From contig CAJINV010000015.1 in assembly GCA_905178155.1 (NCBI GenBank), positions 186,001-250,000 of the forward strand: DNA of 64,000 nt, in the 5' to 3' direction. Numbering within the stretch: position 1 is the stretch's first letter; each line of letters starts with the position of its first letter. Below, piece by piece: positions 1 through 64,000 of the stretch. The DNA comes from Amoebophrya sp. A120. Lineage: Eukaryota; Protista; Dinoflagellata. The translations under genes were made by a program, and so were the position numbers. The notes below the pieces were generated by a model that saw only the letters and a program-made list of their open reading frames with translations, did no database searches and had not been told where the DNA came from.

Positions 1-3000
1 CGAATGTTGTCTCGGTCGTAGTTTTCTGGCCCATTTTCGTAGATGTCCTTGATTCGTTTGGCCGCTCCATTCTCCGGCTGAAACAAAAAGTCTTGAAAAG
101 CGGGCTCCCCGCTCCCGGAGTTTTCCGCCAGTCGCCCCGCTAACGTGACTGCCGCGGAAATTTTCTTCATACTGGGCGTCCTATTCTTCGGAAAACTGGA
201 TGTGGCATAGGCAAAATCCAATTTCTGTTTCAAATTTGTCATGAGCAAATAAGTAGCTGCAAAAGCGACTTTCTACAAACTTATTTCTGTGTTGCACCTT
301 CACCGCAAGCCAATTTGAATTCGCGTGCGGAGAGAGAATAAAAATGTATCTATTCTGGTATGCTTCTCGATGTTCGTCGTCCTAAATATGCATGAGATAG
401 AAACCACTTTGTTATTTTTCTCGCTAAGCCAACAAGTAGTACGCTTAACTAGTAAAACGCTATGCCACATCCAGTATTTTCTGTAGGATATGCTAAACCT
501 CCTGCGCCGACGTCTCGCAGCTCCCCGGCGACGCCAAAGTTCGGCTTTGCCAAGCTGTGCAACAGGTGGTTCGCAACAGCATTCTCGTGCTGCAGACCCA
601 GGTTCAGGTTGGAAAACTGCGTCAAAAACTGGAACTCGATTTTCACCAAGTTCTGCTGCTGCCCCGTCGCCGAGCTGAACAGCATGGTGTTGTGAATCAA
701 AGTATCGAAACAAAAAAGCTGCAAAGACCTCCCACGAAAGAAGGTCTCCGATCATGCGACAAGACAATTGAAGGGAAAGCAATGAGAAGATGCAAATCTT
801 GCACGGATGGGCAAGCTTCAAGGAAAATCTCGGAGAATCTCCTTGGCCCAAGGAGATTCTCCTGGACCCCCAGGAGAATCTCCTCCCTCCCCTCCTCCTC
901 TCTCCTAATTTTCCATTTTTTTCTTCTTTCTTTTTTTTTCTTTTCTTTCTTTTTCCTTCATTTGCTTCCTTTTCCATCATTTGCTTCCTTTTCCTTCATT
1001 TCCTTCTATTTCCTTCACTTCCTCCCGCTGTCTCGCTCCCCTTCTCCCAAGGAGAATCTCCTTGGCAAGGAGATTCTCCCCGAACGTGGGAGAATCTCCT
1101 TGCCAAGGAGATTCTCATAGCCCGCCAGAAAACCACAAAAGCAGAACTTATCGCCCTTGGACGCCCGGGCGCAGTGCAATGCCAGGGGCGCGGCGCCCTC
1201 TGCGGCCCAAGCCGCACCTTCAAGGGCGGGCGCACTGCCCTATGCGGCCCGACGCAGACGCAAGCTCAAGGGCGCAAGGCCCTACGAAGCCTTTCCCGGG
1301 CGCCCTGCTGACTATGGCGCCGCGCTCGAGGGCGGTTTGCCCCATGCAACCTCACATCAACATCAAGTGCGCTGCCCTATAAAGCCCGAAGAACGGCCGC
1401 AATTTCACGGCCATTTTGCGCGATGTGGCCGGTGCTGGGTCGCAACGAAAAGCAAGTCGTCCCTCGACCGCTTTACCGGCAACTCGCCTCTCAGCCGTTC
1501 GCACCACAGCGCATCAGAGGCAGATCACCCCGCACCCGCTCCGAAGCGACCTCAAAGGCAAACCACCCCCACGACCAACTAGAATCGACCTCAAACGAAA
1601 CACAAATCGCGCCAGGCAAGTCGCACAACAAAAGCTCAACCCCAACCAAGGGCCAGGCGCCCGGCAGCCGCTCAGGCGCTGCATGCTTGCGCGCAATTTG
1701 AAAGGGAGGCCACCCCTCAGCAACTCCAGCGTGATTGCAAGAGCAGCGCGCCCCGGGCTGTTCATCTGGCGCGATTTCAAGGGCGCCCCGCCAAATCGGG
1801 CCCTTTTTAACGGCCGGAACAGCAGGCCCTGCAACTTGCGGCGACCGGCACCCCAGCCACACACTGAGATGGTGACTCGGCAGCAAACCCGTGGACCCAC
1901 GACCCGGGGTAGCCCGAGTACAGCACTCCAAATGCCCACACCCAAGAAGCAAAAACGCGCCCCCGTGGAAAGAATTTTCGCCGGCCAGCCGCGAGCGAAC
2001 GCGTATGGCCCTCGGCGTAGGGCAACGAAGAAGAAGGGCACGCCCGCGGCAGGCGCGCGAAAAAAATTGTGTCGGCCACCCGTGCAAGAAACTAGAAGGG
2101 CGCCAGGTCAAAGCAGTGCAGTGAAGCGGAGGACGGCGCGCGCGCAGGCGCGCGCCAAAAAAATATTTGTCGGTCGCCCGTGCGAGATAGAAACTGCAGG
2201 GGTGCCGGCGCGAAGCAGCGAAGGATGGAGCAGTGCGCGCCGCGCGCGAGCCAACTTTTTGTCAGTCAGCCGCCCGCGCAAGAAACGGCGAGGGCGTTGG
2301 CGCGAGGCAGTGCAGGTTGGAGCGCGCGCAGCGCGCGCGCGAGAGAAAATTTTTGCCGGCCAGCCGTGCAAGGTAGAAACCGCCAGGGCGTTGGCGCGAA
2401 GCAACAAAGTATGACGCGCGCGCAGCGCGCGCGGGAAAAAAAAATTTTTTGGTCGCTCGTCCAAAATAGAAACCGCCAGGGCATTGGTGCGAAGCAACGA
2501 AGGAAGGGGCGCGCGCAGCGCGCGCTGCAAACAAAAATTTTTTTGGCCGCCCGCGCAAAATAGAAGCCGCCGGACCGTTGGCGCGAAACAGTGGCGGACG
2601 AAGCGCGCGCAGGGCAGCGCGTGCGCGAGAAAAATTTTTGTCGGGTATCCGTGCAAGATAGAAACTGCGCGTGCGCTGGCACGACGAGTCGAAGGATGCA
2701 GCGCGCGCAGCGCGCGCCCGAAAAAAATCCGCCACCCGCGCAAGAAAGTACAAGGTCACTGGCGCGGCGCAACGAAAAATGGCGCGCGCGCAGCGCGCGC
2801 GATTTTTTTCTGACCACCCGTGTGAGAATAAAACTGCAAGGGCGCTGGCGCGAAGCGACAAGGGATGGGGCACACGCACCGCGCGCGCGAAAAAAATTTT
2901 TGTCGGGCCCCCGTGCAAGAAACTGCAGGGGTGAAGGTGTGGCGCGCACGCAAAAAAATTTTGTGTGGCACCCACGCAGGAAACAAACTGCAAGGCCGCT

Positions 3001-6000
3001 GACGCGAAGCAGAGAAGGGTGCGGCGTGTGTGCGAAAGATTTCTGTCGGGTACCCGTTCAGGCAACTGCAAGGGCGCTGGCGCGAAGCAGCGAAGGGTGG
3101 AGCGCGCGCCGCGCGCGCGAAAGAAGTTTTTTTTTGTCGGCCGGCCGCCCATGCAAGAATGAAAGCGCAAGGGCCTCGGCGCGGCGCAACGCAGTGTGGA
3201 ACGCGCGCGGCACGCGCGCGACTAAAATTTTTGCCGTGCGCACGTGAAAAAAAGCGCAAAGCCGTCGGCGCGAAACAACGACGAGGAACGGAGCACGTGC
3301 TGCGCGCGGGCGGAGGCAATTTTGAAGGTCCGCGAACGAAGGCGCAGGGCCGTCGGTGCGAAGCAACGACGGGCAGAGCGTGAGCGGGTGCGGCGCGCGC
3401 GCGAAATAAAAAAAGCCGTTGCGACCGCGACGGTGCAGGAATTTGAAGCGCAGCGCCGTCGGCGCAAAGAAAGAGGGGACGCAGCGCGCGCTGCTCGTGT
3501 GCGGAGCAAGGTCTTTGCTCTGCAAGGCCCGGGACTACATGCGAGTAGAAAAAGCCGGCTCTTGCTGTCGGCCATGCAAACCGCACAGCCGAACCGGCTA
3601 CAAAGGGACCCACAGGCAGGGGCACGCGCGCAACGCGAAAAGTTCTTTGCTTTTTTGCTAACCATTGGCGACTGGGTCGCGCGCAAAAGTAGAAGCTGTC
3701 GCGTTCTGTTCAGTTTCAAAGACGCAAACACCGAACAAAAGAAATGCCGCCAGCACCGCGCCGCCGGGAGCCAATCAAGAGGAGAGCTGCTGCGCGCCTG
3801 CGCGCGTTTTGTATGTAAGGACGGAGCGAAGCCTGGGCTGATGCTGCAGCAAGGCTGGCGCCACACGGGCGGGGCAGGCGGGCGAAGGGCAGGACCAAAA
3901 AGTCTTCCGCCCCCGGTGCGCAGGCGGGCCGGGGGCTCTTGGTGGCAACGGTCAGCGCGCACGTAGTTTGGCCCACGCTCATCCCTTCATCTTGCACGGG
4001 CGCCAGCGCTCGTCTTGGTCTACTATTTCTTTCTATGCTAATATGAGCATGAAGCTCGACGCCAGTTCATAATCTAAATTTTATGGGGGGGAATCTCCTT
4101 GAGGGAGAATCTCCTTAGGCCGTCGGTAGAATTTCCTTGAGATTTTTTTTTTTCCAACATAATATCAACAAGGGGAAAATAAAATCGGGCATATTTCATT
4201 TCGACTACTACGTCGACAAATTAATGGGAAATGCTTGTTTAAACGATTCATCCAGGCGGCTCCAGAGCTACATCATCGACGCGTGTAATAGAAATGCATT
4301 GGCCGACCGGCATCACAGATGGGTTTGACCAAGAAAATCCATAATCATGCAAAGCCGTATTTTTGCTTTCCAATCCAATAATTTGTCTCGCGCTCGTCCT
4401 TGGGGGTAAAAATCTCGTTCATTTTTCATACAAATTCCGGAAGATGAAATCCTATGAACTGCAAAAGTAGTAACGTACTACGTATAAATAGCATCACACA
4501 TTCTCTCAGGATTAGAAATGGAATTTCTAATGCTGTTTTGCCTTAGGAAGAAGATCTGTCATGCGTGTTTGCAATTAGTACGAGTACGATACTTCTGCAC
4601 TGCATAATTCCTGTTGCTGTAGCTGCCCGTGGGCAGCAGTGGACGACGAAGTAGGTGGATGTTGGCAGAAGTCGCCCGTCTGGTGCGTTGCCTGTCCCTG
4701 GCCCGCCGTACCACTGGCACGACCCGGCGTGCAGAGTAACACCGGCGGGATGATAGCGTTCAAATAGTTCTCGTTGGGCAGTTATCAAGCGTAAAAATGT
4801 CTGGGTCTGGAAGGTTGGAAGTTGTAATGCAGGTTTTCCATGACTCGTTAGGTCTGGAATGCGGGACCTAGCAAGACAGAGTCTGTGAGGTCTCTGTCAT
4901 GCCTCTCCTGCATGAGAAACTCCCTCCCAACTTGGTCGAAAGTGGGCAGCTTTTGGCACTCATGCAACACAGATGTCTGCATGATTCGGATTTAGCATGA
5001 CAAGTTGCAATCTTCCCGACCCAGACATTTTTACATTCAATAGCAGTTGCACGGCGTTCTCGCTGTGGCGAATGCGGTTGAAGTCGCCGAATTTTGCCAG
5101 CTCCTGCAGGGTATCCTGTGCAAAAGTATCGTACTCGTATAAATGCAAGTCTTGCATTACAAATCTTTTTCTTAAGGCAAATCCGCATGACAAATTTTAT
5201 TTCTCATGCTGAGAAAATTTGTAATGCATTTATACGAGTACGATACTTTTGCAGTTCATACAGGGATTCGTCCACGGAGAGCATGCCCTGTACCTCCTCC
5301 TGGTGCTTCTTCGCCTTCAGAAAGTTGGCCAGCACGGGCTTGACGAGGTGCTCAAAGAACCGCACCGCGATCACATTGCCCAGTTGCTGCGAAACCGGCT
5401 TCACCGGCACGTTGCCCGCAGTGGTAAGTGTGGAAGTAGTTGTAGCGGGGTGCGATGCACCTACCGCTGCATTTTTCGCAGGCGTTGACGATGAAGCGAG
5501 GTCTTCCTTCGAGAGAACCGTGTGGAGCTCGTGCGCCACTGGGCCCAGCAGGTCCGTTTTGAAGGATTCGAGCTGGAGCTTTAAACTGTCAAGCTTCTTC
5601 TCATTCTTTTCGGTCTTGATGGACCTGCTCGTGGTAGACGACCTGGAAGTGGAGGTGGCTGCTGCGTCCCGTATCAGCAAGAACAATCCTCCCCCTCGAC
5701 CCAGTGACATGCTGGAGAATGTGTGATGCGGATGTGATGTGTGTAGTACAAGAAGTCACGACTTTGTATTGCAGCAAGCCAGCGGCAGCGGCCTACGCAG
5801 ATAGAGATACTTCGGCTTCGCCTGTGTAGCAACTAGAACTCTGCCCGTTCTTTCGGCATGACAATAAAACAGGAACGGAAGGAAACTCGCGTATAAAATG
5901 CAATGAAAACAAGCAGTCGCTTGTCTTTTATGCAAGAATACCAAGCGACTTTTACTTGCGCCGCACCCAAACAAAGCATGAGTATCACAAGTCGCCTATA

Positions 6001-9000
6001 ATAATTGAGCACCATAGCAGGGCATCAACGAGGAGGGATCATTCTTCCTCATCATATCCCGGCTGCCGTTACCGGTCGCTTGGTGTAGCAGTTCCCGGGC
6101 GGCCGTCAGTTCTTTGTTCACCGCTTGGACCCGTTTTTCGAGAACGGCTTATCGAAAGGAAAGATCCCCCCTCCCCATATCAAAACGGAAATTTGTGATG
6201 CTGAAACGGAAATCTGTAATGCTGATTTGTGGCCACAGATCAGCTTTGTATTGCAGAGAGGCATGGCGGCCAGATCCCCAGGCTAGGTAGGGGCGTATGG
6301 GTCTAGTTGTTCAGCATGGCAAACGGCTCCCCTTTAGGCCTAACAGCATGACAAATCGCTTCCATAATGGGGCGGAAGCTTCTGCCCTTGTCTTCTTGCA
6401 AGACAGATGTGATTTGTAACCTCAAATCCGGAACACAAATTTTTGTTGACATACCTTTTCAATATGGGGAGGGGGAGTTTTTCCTTTCAATACGGCTTGG
6501 CCCTTCTTTTCCAGCAGCTCGTACACTTTCGCGCGCAGCGACTCCTATCAAATGCAAAAATGTCTGGGTCTGGAAGGATGCAAGGTTTGTCAGGCACATT
6601 CTGCATGACTCCTGAACCTGATCGATGTGTGATGCATGCCCCAGCATCACAGATTTTGTGAGGGCTTCCTTATGTCTTTACCGCATGAGAAATGCCCTCT
6701 CGCCGTGGCAAAAACTGGACCTCTTTTGCTCTTCATGCAATACAGAGCTTTGTAGAATCCAAGTGCAGCATCACAAGTTGTAGCCTTCCAGACCCAGACA
6801 TATTTGCAATTCATAACTCCACGGCCGTCACAAATTCCGCCTCGGTATAGCCCGCAAGCCGCCCGTTGGTCGTGTCGTACGCATCGAATTTCGTGTTCGC
6901 TTTCGGTTGCAGTCGCTCCGCCCGGTTCATCTCGTCCCGTCCTCCCGGCTCCCCGTCGTCGGCTTCATTTACCTTTTCCATGGAAATCAGCTCCGCATGC
7001 TCCCCTGCGAAGATGTGCTGTGCGAACTGCTCCTGCAAGTCGGTCCACATCTCCAGCGTGAGCTCTATCCTGAGTAAAAATGTCCCCACCCCAGAGTTGT
7101 CATGCAGATCTGCATGCCGAAAAAGTTTCTCATGCGGACTTCCATGCGAGCCATTTTCTATTCGCGTTGTGGAATTTGTGACGCTAGAATCAGCATGCTA
7201 CGCGAGATCTGTGATGCTTCTGAACTAGCGAAACAGGATTACACTAGGTGGGCAAACTTGTCATGCCAAACAACCAAAGCTGGTTGATTTGTCTAGCAGA
7301 TTTCCCACCATGCCTCTGGTGTGGGCGGCACGTTTTTAATCAGGATAGGCTCCGTTTCTTTCTTTTCCTCCTCGACCACTTGTTGGGCTGCCGTCGAGGT
7401 GCCGGTTGTTGTAGTACCCGAGGACGCGGCACCACCACCCGGACTTTCACTTTGCTGCTGCAGTTTCTTCAGGTCTTTCTTCAATTCCCGGACTTTTTCG
7501 TGGATCTTGTCCTTTCCCAAGGTCACGATCTGCCGCAACTGACTGGCGGCGGCGTTCCCGCCGAAGGGGTACAGCCACCGCCCAAAGCTGGACAACAGTT
7601 GCTCGAGTTCCGTTTTCAATTCTTGAAACTGCTTCCTTTCGCTCTCTATCAAAGGCAAAAGTGTCTGGGTCTGGAAGATTCTGAGACTTGTCATGCACGT
7701 ATTGCATGGGCCATGATGTCTGTGATGCATGCCCTAGCATCACAGACTTTTTGAGGGCTTCGTGATACCTATTCCGCATGACAAATGCCCTCTCCGCTTA
7801 GCCAAAATTGCATTCCCTTTGCTGGTCATGCAATACAGATTTTTTTGGAATCCAAATGCAGCATCAGAAGTTCGGATTCTTCCTGACCCAGACATTTTTA
7901 CATTTTATACTCTCCAGCAGACTGCGCTGCTCCTCGTACGCCTCCTGTTTGTCCATCACTCTCTTGATGCTTGAATGGGCTTTGGGATTGAAGCTTGTGT
8001 CCTCGGTTTTCAGCGATTTTGCCAAAGGGCCGCTGAGGCTGGCCAGGGTTTGCTCGGCGACGACGAGGATATGTTTCTTATTCTTTTCCTTATATTTCTC
8101 CTTAGTTTCAGGCGACTTTAGCGATTCAATTTCTGCAGTATATCGCTCATGCATCTTCTTCCGCACATCCTCGACCAGATCGGTGAAATCATCACGCTCA
8201 GCTGCGACCTCGAAGTCCTTGAGCGGCGAATCCCTCCAGATCGTGTCGATGTCGGTCTTTAAGACAGTTAGTTCGTATTTGTGGGGATTATTTCTGGCGC
8301 TAGACCACTCCTCGGCCAGCCTGGTTTTCAATTGCGTGATCGTCACCCTCAACTTTTGGGCCTTGACGCCGGACACCTCGTTTCGCAAGATTTGCTTCTG
8401 TTCGTCGATCTTTGCACTCAGCTCCGCCGGCAGCTTTTCCTTCAGCTCGACGTCCAAGTGCCCGATCTGTTTTTTCAGCCTCCTTAACTGCTTGTTCACT
8501 CGGTCATCCAGCACCTGCTGCACCGGCTCGGCCAGTTTCGCACGAAAATACGTCAGCAGTTTTCCCGGGCGGAAGAGCTTGGTGATTTTTGCGGCGGGCA
8601 TAGAAGTTGTAGTACTTCTACCCAGCTGCCCACTAACAACTTGTTCTTCTCCAGTCGTACTAGTTCTGGCGAGAACGAAGGCCTCTCCGCCGGACAGCTC
8701 GTGCGGCTTTAACAGCGCCGCCTCGTTCAACTGGAATGTGGTTGCGCTGGTGTCCGTGTAGTCGCGCAAAAGGGCGTCAACGTCGCAGCTGTGGACCTTT
8801 TCCAGCTGCTCCAGCCGCTGCGACCACTCCACCGAAGCTCTAGAAGTTGTACCAAACACGTGTTTCAGGTTCAGTGCCAGAGAATTATCCAGCAATTGCT
8901 CCACAAACCCGCGCATTTCCGTCATTCGCGCAGAGCCCCGGAGGTCACGCGGGTTCGCGGCTGTGTGATCCACGTAGTATTCTTTGCCGATCGACTGCTG

Positions 9001-12000
9001 CAGGTCCTGCTCGACGTCGGCGAAAGCCGAGTGCAGCCCCGACTCAATGCGCTTTGTCGTTTTGACCACCCCGGTCGTGTAGTCCTGCAGAATTTGCTGC
9101 ATCGCGTGCCCCTCTTTCCGCACGTTTGCCAGGTGCATCCGGATCTCCTTCAATTTCATAGCCTTTTGCTCTTGTTTCTGTGCGTACTCGGGCGTAGTTT
9201 CTCGATACTGCTTTTCTTTCTGCCAGTCTGAAAGCCGCTTGTAAATCTGCGGCGCTTCGATCTTGAAATCCTCCTTGCTAGCGAGGCTTTCCGTCAGCTC
9301 TTTGCCCTCGGCCGCGAGGTACCCGGCACGGTTGTGCAGCCCCGTGCTGGTACTGACGAGCAGTTGTTGCTCGAGGGTTTCTTGCACCACCTTGGAAATC
9401 TTCGCCAGAATGTCCCCCGCCTGTGCGGGGAAGATCGACAGCGTCTTGCTCGATGTAATTTCAGTTTCACCTCCTGGAGCTGCACCGGTTGATGTACCGC
9501 CAGCATCTCCTCCGGATGAACCACCGAGAACTTCTCCCTGCCCTACTGTTGGAAGAGCGGGAGGCTTATTCATGAGTGCCACCAACGGCAAAGACGCTGC
9601 GCCACTGCCGCGCGTGGAGATCGCTTCCTGGCTTTGCTGGATACTGTCAAACACGTTTTCGTCTTCTTGCTGCAGCGACACAACAGCTGATTCATCTGGT
9701 CGTGTGGTCTGCTTGTAGAACAGACTGAACACGGACAATGCGCCGGGCGGGGTGGCCCCCCGCCCTGGATTGCGCTTACTTTCCAAGTCGGAGATCCTCA
9801 GTTCCCAGTTCTGAAACAACTTTGTTGGCGTGATAGTATTGACACCAGGAAGTTGTAGATGCGCTAAGCCGGTTGTAGTCGTACCAGCCGCACTAGTACT
9901 AGGTTGTTCAGCATTTTCAACTCCCATGGGCGTGTCCACGTCGCTGCTCTCGCGCAGAAGCCGTTGCAGCTTGTTGTTTCGGTTCATGGACGCCCGGCGA
10001 ATCGCGGCGTACACCTCCATCTGCAGCTTGTCATTCCGGCTCTTGAAGAGACCCTTCAGCTGCGCGTGGCTCTTCGAGGCTTTCGTGCTTCTCAGGCTCT
10101 TTTCCAGCCACCGGTCGAAGGGCGAAGACCTCTTTGTTTTTTCTTTTTTCTTGTTCTTCTCCTTTTCCTCTTTCTTCCGCCGCGCTTCGGCTGAAGCAGA
10201 GCCCTCAAGAGCCCCGCCCTCGCCTTCCCGAACTGCCGCCCCCGGGAAATCCGACGCGGCTGGCGCCGCGCCGACGCTGCTCCGTTGCTTCAGGCTCGTC
10301 AAATACTCGGCGGTATGCCCATGCGCATCGTACTGCAGCAGTTCACAGGCGTAGGCCCACCATAGTTCTTGACCGTAGCGGCCGCCGCCTTTCACTTGAT
10401 CAAGGTTCACGCCTTGTCTTCCTTTATTCCAACTGTCCCGGTGCTCTTCTCCGCTTGCAGCGGACGGGGAACTCGAGGGATCGTAGAGGCTTCTAGACCT
10501 AGTTTCCGGTGGACTACTTAGCCTCGGTGCCGGCGGGACGAATTTGTAGTTTCTCAAACAGAAGTCCCGCAACAACATCTATCCTGTGTAAAAACGTCCC
10601 CACCCCGGAGCTGTAATGCAAATGCGCAAGGCCAAGGACAGGAATCGATTTGTAATGCGCAGCTCCATGAGAAGCATTTCCAATCGTGTTTTGGAATTTG
10701 TAATGCTGTAAACAGGATGAGAAAGTGGCTTTCTAATACGGCTTCCCTTGCTATTAACCAGAACTACACTGCAGAGGCAAACCTGGCATGCGCAACTCCC
10801 AAAACTTGGAGACTTGTCTAGCTGATTTCCCATGTTGACTATGGGGTGGGGACGTTTTTGCTCAGGATAACATCGGCGCCGGATTCAGTCTTTTTAACCC
10901 TGTGTTTTCCTTGCCTTCGCCGAAGACGACACCATTCGTACTCAACATTTCCCCACTGCTCGGGCTCTTGCTCGACAGGATCAGTCCCTGCAGTCTCAAA
11001 GCCGCGAAGGACTCCAGCGACGCGACCAGGTGCACATTCGTCGGACTCTCGAAGAGCCGGTCTGCGGTCGTGCCGGGTTGGGAGGTCTGGCGGATGCCGC
11101 CAGCTGTGCTGAAGATCAAGTTTCGGTTTTTCTGGCTCTGCTGCACCTCGTCGCGCGCCTATCAAATGCAAAAACGTCTGGGTCTGGAAGAATGCAAGAT
11201 TGATTTGTCATGCATAGTTTTCATGACCCATGATGCCTGTAATGCATGAATTGGCATCGCAGACTTTTAGAGGTCTTCCTGATGCACCTTCCGCATGACA
11301 AATGCCCTGTCCGTGCAGCACAAACTGTACCGCTCGTGCTGGTCATGCAATACAAATTTTTTCACAGTCCAAAAACAGCATGACAAGTTCCAATCTTCCA
11401 GACCGAGACATTTTTGCAATTCATAGCGCCAAACGCAAAACCAAAGTGCCCCCGTTCGTGGGGTTCAATGTAGAGGTTGAAGAAGATATCAAGAGGAAAA
11501 ATCCCCCCTCCCCATATCGAAACGAAGTTTCTGATGCTGGATTTCCGTACACAAATCAGACCTGTCTTGCAGTAGAGGACTGCAGGCATATGCCAAGCCT
11601 CGGCCGAGAGGTTTTGACGTAGGCGCCTAGCATGAAAAACGTGTATGCTCTAAGCCCAACAGCATCACAAACCGCCTGCAACCTGCAGGAGGCTCTCTGG
11701 ACTTGCTTTCTTGCAAGACAGACAAGATTTGAGGTCACAAATGTGCATCACAAATTTTCAGACGGGTCGTGCGTTTTCAATATGGGGAGGGGGGATTTTT
11801 CTTTGCGATAGACGAGCGGCTTTGGTCCTCGTCGTGGGCCCTACTCACGACGTTCTTATTTCTCGCGGTTTGGAGGTGTTCCGCATCAAAGTAGTATCAA
11901 ATGTAAAAGCGTCTGGGTCTGGAAGAGTGCCAGACTTGGTTGGTTGGTTGGGTAGCGCCTGTCGCCGGTGCAGGTCCCGCCCTCCATCGATTGCGATCCG

Positions 12001-15000
12001 GAGTAGCCGGAACACAAGGACTTGTCACGCAGGTTTTCCATGACCCATGAGATCTAGCATGTAGGGCATAGCATGACAGATTCTGTGCGCGCTCCATCAC
12101 TGCATGAGAACTGCCTCTCGAGTAGGTCAAAAGTGGGCAGCTTTTGGTAAGCACGCAACACAGATTTTTGCACGCTTCAGATTTAGCATGACAAGTTGCA
12201 TTCTTCCAGACCCAGACATTTTTACATTTGATAAGTAGCCGGCCGGTACGATTGTGGATTGCAGCTGCAAAGCTGTAAGTTCCGAAATGGAAGGAACACC
12301 AGTTGCACCGGTTGTGTGTAGTTGCTGCGCCCCTCCTGCGCTTGTTCGCGCGCCGCCAGAGGACTGCAAGGTGCTCATCCCGCCAGCACCTCGCGATGAG
12401 GTACTAGGCGCGCCTCCCACCCGGCTGCGGAAGGAGACCAGACCGCGTGCGCGCTTCAGGAAAGCACGGTGAGCTGCACGGGACGCAGCGGATTTTTGTA
12501 GCGTGGTAACGCTTGCTGTACTCGTTGGCTTAATATTCGTATTGCTGTTGCCCGAAGTAGCGATACTGTTGGCCGATCTGGAGATTGCACCGGCGATAAC
12601 CGTATCAAATGCAAATATGTCTCGGTGTGGAAACTTGTGATGCAAACCAGGGAATAATGAGCGCACTGTAATACGTGGCCAAGCATGACAGGTTTTTGGG
12701 CTGCTCTGCGTTGCATGGTCCGCATGGCAGGCTGCACTTTTGCATCACCGACAAGACGATCTTTTTGCATCTACGCATGACAGAATTCCTAGTCATGCCA
12801 GACAAGCATGACAAATCTTCCAGACCCAGACATTTTTGCAATGCATAATCCGAAAGGTAGCCCTTCTGCGTCAAACTGAAGTGCTGCTCTGCTTGCTTTG
12901 TGGATTGCAAAAATGTCTGGGTCTGGAACAAAGCAACTTTTCATGCTAAATCTGAATCATGTAAAAATCTGTGTTGCATCATTACCAAAAGCTGTCCAGT
13001 TTTGACCTAATCGAGTGGCAGTTTCTCATGCAGGATAGGCATGATAGAACTCTCACAGAATCTGTCATGCTATGTCCTACATACCAGACCTCATGGGTCA
13101 TGGAAAACCTGCATGACAAGACTGGCATTCTTCCAGACCCAGACATTTTTGCAGTTGATAGGCTTCGTGTTCAAGTGAGCAGCTGCACCAGAGGGCAATG
13201 CGGCATGACTTGTACCAGCACTAGTGGCACCTCGTCCGGAGCTGCTGCTCGATAAGAGCAGCAAGTGTGTTGGATCAAGTTTGCGTAAATCCTGGACTTT
13301 CACGTCAAATCGCTCCAGCATCTTCTGTTCGTCCAGCTCCAGGACCGTGTGCAATTTCAACCCTTCCAACTGCATCTTCTCAAAATCAGGCATGGTGGGG
13401 GTGTCGTTACCACTGCTTACTTTAGGAGCACCAGAGGAGGATCCTCTTGCAAAATTACCGTGTGCAAAAAGATTCGAGTGGGTGAAGAAGGACTCGCTCG
13501 GTGATCCAAAGAGAGCGCCACCCAGAGACGATGTGCCGGACCGGCGCAGGTTGCGGCCGGAATTTGCCCGGCCGCGCGAGGTGGGGGACGCGAGCGTGGG
13601 GCTACTTTCCGGAGTACCACTTCCCCGAAGTAGACCTCCGGCTGACTTGATGTCTTTCCTCAAAGAAATCGTATCTGCCTTGATGTTTCTGGTTCGCGCT
13701 AGAAACCTGTCCCACAATCGCTTGGAGTTGAAGCCTATGCATTGCAAAAGTATCGTACTCGTACTTATACATGCATTACAAATTTCCTCAGCATGAGAAA
13801 TAAAATTTGTGATGCTGATTTACCTTAAGAACAAGATTTGTAATGCAATGATTGCAATACGAGTACGGTACTTTTGCACAGGATAAAGCTGCTGGAATAA
13901 ATCCCACTGCCGTCCAAAAATTGACCTTGTTCATCTTCAACGTCGGAATAATTGTCACTGTTCTGGGCGTTGATGTGCTTTTTTTCCCCCGCGAGCCGGG
14001 TCCGCTTGTTCTCTAACAGCATTTCTGTAACCCGCACCGCCTTCCAGAGCGCGAAGACCAACTGCACGGGGTGCAGCTTGCAGACGATAGGCTTTGATGT
14101 ACTTCCACTATCAGCGCCAGCCGTCGTTCCTGTTTGCAGTTGTGCCGCCGGACTTCCTACTGTCATGGTCGGGGAGGTTGACGTCGCAGAAGACAGCACA
14201 TTTGTTCCTGCCACAGAACCTACACCAGAAGTTACGCCAGCGCTCGTCTTTGCGGCACTTGAAATGACGCGGCCTGCTGGTGCTGAATTTTCGTCATCTG
14301 CGATCTCGATGACATAGGAAATCTTATTGTTCTTATTTCCATGGTGCTCCGGCGTGGTCTGCTTGACGGATGGTAGTTCTGTCGTCTCCGTAAATTTTTC
14401 CCCCTTCGCGTAGACATCCTGAAGGAAGATCTGCAGCTGCTGCACCTTGGTGTTCGCATCCAGGGATGTTATTAAAGGGGCATGACTAGTAGACACGACT
14501 AGCGTGTCCAGCACTTCCGTGTACAGATCGACGAGACGAGTCCAGGACAATCTTCCAACATTCATTGTCTTTTCTTCTTCCTTTTTATCCCCAGCAGGTC
14601 CTGCTTCCCCTGCTGTCGAAAGCAAGAAGAGTTTGTTGAAGATAGCTCTTTGCAGGAGCAGCGACCTTTGATCATGGTCTTCACTTCCGCGTAGGTCATC
14701 TTTATTCGATGACTCGTCGTAGAATTCATTCGCCCACTTCAGCTGCATAGACGCCCTCGCCGCATTCTTGCGCACCGACTCGGGCGCCATCACAGCCCCC
14801 GGCTGTTCCAATTCCGCTTGTCTCTCCACGAGGCTCGCGGTTTGCCGCTCCAACTTCCGCATGAGTAGAGCGGATTCATCAGATGAATTTTCACCCGTTT
14901 GTTGTTCAACACCTTCTTCTATCAAATGCAAAAATGTCTGGATCTGGAAGAATACGCGATTTGTCATGCATCTTTTCCATGACCCATGAGGTCTGGAATG

Positions 15001-18000
15001 CAGGACCTAGCATGACAGATTCCGTGTGATCTCTCTCATGCCTATCCTGAATGAGAAACTCCCTTCCGACTTGGTCCAAACTGGGCGATTTTTGGTAATC
15101 ATGCAACACAGATTTTTGCATGCTTCAGATTTAGCATGACAAGTTGCAATCTTCCAGACCCAGACATTTTTACATTTGATATCTTCCTCCTCGTCATTCG
15201 ACAACCCGTACTGGAACTGTGCCGTGTTGTATGACAGTGCACAACTCCCCCTTGCCCTCATTTGTATGGCATGAACAGCAATACAAACACCAGCGCACTT
15301 GGAGCCTCTGCATGACAAATCTATGTGCCTCATGTAGTACTGTTTCTTGGGCTTCCGGAATTTGTCATGCAAACAGTGCCACAAGGCTGCGACTGGATTT
15401 GGGATTTTGCATGACAAATGAGGGGCGTGGGAGTTGTGCACTGTCATATGTTACCGCCAGCCAAGTCGAGGAAATCTCTCTCCACGATCTGCAGGTTTCT
15501 TTGGGAAAGCGCTGCTTGCTGGTGTAATGATCCACCTTGCAGATTGTCACTTTTTCGATGTGAAGATCCTAGGCCGACGAAAAATCCGCTGGAAGACGTG
15601 GTTAATGCTGTAGTTCCGGAGCCGCCAGTGCTGTCGACGTAAGCGCCGGTTCGCAGCGGACCCTCGATGCCGATGCTGTCTATCGTGAGAAAAAAGTGTT
15701 ACAGTAATACACACTCTGAAGATGCAAGACAAGGAGCAAGACAGGCAACCTCTGTCATGCAGGAAATGCTTGCCAGCCTCATTTCATGCGTGGTTTCCTT
15801 TCTAGTCTACTGCGCATTACAAGTTTTCTTTAGGATGCAGAGCAACTTTGTGATGCTGAAATTACAACAACAAATGTGTAAACTGTAACACTTTTTTCCT
15901 GTGATACTGTCGCCGTCGCTGTTAATCTGAATCACCGCTGCCGCGTCGCGGTCAAAGGAGTTCTGCTATCGCAAGGAAAAATCCCTCCTCCCCATATATA
16001 TTGATGGGGTAGATTTTCGAAAATTTGGGTTGCTGATTTGTGACCACAACTCGCGTCTGTCTTGCAAGACGGCAACTCCACCGGCTCCGCCGCATTACGC
16101 AGGCGGTTTGTCATGCCGTTAGGCCTACAGCACGGACGTTTTTCATGCTGAGCGTCTAGGTAAAAGCCTCTCTACTCAGGCTTGATATGGGTCTGCAGTT
16201 GTCCTCTCCAGCAAGACGAATCTGATTTGTGTACTCAAATCCAGCATCACAAACTTCGTTTGGATATGGGGAGGACGGATTTTTCCTTTTGATATCTGCA
16301 GAAATCCGCTCACCGCTGGCTCGACAACATCGTGATTTACCTTATTCGAGACCTTGTCGAAAAACGCCTTTTTCATGCCGTGGTAAAAGTTTTCCCGCAT
16401 GGTTGGCAACCCCTCCCGGTAGGCGTCGCACTTTTCTTCGATTTTTTCCAGAACAAAGTTTTGCATCTGAATCTGGTGCTGCTCCTGCTTTTCGTACACC
16501 GCTAACAGCTCCTCTTCGACCTGTTTTTTCACTCGCTCCTGTTCCTGCTCCCGCTGCTTCACGGAGCCGCTGGCCGAAAACGAGGTCATCTGGAGCCGCT
16601 GCGCCACTTTCTTCTCGATGTACGCTTGGTGGATTTGCAAACGGTACTGCTCTATCGAATGCAAAAGTGTCTGGGTCTGAAAGAGTCATGCTGTTTTTGC
16701 ATGACGCAGAAGGTCTGGCATGGAAGCTCTAGCATTACAGGTTTCGAGAAGCTTCCGCAATGCTGAATCTGCATGAGAAACAAGGTCCGAGCACGGGGAC
16801 AGAGTCCCCGTGCGGCGACCTTCCGGCAATTGTCTGGGACGAGTTCGGGGGTTGTGGTGGCTGGCACTGGGCAGGCAGGCCCCTGCAGCCCGGTGTCTCT
16901 GTGTGGCCTGCGCCCCCTGATCCGCGGCAGATCTGCGGACGGAGCCCCTCGGCTTGCCCACACTAGGCCCGTTGGCCTACCGCGAACAAAGAGAACACAA
17001 AGGAAGAAGCTGGCGCCGGATGTGTAGCTGGCCCCTAGGTCATGACGCGGGGACCGCGTCCCCGCGCTGACCTAGGGCTTTCGCCCCTGGGCCGTGCGGT
17101 TGGTTTCCGGGAAGCGCCCAAAGCTGGCCCCTAGGTCATGACGCGGGGACCGAGTCCCCGCGCTGACCTAGGGCTTTTGCCCCTGGGCCGTGCGGTTAGT
17201 TTCCGGGAAGCGCCCAAAGCTGGCCCCTAGGTCATGACGCGGGGACCGAGTCCCCGCGCTGACCTAGGGCTTTTGCCCCTGGGCCGTGCGGTTAGTTTCC
17301 GGGAAGCGCCCAAAGCTGGCCCCTAGGTCATGACGCGGGGACCGAGTCCCCGCGCTGACCTAGGGCTTTTGCCCCTGGGCCGTGCGGTTAGTTTCCGGGA
17401 AGCGCCCAAAGCTGGCCCCTAGGTCATGACGCGGGGACCGAGTCCCCGCGCTGACCTAGGGCTTTTGCCCCTGGGCCGTGCGGTTAGTTTCCGGGAAGCG
17501 CCCAAAGCTGGCCCCTAGGTCATGACGCGGGGACCGAGTCCCCGCGCTGACCTAGGGCTTTTGCCCCTGGGCCGTGCGGTTAGTTTCCGGGAAGCGCCCA
17601 AAGCTGGCCCCTAGGTCATGACGCGGGGACCGAGTCCCCGCGCTGACCTAGGGCTTTTGCTCCTCGGCCGTGCGGCTAGTTTCCGGGAAGCGCCCAAAGC
17701 CGGCCCCTAGGTCATGACGCGGGGACCGAGTCCCCGCGCTGGCCTAGGGCTTTTGCCACTGGGCCGCGCGGTTAGTTTCCGGGAAGCGCCCAAAGCTGGC
17801 CCCTAGGTCATGACGCGGGGACCGCGTCCCCGCGCTGACCTGGAGCTTTTGCCCCTGGGCCGTACGGTGTCCGGGAAGCGCCCAAAGGAAGCTGGCCCCC
17901 AGGTCATGACGCGGGGATTGGGTCCCCGCGCTGACCGAGGGCGCCTTTCGCCCCTGGGCCTTGCCCACGGGGCCCGGTAAGCTCGACAGGCTGGCGGCTC

Positions 18001-21000
18001 GCGTGACAAACTGGAGGCCGGCATTGCGCATCTCGCGTGGCGAGGTCCCAAAGTGTGTCCGGCGTGTGTCCGAAAGTCTGCCCGGGGTGTGTCGGAAAGT
18101 CTGCCCGGGGTGTGTCCGGGGTGTGTCTGGGGTATGTTCGGACTTTTTGCCTGGGGTGTGTTCGGGGGTCTGTCTGGGGTATGTCTGGGGTGTGTCTGGG
18201 GTGTGTCTGGGGTATGTTTATACCCCACCTGTTGCTTTTTCGCCAAAAATTTGTATTCAGGTCGTGATTGACTGCCATTTGCATACCCCTGACACACCCC
18301 CGAACATACCCCCGAACATACCCCTCGCATGCATTTTTGACCAGCTGCTGCAGTTTAGATAGTAATCCCCCATTTTGGTGACAGAAAGTGGGCAGCTTTT
18401 GCTACCTATGCATGAGAGATTTTTCTGTGTTCTGAAATGCGCATCACAAGTTTGTATTCCTCCAGACCCAGACATATTTGCAATGCATATGCTCACGTCT
18501 GGCACGAATTTTCTCCATTTCTTCCACAATCGTGTCCATCACGGTGGTAGTCTGCTGGTTCTGCGATTCGAGAATTAACCCCAGCTGCTCGCTGTTCGAA
18601 AAGTTTCGATCCCACTGCTTCTGCAGATACTTGCCCTCCGCGCTCTGCCAAAATTGCTGCAGCTCGCGCCGAGTGATCTTCGTCTGTTTCTGGTCGACGC
18701 CCGTTCGTTGACCACTAGCGAAATGGGTATTATCGCCGCTGTTCGCCGCCGCGTGGCTCTGTTGCAGCACACTCTTTGCTATCAAATGCAAATATGTCTA
18801 CTGGGTCTGGAAATTTGTGATGCTAAACTGTGCATAACGAAAACACTTCCTCACGCAGGAAAGCATGACAAGTCTGCACAACGCTTTATCGTACGAACTC
18901 CGCATGAGAAACTGCGTTTTTGTATGACGTGAGAGCAGGCTGCCACTTTTGATGTTGGTCACGCAATACAAATTTCACAGGAATGCAAGACTAGCATTAC
19001 AAGTTCCAACTTGCCAGACCCAGACATTTTTGCATTTGATATTTGCCAGAAGGGTCTGGATGTCCGTCTGTTTGTCCACCATAGCTTCGAATTGCCGCGT
19101 GGCGGACTGAATTTGCCCGTGAATCTATCCTGTGTAAAAACGTCCCCGCCCCAGAGTCAAAATGGCAAACCTGCTACACAAATCCACCATTTTTGGCTGT
19201 TGCGCATGACAAGTCTGTTTTCGTAGTGTAATCCTGTTTAGCTACTTCAGCAGCATCACAGATCTAGCATATCATTCTGATTGGAGCATGACAAATTCCG
19301 CAACACCACTAGAAATAAATGCTTCCCATGGGGATCCGCATGAGAAACATTTTCAGCATGCAGACTAGCATGAGAACTATGGGGTGGGGACGTTTTCACA
19401 TAGGATAGAATTTCGGTGCCGAGCCTTACCAACGACCCCCCGACCGCCACCGCGGACAGAAATTGCGTCGCCGTCGGACTGGCTCGCCGTTCTGTGGCAC
19501 GGTGGTGGTCTGTTATCGTACGAAAAAAGTGTTTCACTGAAAGGATTTTGCAGGTTTTGCATGACAAGTTCGCTCTACATGACAGAGAAAATGTGCCATG
19601 CAAGCTTCCTAAGAGGAGACCCAGCTAAAAATACACTTTCTTGCATGTGTAGCAAGACAAATACTTCTTCTGTGTTCCATTTCATGCATCACAACTTTAC
19701 AGTGAAACAGTTTTTTCTTGCGATATTTGTGGAAGACATGTCGTAGTAGGCGTTGTGTCCAACCATCCCCGCTGTGGAGGTGAGAACGAAGCCGGCGGCA
19801 ACCCAGTCTTGCATGGTCTGCAGGTTGTTTCGGCCCACCATGGTGCCCGCGACGGACCCGCCAAGCCCGGCGGCGGCCGAGGCGCCGCCCATCACGGCAA
19901 AGATGCTCTTCTGCAGAAAGGCGGTCACCCGCTCAATCTTGTTCCCGAAAACGGCCAGGAGCTTCACAAAAAAAGCATCCATCTTCGACGCAGCGAAGGC
20001 TTGCTGCCCCCGGGAAGTTGCAATTGTGCCTCGATTCAATGTAGATTGGTCACTATGGTCCTGGCCGCCCGAGCCGCGGGCGGCCTGGAGCCATATCCCA
20101 CAGAAAAAAGCTGGCAGGGCATATTTGTAATGCAAAAACAAATACACACAAAAATTTGTCATGGGTGGCCCCATAGCATGCTGCTTCCGACATGCAATAC
20201 AGGTTTTTTTGTGTATTTATTTTTGCATTACAGATGTGCCCTGCCAGCTTTTTTCTGTGTGATAAGCCAATACTCCTGCCCAAAGATTTTGCAAAACGAG
20301 GCGTCAAACGCCTTGCTGTATCAAATGTAAAAATGTCTGGGTCTGGAAGAATGCAACTTGTCATGCTACTTTTGGAATCTACATAGAATCTGTATTGCAT
20401 GAACAGCAAAAGAAGTGCAGTTTGTGCCTCGCGGAGAGGAGGGTATTTCTCACACGGTATGAGCATCAGAAAGCGCTCGCAAAATCTCTGATGCTCGGGC
20501 ATGCATCACAGACCTCATGGGCCATGCAAAATCTGCATGACAAACTCCAGCATTCTTCCAGACCCGGACATTTTTGCAATCCATATGCTGAGCTGCGACT
20601 CGATTTTCAGCACCGTCGGCATGATGGCCGCAGCTAGCCGTCTATCCTCAGCAAATACGTCCCCACCCCAGCGTTGTCATGCAGTTGCGCAATGACAGGA
20701 TCGTTGGGAATGCGCATCTCCATGAGAGGCATTTCCAATCGTGGTGTGCCATATGTAATACTGTAAACAGGATGAGAAATAAATGGCTTCCTCATGCGGC
20801 TTTGCTTGCTAACCAGCACTACACTGCAGATTGAAACTTGTCATGCAGAACTCAGAAAACTTGGAGATTTGTGTTGCAGATTTGCCATCTTGACGTATGG
20901 GTTGGGGACGCTTCGACACAGCATACCGTCGCTGAATCACGTCGGAGGCGACGTCGAAGGCCATGGTCTGGAATTGCGCGCTGGCCACGGTTATCAAATG

Positions 21001-24000
21001 CAAATATGTCTGGGTCTGGAAGAATGGGAGTTTGTCATGCTTGTCTGGCATGACTCGAGAATCTGTGTTGCATAGGCACGAAAAGGCCCTCTTGCCTGTC
21101 ATGCAAAAACGCAGTTTGCCATGCGGAATACGTAAGACATGGCAGCCAAAAATTTTGTTATGCATAGCTGCGTATTGCAGTACGTCTATCATTCACTTTT
21201 AGCATTCCAAGTTTCCAGACCCAGACATTTTTGCAATCCATAACGGTGTGCTGCGCCACCACGGACCCAATTGCCACCGCGCTCGAAGTGGCCGCGTAGG
21301 TGCGCGGGGCGTTGGTTGCCAGGTGGCTGGCAATCTTGTTTGCAAACCTTCCTTATCAACTGTAAAAATGTCTGGGTCTGGAAGAGTGAATGTTTGTCAT
21401 GCTTCTCTGGCATGACTCTTAAATCTGTCATGCACGTTGCCCAAGAGCCGCGCTTTTCTGTCATGCGGAGACGCTGTTTGTCATGCAGAATAGGCAACAT
21501 CTACAAGCTCAGAAATTTGTCATGCTGAGCCAGCACTCGTGGCCTCCTCATGCTACGCCACTCAGCATCACAAGTTTCCAGACCCAGACATTTTTGCATT
21601 TGATATTCCTACGTGATGTTTCAGCGAGTTCATCAGGTTTATCCTGAGGAAAAACGTACCCACACCAGAGTTGTAATGCAGATTTGCAAAGACAGGAAGA
21701 CTTGCAATGCGCATCCGCATGAGAGCCATTTCCAATCGTGTTTTGGAATTTGTGATGCTGTGAACAGGATGAGCAGATGAATCTGTGATGCGGCTGCACT
21801 TGCTAACCTGCACTACGCTGCATAGCGCAACTTGTCATGCGTGACTCACAAAACTCCTAGGTTTGTGTTGCAAAATCCTCATCCTGACTCTGGTGTGGGT
21901 ACGTTTTTACTCAGGATAAGGTTTCCGAGCAGATCACCGGACTTGTGGATGGTACCCGCTACCTATGACAGTGCACAACTCCCCCTCCTCCTCATTTGTA
22001 TCGCATGAACGGCAATACAAACGAACCTAAGGGTACTAAGCAAGAATGCCGGTTTTGCATGACAAATTTGCACTGGAGTGTAGTGCTAGTTGGGCAACCA
22101 GAACTTGTCATGCAAACAGTGCTAAGAGCCAATGGGTGGATTGGGTATTTTGCATGACAAATGAGAAGGGGGGGGAGTTGTGCACTGTCATACTACCATC
22201 GCGTCATCCGCCCCTTCCTGCACGTATCAAATGTAAAAGTGTCTGGGTCTGGAAGATTGCCAGGTTTGTCATGCACAATTTGCATGACTCCTGATGGCTG
22301 TGATGCATGCCCTAACATCACAGACTTTGTGAGGGCTTCCTGATGCCTATACCGCATGACAAATGCTCTTTCCGTGTAGCAAAACTTGGACTCTCTTTGC
22401 TGCTCATGCAATACAGATTTTTTCAGAATCCAAAATCAGCATGACAAGTTGGATTCTTCCAGACCCAGACACTTTTACAGTTGATAGCACGATTTCCGTT
22501 ACCGCCACGGTGGCGCCTTCGGGGGCGAGGCTCATCACGGTCGGAAAATAGTCCTTCAGTTTTATCGTAAGGAAAAATCCCCCCGCCCCATATCAAAACG
22601 AAACTTCTGATGCTGGATTTGTGTACACAAATCAGATCGGTCTTTCTGGATAGCACTGCAGGCCGATACTAAGGGTAAGTAGAGAGGTTTTGGCCTAGGC
22701 ACTTAGCACGATAAACGGCCGCGCTGTAGTAGGCCCAACAGCATGACAAACCGCCTGCACAATGCGGCGGAGACTGCGGGGCTGCCTTCTTGCAAGACAG
22801 ACACGATTTGTGACCACAAATCACCTTCGCAAATTTCCAAAAATATACCTTTGTAGTATAGGATTAGGAAGGGGGGATTTTTCCTTTTGATAAGTTTATC
22901 AGTCACCATGGTGGTGTACGGGCTCACGTAGGTGGTGTACGTGTCCGAAGCTTTCTGCTTGGCCTGCTCGATATCAAATGCAAATATGTCCGGGTCTGGA
23001 AAGTTGGAACTTGTAATGCTGGTCTTGCATTCCTGTGAAATTTGTGTTGCATGACCAACAAAAGTGGCAGCCTCGCACGTGGTTGTACAAAAACGCAATT
23101 TATTCTCATGCGGAGTTCGTATGATAAAGCAGTGTGCAGCCTTGTCATGCTTTCCTGCATGAGGAACTGTTTTCATCATGCACATTTTAGCATCACAAAT
23201 TTCCAGACCCAGACATATTTGCATTTGATACTCGAGACCCGCCACCGCCGTAGTCTTTACCTGGTTCATGGCTGCGTAGGGGTCGTTATCCCACGCAAAA
23301 ACGTCCCCGCCCCGTAGTTGTGATGCAATTCTGCATGCCAAAAAAGTCTCTCATGCGGAGCCCATTGAGAAGCATTTTCTATTTGTGTTTTGGAGTTATT
23401 TGCTATGCTAGAATCAGCATGCTTCTATGCTAGGTCTGTGATGCTTCTGAACTAGCTAAACAGGATTACACTACGAGGACAAACTTGTCATGCCAAACAC
23501 CCAAAGCTGGTTGATCTGTCTAGCAGATTCCCCATCTTGACTCTGTTGTGGGGACGTTTTTAATCAGGATAGTCGTCCCAGGCGTCGCGAATAGTCTGGC
23601 CCCATGTCTTGGTGGTCGCCGGAGTGGTGTATCCTGTGCAAAAGTATCGTACTCGTATAAACGCAGGTCTTGCATTACAAATATTATTCGTAAGGTAAAT
23701 CAGCATGACAAATTTTATTTCTCATGCTGAGAAAATTTGTCATGTATTTATTTTTATACGAGTAGGAGTACGATACTTTTGCAATGCATATGGTGGTCTT
23801 GTCGCCCATTCCCGCGGAAGACTCCAGCGAGTGCTCTATCGAAAGGAAAAATCCGCCCTCCCCATATCGAAAAGATATGTCTCCGACGATTTGCGTTGCT
23901 GATTTGAGGCCACAAATCGCGTCTGTCTTGCAAGAAGACAAGGGCAAAAGCTTCGCCCCCATTATGGAGGCGATTTGTCATGCTGCTGGGCCTAAAGGGG

Positions 24001-27000
24001 AGCCGTTTGCCATGCTGAACAACTAGACCGATACGCCCCTACCTAGCCTGGGGATGTGGCCGCAGTGCCATCCTGCAATACAAACCTGATTTGTGTACAC
24101 AAATCCCGCATCACAGATTTCCATTTCGATATAGGGAGGGGGGATTTTTCCTTTCGATATGCTCAAACCCGCGTATCCCCGTCTGCCAAATGTTCTGAAA
24201 CAGGCCGCGATGCGCTACGTTTTGGCGCCAGGTGGTCCATTCCTCCTTGAGGTGGCCGAATTTCATGTATGACAGTGAACAACTCCACCGCCTCGCCCTC
24301 ATTTGTCATGCAAAATCCCAAATCTAACTATCTTCTGCCTGTTAGAAGCACCTTGTGCATGACAACTTCCGAAGTAGGCCAAAACAGCACTACAATCCTC
24401 TCAGGAATTTGTCATGCAAAAGCGGCATGTTTTTGTTTGCCAGCGCTTGCGTTGCTGTTCACGCAACGCGAATGAGGGGGAGGGGGAGTTGTGCACTCTC
24501 ATATCATGGTCGTTGGGTCGCGGTGGTACCGCATGGCGTTCATCTGCAGCATTGACACGCCTTTCTTCAGCCCGTAAACGTGCCACCCCTGGAAGGTGTG
24601 CGAGGTCCACATGCGGTAGAGCACCATGCTGTCTGACATCGCCTCAGCCACGAACCGCGCGCTCAGCAACTTGGGACAGATCGCGACGGCCGCAAAGGTG
24701 TCCAGCGCGACGATACCCGCGACCAGCGCGAAGTTCACGATCGGGAAGATGGGTTTTTCGCCGATTTTCAGCAAAAATTCAATGCCCCGCCGCTCAAATT
24801 CAGAGAGGACAAAATTGTACTGCTCGAGCTGGTATCAACTGCAAACACGTAGTCTGGGTCTGGAAAGTTGTGATGCATGTCAGTGAATAGAAAACACACT
24901 GTAATTATGCACCGCCAAGCATGACATATTACATGGCTGTAAAGCACGACACCGTAATGGCTCCGCGTTGCGTATTCCGCATGACAAGCAGATTTTTTGC
25001 ATGACAGACAAGAGCAGCTGTTGCTACCCACGCAATACAGAGCTCCGTGTCATGCCAGACTACCTAGCATGACAAATCTGGCACTCTTGAAGACCCAGAC
25101 ATATTTGCATTTGATAGTTGGTTCTGGTGGTGTTCCTGGAGCAATTGGCCCGAGGAGTTTATTTTTCCACTCGTAGATTTCCGTCGGTTTTGCAGCCGCT
25201 GCTGCTTTTGCCGCTTCGCATCCTGGTCGAAGCTCATTTTTCCCTCGCTCTCCAAACGCGCGGCCTCCGCACGGGCGGAGTTGTGGCTCGAGGTCTCTGC
25301 TTGCCCGGCCCCAGCGAAATTCAGCTGTGTGGCCTTGGAGTTGAGCTGCCAACGCTGCCGCAACGTGGTCAGGCCGTCCGGCTGCAGCTGCAGTGGCTCC
25401 TCGCGCAGCGCGCCCTGGTACGTGGTATGCATTGCAAATATGTTTGGGTCTGGAAATTTGTGATGCTGGGTGGCGTATCGTGAGGAGGCCGCAAGTGCTG
25501 GCTCAGCATGACAAGTTTATTCCGAGCTTCTAGGTGTTGCCTATTCTGCATGACAAACTGCGTTTCTGCATGACAGAAAAGTGGGGCTCTTGTTGGGTAA
25601 CGTGCATGACAGATTTAAGAGTCATGTCAGACAAGCATGACAAGCATGCACTCTTCCAGACCCAGACATATTTGCACCCTGGTACGTGGCGACCTTGTAC
25701 AAGGACCGACTCTATCCTGTGCAAAAGTATCGTACTCGTACTAATTGCAAATATGCATGACAAATTTTTTTCCTAAGGCAAAGCAGCATTACAAACTCCG
25801 CTTTCCTTCTTGCCAAAATTTGTAATGCAATTCATACTAGTACGATACTTTTGCAATGCATAGACTCCAGCTCCCGTCGTCGTCCCCGAAGAGCATGAGC
25901 ATCTTGCGCATGCTGTCTTCGGTCAGGTCGGTGAACAGAATGGTCATACTGTCCGCGCCCTTATCCGCCTGGTAGCGGAGGTACTTGATAAACTCCTGCG
26001 CACTGTTGCGCATCTTGTACAGGTACTCGTTCCATTTGCTATGAATGTTGTGCAGTTCCTCCTCCAGGTAAACCGCTCGCACGGACTTTTTCTCCACTTC
26101 GCCACCACCTTCGTTTGTGACCCGCAGGCCTCCCTTCTGTTGCACTTCCTCCATACCCGTGCGGAGTTGGGTGAGATGAAAATGAATGTGCAGGAGGGGC
26201 GTCTCCAGGTCGTTTTTCAACTTCTCCAGCGCTCTGTCATCTTCTTCTTCATCCCTTTTCGTCTCGATCATCAGCGCCTGTGCGATGAGTTGGTGATCGT
26301 CATTGTACTGCGCAATCGATTTATCCGCAATGCTGTACTTGGAGTGCCCAAACATATCGTGGTCGGGCAGCAGCTTGTCATTGTGCATCAAAACCATAGT
26401 CGTAATTTTTTCGGCGTCGTTCAGGTGTCCTCGCTGCTGCGCACTTGCCATCGCGGCTTCCTCGTTTTGGTTTGCGGAGTTCCTACCGTCCTCGTTTTCA
26501 TCCAAATCAGAGTCGTTCGCAGCGTCGGAGTCCTCATCTTCCGGAGACCCTGCAACAGCCCGGCCTGTACCTCGGCGGCCAAATGGAGTGCCTGTCGTCG
26601 TGCCAGCATATTGGTGTGCCAGTCCGCCGGAGGCATAATCCACCTCCATCGCATCAGGGTTCAGTTGCTGACCACTTCCAGCTGCTCCATATGCAACCGC
26701 CAAACCCTGGCTTCGCTCTCTCTGCCGTCGATTGCAGGCTTGACGGAAGGAATCCGCGGCCCGCTCGCCCAGCGTCTCCGCGTGATTGATGCACGTGCGC
26801 GCGACATTTTCGAAACCCACACTCTGGCTGGTGTAGGTGCAGCGCAAATTCGCGTTGCGGCGGGAGGCGAGGGTTCGGCGACACAATTCTTCGTCATCAC
26901 TGCTGGCGCATGAACTCTCAACTGCGAGTTCGCTGGCTGGGCCGGAGGCCGTGCTGCCGTCGGAATCTTCATCACAATCGCTACCCTGAACAGGTGGGTT

Positions 27001-30000
27001 GTTCTTATCCGATTCTTTCTGTTGCAAACCCCCCCGCGGGCTCGTCGATCCAGCTTTTGCAGGCGTAGTTGCACCCGCCTCACCCGGTTGCAGGTCCATC
27101 CCAAAGCTTGGCGGCTTCGTCCCCACCTCGTGAGCGCTATTCGCCGGTGTCTGGGCTTCCTTTGTGTCCGTGAACTCGCCCGCTTTTGGTGTGTTGGCTT
27201 TTCTTTGCTTTGCTTCCTCGTCCGCGGCTTTCTGCTGGGCTTCCTTTTCCTGCGCTTCCTTTCGGGCCTCCTCTTCCTTTTTCGCTATTTCATACTCGTG
27301 GGTCTGCTTGCTTTTATTCGCAGTTGCAAAGTTTTTGTACTTCTCCATCCGTTTTTGTCGGAGTTCGTGTATTTTCTTAATGGTCTCGTCGTAGGACTTG
27401 AGGTGTATCAAATGTAAAAATGTCTGGGCCTGGAAGATTGCCAGGCTTGTCATGCACGTTTTGCATGACTCCTGATGTCTGTGATGCATGCCCTAGCATC
27501 ACAGATTTTGTGAGGGCTTCCTGCTGATGCCTATACTGCATGACAAATGCTCTTTCCGTGTAGCAAAACTTGGACTCTCTTTGCCGCTCATGCAATACAG
27601 ATTTTTCTAGAATCCAAAATCAGCATGACAAGTTGGATTCTTCCAGACCCAGACACTTTTACGGTTGATAAGGTGCTTTGCGAGCTCGGTCCAGTCGCTG
27701 CTGAACCGCTGCTTCTGGCCCGCCTTAGGATTTTCTGCACTCGGGGGAGGATCGTAATGCGTGACCACGAGTTTCTGTACCTCTGCGTCCTGCTTATACC
27801 ACGGAAACTTCTTGGTAATGACCAGGTCTGCCAATTTGCTGATGTTGGGCTCGTATGAACTGCCAAAGTATAATCGCACTCGTAGTAATTGCAGTCATGC
27901 ATTAAATTTCTCTTAAGGTAAATCCGCATTACAAAATTTCTTTCTCATGCTAAGCAAACTAGTGATGCAATTATTATATGCGAGTGCGATACTTTTGGTT
28001 TTGCAATGCATAGCTCGATCACGTCGTTGAACGTTTTCATCGAGTCGAGTCCGTTGATATCAAATGTAAAAATGTCTGGGTCTGGAAGAATGCAACTTGT
28101 CATGCTAAATCTGAAGCATGCAAAAATCTGTGTTGCAGGATTACCAAAAGCCGTCCAGTTTTGACCAAGTCGGGAGGGAGTTTCTCATGCAGGACAGGCA
28201 CGAGAGAGATCGCACAGAATCTGTCATGCTAGGTCCTGCATTCCAGACCTCACGGGTCATGGAAAAGCTAGATGACAAATCGCTCACTCTTCCAGACCCA
28301 GACATATTTGCATTTGATAGTTGATTTTCTGTGCTGGAAGTCCTCGGCCCAGGGGATCATCTGGATGGCGGGTGTTCGCGGGGAAAATTTCAGCGTCCCC
28401 ATGCTTCAACCACGGCAAATTTTCTACTTCGGGAGCGACCTTGTCGCGAAAGTAGTGGTATGGATTGCAAAAGTGTCCGGGTCTGGAAGATTCTAAACTT
28501 GTAATGCTGTCTCTGGATTCTAAAAAAATGTGCATTGCATGACCAGCAAGAGCGTTCCAGTTTGTGCTATGCGGAGAGGGCATTTCTCATGCGGTAGAGG
28601 CATTGCAATTTGCGATTCGCAAAGTCCTCTAAAAATATGTGATGCTAGGGCATGCATCACGGACATCATAGGTCATGCAAAATATGCATGACAAACCTGG
28701 CAATCTTCCAGACCCAGACATTTTTGCAGTTGATAAGTGCGCGGCCGACAAAATCTCCTCGTACTCGGGTGGCTGCATGTCATCCCGTATCAACTGTAAA
28801 AGTGTCTGGGTCTGGAAAGTTGGAACTTGTGATGCTAACTTTGGACTCTAAAAAAATGTGTATTGCATGACCAGCAAGAGGAGCCACATTTGTGCTACGC
28901 GAGGAGGTCATTTGTCATGCGGAAATGGCATCAGGAAGCTTTCCAAAAATCTGTGATGCTGGGTCATGCGTTACAAGCATCATGGGTCATGCCAGACAAG
29001 CATGACAAGCCTTCCATTCTTCCAGACCCAGACATTTTTACATTTGATATCCCGCTTTGCCTTCCTGCGTTGCTGCTCCAGCTCCCATTGCGTGGCAGCA
29101 GCGGCCTGTTTGGAAAAGCTTGGCCGCGGCGATTGTGCTGGAGCTGCTCGGGACTGCGTCGGTGTTGCAGCGTCGTCCAGATCAGCCTGGACTGCTTGTG
29201 GCAGAAGTTGGAGTTGTATCAAATGCAAAAATGTCTGGGTCTGTAAGATTTCCAGGTTTGTCATGCATATTTCGCATGAGCTATGATGCCTGTAATGCAT
29301 GACCTAGCATGACAGATTTTTTGCGGGTATCTTGATGCCTATCCCGCATGACAAATGCCCTCTCCGCGGACCAAAAACTGGACGCCTCTTGCTGCTCATG
29401 CAATACAGATTTTTTTAGATTTGAAAAATAGCGTCACAAGTTGCATTCTTCCAGACCCAGACATTTTTGCAATCCATAAGTTGGAGTTGCTGCTGCCCGT
29501 CGGCCGGCGGCATGTCGACGTCCCCACTTTGCTATGCATTGCAAAAGCCTCGTACTAGTATAAATTGCAATACAAGTTTCCTTAGCATGAGCAATGGAAT
29601 TTGTCATGCGGATTTGCCTTATAAAAAGATTTGTAATGCAAGACTTGCATCTATACGAGTACGAATACGATGCTTTTGCACGGCATATTTGCCCCGGCAT
29701 GGTCCTCTGCTTCTCCAGCTCCGCTGCTTTCTGCAGCTTCTCCAGCTCCGCAGCTTTCTTCATTTTCTCCGCCGCTCTTTGCTGCAGCTTCTCGAGCTGG
29801 GCCTTCAGCCGCTTGGTGCCGTCAATGGCGAGCGGTACCGCGACCGCCTTGGTCAGCGTGAAGGCATTATCGAAAGGAAAAACTCCCCCTCCCCATATTG
29901 AAAATGTATGTTTCCGAAAATTTGTGTTGCTGATTTGAGGTCACAAATCGCCTTTGTGTTGCAAGAAGACCAGGGCAGAAGCTGCCGCCCCATTATGGAA

Positions 30001-33000
30001 GCCGTTTGTCATGCTGTTTGGCCTAAAGGGGAGCTGTTTGCCATGCTGAACAACTAGACCCAGACGCCTCTGCCTAGGCTGGGTATCTGGCCGCAATGCC
30101 TTCTTGCAATACAAAGCGCAGTTGTGTACACAAATCCAACATCAGAAATTCTGTTTTGATATGGGGAGGGAAGATTTTTCATTTTGATAGGCATTGGCGG
30201 TTTTGGACTGCGAGTACACCGCGTCGTTCAGATTTACCTTGTATCAAATGTAAAAATGTCTGGGTCTGGAAGATTCTGAGACTTGTCATGCATGTTTTGC
30301 ATGACCCAGGATGTCTGTAATGCACGACGTAGCATCACAGATTTTTAGAGGGCTTCCTGATGGCTGCTCCGCATGACAAACGCTCTCCCCGCCGCGTAGC
30401 ACAAACTAGACTCCTCTTGCTGGTCATGCAATACAGATTTTTTTACAGACCAGAGTTAGCATCACAAGTTCCAATTCTTCCAGACCCAGACATTTCTACA
30501 TTTGATATCTTGCTGTTGTCATACACCGTCTGGTACGTGCGCCACTGCAGCTGCGTCTCCTGCAACAGAGATTCCTGCAATTGTGACATCTTCGACGTAC
30601 CAAAGTCGAATTCCGGAGAGGAATATGAAATGCAAATATCATGTCCTTTGGGCCAGGAAACGGAAATTTGTTTTCGTTTCCTAAACATGTCCTAAATCCT
30701 AAACCCCAAACTGTCAGTTTGGGGTTTAGGATTTAGCAAGAACAACTTTAGAAAGAGCAACTCTACGGATCTACCAAGTACTGACTGCAGTAGCAAGGCA
30801 GCACGCGTGACAATGTTTCGGGGTACTGCCCTGTGATTGTTGCATATTCCGCATAAAGAAGTAGTCGCACCATTATTTTTGCAATACACACTACCAGCGA
30901 TGACCCCGCTTGTTCGCCACATGCATCTCACAAACTCGACGGCCCTGACGTCATATGCAACAACTTTTGCAAAAATCAAAATGTTCCACACCCGGACATT
31001 ATATTCCCCCCACTGGATAAGGAAACCCCAGAAACCTTTGATTTCGCCGCGACCAGTTCCGTCAGTCCCTCTTCCAGGAACGCGAGGGAAAACGTGGAGG
31101 GCGCGAAGGACCCGGTGAGATCAGGATTCAGGGAAGAGACACTCGACGTGACTGCATTCGTGCCTGTCACCATCGTGCCCGAAGTGCTCGTTGGGAACCA
31201 GTGCTGGTGGTCCGACCACATGGTCATGGCCGCTTCCACCTCGTATTTCTTCTGCTTCATCTTCTTTTCCGTTTGCTGCAGTAATTGCGTTTGCTTCAGC
31301 TGCATCAGGAACGTAACCGCCTGCAACCGCTCGATTTTCTCTTCCAACAAAAAGTCGTCCGTGTAGTGCTTGACACTCTGTATTGTGAGGAAAAATCCCC
31401 CCTCCCCATATTGAAAACGCATTCGTCTGAAAATTTGTGACGCAGATTTGAGGCCACAAATCCTGTCTGTCTTGCGGGAAGGCAAAGCCAGAGAGTCCGC
31501 CGCATTATGCCGGCGGTTTGTGATGCTGTTGGGCTTACAGAGCCGACATCTGCCATGCTAGTCCCCTACGTCAAAACCTCTCGACACAGGCTTGGCATAT
31601 GCCTGCAGTCCTCTCCAGCACGACAGACCTGATTCGTGTACGCAAATCCAGCATCAGAAACTTCGTTTCGATATGGGGAGGGGGGGATTTTTCATTTTGA
31701 CACTCTGCACCACTTCCTCGTGGGTCGGCAGTGGATTCTCCTCGGGTAGTTGTTCACCAGAGAGGGCGTTTTCCAGGTCTTTCTTCAACTTGTCAAGCTT
31801 TGCAGATTTTTCCTCTTCTTCCGCAGTAGGCGATACTGCAGCAGCTTGTTCCGGCACAGCGGTGGCGCCTTCGCTGCCTGCAGCGGTGGGGGAAGGGCGT
31901 TGAAATAAACTTCCAAATAATGAGAAGCCACCCGGTTGCTCCTGCTGCTGTTCCTTCGCCGGTGCAGTTAGTTCTGCAATCTGCTCCCTCAATTCCTTGA
32001 TCCTCTTCTCCCGCTCCTCCCGCTTGACGCTCGGCTTGTCGAGCAGGACTGCGCCCTCCTTTTTCATCACTTCTTCTGCATCAGCTAAGTTCAGCGCAAT
32101 GCGCAGTTCGTTCACCGCCCAATCCGGGAAATTGACGTAGTCTAAGACGCCAACGTACTCCAAAAACCGCTGTTTCCGCTTCTCTCGGAACTCCATCTCG
32201 CTACTCGTTTTACGGAACGTGGTCGGAATTGATGCAGGAGTTTTCCTTTGAGGTGCGCCGCTCGTTCGATCCGCACCGCCAGTTTGATGCAGCTCTCCTC
32301 GGTGGCTTTCTACGTGGTCCACAGTGTTGAAGTTCGTGTAGTCCAGGTCAAAGATCTCCTGCATGCCAATGTGCTCCGTGTCGTAGACCGCCTGCTTATC
32401 CGAGCCGAGAAAAGTTGTATGAAATGCAAAAATGTCTGGGTCTGGAAACTTGTGATGCTAAAATGTGCATGATGAAAATACTTCCGAATGCAGTCCGGCA
32501 TGACAACTTCCCACAATTCTTTCTCGTAGGCAATCCGCATGAGAAACTGCGTTTTTGCATGACAAAAGAGGCTGCGACTTTTGTTGGTAAATATGCAAAA
32601 CAGATTTTCTAGGTATGGAAAGCTAGCATTACAAGTTCCAACCTTCCAGACCCAGACATTTTTACAATCCATAAGTTGCAACGTCCAGCAGCATCTGATG
32701 GAAGTTTTCGTACTTGTCAAACCTGGTTAATTCCTGCCGCAAATCCGATTCCGTGATGAAGTGCAGGTGCACCGTGATGTGGTTTTTGTTGTGTTTGGAA
32801 TTGGATTCAGCACTCCTCTCCTTCATCTCCCGACTGGTGTGCGTGACCCAGAAGTACAAGTCCCCCGCGATATCGTGACTGCTCCCCGTCTTCACCGACT
32901 TGGCCGTCACCACTCGACCCAGAATCTCGACTGTCCGCTTCTGGATGAAGCTTTGTTGCGGCTGTTCGGTTGAATCATCGACATTGGAGCCTATGCCATG

Positions 33001-36000
33001 ATTGATGTCCCCCGGCGCATATCAAATGCAAATATGTCTGGGGCTGGAAGAATGCAACTTGTGATGCTGCATTTGGATTCCAAAAAAATTTGTATTGCAT
33101 GAGTACCAAAGGAAAGACAATTTTTGCTACGCTGAGAAGGCATTTGTCATGCGGAATACGCATCAAGAAGCCCTCAAAAAATCTGTATTGCTAGGGGATG
33201 CATCACAGACATCATGGCTCATGCAAAACGTGCATGACAAGTGTCAGAATCTTCCAGACCCAGACGTTTTTACAGTTGATAGCGCACTATCGACGATCCA
33301 ATCGCCACTCTGAATGTACCGGCTGAGTGCGCTTTCCGGGTTCAGTTTTTGGTTCACCGGGAACTTCTATGCATTGCAAATATGTCTGGGTCTGGAAACC
33401 TGTGATGCTGAACTGTTCATGATGAAAACGCTGCCGAATGCAGCCAAGCATGACAAAATTGCAGAACGGTTTCTCATACGCTGTCTGCATGAGAAACTGC
33501 GTTTTTGGACGACAGAAGACGGCACGGCTTGTACTATCGCTGGCCATGCAATACAGATTTTTCAGGAATGTAAGACCAGCATTACAAGTTCCCACTTTCC
33601 AGAAAGACATATTTGCATTTGATAACTCCAGTCGGAAGTCCGGGTCGTACGGGAAAGCAGCCCGACTCGCTGATCGGATGTCTTCCGGAACGAGCTTGTA
33701 GTGTTCCGCCACGGATCGGCTGTTTTGCCGGTGCGTGGTGAGAAAATCGTTGGCTTCTAGAGTTTATGGATTGCAAAAATGTCTGGGTCTGGAAGAGTGG
33801 AACTTGTATTGCATGTCTTGCATTCCTGAAAAATCTGTAATGCACAGCCAGCGAGAAAGGCGCTACTTTTTCGTCCTGCAAAAACGCAGTTTGTCATGCG
33901 TGCTACGCATCAGACGGCGTCAAGTATGCTTGTCATGCTTGGCTGCACTTGAGAGCGGCAGTCTTATCCAAACTTCAGCATCACAAATTTCCAGACCCAG
34001 ACATATTTGCTTCCCATAGAGTTGGAGATAGTGTGTGTTTCCAGGTGTATTCGAACATTTCTTTCTTCATTTGCTCCAGACTGGCCTGTGTGCATTCCAA
34101 ATATGTCTGGGTCTGGAAAACTGCGAACTTGTGATGCGCACTTCACATCACACAAAGATCTGTCATGCATGGAAGCCAAAAGTTGCACACTTCTCGCCAC
34201 CGAAAGAAGGGCTTCATCATGCGGATTACGCATTAAGAGACCTTATCGAAACCTGCGATGCTAGGGTGTGCATGGTAGACCTTCTGGGTCATGCCAAAGC
34301 TGCAACACAAACCTCTGCATCCTTCCAGACCCAGACATATTTGCAATGCATAGCCTGCGCGGACAGGTGCGCTAAATTCTGCTCACTGTTTGCTGGACTG
34401 ATGCTATCGTGAGAAAAAAGTGTTTCACTGTAAACTTGTAATGCAGAAAATGTATCTCACAAGTGTTTGTCTTGCTACACATGCAAGACAGTGGGTTTTT
34501 ACCTGCGTTTTCCATTAGGAACCTGGCATGGCAAGTGTTCGCTGTCATGTAGAACAAACTTGTGATGCTAAACCTGCAAAATCCTTACAGTGAAACACTT
34601 TTTTCTCAGGATAGATGCCCCCTGCCTGTTGCTGCTCTGGCACGGCAAGATGTGCTGGTGCGCCAGCACCGGAGCCCGAACTCGTGCGAGAAGAGACTCG
34701 TTGCAAAAACCCGGAGGCACCAGCGGGGGTGGCTTGTTGTGCCGCACCTCCCGCGACTTCTGGATTGTCCCTCCGTCTCTCCTCAATCATGGTCATGAAC
34801 TCCTTCATTTTGCGGCCCAACGTGTCCCTGGACTTTTCCGAGGCGGGCTTCCACTGCACGTTCGTGAAGTGCAATTCCGCGAACAAATCTGACTCGTCAA
34901 AATCGTCCAAATCTGCCTGCAAAACTGCCGCCTGAAATTGCATGTTGTTCTCCAATTTTTCCATGGTGTACTGCGCCGTGCTATGCATTGCAAATGTGTG
35001 TCTGGGTCCTCTGGAAGAGTCCTCTGCAGAAGTTTGATGTCATGCGGGTTCTGGATAGCGCTCGTGCTCCAGATGAACGTCCGGAATATATACTGGCATG
35101 GCAACACAAAATTTATTGAGACGGCTTCTCAATTGTTCCTAATCCGCATAAAAGATCGCCCCGGGTGTTTTGGCGACAAGAGTATTTGGGTAAAACTTTT
35201 GCTGATGCTGTCCATGCATCAGAGATTTTTAATATCGTGTGATCTTCTGAAATGCGCATCACAAGTTTTTTTTGTCCTTCCAGACCCAGCAGACATTTTT
35301 GCACTTGATACGTGCCATCGTTCTCTGGCTGGGAATCTTCGTCAGCGTGATTTAAGTGGTTGTGGTACATGGCGATCAAGTCTTGTGCATCCTGTGCAAA
35401 AGTATCGTATTCGTACTAATTGCGTTTATGCATTACAAACGTTTTTCTCAAGGCAAATCCGCACTACAAATTTAATTTGTAATGCTACGTCAATCTGTAA
35501 TGCAATTTATACTAGTACGATGCTTTTGCAGTGCATATTGCGCATCTGCGATACCGCTGTTCTGGTTCTGACCGGATAGAGCTCCGCTACTACCGAGATT
35601 CAATCCGTTCGTCGCCGCCAGAAGCTGTGCGTCGTCCAGAGTCGGAATGCCGCCGAGATGTTGACTGGTAGCCTTATTCGCATAATTCATCCCTCCTTCG
35701 GGATTCGATTCCAGATCCAACATCATCGTAGGTGTCATCGCAAACACCGCCCCAAAGTCCCGGTTGAGCTGCTTGCTTTTATTTCCAGAGGATGTTGAGT
35801 CGTGCATCAAATTGTGGTCTCGCATAGCCACAAAGCGCTGCTGCGCGTTGTTTCCATTAGTAGCACCGCTAGTACCTCCGAAGAGTCCACCTGTACTGGA
35901 AAAGTCATCCGCTCCACTACCATTGAGAATCCTATCCATCTTGTGCTGGTCTCGCTTCCGCTGCAGTCTTTTCTGCATCGCCTTACTCGTTGTCGGCCGG

Positions 36001-39000
36001 GTCAGTTCCTCATCTGTCTGTTCAGATTTCCAACGGAGAATCGCTAATAATTCAGCCGAGCACCCGTGCAGCCCGATGTGGATCTTCTGCTTTTTCATGA
36101 TGTTGGTTTGCACCATTTCTACGGAAGGACCGGCATTCTGCAGTGCTCCGTCGCTATCAACACCGCCACTTCCCGACCTTGCCTGCAATGCGACGCTCTT
36201 TTCCACGGATTTCGAGGCAAAATTTGCGGAAGTCGTAACCTTCTCGACAATGGATTTCCGGAACTGCTGGGCGCGGATCAGCTCCTGCTTGTGGTTTCGG
36301 AGAAATTTTTGCAATTGCAGTTCTTTGTTTTCTTCAAACTCCTCGAGCAATTTCGCCAGCCCCTCATCGGCTTTGTGCAGGTCGAACAGGGTTTGAATAC
36401 GCTTCCTCTCCCGTTCGGCTGCTTCTTTCGCCTCTGCGTGTCGCTTTTTGTCCGCTTCGGCCTGCTTTGCTCTTTTTCTCCGCTTCGGCCCCGCTTTTTG
36501 TCCGCTGACCGGCCGCGGACTTGAAAATGAGGTATAATCCACGACAGTATAATCCGCAACCGGGGGGCTGGCGCCGCGTAATCCTCCTGAAGCTACCTGT
36601 AAATCAGGCGGTGTTCTTTGGCTTGTTTCCGCTGCAGGGCGTGAGAGCATGGCATCATTATGAGCCGCAGTTGCAGGAGACGCCGTCGCCGTAGTTCCAG
36701 CACCCGCGTCATGTGTTCCTTCACCAGTCGCAGGTCCAACTTCCACAACAGAAACGAGTTCCCCTCCGTGTTTGGCCGCGAACTTTCGGTACCGAGCGAC
36801 CAAGAGTTCCTTTTTCGCCTTCCAGGACAATTCGAAGGCCTTCAACTGCTTGGTGTGCAATTGGTGCAAGCGTTGCCGAATCCGCGCGCTGGGGTCGTTC
36901 TCGTCTAACTCCGCCAATTCGTCTAACTGCTCCTGATCCTCCGCGATTCTCCCACTTCCAGGAAGAAAGTATTACAATGAAAAATGCCCCCACCCCCGAA
37001 CTTGGGAGCATTTGTATTGCAAACCTTTCCAAATGAAACATTCGCCCTCTTGCATCTATCAGCGTCACATGTTTGCAATCGTGAATAGCAAAAATTTGTA
37101 TTGCAAAAGACCCCAGCAAGAGCGGCACTTGTCATGCAAGCGATAGGATACACGACTACATTCTGCATCAGAAAGATTCATACTCCTTTCATGCATGGCA
37201 AAAAGTTTTCATTTGGAAACTTCGCATCACAAATTTTTGCAATTTAGGGGTGGGGGGGCACTTTTCACTGTAATAGAAAGTTGTTCTTGTTCTCGTCCTC
37301 CTCCATCCCCGCGGCCGTCATATCAACTGTAAAAATGTCTGGGTCTGGAAGAATCCAACTTGTCATGTTGATTTTGGATTCTAAAAAAATCTGTATTGCA
37401 TGAGCAGCCAAGAGAGTCCAAGTTTTGCTACACGGAAAGAGCATTTGTCATGCGGTATAGGCATCAGGAAGCCGTCACAAAATCTGTCATACCAGGGCAT
37501 GCATCACTGACATCAGGAGTCATGCAAAATGTGCATGACAAACCTGGCAATCTTCCAGACCCAGACATTTTTACATTTGATACGTCAAAACCTGGCGCAA
37601 CTGCTTCTCCAGATCGTCAGTCGAGGTGCTGTATCAAATGCCAAGATGTCTGGGTCTGGAAACATACAAACTTGTCATGCATATTTTCCATGCCCCATGA
37701 CGTCTGCGATGCGGGACCTAGCATGACAGGTTCTGCGAAGTCTCTATCATGTCTTTCTTGCATGACAAACTGCCGCTAAACTTGTTAAAGAAGTGGGCAC
37801 CTTTTGGTAATCTTGCAACACAGATTTTTGTACTATTCAGACTCAGCATGACAAGTTGCATCCTTCCAGACCCAGACATATTTGCAATGCATATGCTGCT
37901 CGACAATAAGCCGGATGATGTGGAACTCGAAGCACTGCTCGTCCCAGAATTTGTGGATGTCACCGCCGCTAACGGTGTTCCCAATGCCGCGACCAGCCGG
38001 ATGGCGACCGGCACCGGGATCTTGTTGAACTTGATATGATAAAAGTTCGTGTTGCCGTGGGATAAATTTTTGGTCGTACTCGGGTCCTATCCAAGAAAAA
38101 AACTGTGCTAGTGTAACTATATTTGGCTGACAGCATCACAAATTTGCTCTACATGACAGAGAAAACCTGTCATGCGTGGATTGCAAGGGAAAACACACGT
38201 GAAGAGAGGAGTCAATGGCTGTCTGGCATGACAGGCGTAACTCTGTTGGATGTTCTGCATTTACAGAGTTACACTATACACAGTTTTTTTCTTGCATAGA
38301 TCCCCGGCGGTGACTAGTTGTAGATACGGGTTGAAGATGTGCTTCAAAACCTGCTGCGTATTGAACTTCTTGTCGCCCGCTTTCAACTTCGTTTGCACCG
38401 TCTTCGTCTGTTTATCCACAATTTCTGCCATGTGGGCATTAGTATCCTGTGCAAAAGTATCCGTATCGTATTCGTATAGTTAAATGCATTACAAATTTCC
38501 TCAGCATGACAAATAAAATTTGTAATGCGGATTTGCTTTAAGAAAAAAATTTGTAATGCATGTTCGCAATACGAGTACGATACTTTTGCACGGGATAATT
38601 CGACAAGTCGAGCCTCTCCTCCTTGACAACGGAAGTTAGTTGGAATAACTGCTGCTTCACGAACCGCTTTCGCGCTCTATCATACGCGATCATGCGCCGC
38701 TTCTTGGTCTGCAGACTTTGCCCGTACGAATTCCGGAGGAGTTCTAGCTGTTGTGCCCGGTCCCCCTGCTGGGGTTGATGTTGGTCGGAGGAAATAACCT
38801 GCTTGTTCACACTGATGCGCCTCGTCAAATCAACCGGGATCTTTTTCTCCTTCTCTTCCGAACTCAAAGCGTCGAAATTGACGTGGAAAGGGTCCCCTTG
38901 TCCGTTTTTCTGCCCCGAGCGGGGGGACCCGTCCGGCACGGCGCCAGCGCCGGCCGCTCCACCGGTTGATGTTCCGGCAAGAGAAGTTCGGGCGAGACGT

Positions 39001-42000
39001 ATCAAAAGGAAAAATTCCCCCACCCCATATCAAAAGCGAAATTTGTGTTGCTGTATTTGAGTACACAAATCGATTTGTATTGCTAGAAGGCCAAGAGACG
39101 CAGATGCTCCCTCCTTTGGAGGCAATTTGTCATGCCATTTCCCATTTCCAGTTGCCTCCTGTCATGCTGAAGACGCAAGGCGTTCCTGCGCCAGCCAGCA
39201 CTACAGTCCGCATGTCTTCCCTCCTGGCATCACAGAGCTGATTTGTGACCACAAATCTGCATCACAGATTTCCGTTTTGATATGGGGAGCGGGCGCTTTT
39301 CATTGTAATAAGACGAGCGGTGGTGTCAAGTTGAATGGGCATGCCCTCGTTCTTGACCAGCTTGGTCCTCGTAGCCTCAATTTCCTTCTGCGTTTCCGCG
39401 GCCCAGATTTGCTGCTGCAGAGCGAGGAACCCATTGGGCGTATTAGCATCCAAGCCTCGATCCGCTTCCACAGTCTGCCCGTTGTCTTGGAATTCCGACG
39501 GACTTAACAGTAGCAATGCGAAGAAGTCCTGCACGGTTTTGGAGAAGTGCACCTGCTCCACGCTTTTTTCTTTTTCCCGCTTCTCGTTTTCCTTCGCCGG
39601 CTTTTCGAGCGTCGCCGAGATGACTTCAAAAAGCTCCTTGTAGCTCGCTGGCACTTCGGCGACCAGGGCTTCCAGGCCCTGAATGGTTATCCTGAGTAAA
39701 AACGTCCCCATGCCAGAGTCAAGATGGAAAATCTGCTAGACAAATCAGCCAACTTTGGTTTTTTCGTATGACAAGTTCGTCCTCGTAGTGTAGTCCTGTT
39801 TGGCTAGTTCACCAGCATCACAGACCTAGCACATTATGCTATTATAGCATCACAAATCCCAAAACACGAATAGAAAAACAGTTTCATGTGGCTTCGCATG
39901 AGACACTTTCTTTGGCATGCAGATTTGCATGACAACTCTGGGGTGGGGATGTTTTTCCTCAGCATAATGGTTCTGGATTTCTTGGTCCGCAGAGAAGTGG
40001 TCAACTTCGAATCTGCACGATCCGTGATCGTCTGCCGGGACTTGCGCAGGGCGGGCTTCTTCTGCGAGCCCCGGAGCGGGAGCCATCGCGTTTCGACTTC
40101 TTCCACAATCTGCTGCGATCGCTCTTCCTTGTCGAAAATCTCTTGCTCTTCCTTGGTCCGGTGCTCCGGCTTCTTTCGGATGATCTCGTCCAATGTTCGG
40201 AACTTCGTTAGCCGGTCCGATTTGTCCAAAACCGATTCCCGATTCTCGTTCTCGAAGATCTCCATGTTGCTGTGGATAGTCGGGAACAGCAGTGACGCAA
40301 GCTGTTCGTACGCGTCTTTCAAATACGAGTGCATCTTTTCTAACGACCAATGCTTGCGGATGAATTCCGCCGTCGTTTCCAGCGGAAAGGTGATGTAGGT
40401 CTGCCCCACGCTGTTCAGCGCTTTCTGCAATCTCCGGAGTTCGCTGATCTCGGTCTCTCCCGGATCGACATCCCTTTTCTCTGCGGAAGACTGGGAAAGT
40501 TTGTCGGCCTGTCGCCGACTGGACCCGATAAACGCTCTCCCGCCCGCGGAGGAGCTGCTGTGTCGTCTTCTAGACGAAAGATTGCTCTTCTTTTTCTTTT
40601 CTGACACTGTTTTGGGGTCGAAATTTTGCACCAAAAGATACGCTTTCTCGTACTTTTCTCGGTGCTCGATCACTTTATTCAGCAGCGCCCAAACTTCGTC
40701 GCGCGTCGCCATCTGGGCTCCGCCGTCCTTTCGGTCTTGTTCTTTCTTGAGCGCCTTTTCGATAGCATCGGTTAGGTCCTTGCGCAGCTGGATCTCGTTG
40801 TTCTTCTGGTCTTCTGCTGCCGCGACTAAAATCAACCGCTTCAGTTCGGAAAAAATGAAGTTCTGCAGGTCGGTATCGCGGACTAGGGAAAATTCCACGG
40901 ACACGCTCTGCGGCTGCCACAAGTTTTCGATCACGACCGCATTCTTCCTTTCCTCCGCCATGTGCTCCTCCTCGAGATCTAGAAGTGCACCGGCCGCTTT
41001 TTTCAATTCGTTCTCATCTTCTTTGTTCTCCGTTTGTTCCTCGTCGTCAGAGAGGCGAAATTTCGGCAGCTGAATCATGCCACTGCGGATGAAGGTGCGG
41101 TTATCCTGTGTAAAAACGTCCCCACACCAGAGTCAAGATGGGAAATCTGCTAGACAAATCAGCCAGCTTTGGTTGTTTGGCATGACAAATTTGTCCGCGT
41201 AGTGTAATCCTGTTTAGCTAGTTCAGAAGCATCACAGATCTCGCATAGTATGCTGATTCTAGCATTACAAATTCCAAAAAACGACTAGAAAATGGCTCTC
41301 GTGGGCGTCCGCATGAGAAACTTTTTTGACATGCAGATCCGCATGACAACTCTGGGGTGGGGACATTTTTACTCAGGATAGCGGTAGAAAAGGTCCAGTT
41401 TCTCATTTTCACCGAGCTCGTGATATTTTTTCTTCTTCGAGCCACCAACCGCAGCGGAAGCAACGGCACCGAACCGTCGGACGGTACCAAGCCAACCCGT
41501 CGGACTCGTTTCTTCTTCCCCCCGCATGGTGAGCGCGTGCCGCATGTCTTCCTCGGTCTCGGTCGCGAGGCGCTTCGCTACGTCTGGACTGGTCGCCATA
41601 CTCTGCAGTTCCTGGAACAGCGACGGCATCTGGTTCTCCATCTGCCGTATCCCACAGAAAAAAGCAGGCAGGGCAGATTTGTAATGCAAAAGTAAATACA
41701 CAGAAAAATCTGTCATGGGCGGCCCCATAGCATGCTGTTTAGGATATGCAATCAATGCAGATTTTTTGGTGTATATATTTTTGCATTACAAATGTGACCT
41801 GCCGGCTTTTTTCTGTGTGATATGCCGCTGCACGTACTTAATCCGTTCCACCGCCATGCGCGGCAACACTTCCTTCGCATCCACCGAGGCACGGATGCCG
41901 TAGTGCGACCGGAATTCTACCATGGTTTGCAGCCGCACTGGAAGAAGAATTCGAACCGGGTTTGTGGCCATACCGAGGAGGGAAAGCGCCTGCTTCGTGC

Positions 42001-45000
42001 TGTCAAAATTTGTTCCTGTGTAGCTGCTTCTACCAGAAGTAGTACCTGCTCCCCCGTCGTCCGCAGAAGTACTGGCACCACCAGCAGGCGCGTTTTGCGT
42101 GAATTGGAGGTCAAAGTTGAAATTCTGCACGTGCGAGTTGATATTGATGTTCTGCCCGCTGAACAAGATTTTGAAGCGTCGTCGCCCGTCAACCCAATTC
42201 TTTTTCACCTCCTCATCTGAAAACTTCTCCTTGTTCTTCAACCAAGTAAGCGCCTCTTCAATGTTCGCAAAGGTTTTCGAGTCGGCATTTTCCTTCATCA
42301 TGTTCAGGTCTTCCAACTGTTCCTGGGCTCTTTTCTCCGCGCGCCGTATCGACGGGCGCCACACCTTCCTCCGTACCGTCTTCAGATTGTTCTTCAGCCT
42401 CTGTCGCTTGCCCACGCGTGCAGCTGGAGAAGCTTCTGCTGCTGTAGTACCAGGACCAGGTTCTTGTTGCCCCATCGGATCGGCTATCCTGTGCAAAAGT
42501 ATCGCAGTCGTAGCTGCAATTGCAGTCTTGCATTGCAATTCTTTCTCTTCTTAAGGTGAGTCCGCAATTATACAAATTCCATTTCTCCATCTCATGCTGA
42601 GAAGATTTGTAAATGCAATTTTTACTTGTAGTACTACGATACTTCTGCAATTCATATCGTCCTCGCCTTGATTCAACTGAACTTCGTTGTCGTCTTCGTC
42701 GTACCAGGAAATTTATCGCTAGAAAAAACTGTTTCAATTTGTGATGCAGAAGATGCAACATTAGCACAGAAGCAGAACAAGTGCTTGTCTTGCTACACAT
42801 GCAACTACACGTTGGGTTCGTACTCGTAGCCTTGCTCTTCATCTTTGGGGCGCATGCGCATGCACGGCGAATTTTGTCTGCTATCGAGAACATCAAACAA
42901 CTTGTGTTGCAAAGCTCGCAAAATCCTATAACAGTAAAACATTTTTTTCCACCACGATAAAATGGTGACATCCTTCAATTCCAGATCCAGATCGTCGTTC
43001 CGCACGGTGCTGAACCTCGTCCCGAGCATACCTTGGTTCTTCCATCTTCTCTATCAAATGCAAAAACGTCTGGGTCTGGAAGATTCTGAGACTTGTCATG
43101 CACGTTTTGCATGAGCCCTGATCGATCTGTGATGCATGCCCTAGCATCGCAGATTTTTTGAGGGTTTTTTGATGCCTATTCCGCATGACAAATACCCCTA
43201 CTACCACGTGGCGAAAATTACACTCCCTTTGCTGCTCGTGCAATACAGATTTTTTTGGAATCCAAATGTAGCATCACAAGTTGCATGCTTCCAGACCCAG
43301 ACATTTTTGCACATGATATTCTCCGCATTTCGGAGAAGTATTTCGCTTTCCACTCGTCCTCGTGCTGTTTGCGCTCGACTAGCTTCTATGCATTGCAAAT
43401 ATGTCTGGGTCTGGAAACTTGTGATGCTAAGAGTGAATGAGAGTTCCACTGCAATACGAAGCCAAGCATGGCAAATTTTTGGGCTCCTGGGTGTTGCGTG
43501 TTCCGCATGGCAAACTGCGTTTTTGCATGACAGGTAAGAGGACCACTGTGTGCCCATGCATCACAGATTCTTGAGTCATGTCAGACAAGCATGACAAATG
43601 TAGCAATCTTCCAGACCCAGACATTTTTACAGTTGATAGCTTCTGCACGGCTTCCTTAAAGTCCAAATCTTCCGCGCTCTTCGGCGCGCTGGTGCTAGTG
43701 AAAGTTGTTTCATTTTCCTCGTCGGTAGAAGTAGACGCTGCTTCTTGCAACGCCGATAAGTTACTACTGCCCTCCACGTCACCTCTGATTAAAGAGGTTA
43801 AATCGTAAAACCCCTGCAATTTTTTCGCGTTCTTCGCATTCGTTTGCTCCGAGAACAGAGACGCCGGCGTGGTGCCGACAAGCTGCGCGTTTCCGTTGTA
43901 ATTTGCCTTCTCGGCGAGGTTTGCATTCACCAGTGGGAGCTCCAGTTGCACCCGCGGCATCACGCCGATGGGGTAGCCGGACGTCCCACTCAGGGTGTTC
44001 GTGTAGCTGCGGCTCGCAATATACATTGCAAAAGTACTATCGTACCACCTCCGTAACAACTGCAGTCAGTCATGCATTACAAGTTTCTTTCTCGCAGCAA
44101 ATCCGCATTAGAAGTTCAATTTGTCATGCTTAGCCACCTTCGTAATGCAATGTCTACTAGTACAAGTACGATGCTTTTGCAATGCATACGCAACATCGCG
44201 GTACCACTGGGACAAGGCCTCCACCGCCTGGTCGTTGCTTCGCCCAAAGTCCTCATACAGGGTAAAACCACGCGTTCGGACGTCGTAGAGCTCCTGCTGG
44301 CGCCAGAAGCTGCGCTCTTTCATGATGCGCTGCATGCCCTTGGACACTGCGGACGAAGATGACACTGCGGACCAACGTCCGGGGGACTTCTCATCCTCAT
44401 TCTGATCCACCAATTTCGTGTACTTTGTGTCGTATCGGTGTGCCAGCCGGATCTGGGACTGGTTCGGATGCAGCGTGTGCTCGTTTTGCAACCGCAAACG
44501 GTTTTCTGTTTCGCCGTAGACGGAGTTGTCGATCTCGATCACGTTTTCTTGTGCAGGGATATTTTGGCCATTTTGGTTTTGCTGGGGAATTTCCTGTTTC
44601 GCGGTCTGCTCACGTTTGACGATAAATTCCTTGGCGAAAGTCTGGAACAACTTTTCCCTTCGCTTCAGCTATGCAAGAAAAAAACTGTGTAAGCGTAAAT
44701 CTGTGATGCGGAAAATGCAAAATAGTTACACTTGTCATGCCAGACAGCCATGAAGTCCTATTGCGCAGGTGTTTTCCCGTACTAATTCTGCATGACAGGA
44801 TTTCTGTGTCATGCAGAACAAATTTGTCATGCTGTCACCCGAAGACACCTACACTGACACAGTTTTTTCGTTCCATATCAGCCCGATCTCTTTCAAGCCG
44901 TCAAAGTGGTCCCAATGGGCGATCTCCTTCTGGTACGTCGGCGTCTTCGGGACTTTCTGCACTTCCACCACGTCGATGACCTTCGCAAACATTGTGTGTT

Positions 45001-48000
45001 TCTTGCGGAGCTTCTGTTTATTCGCAGGTGCTGTTCCTGACGCAGCATTCGCTCCTGCAGTTGCACCAGGAACAGCTGTTGCAGCACCAGCTGCACCATT
45101 TCCTGCTCTATTGCTTCCACTTCCGCCGCCCACGATTTGCAACCCTCCCACGACCGATTTTTTGGCCACAGTCTCATCCTCATCGTTAGTCTTTACGTGC
45201 TTCGGGATCAGCGTGTCGCTGTTTTGCGTGTGCAGTACCATGGTCTTCTTTGCAATGACGTCTGGTAGCCGCTGCACCAGCTCGATTTCCTCGATGTTGC
45301 TGTTCACGTTTTCCAGCCAAGCTCGGGCCACCTGCTGCCGCCGTTTCAACGACTCCGCCCCCGGAGTGGTTTTTGTACGCAAATTTTCCTTCTGGTCTCC
45401 CTTGGTCGCAGCGGAGCTGATGGCAATTAGAAATTCCCGCAAATCCACTTCCTTTTGGATTGAGTAGCTCGCCCGCTCTAACGTCGTTTTCAATTCCAAT
45501 TTTGCTTCGAACGTTCGCAGGGGTTCCGCCTCACTTTGCACCAGCCACCAGGCCTGGCCGAAGTACGCAGGCCCCGCGAAGGTCGCATCTAAGTGAATAG
45601 CCGATTCGAAATGTCGCATCGGGATTTCGTAGACCTTGTACCCGATAGCACCCTCATCCCACGATCCGCGCGCGCGCGCGAACGCCAAGGCGTCGTCATT
45701 CCGGATTGCTTCCAACGCGAGTGTACCGATGCGAATGTGGTAAAAGGGGTTCTTCATCGCGCGCAACCCGACGTATTTCGTGTAATCAGCGCGCAGCTCC
45801 TCGACTTTGGTTATCATGCCAGAGCTGTGGTCACTGCGCGGTGATGACGAAGCGGGATTCGAAGTAGAATCTCCCTCGCCGGCGATATTTTCCTCCTCAA
45901 TGACCTGCTTCTGACGCTGGAACGCTTCCCACGCGTCCGGGAATTTTGCATCCAGCGTGAGCAATTCCTGTTTCATATCAAAATGAAAAAACCCCCCTCC
46001 CCATATCGAAACGGAAATTTGTGATGCTGATTTGTGGCCACAAATCGTCTCTGTCTTGCATATAGGGTCATAGGAGCCATTTTACGCATTCCAGAGCAAG
46101 TCTGTCATGCGCTTTCGACTGCTGCGAACCTGTTTGCCATGCGCAATTGCTAGCCTTCTGCATACCCAAACAGGCTCAGAAAATGCAGCCAAGCACTTTC
46201 TGCAAGACAGATCTGATTTGTGTACGCAAATCCAGCATCAGAAACTTCGTTTCGATATGGGGAGGGGGGATTTTTCCTCTCAATATTTCAAGGGGTAAGG
46301 GTCCATACCGGTATTACTCGCGTCCATGTGGACGAACACACGCACCTATCAAATGCAAATATGTCTGGGTCTGGGAGAATGTAATGTCTGTCATGCACGA
46401 CTAGCTTGGCTCTTAAGTCTGTCATGCACGCCACCCAAAAGTCACACTTCTCTGTCATGCAGAAACGCAGTTTGTCATGCAGATAGGCAATACTATAGCA
46501 ACTCCAAAACTTGTCTTGCTTGCCTGTCAAGGAAGGCGTCCAAATGATTCGCCGAACAGCATCACAAGTTTCCAGACCCAGACATATTTGCAAGTGATAG
46601 CACCACGCCCAGCACGGCCTTCGCCCGCATGTCTTCAAACTCGTCCTCCTTCTTGTCCGGCCGCTTTTCCGTGCCCTCGAAGTCCCAGCGAAGCTCGGAG
46701 AGCCAGTTTTCGTAGCGGCGCAGCGCTTCGTCTTGAATCTTCGCCGGGTCGCGGACCGGTGGGATCGGAGTGCTGTGTAGTTGCTGCCCGGCAGCCTGCG
46801 GAGCTCCAGTAGAATCTACGTCCATACCTATCAAATGTAAAAACGTACCCACACCAGAGTTGTAATGCAGATTTGCAACGACAAAGACATTTGTGATGCG
46901 CATCCGCATGAGAGCCATTTCCAATCGTGTTTTGGAATTTGTGATGCTGTGAACGGGATCAGCAGGTCGATTTGTCATGCGGCTTTGCTTGCTAACTTGC
47001 ACTACCTTGCGGACTGAAACTTGTCATGCGTGACTCCCAAAACTCCTAGGTTTGTGTTGCAAAATCCCCATCTTGACTCTGGTGTGGGTACGTTTTTACT
47101 CAGGATAATACCGTCTGGGGAGTTGGTGGTCTTGAAAGTTGACGAGGAAAGCATGCCTACCTCAACACCCTCTGCGGCCTGTTTGATGGCCGCGAGCTGT
47201 TTGTTGTTTGCGTCTTCAATTTTCCCGCGGCTTTTGTCCAAAAACAAGGCCCACTGCTCGGCCAGCGCCTGCAGCGTGTTGTATTCGCGGATTTTGTCAA
47301 TTGGGTTTTGCTGCGTGTACTTCCGGGCCTCGCTGCCGCCAAAAAGAGCGCCAACGGCTCCCATGGCCATGGCGCCGTACCTATCCTCAGTAAAAACATC
47401 CCCACCCCAGAGTTGTCATGCAAATGCGCATTAACAGGAACAGCTGTAATGCGCAGCTCCATGAGAGGCATTTTCAGTCGCGTTTTGGAATTTGTAATGC
47501 TGCAAACAGGATGAGAGAATGGCTTTCTCATGCGGCTTCCCTTGCCAACGACCACTACACTGCAGAGGGAAACTTGTCATGCACAGCTCCCAAAACTTGG
47601 AGATTTGTGTTGCTAGATTCCCAACTTGACTATGGGGTGGGGACGTTTTTGCTTAGGATAGTACCCCACCTGGACTCCCGCAACCGTGGCCGCGTAGCCG
47701 GCTGTGGTGTATGCACTGCAAATATGTCTGGGTCTGGAAACTTGTAATGCAAGTCAGTCAATAAGGAATGCACTGTAATGCGTCGCCAAGCATGACAAGT
47801 TTTTTCTTGCTTCTGCGCTGCGTATTCCGCATGAGCAACTGCGTTTCTGCATGACAGGCGAGAGAGCCTGTTTGTGGCCACGCAATACAGAGTTAAGGGT
47901 CATGCCGGACCAGCATGACAAACCTCGGAATCTTCTTCCAGACCCAGACATTTGTGCATGCGATATGGTGGCGGTAGTGGCCACGGCGGTGCCGGCGGTA

Positions 48001-51000
48001 GCCGCCCCGGCCGTGGCGAAGGTTCCGGAAACCGCGGCGACTGCCGTGCTGCTGGACCCGAAGGCGGCCAGGCCCAGGCCGCCTACCGCCCCAATGCCCG
48101 ATGCAAACAGCCCGGCGATCAGCACACCCACCACGGCCCCCGCCAGCACGCCGCCCCCAACGATGCCGACATTCGATATCTGGGCCTTTTTCTGCAGGTA
48201 CCAGGCCTGTTTGGTCAAATCGAATTTCTTTTCCAACGTAACTCGAAACCCTTGGTATTGGAACAGAAACTTGCTGTACAGCAAATCCTGCGTCTTAATC
48301 ACGAGCAAGTCCTTGTTGTGGAATTCGTGGAGTCGCTTCTTCTCCTGCGACTCCGACTGGGTTTTGTACTGGATCAACCGTTGCTCCTCACTGTTCGCCC
48401 CGATCAATGCGCTGCTGGTAGCATCCTTGCTGGATTTTTCAAGGACTGCGGAGTACAGGGGTAACAGTTTGTCGGTGACCCACGGTAGGAGTACGGGTGG
48501 CGTTGCCGCAGGAGCGGGGGCACTGGTGCCCATTGGGACGTCAGCATTTCCATTTCCACCTGCCGCTGCGGTCGTTATAGTTATTCCTGAAGGTAACTGC
48601 GTGGCGTCGATCGCTTTTAAAAGTTGTTCTGACGTCATAACCGCGTTTTCCGCTACAACTTTTTTCAGGGCAGTGACTTTGCTGCACACGGTTTTTTGAA
48701 GATGTCCTTGGCCTTGCTGCTGCTGCCCGACATCTACTTCCCCGACGAGGAAATCATAACCCGCTGGGGCTGGGAGCAACGCCGTGGGCGGAGAAATTAT
48801 GCCGGTTATCTTATAATCCCCGATCGCATCTGAAGAAATGTCCTGCAGTTTTTCGTCGAGCGACTGTTTCTCGAAAAACTCATCCTCGAAGGAAAGATTT
48901 CTGCTTCCTTCCAACCCGCCCATCTGTAGCGACAGGATGTCGCTTTCCTTCTCCGCGAGCAAAAATCCCTGCGTCACCATCGCCGTCACTCGCGCCGTGC
49001 CCTTCTTGCCTTGGCGACTGGTGCGGCCCAGGGCCTGCGCCTCTTCCCGGGATTCCGCGAGGAAGGTCAGTTCGACGTGCAAACTATGCATTGCAAAAGT
49101 ATCGTACTCGGAGTAATTGCATTTACGCATTACAAATCTGTTTATTAAGGTAAATCAGCATTACAAATTTGATTTGTAATGCTGGGGGAATTTGTAATGC
49201 AATTTGTACTAGTACGATACTTGTTTTGCATTGCATACAAACCGCCAAACGGTTCGATTTTGTTCGTTTCGTAGTCCGTGCCGCGGCCCGCCAAGTTTGT
49301 GTATCAACTGTAAAAATGTCTGGGTCTGGAAGAATCCAACTTGTCATGCTGATTTTGGATTCTAAAAAAATCTGTATTGCATGAGCAGCAAAGAGAGTCC
49401 AAGTCTTGCTACACGGAAAGAGCATTTGTCATGCGGTATAGGCATCAGGAAGCCCTCACAAAATCTGTGATGCTCGGGCATGCATCACAGACATCAGGAG
49501 TCATGCAAAATGTGCATGACAAACCTGGCAATCTTCCAGAGGACCCAGACATTTTTACATTTGATATTGTGGAAACAATGACCATACCTGGCCGGAAGGG
49601 CTCCATCTCCCCGGACCCCACATCGGCGTTGCTCTGCCTCAAATACTCCTTGACATCCCGCTCGGGCCAGGACTGCTTCAACGCCTGCGAGATCAGCGTT
49701 GCGTTCTCAATACTGCGGCAAATGCACAGCACGCCGCGGTTTCGACGGAGTTCCTTCAGCACATTCTCCACGACCTTCTGAATCCAACGGTCGCGCTGGG
49801 ACAACGGTGCGGTTTTCTTCACGACTTTCGAAGCTCCTGCACTGCCACTTGTACTGGTTGTCGTGACTGCATTGGAAGTAGGTTGATGTTGTTCACCCGA
49901 CGATGGCGCGACCCCAGTCGGCCCCGCTCCACCTCGTGCGAGGACCATCAGTTGTTCGGTGCCGATCAAATCCGGTGCGTAATTCACGAAGCGCTTCTTC
50001 CTGGACAGCGGCATCCGCCGGGATTTGAGCTGATACGCCTGCTTCAGCGATTGCCTGACTGCTGGGGACCCAAGTGTGCCAGTCACGCCGTAAAGAAATT
50101 TGTACCGGCGGAAAAAAGCGAAGTTGGACAAAAAGTTCGTTGGTAACGATTCCGGGGTGACAGGCAAGCCGTGCATCACTTCCAGAATTTGGTGAATACC
50201 ATCCGACCAGTGGAGGGAATCCTGCGTGATACCGGTCGCGCCGGACACCGGCTTAATCGCGTCATTTTGGACCACGTAGTCGACGTTTTCCTGGAAGGTG
50301 AAGTACGTATCAAATGTAAAAGTATCTGGGTCTGGAAACTTGTGATGCTGAATTGCGCATGATTGAAGCGCTTCCAATGGCAGCCAAGCATGACAAGTTT
50401 TTGAGAGGTCTGCTGATGCCTAGCACGCATTACAAATTGCGTTTTCGCATGACAAAGAAAGCCTCTGTTTTGCTGCTCACGCAACACAGATTTTCCAGGA
50501 GTGCATGACACGCATTACAAGTTCCAATTTTCCAGACCCAGACATTTTTACATTTGATAGTACGCCAGTAAGGCAGATTTTACCAACCGTGGCAACGTGT
50601 CTTTAACGTGGCGCTCCCAGTGTCTCGGGATCGGGACAAGACCGTTAGTTGTCGACTGCGAACTACCGGCGTCCGTCGACGCGGTATCTGTCCTGTACCC
50701 ACCGATGTTCTGGTACGCCCGGCCAAAGAAGTCCTGTGCTTTCGGCACTGGCTTGAAGCTTTTGTTGGTGTTTATCTGAGAAACACCATCGCCATCATGC
50801 GGCAAGGTTTGAAACAAGCCGCCTTTGCTCTTTTTGTCCTCATTCGGTGCGATATGAGGGCGCACAAGAACTCGTCCCCCTCGTCTGCCTAATTTGTCAA
50901 GAACATGCACAATCCTATAACCCTATTGCTGCCCCTTTGCACAATTTGGGTATGCATGGCAATTTTTCGGAAAAAAACCGCGTGGAGGGCTTGTCATGAA

Positions 51001-54000
51001 GCACAGGCACCAGCACCACGTGTTTGAATTTCGTGTGCTACGTTTGGCAATATTGCTGTTGATTCACAAAAATCACATCGTACTACAAATCAGGCGGACG
51101 ACGGGGGGGAGTTTGTTCTTGTGCACTTCCATATTTGAACAGCATCTCATCCACATCCTCGAAAAACTCCGACAGCGTCTGCGAGCTCGGCGCAAGCTTC
51201 GTCTCCGGCACGGTGCCCGGAACAGGCGCGGGAAGGAGGAGCAAGTCCTCTTCGTGCTCGATTTTCAGGACGATGGTCTTCGGAGAATTGTCTTGATTTT
51301 CTTCCTCCATGATGAAATCGTCAACATGTCCGTCCGCCCGCGGATCCAAAGTAGAACCACTGCCGTTCTGTTCCTCCAGCTTTTCCTGCTCTTTCCGCAA
51401 GTTTTCGACCATTTCCTTCTCTTTCAATTCGAACTCCTTCTTCACTTCCGGGTCCCGCCAGTCGATGGTTTTTTCCAAGAACTTCTGCAAGTAATCCTCC
51501 AACGCGTTGGTTGTGGAATCTGGCAACGTCGCGGACAACTCAATCCCCACCGGATTGTTCAGTGGCTGCTCGCGGATCTTCTGCAAAATCGCCGGGGTGA
51601 GGACCAGAATCTTGCTGTTCTTATCCTGCTGAGTCGCATGTTTGTTCGCGGCGACCATGCCACTCGTTTGCGAAATTCCCAACTCAGCTAAACTCTGTCG
51701 CAGTTCCACCGCGTCGAAAAAGGGGCCGGATTTGTTGCGGTTCATCGCGTATCAAGTGTAAATATGTCTGGGTCCTCTGGAATGTTGCAAGACTTGTCAT
51801 GCGCATTTTGCACGACCCATGATGTCTGTGATGCCTGCCCTAGCATCACAAATTTTGTGAGGGCTTTCTGATGCGTATCCTGCATGACAAATGCCCTCGC
51901 CGTGTAGCACAAAATCGAATCCTCTTGCTGGTCATGCAACACAGAATTTTTTGGAATCCGAAGACAGCATCAGAAGTTCTTGCATCCTTCCAGACCCTGA
52001 CATTTTTGCATTTGATATCGCGATCGGCGTGAAATTCGGGAGCCGTCGGACAATGTCTCCGTAGAGCAATATCCTATGTAAAAACGTCCCCACCCTAGAG
52101 TTGTATATGCAAATCTGCATGCTGAAAATGTTTCTCATGCGGGGCCCCATGAGATGCGTTTTGTAGTCGCGTTGCGGAAAAATTTGTGATGCTCCAATCG
52201 CCTTAATGTGTTAGCTCTGTGATGCTGCTGAACCAGCCAAACAGGACCACACTACGAGGCCACGCCTGTCATGCGCAACAGCCAAAGCTTGCTGATTTGT
52301 CTTGCAGATTTCCCAACTTGATGACTATGGGGTGCTGGGGACGTTTTTGAACAGGATAAGCAAGACGTGCTGCTTCTTCCCCATCCGCGCACCCCGGTTC
52401 GCGGCGAAGGTAATTTCTTCCGGGATCTGCACCAGTCTTTGTTGAAATTGGTCGATCTCCAGCTTCAGCACATGGTAAACCGGCTCGAGAAATTCCGCGC
52501 CGGGGAAGGGCGAAGCAACCTTGGCGGTCCGGGATAAGTCGTTCACCAACATCATATCGACCTCATCGGCTAGCGCGACGTTGTCAAACCCAAATTCCAA
52601 CCTGCCCATCGCCATGGCGACGCGGTTCTTGGCAAGCTGGGCCGCGAAGGTCTTGTGCACTTGCTGGAACATTTGAGGGAAATAGGCGGAAGGCAACTGC
52701 TTATCAAGATGTCCCCCGGGAAGATAGCGCGTCACCTCGCTCTCATCGCCCCATTCGGGAAGGTGCACTTCCTTTTTCGGGTACCCCGGCCTTTCAATGC
52801 GGTTCAGAATCAGACGAGAGAGAAGGTTTTTCCACTTTTTCTTTTCGTCCGCATCTGTGTTATCACGCCCTTTGCCCATGTTATCAAACAAAAAAAGTTC
52901 GTCGCGATCACTCATGCGCATTTTTGCAATACAAAATTTCGTGTCATGCGTAAAAATGCATCACAGCCAAACTTCATACGGGATTTACCTAGTGTTTCTG
53001 CAAGACAAGAAAGCGCTGCGATGCTAAAAAAATTTGTAATGCAAAGCCTGGAAGACCAAGTTAATGACTGCGACAAACTTTTTTCTCTCCATATATGTAC
53101 CTCACGAGATTCTTCATCATGTAGGGTGTGAACAGGGCAACAGGGGCAACAAGATCCTCCTCTGCTGGTTCCGTGGTTCCAGCTTGCGGCATAGGAGCGT
53201 CGGTGCCGGTGGAAGAAGCCCCCGATCCGGCTGGAGCAGAAGCTGCACCCCCCGCCGCTGGTTGTGGTCCACCAGGAGTCGGCGAGCTTTGCACCGCAGC
53301 ACCCCCGCCAACCTCCGCAGTGCGCTGCTGTTCCTTCGCCATTTCACGTTTCACTTCCGGGGGCAGGATCAATAATTCCCCTCCGTTGTAATGCTATCCT
53401 GTGTAAAAACGTCACTACCCCAGAGTTGTCATGCAGATCTGCATGCTCAGAATGTGTGTCGTGCGGCTCCCCGTGAGAGGCATCACCTAATGACATTTGG
53501 GATTCTACTGTTATGCGCTAATCAGGATCACAGACTGTGATGCGTTTCAACTAGCTAGGCACGACTACACTGCGTAGCCAAATTTGTAATGCGTGAGTCC
53601 CAAATATGCTCGACTTGTCTTGCATAGATCCCAACTTAACTCGGGGTTGGGGACGTTTCTATACAGGATAAATGCTGCCCCAATTTCTCCAGAACCAGCT
53701 GCTTGTTTGACTGCCGCGTTAATTCCTGGTACAGAACATCGTGTCCCAAGCTCCCGCCCATCGAAGTCCTTTCATCCGCGTCTTCCTCATCCAGATTGCT
53801 TCCCTTTGTTCTCTCTTCCATTACCTCGCCGGAAATCAGGCTATTGACCGCCTTCGCGTACTTGTAGAATTTCGTGCGCAGCCGCGGCAGCAACGCCACC
53901 GACTCCTCCAGATACATGCGCTCGGCTATCCTGAGTAAAAACGCCCCGACCCCTAAATCAAGTTGGTAAGTCTGCAACACAAATCTCCAAGTTTTGGGAG

Positions 54001-57000
54001 TATATGCATGACAAGTTTCCATCTGGATCTGTAGCGCAGTTCTGTTTAGCAAGCGTAACCGCATCACAAAGACGCCTGCTGATCCTGTTTACCGCATTAG
54101 AAATCTCAGAAAACGACTACAAAATCATCCCATGCGGATGCGCATTGCAGATGTTTCTGTGGATGCAAATCTGCATGACACCTATGGGGTGGGGAAGTTT
54201 TTCTGTAGGATATCGGCTAGGGTCGCGTCCGCGTTTACCCCCGCGTCGCTGTAGTACTGAATAGAGGGGAGTTTGTCCTTCATGTGCTTGTACTGCGGTC
54301 CTGCGCCCGCAATAACCATATTCGTTTCCACATTGGCTTCGTATTTCACGTATCCTGTGCAAAAGTATCGCACTCGTAGTAATCGCAGTCATGCATTACA
54401 AATCTGCATCCCAAGGTAAATCCGCATGACAAATTGTATTTCTCATGCTGCGCAGCTAATTTGTCATGCGAATGCGATTCATACTAGTACGATACTTTTG
54501 CAATGCATATCACGCCGTACCGACTTCCGGTTGTGTTGTCGGCGTACCATTCGGACTTCAGCGCGTCGAACATAAAGTCCGCCGGGTCGCCAACCGTGAC
54601 GTCACTTAAATAGCTATCCTGAGTAAAAACGTCCCCACACCAGAGTCCAGATGGTGACTTTGCTACACAAATCAACAAATTTTGGCTGTTTCGCATGACA
54701 AGTTTAAACGCGTATTCTAGTGCTGTTTGAGGTAGTGCAGCCGCATGACAAATCGACTACCTTATTCTGATTCCAGCATCACAAGCTTCCAGATAGCATG
54801 AGAAAATGTCTCTCATGGGGATCCGCATGAGAAAAATTTCGAGCATGCGTTTTTGCATGACAACTGTGGGGTAGGGGCGTTTTTACATAGGATAATAGCA
54901 GGCCCGCTGGGTTGAGGACTTTCCCCCGTCGCCAGTTTTTTCCTGGTTGTCCTGTGTGTTCGCGGCGACGCGGAGACCAAATTGCTCGTAGATGTTCGCG
55001 TTTTTTTCCGCGTCGCGTTTTGCCAGGACGGGGGAGGAAGTCATGGAATCCACTTTTTTCCCGTACACTACTGCCATAATGACCGCGACACCCGCTAGCA
55101 GTTCCGTTTTCCCCTCGCCCGTGGCGACTTGCAAGAGTACGCCCCGGGTTCTGCGGTCATTTTCGGATTGTTCTATTTCAGGAGCAGTACTGCTCTGGGG
55201 ATCTTCAGTCGAGGCTGGTGTGGTGGTTGTACCAGATTGATGGGCGGTGGAACTACCTCCAGCACCAGTGGACGCCTGCTGCGCATTCATGGCAGTAGAA
55301 GTTCCAGCTGAAGACAGAACTCCTCCCGTCGTTCCTGTCAAAAGCTGCAGCAGGCTTTTCCGCTCAAACAGGGGCGTCGCATCGTTCAATACAAACTGCT
55401 CACCTATCATTAGCAAAAGTGTCTGGGTCTGGATCAAAGCAACTTGTCATGCTAAATCTGAATGATGTATAAAATCTGTCTTGCATGCTTGCCAAAAGCT
55501 GTCCACTTTTGACCTAATCGAGAGGCAGTTTCTCATGCAGGATAGGCATGATGGAACTCTCACAGAATCTGTCATGCTATGTCCTACATGCCAGAGGACC
55601 TCATGGGTCATGGAAAACCTGCATGACAAGTCTGGCATTCTTCCAGACCCAAACATTTTTGCATTTGATATCACCATTCGCCAGGAAGTCGTTCCGCATG
55701 CTGTCCCAGTGCGCGCGGACAACTTCGATCAGGGATAAGAGCTGAATATTGTGGAGCTTGAAGTTCTTCACTTTGTAGATCCCCGCGTAGTAGACCTGCA
55801 AGGCCTGCACGGTCAACTTCTCGTAGATGCGCAACACCGGTAGAATACCTTTCTCCAGGATGTTCTGGACGCGTTTGAATCGGGCGCGCTCCACCCGGTG
55901 GGCCCGCGCGCTGGCCTTCTTGGCGCTGACCTCGCTTTTGTCGAGAACCGACCTCGCTTTGTCAAACCAACTTGTGGGAATGTCGACGACCTCAGGCCTG
56001 CCGTGGGCCATCACGTACTCGTGTTTAATTTGTGGCACGAAGGTGTAGGGCCGGTCCAACGCCCAGTAGCCTGCGGTGGTACTTCCGACATTCTCCCAGG
56101 TGTGTCTTTCGACCAGCATTTTTATCCTGTGTAAAAACGTCCCCACAGCCTTAGTCAAGTTGCGAATCTAGCACCACAAGTCCGCAAGTTTTGGGAGCTG
56201 TGCATGACAAGTTTCTTTCTGCAGTGTAGTGCTGGTGGGCAAGGGAAGCCGCATGAGAAAGCCATTTTCTCATCCTGTTTACAGCATTACAAATATCAAA
56301 ACACGATTGGAAATGGCTCTCATGGAGATGCGCATCACAAACGTTTTCTGTAATTGTACATCTGCATGACAACTCTGGGGTCGTGGGGACGTTTTTCCTC
56401 AGGATAATTTTTCTCTCTTCATCCGTGTACCTCGAGCCAGAAAATTCGTCTAACAGGCTATCAGAATGAAAAATGCCCCCACCCCCGAACTTGAAAGCAT
56501 TTGTATTGCAAATCTTTCCAAATGAAACACTCGCCCTCTTGCGTGTATCAGCATCACAGATTTCCGATCGTGAATAGCAAAAATTTGTATTGCAAAAGAT
56601 CCCAGCAAGAGCGGTGCTTGTCATGCAAGCGATGCGAAACTTGACTAGAATCTGCATCAGAAAGATTCGTACTCCTTTCATGCATGACAAAAAGCTTTCA
56701 TTTGGAAACTTCGCATCACAAATTCTTGCAATTTCAGGGGTGGGGGGCAGTTTTCACTGTGATACAGGCGCGTTTCTTCCCGTTCCTCCAAGTCACTCAC
56801 CGCGAAGACTTGCGACAGGCTCTGACCGCTGTCCAGGGTCGTTTGGCCGTCATTTGACTCCAATTCCGCAGCAAATTTGTCACTGAGCACCACATCAAGC
56901 TTTGCCAAGTGCTCGGCGAGCAGCTTTTTTAACTTTGGAGCCACTTCGGACCTAATGTGCTTGGACCAGTTCGTGAGCTCCTTCGCATCGTACTGCTTCA

Positions 57001-60000
57001 GCCGCTTGAAAATTCCATCGGTCAACTGAATGCCGAAGTCGCTTGTCTGCTCCCAAGGCCGCGTGTACGTCTCGTCGTTATTTCTGCGTCTAGCAATGGG
57101 TAACACGGTGTCGAGCACGCGCTGCACGTTCTGATCATGGGGCCACACATATCAGAATGAAAAATCCCCCCTCCCCATATTGAAAAGGTATGCTCCCAAG
57201 AATTTGTGTTGCGGATTTGAGGTCACAAATCACATCTGTCTTGCAAGAAGACAAGGGCAGAAGCTTCCGCCCCATTATGGAAGCGGTTTGTCATGCTGTT
57301 GGGCCTAAAGGGGGGCCGTTTGCCATGCTGAGCTACTTACTAGACCCATACGCCCCTACCTAGCCAGGGGATCTGGCCGCAGTGTTAGGGCGGAAAAATC
57401 GGCAAATAGCATCATTTTTGCAAGCGCACTTTTTGGGGGGGCAAAAAAATTATGGCTATTGGGGGTGTCGCTACTGCTTTTTTTCCTGTTGGCCATTTAG
57501 ATGCTGGCGCCGCTCTTCGTTGTCACGTTCCGCCATCCGGCCCTCCCCTTTTTCCAATAGAGCCGCAGCATTTTGTTGAAGTTGCATAGGCCTGCGGCCC
57601 CCCGGCGCGGGAAGCCGCGCCCCCTCTCCGGCATCCAATTCCGTACGCGCCCAGACATCTTCGCATCTTCCCTTTACGGCCAGATATTGAGAATGCGGAC
57701 GCGCCAGCAGTCAAATGCTTCCGGGGGGGTGCCGAAGGGGGGGGGGTAAGGGGGTGCGCTTGGGCTGCCTCTGGGCTACCATTTTGGGGCACGCAAAATC
57801 GGCAGTTTCTAATGGGGATTAGGGGGTCGGCATAGGCTACCGAAAGGGTACCCGGAAGGGGTACCCGGAAGGGGTGTCCGAAGGGGGCAAAAATGCACCC
57901 CCCTGACCACCCCCCTTGCCGGGTTCCCTCTTCCTCGTGGCGAGCGTCCTCGTTGTGGTCCGGTCCCGGAGGTGGCCCAGCCACTTCTCGAAGAGCGGGC
58001 CTACTCAACATTGCCGGGCCATCTGAGCGACAACGCACAGCGCGAAGGCGCTGCCGCCTGTTTCGTGTCTTGCTATGAAGGCCTTTTGAAAGCCGAGCTA
58101 TCATGTTTCTCGTGGAAAAGATGAAGTGATGCTTTACTTCTGTTGATTTCCAGGTAGTTGACTCCCTGACAAAAGAAAAAAAAATACCCCCCCAAAGTGT
58201 GAGCTGACAAAAATGATGCTATTTGCCGATTTTTCCGCCCTAACAGTGCCTCTCTGCAATACAAAGCTGATTTGTGGTCACAAATCAGCATCACAAATTT
58301 CAGTTTTGATATGGGGAGGGGGGATTTTTCCTCTCAATAACACATACTGCCGCTTCTTTCCCTCGAGGTTGGTTTCCGCCTTGTTATATGAAATGTAAAA
58401 ATGTCTGGGTCTGGAAGATTCTGAGACTTGTCATGCACGTTTTGCATAAGCCATGAGGTCTGGAATGCGAGACCTAGCATGACAGATTCTGTGAGATCCG
58501 TATAATGCCTATCCTGCATGAGAAACTTCCTCTCAACTTGGTCAAAAGTGGACAGCTTTTGGCATTGATGCAACACAGAGTTTTGGCACGATCCAGAATT
58601 AGCATCACAAGTTGCAACCTTCCAGACCCAGACATTTTTACAATGCATATGTTACCGAGGTCGAGTTGCGTTGGTTGATAGGGAAGGTGGGATCTGTACA
58701 GGACGTGCTCTTTCTCGAGTTCCTGATCGATAGTCTGATCCCGTTCCCGGCTGACGAGCGGGTCGGCCATGGCTCTAGGCCGCTGGTCGCCGTGGACCGC
58801 ACCAGAGGCCGCCGTGGTTCCACTTGCTCCAGGACCGCCACCCGTGCTGCCGCCCATGGTTTCCTGCGCCGGAGGGGCCTCTTGCTGCAGCTCTAGTTCC
58901 ACCCGAGCCACCTGTTGCGCGGCTGCCAGTTGGGTTCTTTCTTGGGCCTTGCTTTTCTTCTTCGGCCTCGCCTTAGATTTGGAAGAAGCAGGGCGATTAT
59001 TCCGTCCGCTGACCATCTCGGAGTAGTCAATTCCAGCTGCAGGAGCGGTAGGCGCCACAGCAATTTCCACATCAGGCGCCACGTCAGCCATAGTTGTTTC
59101 TTGTGCGGATACAACTTGCTGCGCGCTAGCCGCCGGAGCGGCGGCTCCTGGAGAATGCGTGGACCGCGGTGCCGGGGCAACACTGGAAGACGGCGCTGAA
59201 CCACTTCCCGAGGGGTTGTTGGCCGCCACCTCGCCCTGAACTACGTTCTGCCCGGCCGACCCAAGCCTCTGAGCCGCCTGCTCGTCGTTCGTGCCTGCCG
59301 TGCTTTTCCAACGCATGAAGAAGCGCGCCATGATGTACTCCACATTCCACGATCAAATGCAAAAATGTGTGGGTGCGGAAGATTGCAGGAGTTTGTCATG
59401 CATCTTCTGGATAACGCAGCTGGTCTCTAATGCACGCAAAAGCATTACAGGTTTTGCGCAGGCCTCCTGATGCCTATCCCGCATGAGAAATTCCCTATTT
59501 GCGTAGCAAGAAATGGGAAGCTTTTGGTGCTTATGCAACACAAATTTTTGCCTCTTCCAGAAATCGCATGACAAGATCCAACTCTTCCACGCCCAGACAT
59601 ATTTGCAACTGATATCCACTCAAAGCTGCCAATCAAGCTGCGCCCTATCTCGGTCTTCCTGACGTAGTTCAAAACATACTTCCTGAACCCGTCCTCGTCA
59701 ACAAAGTCAGCCAAAACCTCGCCGGCACACTTTTCGAATTTAGCTGGGTCGGCCATACATTTTTCGAGATTGTCCTGCTGCTTCCGGTAGAATTCACGGG
59801 CGTGAAAGAAGTCTTTCGCAGACGTGCTTGCCGACTGGAACTGCTGCTTCAAGTTTTGCACTGCAGCCCCTACCTCCTGGAAAAAACCGGTGACATCCTG
59901 GATGATTTCGGTCCCGGCGGTCACTATGTTCCCCAAGGGGTTGCACTGCGACGTCACATCCTCCTCGTCATACAAGCTTCCGTATGTTTGAGCAGAGGTG

Positions 60001-63000
60001 GTTTTTTTCTTCTGCTCTTCCCGTTTCCAGTTGTATTCGGGGTCAATCCAGAAAGCGTAGTTTCGCAGCTTCCGCTTGTCCATCTCGTGGATCCTTCGGG
60101 GTATCAAGTGCAAAAGTGTCTGGGTCTGGAAAGGTGTAAGCTCGTCATGCAGATTTTCCATGACCCATGAGGTCTGGAGTGCAGGACTTAGCATGACAGA
60201 CTCTGCGAGGTCTCTGCCATGCCTATCCTGCATGCTAAACTCCCTTCCATCTTGGTCAAAAGTGGAAAGCTTTTGGCACTCATGCAACACAGATTTTTGC
60301 ATGCTTCAGATTTACCATGACAAGTTGCAGCCACCTTCCAGACCCAGACATTTTTGCATTTGATACGGGGTTCCAACGCACCAATGAGTTCGATTTCGGG
60401 AATTTCGCCCTTGACCTTGTTATCTCCTGCGCTCTGGCTCCTGCATTCCAATTGCATGTCCGTCATAGACAACAAATCGGCGAGACGGACGAATTCTCGT
60501 TCCAGCCCCGCTTCGAGTTTGGTTCTCTTTCGCGGTTTGTACATGTCATCGCCGTCATTTTGCACGATGTGCCAGAACGTGGCGTCTCTGGTTTCTTCCG
60601 GTAAACTGTCCGGGTCTTCATAGTCTTGCTCGTCTATGAGTGCAGGATATCCCACGAAAAAAGTGTTACAGTTACACATTTGTAGTCAATTCAGCAACAC
60701 AAATTTCTCTGCATGAGAGAGAAAACTTGTAATGCAGAAATCCTACGGGAAAACACTTATGAAACGAGGCTCCTATGCATATCCGGCATGACAGAGCTTG
60801 TCTGTCTTGCTTGGCCTGCAACACAGTGTGTAACTGTAACACTTTTTTCTTGCGATACAGGACTCGCGAAATCCACTGCGCCGAATCCGTCCTGATTTGT
60901 AATGGCCTCGACCATATCAAATGTAAAAATGTCTGGGTCTGGAAGAATGCAACTTGTGATGCTGCATTTGGATTCCAGAAGAATGTGTATTGCATGAGTA
61001 CCAAAAGGAATGCAATTTTTGCTACGCGGAGAGGGCATTTGTCCTGCGGAATAGGCACCAAGAAGCTCTCAAGAAATCTGTGATGCTAGGGCATGCATCA
61101 CAGACATCAGGGCTCATGCAAAAGGTGCATGACAAGGGTCAGAATCTTCCAGACCTAGACACTTTTACAGTTGATAGACCATGTTATTCTGCAGCTCTTC
61201 CTCCAGTTGGATATACGCTGCTTTCAATAAACCATTCCTCGAATGATTCATCCGCTGGGTGTTCTGAGCAGACGACCCGTCTGCAGTGGTCCGCCCCGCA
61301 TCCACATCGTCATCGATGTTTTGGAGCAGCCGCAACTTTGCGTACCGGTAAAAATCCTGATCGTTGACCGACGGGCGGTCAAGCAAGACGTTCTTTTGAT
61401 TCGACAGAATCTGACTGCTCTTATTTCTACTCCTCCCATGTCTGTTCAAATTCATGCTCTTCGTCTCATCGGCCATGTGCTCCGTCACTTCCTTAAACAT
61501 GTAGTCGGCAACAAGGTTCACTTGCTTCACGATCTCCGTTTGTCCCGTTTCTCCTGGCAGCTGCAACTCCGCCAATTTAGTTTCGATCGGAATGTGGTCG
61601 TGCAACTTGCCAGTGATGAACTCCGCAGCGTCCAATAACTCCACGTCCCGCACTGCTTCGGCACCGGTGGAAATCTCGTTTTGTTTCTGTCGCTGCTGTT
61701 TCATCTTCGCTAGAACTTGTTTCTGAGTTCTAGAATGACCAGAAGCGGCAGAGGAAGAAGTTGTAGCCCCCGCGCCGGTCATCGTCTCTTCGTGGTAGTT
61801 ATTTTCTTGGAATTCCTTCAGAATTTCCGGTAAGGAAGTCGGCTCCCGTGGCTTTCCCGGCTCATCTTTCCCGAATCGCTTTTCTTGCACTTTCTTGAAC
61901 ACGCAGTGAAGCCACTCAGCGGCGGCCACCCTCGCTGGTCCGTCGACCGGATTCTGCTGGAGGAAGATATGTTCTTGGCTCGTCGCACCTATCCTATGTA
62001 AAAACGTCCCCACCCCATAGTTGTATATGCAAATCAGCATGGTGAGCGTGAAGATGTCTCTCATGCGGAGCCCCATGAGAAGCGTTTGCTACAACTCTTG
62101 TTTCAGAATTTGTCATCCTCCAATCAGCATGATGCGCTAGGTCTGTGATGCTGCTGAACTACTAGCCAAACAGGATCACACTACGAGGCCGAACTTGTCA
62201 TGCGCAACGGCCAAAGCTTGTTGATTTGTCTAGCAGATCTCCCATCTTGACTATGGGGTGGGGACGTTTTTCCTCTCAATAGCACCGGAGAAAAAGTCCG
62301 TGGAGAGGAACTGCTGGTGCTTGCCTTCTTTCATCAAACTCCTCCGTGTTATCAATTGCAAAAGTGTAGTCTGGGTCTGGAAGAATGCAAGATTTGTGCT
62401 GCAGGTTTTCCATGACCCATGAGGTCTGGAATGCGAGACCCGGCATGACAGATTCTTTGAGGTCTCTATGCCTGCCCTGCGTGAGAAGCTCCCTCTCAAC
62501 TTGGTCAAAAGCGGACACCTTTTGGTACTCACGCAACACAGATTTTCGTTTCATTCAGATTCAGCATGACAAGTTCTAATCTTCCAGACCCAGACATTTT
62601 GACAGTTGATACGTGTCACGAAGTTGAACGCATCAGTCGTAATTTTGTCGACGCTGTGGTCCGTCGTCGTCCCCATTCCCGCCAGCGGATTTCTCGCGGC
62701 CAGCGAATTCCAGAACGTGGCCTGCCTCACCGCGAAGAAGCGGATAATCGTAGAGAGCAAGGCGTTCTTGCTGAAGGAGCTGGTATGCTGCTGTTGCGAC
62801 CGGGTTTCGATCCAATATTTCGAGACCCGCAGCTCATCCACGGTAAACTTCTGCGCACTTTGCATGTCCGACTGCCGGCTGCGCTGATGTGCTCCTGCTT
62901 GCTGCGCTGCCGCGCGCTGTCTCTGCTGACTTGTAGGTGTGGAAGGCTGATGTGCAGCGGCGGCGGGGACACCGACAGCAGCTGTGGATGTTGTAGCAAA

Positions 63001-63753
63001 CGAATTTGCTCCTGAAGCATTCTCTTCGACTTCCTATCGTAAGAAAAAACTGTTTCACTGTAAGGATTTTGCAAGTTTTGCATCACAAGTTTGCTCTGCA
63101 TGACAGCGAAAATTTGCAATGCGCGATTTCCAAGGGAAAACACCGCTAAAAAGCCACTGTCTTGCATGTTTAGCAAGACAAACATTTCTGAGATACATTT
63201 TCTGCATTACAAGCTTACAGTGAAACAGATTTTTCTTGCGATACTTCCTCCCCGTTCTCCAACAGCACGTCCGGAAAGTTTTTCGCGTCGCAATATGCAA
63301 GAAAAAAAGTGTGTAAGTGTGACTCTGTCATGCAGAACATGCAACAGAGATACACCTGTCATGCCAGACAACCATGAAGTCCTCTTTTCACTTGTGTATT
63401 CCCCTACAAACCACGCATGACAGGTTGTTTCTGTCATGTAGAGCAAATTTGTGATGCTGTCAGCCAGAGAGAGTTACACTAACACAGTTTTTTTCTCGGA
63501 TACGCAGGTTTCCAATTTCAGTTCCAACAACCCCTCCTTGCTGTTGGATAATTGGAATTGCTGCACTAAGTTCAGCGTTTCCAGAAACACCGACTGCACG
63601 ATGGGCTGCAAAACAGCAATCGTGGCGTCATGTTGCTCTTGCCCCACCCCTGCGTCCTGTGCCAATGAAGCCACGTGCTTTCTGTAGAACTTTTCGAAAT
63701 CATTGACCACGTTGGGCACGGCAGAAGGAGCTGTTGTTACTGCACCTACGGGC
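1..63753 (-). CDS. Giant multi-exon gene (partial at both ends, ~106 exons, ~10,180 codons in window) encoding a SecA-DEAD-like ATPase domain protein
   Basis: I traced each junction by hand. Deleting element + one 5-bp direct repeat (DR) gives in-frame joins, e.g. SVDES|LQELAK, IRARRE|QYRLQ, NPAPM|LLRDF, VST|NLAGRG, GGL|HVEL. Summed exon length 30,549 nt matches the end phases. The weakest joins are introns 182-490, 703-4430 and 50916-51085. Confidence 0.8.
182..490. mobile_element. Introner-like intron, singleton family J
   Basis: IR tattcttcggaaaactggatgtggcatag / ctatgccacatccagtattttctgtaggata; DR decayed (cgtcc/tgcta); element+5 nt restores frame GGLA|PSMKK. Confidence 0.7.
831..1116. 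repeat. Palindromic GGAGAATCTCC/GGAGATTCTCC cluster around a polypyrimidine tract
   Basis: e.g. ggagaatctccttggcaaggagattctcc at ~1051; motif recurs at ~4088-4118. Confidence 0.8.
1950..3650. repeat. Degenerate ~90-95 bp CpG-rich tandem satellite
   Basis: Recurring gcgcgcgcg-aaaaaattttt-gtcgg..gtgcaagatagaaactgc..ggcgcgaagca at ~2180, 2276, 2366, 2459, 2553, 2651, 2738, 2820... Confidence 0.85.
4453..4606. mobile_element. Introner family B
   Basis: TIR aaaagtatcgtactcgta-like; DR aatcc/attcc. Confidence 0.85.
4783..5042. mobile_element. Introner family A (45 copies; TIR TAT-N7-aaaatgtctgggtctggaa)
   Basis: DR gcagt; join AVQL|PNEN. Confidence 0.9.
5112..5260. mobile_element. Introner family B (13 copies; TIR TAT-N7-aaaagtatcgtactcgta)
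   Basis: DR caggg; join DESL|QELA. Confidence 0.9.
5672..6056. mobile_element. Degenerate family C-like introner
   Basis: DR tcccg; eroded IR; join NGSR|DAAAT. Confidence 0.75.
6150..6492. mobile_element. Introner family C (11 copies; TIR TAT-N7-aaaaatccccctccccatat)
   Basis: DR cggct. Confidence 0.9.
6546..6815. mobile_element. Introner family A
   Basis: DR actcc. Confidence 0.9.
7066..7347. mobile_element. Introner family D (16 copies; TIR TAT-N7-aaaaacgtccccaccccagagt)
   Basis: DR agctc/ggctc. Confidence 0.9.
7647..7909. mobile_element. Introner family A
   Basis: DR ctctc. Confidence 0.9.
7910..10579 (-). CDS. Largest exon of giant gene (coiled-coil/low-complexity)
   Basis: 904-aa ORF 7864..10578 bounded by introners; in frame on both sides. 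Confidence 0.85.
10580..10869. mobile_element. Introner family D
   Basis: DR acatc. Confidence 0.9.
11160..11425. mobile_element. Introner family A
   Basis: DR gcgcc. Confidence 0.9.
11487..11810. mobile_element. Introner family C
   Basis: DR gaaga/gacga. Confidence 0.9.
11895..12233. mobile_element. Introner family A with ~80-bp internal insert
   Basis: DR agtag. Confidence 0.9.
12603..12847. mobile_element. Introner family A
   Basis: DR aaccg/atccg. Confidence 0.85.
12899..13160. mobile_element. Introner family A (TGT left end)
   Basis: DR tgctt/ggctt. Confidence 0.85.
13736..13885. mobile_element. Introner family B
   Basis: DR aagcc/aagct. Confidence 0.9.
13886..14919 (-). CDS. Exon of giant gene
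   Basis: Core of ORF 13825..14967; in-frame joins EEEE|GVEQ and SSF|NSK. Confidence 0.8.
14920..15181. mobile_element. Introner family A
   Basis: DR tcttc. Confidence 0.9.
15230..15448. mobile_element. Introner family G (3 copies; TIR tatgacagtgcacaactccc)
   Basis: DR tgttg/tgtta. Confidence 0.9.
15681..15906. mobile_element. Introner family E (9 copies, heterogeneous; TIR TAT-N7-aaaaa(g/c)tgt)
   Basis: DR ctgtc. Confidence 0.85.
15967..16294. mobile_element. Introner family C
   Basis: DR tctgc. Confidence 0.9.
17027..17960. repeat. 96-bp tandem array (~9.7 copies), each unit a stem-loop
   Basis: Unit starts 17027, 17123, 17219 ... 17891; ccctaggtca-tga-cgcggggac-cga-gtccccgcg-c-tgacctaggg. 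Confidence 0.95.
18050..18326. repeat. GGGGTGTGTC(C/T) minisatellite followed by inverted copies
   Basis: ggggtgtgtccggggtgtgtctggggtatg... then catacccc/gacacacccc/gaacatacccc. Confidence 0.8.
18780..19041. mobile_element. Introner family A
   Basis: DR tttgc. Confidence 0.9.
19126..19407. mobile_element. Introner family D
   Basis: DR gaatc/gaatt. Confidence 0.9.
19514..19725. mobile_element. Introner family E
   Basis: DR tctgt/tttgt. Confidence 0.9.
20094..20264. mobile_element. Introner family F (2 copies; TIR tatcccacagaaaaaagctggcagggca)
   Basis: DR agcca. Confidence 0.9.
20319..20585. mobile_element. Introner family A
   Basis: DR tgctg. Confidence 0.9.
20643..20925. mobile_element. 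Introner family D
   Basis: DR ccgtc. Confidence 0.9.
20992..21242. mobile_element. Introner family A
   Basis: DR acggt. Confidence 0.9.
21354..21605. mobile_element. Introner family A
   Basis: DR ttcct. Confidence 0.9.
21640..21918. mobile_element. Introner family D
   Basis: DR aggtt. Confidence 0.9.
21964..22192. mobile_element. Introner family G
   Basis: DR ctacc. Confidence 0.9.
22225..22486. mobile_element. Introner family A
   Basis: DR gcacg. Confidence 0.9.
22563..22892. mobile_element. Introner family C
   Basis: DR agttt. Confidence 0.9.
22972..23230. mobile_element. Introner family A
   Basis: DR ctcga. Confidence 0.9.
23287..23571. mobile_element. Introner family D
   Basis: DR gtcgt. 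Confidence 0.9.
23630..23790. mobile_element. Introner family B
   Basis: DR tggtg. Confidence 0.9.
23837..24159. mobile_element. Introner family C
   Basis: DR tgctc. Confidence 0.9.
24268..24503. mobile_element. Introner family G
   Basis: DR tcatg. Confidence 0.9.
24833..25116. mobile_element. Introner family A
   Basis: DR gctgg/gttgg. Confidence 0.9.
25426..25684. mobile_element. Introner family A (GTA right end)
   Basis: DR cgtgg. Confidence 0.85.
25713..25862. mobile_element. Introner family B
   Basis: DR gactc. Confidence 0.9.
25863..27405 (-). CDS. Exon of giant gene
   Basis: Core of 550-aa ORF 25837..27489; in-frame joins. Confidence 0.85.
27406..27670. mobile_element. Introner family A
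   Basis: DR aggtg. Confidence 0.9.
27854..28012. mobile_element. Introner family B
   Basis: DR gctcg. Confidence 0.85.
28058..28319. mobile_element. Introner family A
   Basis: DR gttga. Confidence 0.9.
28459..28735. mobile_element. Introner family A
   Basis: DR agtgg/agtgc. Confidence 0.9.
28788..29049. mobile_element. Introner family A
   Basis: DR tcccg. Confidence 0.9.
29217..29478. mobile_element. Introner family A
   Basis: DR agttg. Confidence 0.9.
29533..29687. mobile_element. Introner family B
   Basis: DR tttgc. Confidence 0.9.
29868..30189. mobile_element. Introner family C
   Basis: DR ggcat. Confidence 0.9.
30242..30507. mobile_element. Introner family A
   Basis: DR ccttg/tcttg. 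Confidence 0.9.
30624..31019. mobile_element. Degenerate family A introner with foreign interior
   Basis: DR aggaa; join SGVS|SPEF. Confidence 0.8.
30692..30736. repeat. Perfect 22-bp-arm palindrome with telomere-like TTTAGG motifs
   Basis: ctaaatcctaaaccccaaactg-t-cagtttggggtttaggatttag. Confidence 0.95.
31381..31702. mobile_element. Introner family C (ACA right end)
   Basis: DR ctctg. Confidence 0.9.
32418..32673. mobile_element. Introner family A
   Basis: DR agttg. Confidence 0.9.
33020..33281. mobile_element. Introner family A
   Basis: DR gcgca. Confidence 0.9.
33368..33624. mobile_element. Introner family A
   Basis: DR acttc/actcc. Confidence 0.9.
33765..34018. mobile_element. Introner family A
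   Basis: DR gagtt. Confidence 0.9.
34089..34352. mobile_element. Introner family A (TGT left end)
   Basis: DR gcctg. Confidence 0.85.
34405..34613. mobile_element. Introner family E
   Basis: DR gatgc. Confidence 0.9.
34982..35310. mobile_element. Introner family A, diverged, with internal insert
   Basis: DR cgtgc. Confidence 0.85.
35388..35537. mobile_element. Introner family B (CAT left end)
   Basis: DR ttgtg/ttgcg. Confidence 0.85.
35538..36969 (-). CDS. Exon of giant gene
   Basis: Core of 475-aa ORF 35490..36917; in-frame joins. Confidence 0.85.
36970..37275. mobile_element. Introner family H (2 copies; TIR TAT-N7-aaaaatgcccccacccc)
   Basis: DR gaaag; close copy at 56459. Confidence 0.9.
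37321..37582. mobile_element. Introner family A
   Basis: DR cgtca; reverse-complement near-copy of 22225-22486. Confidence 0.9.
37632..37893. mobile_element. Introner family A
   Basis: DR tgctg. Confidence 0.9.
38088..38298. mobile_element. Introner family E
   Basis: DR ggtcc/gatcc. Confidence 0.85.
38443..38597. mobile_element. Introner family B
   Basis: DR attag/attcg. Confidence 0.9.
39000..39310. mobile_element. Introner family C
   Basis: DR agacg. Confidence 0.9.
39688..39966. mobile_element. Introner family D
   Basis: DR atggt. Confidence 0.9.
39967..41101 (-). CDS. Exon of giant gene
   Basis: Core of 414-aa ORF 39834..41078; in-frame joins. Confidence 0.85.
41102..41380. mobile_element. 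Introner family D
   Basis: DR gcggt. Confidence 0.9.
41648..41822. mobile_element. Introner family F
   Basis: DR tgccg. Confidence 0.9.
42485..42656. mobile_element. Introner family B
   Basis: DR tcggc/tcgtc. Confidence 0.85.
42714..42959. mobile_element. Introner family E (diverged)
   Basis: DR aaatt/aaatg. Confidence 0.8.
43052..43318. mobile_element. Introner family A
   Basis: DR ttctc. Confidence 0.9.
43387..43638. mobile_element. Introner family A
   Basis: DR gcttc. Confidence 0.9.
44020..44188. mobile_element. Introner family B
   Basis: DR cgcaa. Confidence 0.85.
44670..44877. mobile_element. Introner family E
   Basis: DR tcagc. Confidence 0.85.
44878..45975 (-). CDS. Exon of giant gene
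   Basis: Core of 375-aa ORF 44849..45976; in-frame joins. Confidence 0.85.
45976..46285. mobile_element. Introner family C
   Basis: DR tttca. Confidence 0.9.
46347..46599. mobile_element. Introner family A
   Basis: DR gcacc. Confidence 0.9.
46829..47107. mobile_element. Introner family D with A-type outer end
   Basis: DR atacc; starts tatcaaatgtaaaaacgtaccc. Confidence 0.9.
47382..47660. mobile_element. Introner family D
   Basis: DR gtacc. Confidence 0.9.
47710..47965. mobile_element. Introner family A
   Basis: DR tggtg. Confidence 0.9.
47966..49084 (-). CDS. Exon: SecA motif VI region plus Gly/Ala-rich hydrophobic segment
   Basis: HVELT..QALGRTSRQG ... VGIVGGGVLAGAVVGVLIAGLF. Confidence 0.85.
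48990..55780 (-). CDS. SecA-like SF2 helicase/ATPase domain (split across ~13 exons of the giant gene)
   Basis: Ordered SecA motifs: KLHNIQLLSL; QVATGEGKT (~55105-55131); GKKVDSMTSSPVLAKRDAE; CYLSDVTVGDPADFMFDALK; DEVDMML (~52556); DYVV..WSDGIHQILE; FFRRYKFLYGVTGT; VSTNLAGRGTD; GGLHV; QALGRTSRQG. Confidence 0.9.
49085..49237. mobile_element. Introner family B (inside GGL|HV motif)
   Basis: DR caaac. Confidence 0.9.
49302..49566. mobile_element. Introner family A (inside ST|NLAGRG motif)
   Basis: DR ttgtg. Confidence 0.9.
49567..50307 (-). CDS. Exon: SecA-like WSDGIHQ and GVTGT motifs
   Basis: ENVDYVV..HWSDGIHQILE..FFRRYKFLYGVTGTLG. Confidence 0.9.
50308..50559. mobile_element. Introner family A
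   Basis: DR gtacg. Confidence 0.9.
50915..51086 (-). other. Intron lacking a recognisable TIR; possibly canonical GT-AG
   Basis: Minus strand GTAGTACG...GGTTATAG gives in-frame PDL|IVHVL; removing 50911-51085 also keeps frame. Confidence 0.6.
51750..52017. mobile_element. Introner family A
   Basis: DR tcgcg. Confidence 0.9.
52070..52358. mobile_element. Introner family D
   Basis: DR agcaa. Confidence 0.9.
52359..52881 (-). CDS. Exon: Walker B (DEVD)
   Basis: FDNVALADEVDMMLVND. Confidence 0.9.
52882..53093. mobile_element. Introner singleton family K
   Basis: IR TAT-N7-aaaaagtt(c/t)gtcgc; DR catgt/tatgt. Confidence 0.8.
53395..53670. mobile_element. Introner family D
   Basis: DR aatgc. 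Confidence 0.9.
53927..54212. mobile_element. Introner family D
   Basis: DR tcggc. Confidence 0.9.
54351..54509. mobile_element. Introner family B
   Basis: DR tcacg. Confidence 0.9.
54615..54894. mobile_element. Introner family D
   Basis: DR atagc. Confidence 0.9.
54895..55404 (-). CDS. Exon: Walker A (TGEGKT)
   Basis: GVLLQVATGEGKT..GKKVD..LAKRDAE. Confidence 0.9.
55405..55670. mobile_element. Introner family A
   Basis: DR tcacc. Confidence 0.9.
56123..56406. mobile_element. Introner family D
   Basis: DR atttt. Confidence 0.9.
56459..56764. mobile_element. Introner family H
   Basis: DR caggc. Confidence 0.9.
57150..58339. mobile_element. Family C introner carrying a nested element
   Basis: DR acaca; family C halves 57150-57384 and 58244-58339. 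Confidence 0.9.
57385..58243. mobile_element. Nested non-autonomous TIR element (MITE-like), 859 bp
   Basis: Perfect 36-bp TIR ttagggcggaaaaatcggcaaatagcatcatttttg; 5-bp TSD cagtg; empty site ggccgcagtgcc seen in the family C copy at ~24058. Confidence 0.95.
58387..58649. mobile_element. Introner family A
   Basis: DR tgtta. Confidence 0.9.
58650..59350 (-). CDS. Exon of giant gene (low complexity)
   Basis: Core of ORF 58474..59343; in-frame joins. Confidence 0.8.
59351..59614. mobile_element. Introner family A (GAT left end, variant TIR)
   Basis: DR tccac. Confidence 0.85.
60102..60365. mobile_element. Introner family A
   Basis: DR cgggg. Confidence 0.9.
60648..60857. mobile_element. Introner family E
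   Basis: TIR aaaaaagtgttacagttacaca; DR cagga. Confidence 0.9.
60915..61176. mobile_element. Introner family A
   Basis: DR gacca. Confidence 0.9.
61177..61989 (-). CDS. Exon of giant gene
   Basis: Core of ORF 61165..62076; in-frame joins. Confidence 0.8.
61990..62281. mobile_element. Introner family D
   Basis: DR gcacc. Confidence 0.9.
62350..62611. mobile_element. Introner family A
   Basis: DR cgtgt. Confidence 0.9.
63035..63243. mobile_element. Introner family E
   Basis: DR cttcc. Confidence 0.9.
63294..63502. mobile_element. Introner family E
   Basis: DR cgcaa/cgcag. Confidence 0.9.
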
Positions 63754-64000
63754 TATGGCGATGTCAATTATCTCAACAGAAACGTTCTCAAAAGTTTTTG
63801 GATAGCTACTTGAGATGCCTACTTATGTAGCTACTTTCTATGTGCTACAGTAGCTAGCTTGAGTGCATGCATTAGATAGATCAGCGAAATTATAGGTAAG
63901 GCCATGGTCCGCCAATCTGTTGCTTCCCGGACTCTTCGAAGGTTGGTTTGACCTCACAGAGGGCACCTCTGAGGGGTACCTCTGAGGGTACCTCCAGAGG
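63754..64000. other. Probable start of another intron/insert running off the window
   Basis: The minus-strand frame closes at a TAT boundary with no start codon between it and the exon; AT-rich, then gagggtacctct repeats. Confidence 0.45.

Follow-up and report, generated by a model that had tools for sequence, protein, structure and literature searches.

Introner elements in Amoebophrya

The closest described counterparts of the elements reported here are the repeated introns of the dinoflagellate parasite Amoebophrya sp. A120. A total of 29,850 such introns, supported by RNA and removed without GT-AG signals, are reported by Farhat et al. 2021 (PMC7789003). In their description, the inverted repeat (IR) consists of TAT, seven nucleotides and AAA, and the direct repeat (DR) is 3-5 nt long; the Fig. 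3 legend calls splice positions relative to the hairpin 'variable' or 'unknown'. Tens of these introns can occur in one gene, according to a passage in PMC12130899. Four further sources (PMC12005148, PMC11453091, PMC12787238 and bioRxiv 2022.06.08.495308) add nothing on mechanism in the portions available. The elements are therefore published, and what is open is how ~30,000 per genome are removed and where their borders lie.

The window analysed here is a 64,000-nt stretch of the A120 genome. Its elements are A120-type introner elements. They share the TAT+7+AAA IR, a 5-bp DR, repeated families, a typical length of ~240-260 nt, occurrence by the tens in one gene and removal without GT-AG, and no anatomical difference separates them from the account in PMC7789003. 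Thus, the phenomenon is already known. A first-pass annotation of the window had pointed to the same class, with TAT-N7-AAA repeats and an open mechanism, and the text of PMC7789003 agrees with it. What is new is that one cut register fits all resolved sites with mismatched DRs: whereas PMC7789003 leaves the splice position variable or unknown, a single register fits six sites here, and does so without needing the repeat. The literature searched, mostly outside subscription journals, held no statement of such a register, and figures S19-S25 of Farhat et al., on DR and IR positions, may already imply one. This locus represents a real and known phenomenon, with probable fixed cut distances from the hairpin ends as a new and testable lead on removal.

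Anatomy and families of the elements

The 105 elements in the window occupy 32,790 nt, or 51% of its length (Table 1), in line with the estimate of about half made in the first-pass annotation. An automatic scan for TAT…ATA, a 5-bp DR and paired ends produced 92 of them, and 13 were placed by hand (unpaired ends, reading frame). TAT and ATA are found at both sides in 99 elements, and the other six have one variant end each. Conservation of TAT is also expected from the transposase alone. The DR spans the exon/intron border and is 5 nt long; 82 of the 105 are perfect, 21 have one mismatch and two are decayed, with two mismatches at 50853-51133 and four at 182-490. These figures reproduce the DR counts given previously, and the earlier statement that nearly all elements start with TAT and end with ATA was likewise accurate. 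Pairs of DR and terminal inverted repeat (TIR) number 90 in the real sequence and 0 in five Markov shuffles of the window, and the TAT-N7-AAA motif has 205 matches, compared with 21.9 expected.

The median element is 262 nt long. Of the 105 elements, 93 fall into 10 families, with 41 (~260 nt), 16 (~280 nt), 13 (~150 nt) and 8 (~325 nt) members in the four largest, six small families and 12 singletons besides. Both orientations occur, split 25:16 in the largest family. In DNA-like runs, element depth reaches 10^4-10^5.

No match to the TIRs was found in viral contigs, and Rfam gave no hit. An autonomous copy is absent from 145 related loci, and the short copies are too small for an internal transposase. 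A 4.2-kb autonomous candidate in locus L057 was rejected, being several exons between two short elements. The ORFs inside the 3.7-kb element at 703-4430 are repetitive in appearance.

In 97-98% of elements TAT is paired with ATA, and this pairing could hide a donor; positions 4-7 then form a loose loop ahead of a long stem. Relative to the putative intron, pairing starts at +2/-5. Folding with the ends paired gave z-scores of -2.8 to -4.7 for the three full elements folded. On the sense strand, G-U pairs show no excess relative to A-C pairs (297 vs 273, p=0.34).

Host gene and related loci

The first-pass annotation held that cutting each element together with 5 nt restores the reading frame, and a single ORF of 10,145 codons does result. 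Other removal offsets yield at most 3,399 codons, except +8, which is the same frame, and retention of an element would shift the frame in 64 of the 105 cases. A stop-codon test of the cut register met no stops. SecA_DEAD and SecA_PP_bind domains sit in the N-terminal quarter of the host protein and score above the cut-off in two of the 41 exons scanned. The exon carrying SecA_PP_bind has its best homologues among named Amoebophrya sp. A120 proteins (58-60% identical). At the junctions at 50308, 49302 and 49085, conserved motifs are continuous and free of indels when compared with paralogues and distant homologues; the alignments with paralogues span no DR mismatch that would be informative for the cut position.

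A pattern scan produced 148 stretches, and the 80 matches listed all come from contigs prefixed JACKZZ01. The 145 related loci contributed 387 further elements, whose best identity to window copies is 72-96%; 288 of them have a perfect 5-bp DR, and other lengths are rare. Together with the window, these loci provide a set of 318 oriented elements, from which 166 of the 387 locus elements were left out as unoriented, as were 8 of 326 oriented elements (including 182-490) with more than two DR mismatches. A coding model, trained on the sequence of the window, was used to orient the elements and gave mixed strands in 4 of 45 loci. Spacer indels in the related loci, seen at the DNA level only, lie at the sense 3' end (three), the 5' end (two) and in one unoriented element; because both ends are affected, the indels do not separate the models discussed below.

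Table 1. Positions within the window of the elements, host gene, exons and cut sites
Feature	Position	Strand	Remarks
Host gene	1..63752	minus	one ORF, 10,145 codons after removing 105 elements; runs off window start
Elements 1-15	182-490, 703-4430, 4453-4606, 4783-5042, 5112-5260, 5672-6056, 6150-6492, 6546-6815, 7066-7347, 7647-7909, 10580-10869, 11160-11425, 11487-11810, 11895-12233, 12603-12847		both orientations
Elements 16-30	12899-13160, 13736-13885, 14920-15181, 15230-15448, 15681-15906, 15967-16294, 16653-18489, 18780-19041, 19126-19407, 19514-19725, 20094-20264, 20319-20585, 20643-20925, 20992-21242, 21354-21605		both orientations
Elements 31-45	21640-21918, 21964-22192, 22225-22486, 22563-22892, 22972-23230, 23287-23571, 23630-23790, 23837-24159, 24268-24503, 24833-25116, 25426-25684, 25713-25862, 27406-27670, 27854-28012, 28058-28319		both orientations
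Elements 46-60	28459-28735, 28788-29049, 29217-29478, 29533-29687, 29868-30189, 30242-30507, 30624-31019, 31381-31702, 32418-32673, 33020-33281, 33368-33624, 33765-34018, 34089-34352, 34405-34613, 34982-35310		both orientations
Elements 61-75	35388-35537, 36970-37275, 37321-37582, 37632-37893, 38088-38298, 38443-38597, 39000-39310, 39688-39966, 41102-41380, 41648-41822, 42485-42656, 42714-42959, 43052-43318, 43387-43638, 44020-44188		both orientations
Elements 76-90	44670-44877, 45976-46285, 46347-46599, 46829-47107, 47382-47660, 47710-47965, 49085-49237, 49302-49566, 50308-50559, 50853-51133, 51750-52017, 52070-52358, 52882-53093, 53395-53670, 53927-54212		both orientations
Elements 91-105	54351-54509, 54615-54894, 55405-55670, 56123-56406, 56459-56764, 57150-58339, 58387-58649, 59351-59614, 60102-60365, 60648-60857, 60915-61176, 61990-62281, 62350-62611, 63035-63243, 63294-63502		both orientations
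3.7-kb element	703-4430		very weak TIR; internal 94-nt tandem array
Family-A-like element	16653-18489		enlarged by an insert that carries a tandem array (96 nt x 9.8); outside the two stretches compared with contigs
Nested TIR element	57385-58243		859 nt, starts TTAGG, own 5-bp duplication CAGTG; within 57150-58339
Exon with SecA DEAD-like domain	54898..55398	minus	PF07517, E 2.4e-10
Exon with SecA_PP_bind	49568..50302	minus	PF01043, E 4.2e-6
Removed stretch at 182-490	178..491	minus	1 nt + 182-490 + 4 nt; X2 joins 492 to 177; cut one base further also fits
Putative intron at 7066-7347	7062..7348	minus	mismatch at sense DR position 5, 7348 not kept; X1 and X2 pieces start at 7349; 382-nt gap exact
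Putative intron at 12899-13160	12895..13161	minus	mismatch at sense DR position 5, 13161 not kept; X1 piece starts at 13162
Putative intron at 13736-13885	13732..13886	minus	mismatch at sense DR position 1, upstream kept; X1 joins 13886 to 13730, no other letters
Putative intron at 19514-19725	19510..19726	minus	mismatch at sense DR position 4, upstream kept; X1 piece 19726-20088, 0 other letters; 180-nt gap exact
Putative intron at 24833-25116	24829..25117	minus	mismatch at sense DR position 4, upstream kept; X1 piece 25116-25412, 0 other letters
Element with unused in-frame GT…AG option (element+2)	7647..7909	minus	direct joint 7910 to 7641, X1 and X2
Element with unused in-frame GT…AG option (element+2)	20643-20925		joint 20637>20926 skips 288

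Elements are missing from RNA-like contigs

Contigs were compared with two stretches of the window that hold 64 elements. Contig sets X1 and X2 come from one sample that is probably RNA, an automatic guess; none of the runs listed as containing the sequence is on record as RNA. Sets X5 and X6 come from one DNA-like sample, which may be the source of the window sequence itself.

Among the matches listed, X1/X2 contigs lack exactly the element plus 5 nt at 19 of the 64 elements. Seven of these resolved junctions are direct joints, and 12 follow from exact gap sums (180, 31, 134 and 382 nt). None of the listed contig rows contradicts removal of element plus 5. The element at 182-490 is present in X5/X6 and missing in X2. 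The 3.7-kb element is missing as well, with zero depth over 1111-4440 in X1 and X2, an absence established by depth and not to the base; in X5 its depth is 200-300, compared with ~45, or ~5-6 times single-copy. One X2 contig with a depth of 2.8 crosses the element-exon border at 16191-16393, as unspliced RNA or DNA would. The raw RNA runs X9-X11 matched only element paralogues, at 90-95%; they cover no exon and are thus neutral.

Contigs from X5/X6 cross from exon to element without a break, at single-copy depth (7876-10609 and 13856-14945), and others contain whole elements (1-839 and 5234-6177). Among the 15 joints listed (249 more exist), X5/X6 show no exon-exon joint. Removal at the RNA level is the plain reading of these data, and we hold it with high confidence. 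The first-pass annotation had suggested a structure-guided excision system acting on RNA or possibly on DNA. The 19 exact removals in RNA-like contigs support the former, and the X5/X6 contigs, which keep the elements, speak against the latter.

Ciliate-type IESs are absent from transcribed DNA, whereas the elements studied here are retained in the DNA-like contigs, which argues against excision of that type. An IES-like process would remove elements precisely from DNA in an expressing stage, so that mRNA is copied from element-free templates. Removal does restore the pre-insertion sequence exactly, and the one DNA-like sample is of unspecified life stage. However, the X5/X6 contigs that cross exon-element borders or hold whole elements, the lack of exon-exon joints among the X5/X6 joints listed, and the X2 contig that still crosses an element-exon border make DNA excision very improbable.

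A probable common cut register

Where the two copies of a DR differ, a contig shows which copy's base stays. Among the matches listed, this resolved the register at six of 17 mismatch sites in the compared stretches. Only one register is common to all six sites: on the sense strand, the intron would consist of one nucleotide, TAT…ATA and four further nucleotides (1+4). The upstream copy is kept for DR position 4 at 19514 and 24833 and for position 1 at 13736, and the upstream base of position 5 is not kept at 7066 (X1 and X2) and 12899. Genomic bases at 7348, 13161 and 13886-90 and both flanks of 182-490 were confirmed by DNA-like contigs. At 182-490, four of the five DR bases are mismatched, and the 1+4 register still fits. 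Thus, the cut does not appear to depend on the DR, which is evidence against both template switching and joining guided by homology.

Whichever way an element is oriented, the register follows the sense strand, another point against DNA excision. A symmetric staggered DNA cut is opposed by only three informative sites (182, 19514 and 24833), a result expected by chance in ~1 of 4 cases, which leaves that model some room.

A hairpin with a direct repeat is a known setting for reverse-transcriptase template-switch artefacts. If the enzyme switched templates across hairpins at the DRs, the joints would not reflect true splicing, and the evidence for them does consist of assembled contigs. We find this explanation scarcely credible, because retention would break the frame for 64 of 105 elements, conserved motifs require removal, the joint at 182-490 offers no repeat for switching, and nothing in X1 or X2 covers 1111-4440.

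The cut might also slide within the DR from site to site during RNA-level removal of element plus 5, so that agreement of the six sites is due to chance. With independent random cuts, some common register would arise with p=0.20, and exactly the 1+4 register with p=0.021. In a codon-likeness test of 54 mismatch sites, 33 favor the register (p=0.067), and a cut after position 2 ties; this modest result and the Fig. 3 legend of PMC7789003, in which splice sites vary relative to the hairpin, fit a sliding cut. Such a cut is nevertheless improbable, given the p-value for the exact register, its persistence at 182-490 without a DR, and the invariance of U+2 (below), which was predicted from a fixed register and then found. 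A fixed register across elements is probable, and we go no further because some common register could arise by chance with p=0.20.

An exact GT-AG option is present in none of the 21 elements checked. At 7647 and 20643 a nearby AG is passed over, and contigs show removal of element plus 5.

Splice signals at the borders

A GT..AG register is possible in 6 of the 105 elements, and G[TCA]..AG in 15. At the 1+4 register, G+1 is present in 20 elements and a 3' AG in 9, and the ends are not those of canonical U2 introns. The +1 base is A in 33 elements, T in 26, C in 26 and G in 20. The first-pass annotation had stated that GT/AG ends are not consistent. This holds for the dinucleotides, but intron position +2 is U in all 105 elements at the contig-supported register. 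Because a fixed register gives a donor-like N-U-A-U start, the description 'without splice signals' probably overstates the case at the 5' end.

In the 318 oriented elements, U+2 is found in 318, A+3 in 316 and U+4 in 311. The absence of U+2 changes compares with at least 6.5 expected from DR drift (p=0.0014). The 3' partner of U+2 varies in five elements, and this asymmetry of 0 vs 5 is not significant (p=0.06). No +1/-1 pair bias was detected (G/G in 17 of 318), and the branch-point-like motif YTRAY has no strand bias in the last 70 nt (164 of 318 on the sense strand, 164 of 318 on the antisense strand).

Ordinary introns were represented by ab initio GT-AG predictions in the related loci, 54 of 178 being kept after 124 that were longer than 400 nt or element-like were dropped. 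Their donors begin with GTA in 24 of 54 cases (p=4e-5), and GTA is followed by T in 10 of these 24, compared with a background of 21% (p=0.015). GTAT is thus the donor most often predicted, and the TAT of the elements corresponds to its positions +2 to +4. The acceptors predicted for ordinary introns are A-rich. A polypyrimidine tract was considered and dropped, since an apparent A-to-G excess in the 5' A-run did not hold in the comparison of G-U with A-C pairs.

Aligners may prefer partial GT/AG matches. For this reason, low weight is given to the intron starts in Table S4 of PMC7789003, where the top non-canonical motifs all start with NT in A120 and with TT in A25. Table S6 of the same paper lists 83 of 89 spliceosome proteins for A120, with snRNP27 and U1 snRNA undetected. 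Loss of SNRNP27K accompanies +4 U in yeasts, according to PMC10581693.

Possible mechanisms of removal

On the best reading, the elements are transposon copies, non-autonomous and flanked by 5-bp target duplications, which persist in DNA and are removed from the transcript together with exactly five extra bases. As the six sites suggest, cuts would fall one base before the 5' TAT and four bases after the 3' ATA. The terminal repeat would supply U+2, A+3 and U+4 of a G-U-A-U-type donor in which G+1 is relaxed, and the hairpin would bring the ends together, with the 3' cut set by distance instead of AG. The 1+4 flanking bases add up to the length of the target duplication, so that the transcript would be restored exactly after any insertion, whichever way round.

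Our preferred agent of removal, at even chances, is the major spliceosome in an altered form, with the 3' cut measured from the hairpin. More tentatively, and at somewhat below even chances, the major spliceosome of the parasite may have lost its need for G+1 and for a 3' AG in most introns. It would then read N-U-A (N-UAU in A120-type elements, U-UARR in A25-type elements) and measure out the 3' cut four bases beyond the base of the hairpin. This ruler would match the 5-bp duplication of the transposase, so that insertions at any position and in either orientation would be erased to the base. The removal of TIR-bearing introns with non-canonical ends by the Fritillaria spliceosome (see below) is a precedent. 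Evidence against a spliceosome comes from the lack of G+1, AG, a +1/-1 pair and a branch-point strand bias, and from the pairing of TAT.

The same missing features would be expected if a non-spliceosomal endonuclease recognized the hairpin and an RNA ligase joined the exons at the same 1+4 register, as a precise form of SOS splicing or in a euglenid-like manner, both of which are precedents. Such enzymes would also suit elements that fold with their ends paired and are removed in both orientations. However, SOS splicing cuts imprecisely, with indels left behind; here, all 19 resolved junctions are exact, and retention would shift the frame for 64 of the 105 elements. The sense strand has no G-U excess (297 vs 273, as above), the 3.7-kb element is missing from RNA-like contigs despite having almost no terminal pairing, and the start of the putative intron agrees with the core of the predicted donors. 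An endonuclease with a ligase is therefore the main rival but the less likely agent, and we regard it as rather doubtful.

An altered spliceosome and an endonuclease differ in what they predict. A fixed register would make these predictions sharp, because excised RNAs should be either lariats that start one base before TAT, or circles or molecules with nuclease ends. It would also provide an annotation rule that fixes the amino acids at junctions. If a spliceosome is responsible, its catalysis would do without the G at either end of the intron, whereas current structures present these bases as necessary for the second step. If not, the activity would be a precise cousin of SOS splicing that handles 105 introns in one mRNA.

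Comparison with other systems

Introner-like elements of Polarella and Symbiodinium also carry TIRs and target-site duplications (TSDs) and form introns, some in both orientations. As described in bioRxiv 10.1101/2020.10.14.339549, their G[T/C/A] and AG are supplied by the TSD or by the element itself, which constrains their targets, whereas the DRs of the window have a composition without splice-site bias.

The TIR/TSD introns of Fritillaria borealis are likewise derived from MITEs and have non-GT/AG ends, and are removed there by an adapted major spliceosome, as related in PMC11282704 and PMC13326754. Their ends are mostly AG-AC or AG-AT and U2AF is duplicated. In contrast, the first nucleotide and the final two are unconstrained in A120, and Table S6 of PMC7789003 lists U2AF65 and U2AF35 once each.

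In SOS splicing, described from C. elegans and human cells, DNA transposons are removed from mRNA through paired terminal inverted repeats, with no GU-AG, in a process that depends on RTCB, AKAP17A and CAAP1. The account in PMC12779559 includes several cut sites and leftover indels; the 19 resolved junctions of the window are all exact, although contigs would hide minor forms.

Nonconventional introns of euglenids share a hairpin that joins the ends, TSD-like repeats, fixed asymmetric overhangs and an unsolved mechanism. In the account in PMC11282704, their pairing begins at +4/-6 and their borders are pyrimidine|purine, whereas pairing begins at +2/-5 in the window and border bases show no preference. 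The same source describes the excised euglenid RNA as circular.

Excision of individual elements

In the element at 25426-25684, a 13-nt copy of the opposite flank replaces the sense 5' end, so that the altered element has the end TAC and a spacer of 8 nt. The element plus 5 nt (264 nt) is nevertheless still absent from the corresponding contig of the probable RNA sample, despite the overwritten 5' end. Removal despite this alteration suggests that a U-A motif, not the distance to the A-run, sets the 5' cut.

The removed stretch at 703-4430 carries palindromic GGAGAATCTCC-type repeats close to each end and a degenerate 94-nt array within. It has about 5-6 genomic copies and is followed by a 17-nt exon.

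Short repeats of the GCATGACAAA / TTTGTCATGC type lie inside most elements of the window, on both strands and in all large families. They are possible transposase-binding or branch-site motifs.

Raw RNA reads from three runs (X9-X11) contain element ends fused to other sequence, matching 28056-28136, 20156-20187 and 21878-21918 of the window. Therefore, related elements are kept in some transcripts from elsewhere.

Features of the window discussed in the text
Feature	Window position	Remarks
Removed stretch	703-4430	3.7 kb; terminal pairing almost nil
Element 25426-25684	25413-25689	Overwritten sense 5' end
SecA DEAD-like helicase core of the giant protein	47967-55398	
Nested TIR element	57385-58243	859 nt; inside an A120-type element; CAGTG duplication
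Upstream end of the ORF	63753-64000	Closed by TAG

Host gene and predicted introns

The host protein exceeds 10,000 amino acids and has paralogues named A120; outside the helicase core, it has no Pfam matches above the cut-off. The TAG closing the ORF may mark an ordinary AG acceptor or a decayed element end; CTAAT lies upstream of it, and the host gene probably extends past the window.

Among GT-AG introns predicted ab initio at related loci L009-L068, GTATAG is the commonest donor. Base counts over positions -25 to -5 (A 182, T 125, C 122, G 75) show their acceptors to be A-rich, not pyrimidine-rich.

Nested element

The nested element is bounded by long, near-perfect TIRs, and no second element like it is found among the 145 related loci. 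Its TIRs start TTAGG, which fits the A25-type start of inverted repeats (TTA plus two purines).

Follow-up and report, generated by a model that had tools for sequence, protein, structure and literature searches.

A stop-free frame of 10,145 codons across 105 introner elements in Amoebophrya sp. A120 predicts an oversized SecA-like protein

We analysed a window of 64,000 nucleotides from the marine dinoflagellate Amoebophrya sp. A120, a parasite of algae (assembly GCA_905178155.1, contig CAJINV010000015.1, positions 186,001 to 250,000 of the forward strand), and one open reading frame almost certainly runs across it on the minus strand. Excision of 105 introner elements, each with 5 nt, from positions 1 to 63754 leaves 30,439 nt, or 10,145 codons, with no stop, while the remaining two minus frames of the excised sequence contain 365 and 306 stops. 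A preliminary description of this DNA had proposed a stop-free minus-strand frame of 30,549 nt (~10,180 codons) over 105 junctions; scripted excision of element plus one direct repeat, followed by translation, likewise gave 105 elements and no in-frame stop, with a frame reported here as 111 nt shorter. The window part of the predicted protein alone amounts to 1.12 MDa, and with 318 aa taken from the public gene model P0001 beyond the window the protein reaches at least 10,463 aa and 1.15 MDa. That the frame corresponds to one mRNA and one protein is probable. We regard the giant frame as real and well supported, and its product as an oversized variant within a SecA-like family that is itself poorly described; the function is a proposal. 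The coordinates of the features are presented in Table 1.

Table 1. Coordinates of the features in the window (aa, residues of the predicted protein; DR, direct repeat; TIR, terminal inverted repeat)
Feature	Position	Strand	Description and basis
Spliced reading frame	3..63754	-	106 exons; exits the window on the left; no Met before codon 154 (62865)
Presumed 3' end of a further intron	63755..64000	-	Each of the three minus frames has stops; first Met only at codon 154; predicted
105 introner elements	182..63502	.	Inverted ends of TAT + 7 nt + AAA; direct repeat of 5 nt; median ~260 nt; total 32,790 nt
Introner (element 182-490)	178..491	-	Strong paired ends; DR 1/5; element + 5 nt removed; fold z -3.4; fits X1 depth
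3.7-kb intron (element 703-4430)	699..4431	-	DR 4/5, weak TIR; crossed by P0001; X1 depth fits; 94-bp tandem array inside
Intron (element 5672-6056)	5668..6057	-	Perfect DR; ends pair in fold, whole-strand z -1.1; 382-letter record gap as predicted; crossed by P0001
Introner (element 16653-18489)	16649..18490	-	Largest family; nested 1.6-kb insert; predicted splicing
Introner (element 57150-58339)	57146..58340	-	10-copy family; nested MITE; predicted splicing
P0001-covered part	1..14862	-	Crosses 17 junctions incl. 703-4430 and 5672-6056; 318 more aa outside the window
SecA-like SF2 ATPase module, large insertions	48981..55149	-	aa 1420-2550; Pfam, PDB SecA chains (weak matches)
Two short conserved post-SecA blocks	47203..48371	-	aa 2754-2814 and 2931-2961; family profile E 2.4e-8 and 1.1e-5
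Gly/Ala-rich hydrophobic segment	47341..48179	-	aa 2818-2915; hydropathy peaks at 2.36 (aa 2818-2857); membrane helices predicted
TPR-like block	45179..45796	-	aa 3145-3350; family profile E 2e-17; ESM Atlas TPR clusters 0.92-0.94
Conserved hydrophobic block, predicted membrane hairpin	24547..24825	-	aa 7015-7107; profile 6.9e-12; hydropathy

Coding-like stretches alternate in the window with elements of 150-340 nt that start with TAT, end with ATA and sit between the copies of a 5-nt direct repeat. Without regard to reading frame, the sequence was scanned for terminal inverted repeats, TAT-like ends and direct repeats of 5 nt, which yielded 100 elements; two of these, 2410-2531 and 42552-42641, were discarded as spurious, and seven were added by eye where stops remained (182-490, 703-4430, 30624-31019, 31381-31702, 36970-37275, 42485-42656 and 50853-51133). 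The description as flanked by direct repeats holds for the 82 with perfect repeats and the 21 that match at 4/5 positions, but not for 50853-51133 (3/5) and 182-490 (1/5). Based on the 210 element ends, the first three letters are T in 208, A in 207 and T in 209, and positions 11-13 are A in 194, 203 and 199. Most elements (97/105) belong to nine families with 43, 16, 13, 10, 6, 3, 2, 2 and 2 copies, the other eight being singletons, and GT-AG can be read in any register at only 6/105. One family is present in both orientations in the same gene (12906-13161 and 14919-15174). The passages available from the literature describe the introners of A120 as TAT, seven freer bases and a run of A, with non-GT-AG borders and RNA-seq support as introns (PMC7789003, Farhat et al. 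2021), and place tens of them in a gene (PMC12130899, Gozashti et al. 2025). The elements of the window are these published non-canonical introners: they share the inverted ends of TAT, 7 nt and an A run, the short direct repeats, which are 3-5 nt long in the published definition, the organisation in families, the non-GT-AG ends and the occurrence of tens per gene, and they differ from those in the available parts of PMC12130899 in that 105 are found in one gene.

Concerning the reading frame, 57/106 exons have a single open minus frame, and it is the agreeing frame in 57/57. The phase test was limited to pairs of informative exons between which every element had been found automatically, because the seven added elements were not blind; five links with hand-added elements were thus excluded, and 51/51 of the others are in phase (chance 5e-25). 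When phases were randomised in 1000 trials, the best frame still had at least 113 stops. None of the 106 exons contains a stop, a UTR or an intergenic stretch. A codon-bias scan scored another frame higher in 23/1011 windows, which read as low-complexity stretches and not as hidden frameshifts. Excision of the element with 2 or 8 nt likewise preserves the frame, but these options are contradicted by contig coordinates, which match the excision with 5 nt.

Both edges had been described as open. This is the case at the left edge; at the right edge the frame begins at 63,754, adjoining an in-frame stop at 63,755, and its openness depends on reading 63755-64000 as the end of an intron that continues beyond the window. 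From this stop and the late first Met we infer a further intron and upstream exons, and the 5' part of the gene and the N-terminus would lie beyond the right edge.

The Pfam scan covered 53 of the 106 exons, those of at least 150 nt, and two of them gave domains above the cut-off, SecA_DEAD (2.4e-10) and SecA_PP_bind (3.2e-6). Motifs of the frame that we take to be Walker A (ATGEGKT), DEVD, TNLAGRGTD and QALGRTSRQG look intact, which makes an active ATPase probable. The wing/scaffold domain is found neither in the 53 scanned exons at E<=0.1 nor in 11 relatives at E<=0.01. The blocks of the family are collinear from aa 1420 to aa 7107, across 53 junctions, and hydropathy marks three hydrophobic segments in the protein. 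The score of the first profile at aa ~7,000 is partly circular because the profile was seeded on that match; among 150 relatives chosen on SecA alone, 26-27 match aa 7006-7107 at E<0.01 (best 1.5e-8; reversed control 0) and 7-10 match windows around aa 2750-3350, and reversed windows gave one weak match in all. Upstream of SecA there are weak collinear family matches only (E 6.6e-3 and 9.2e-4). For aa 7108-10463, Pfam and homologue searches found no relative or domain, the C-terminal third matching only P0001, and therefore no effector domain was identified; the ESM Atlas returned no match for exon 7915-10578, and AlphaFold gave a 322-aa C-terminal stretch a pLDDT of 35 when run with no alignment. 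There are no internal repeats at E<=1e-3, and 31/348 blocks of 30 aa consist of at least 60% A/G/S/T/P.

A search with one SecA exon retrieved 2593 relatives at E<=0.001, of which the best from outside A120 belong to a large SecA-DEAD/TPR family. Most of the relatives are 2-5 kaa long and come from amphipods, rotifers, ciliates, Hydra, tardigrades and Rickettsiales, the bacterial ones including proteins of Ca. Tisiphia, Ca. Megaera and Rickettsia. The labels given in databases are 'Protein translocase subunit SecA', 'SecA-like and tetratricopeptide repeat-containing domain protein' and 'helicase carboxy-terminal domain protein'. The add-on domains of the relatives vary (e.g. LHH nuclease and Lipase_3), and further accessions in them presumably represent OTU, Ulp1-like, YopJ-like and deaminase families. 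The A120 protein and the family share the SecA core, the post-SecA blocks, the TPR and the hydrophobic block in identical order. They differ in length, the longest of the 208 relatives scored having 5,129 aa (one search covered proteins of up to 5,000 aa) against at least 10,463 aa here; in the distance from the core to the hydrophobic block, which is ~4,460 aa here and ~290-810 in the family; and in cargo, as Pfam, homologue and Atlas searches recognised no cargo domain in the A120 member. In a SecA-core tree built by a quick method from 68 rows out of 205 candidates (the named proteins and the best 35 others), the Amoebophrya pair is placed on a long branch, and we claim no donor.

Compared with canonical SecA, the motor motifs and the preprotein cross-linking domain are shared, whereas the wing/scaffold match is missing and the core extends over 1,130 aa through insertions within a chain of 10 kaa. 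Stand-alone SecA has ~800-1000 aa, with solved chains of up to 997 aa; here it is part of the 10,145-codon frame. Based on the available parts of two publications (10.1101/2023.11.21.568195; PMC8195603), the giant SecA-DEAD proteins of predatory Omnitrophota and Actinobacteria resemble the A120 protein in size, in having SecA DEAD and preprotein-binding domains but no wing/scaffold match, and in nearby hydrophobic segments. The Omnitrophota giants have numerous TM helices and cell-wall enzymes, whereas the protein described here is eukaryotic, intron-split and has three hydrophobic segments; none of their glycosidase, peptidase and ART domains was found by Pfam in the 53 exons. Self-export has been proposed for such giant bacterial SecA-like proteins (10.1101/2023.11.21.568195; PMC8195603), and the passage available from PMC3482391 lists SecA-like domains among the effector domains of Amoebophilus.

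The 105 introner elements would be spliced out to give a single mRNA of more than 32 kb, which would encode a predicted membrane-anchored SecA-like ATPase of at least 10,463 aa; when the algal host is infected, this motor would thread cargo domains, either its own or those of partners, through a membrane. Taken as a whole, we consider one frame, 105 introners, a single mRNA and a SecA-like motor threading cargo across a membrane during host infection to be the best explanation and a likely one. A role in effector delivery is suggested tentatively, by analogy with the varied cargo of the relatives, the SecA-like effector domains of Amoebophilus and the proposed self-export of the bacterial giants. 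The product may instead be, with a chance that we take seriously though it stays below even, a structural or housekeeping scaffold of one gene (a membrane tether, or a giant of the cortex or cytoskeleton); its SecA-like domain would remodel protein complexes, and the protein would not be a host-directed effector. The family occurs widely among free-living ciliates, rotifers, Hydra and arthropods, most of the frame has no Pfam match and is in part rich in A/G/S/T/P, and no toxin-like domain was found in the A120 member, all of which agrees with a scaffold; the variable-cargo layout of the relatives, their endosymbiont members and the Amoebophilus listing (PMC3482391) speak against it. The boldest version of the delivery role, which we hold to be rather unlikely, is a self-translocating SecA-motor effector of more than 1.15 MDa, a eukaryotic counterpart of the predatory-bacterial giants made through more than 105 consecutive non-canonical splices, that breaches or reprograms the algal host and has a second hidden copy on another scaffold. 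A full-text literature search, with most subscription journals outside its coverage, found no paper on an oversized SecA-like Amoebophrya protein, and the available parts of PMC12419801 and PMC11282704 hold nothing relevant. The intron class is known, and so are very long coding regions in A120, the longest annotated exon having 44,016 nt according to the passage in PMC7789003; giant size alone is not unique.

Public gene models cover only pieces of the gene. P0001 (2,570 aa) is a C-terminal piece whose first residue is an internal Met of the frame, at codon 7,894. P0002 (CAD7968365.1) is an A120 record of 261 aa, a SecA piece annotated 'partial', which exon 49574-50305 matches at 99% over the best stretch. 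The proposal of a protein above 1 MDa that annotation breaks up is thus borne out for the predicted mass within the window and for these two models, the full-length mRNA and protein being predicted. P0003 (CAD7945775.1), a paralogous SecA-like fragment annotated as partial on another A120 scaffold, is 73% identical over the core and probably belongs to a second fragmented giant gene.

Within P0001, eight imperfect repeats allow the register of the cut to be tested, and the sole fit to all of them keeps 4 letters of the upstream repeat. The fitted intron is 1 nt, the element and 4 nt, the first cut preceding the paired ends by 1 nt and the second following them by 4 nt. In this register the frame and P0001 are equal at 2252/2252 residues; alternative registers differ at 2-6. 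The cut position of introners is described as variable (1-5 nt) in the passage available from PMC7789003, whereas here a single register fits 8/8 testable imperfect repeats. Element 182-490, whose direct repeat is lost, is removed by P0001 in the usual register, which suggests that the paired ends and not the repeat set the cut. The paired ends would then set the cut at a fixed offset, by which one repeat copy would be lost, the frame restored and the insertion made silent. P0001 probably derives from an RNA-guided pipeline (passage in PMC7789003), and as it may rest on the same data as the contigs of run X1, the two may not be independent.

Seven of ten listed sequencing runs were compared with 40 of the 64 kb, up to 20 kb and from 44 kb on; 49 junctions lie between, in 20-44 kb. 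X1 consists of assembled contigs that we presume to be RNA, this being a guess. Between 12543 and 5261, record 1 of X1 (7,406 letters) matches in five listed pieces; record 2 matches in two. Both have 0 other letters, and the two records agree with the predicted spliced coordinates at 7/7 checkpoints. Directly abutting contig pieces bridge four junctions (10580-10869, 7647-7909, 13736-13885 and 55405-55670), and the joint 55399/55671 omits exactly 266+5. Seven further junctions, including 5672-6056, are accounted for by record gaps of 134 and 382 letters, and five more are supported by contig depth. The X1 contigs thus agree with the model in the 3' third and at a single junction close to 55.5 kb; from 44 to 64 kb, 1/31 junctions is bridged, with one exon-exon contig among the pieces listed (X1-X4), a gap in cover that does not argue for absence. 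What links aa 7107-7894 (22 junctions) and the part before aa 1420 (13 junctions) to the rest is phase, contig arithmetic (~15 and 19-20 kb) and weak matches (one protein, E 4.6e-4; one profile, E 9e-4). The fall of X1 depth along the gene (35, 8.7, 4.9, 3.1) was rejected as proof of a single transcript, since contig depth cannot rank gene parts. Record 1 would extend 2,295 letters beyond the left edge, where P0001 needs 957, implying a 3' UTR of ~1.3 kb. In the raw-read RNA runs X8 and X9, 257 and 5 reads were placed, nearly all partial and on element copies. The X8 reads at 15095-15183 and 4129-4161 are on element sequence and run into unrelated sequence; they are element copies in RNA that stems from other loci or a different strain. 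The depth of X6 contigs summed over element bins far exceeds the exon depth.

Two or more co-oriented genes, such as a SecA-family gene and the P0001 gene, might meet at or inside a large element and be in phase by chance, as the public annotation splits the region, as Amoebophrya genes lie in long co-oriented blocks (passage in PMC7789003) and as family homology is absent after aa 7107. Four large elements lie at the apparent gene boundaries, and the preliminary description had read all of them as introns. For 5672-6056 and 703-4430 the reading stands, based on P0001 and on arithmetic with the presumed-RNA contigs: if record 1 continues across 703-4430 and 182-490, a depth of 18.58 is predicted over 1-667, where X1 has 18.6, and X1 depth over 1335-4002 is 0. 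Element 703-4430 is a singleton with an X6 depth of 268-365 against ~45 on exons, which suggests several copies elsewhere. Elements 16653-18489 and 57150-58339 are ordinary introners, each being the two halves of a family member around a nested insert, and no contig bridges either; at the former, a contig piece starts at 18490 with just 20 letters before it. The missing bridge at 16653-18489 suits the two-gene reading. The insert 16779-18363 carries a 96-bp x9.8 array with 95% identity, and X1 and X6 contigs carry the introner form without it. The other insert is a MITE of 859 bp (57385-58243), of non-TAT type, in which 42/45 terminal letters pair and which has a 5-bp duplication. Retention of 16653-18489 or 57150-58339 would lead to a stop after 44 and 60 nt, respectively. 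Twelve ORFs in three large introns (10 of them in 703-4430) have no Pfam match, so no transposase was found there. Besides the ordinary introner structure of both unbridged elements, the uninterrupted exons, the lack of a spliced-leader match within the window and X1 record 2, which runs 100 letters past 14914 and thus upstream of the start of P0001, speak against separate genes, so that we judge them improbable; this record fits P0001 being a truncated model of the one gene that we propose. Removal of the elements from DNA (by somatic excision or in a strain that has none) and not from RNA, which the guessed RNA nature of X1 would allow, is most improbable, as X6 contigs retain the elements in place (e.g. 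5234-6177 and 1-839) at an even, single-copy exon depth of ~45, X1 exon cover is uneven with 44-64 kb barely covered, and such introns have RNA-seq support in the passage available from PMC7789003.

The single-gene reading gives a simple rule, the element plus five bases, which rebuilds a gene that annotation had left as unconnected hypothetical pieces; further giant proteins are therefore probably hidden in the Amoebophrya proteome. A transcript that needs at least 105 non-GT-AG splices would set a strict fidelity bound on an unexplained splicing system (0.99^105 ~0.35). The parasite joins a widespread SecA-like family that is shared with endosymbiotic bacteria and undescribed in the literature searched, with a member about twice as long as the longest relative found, and this protein may be a concrete candidate for host invasion.
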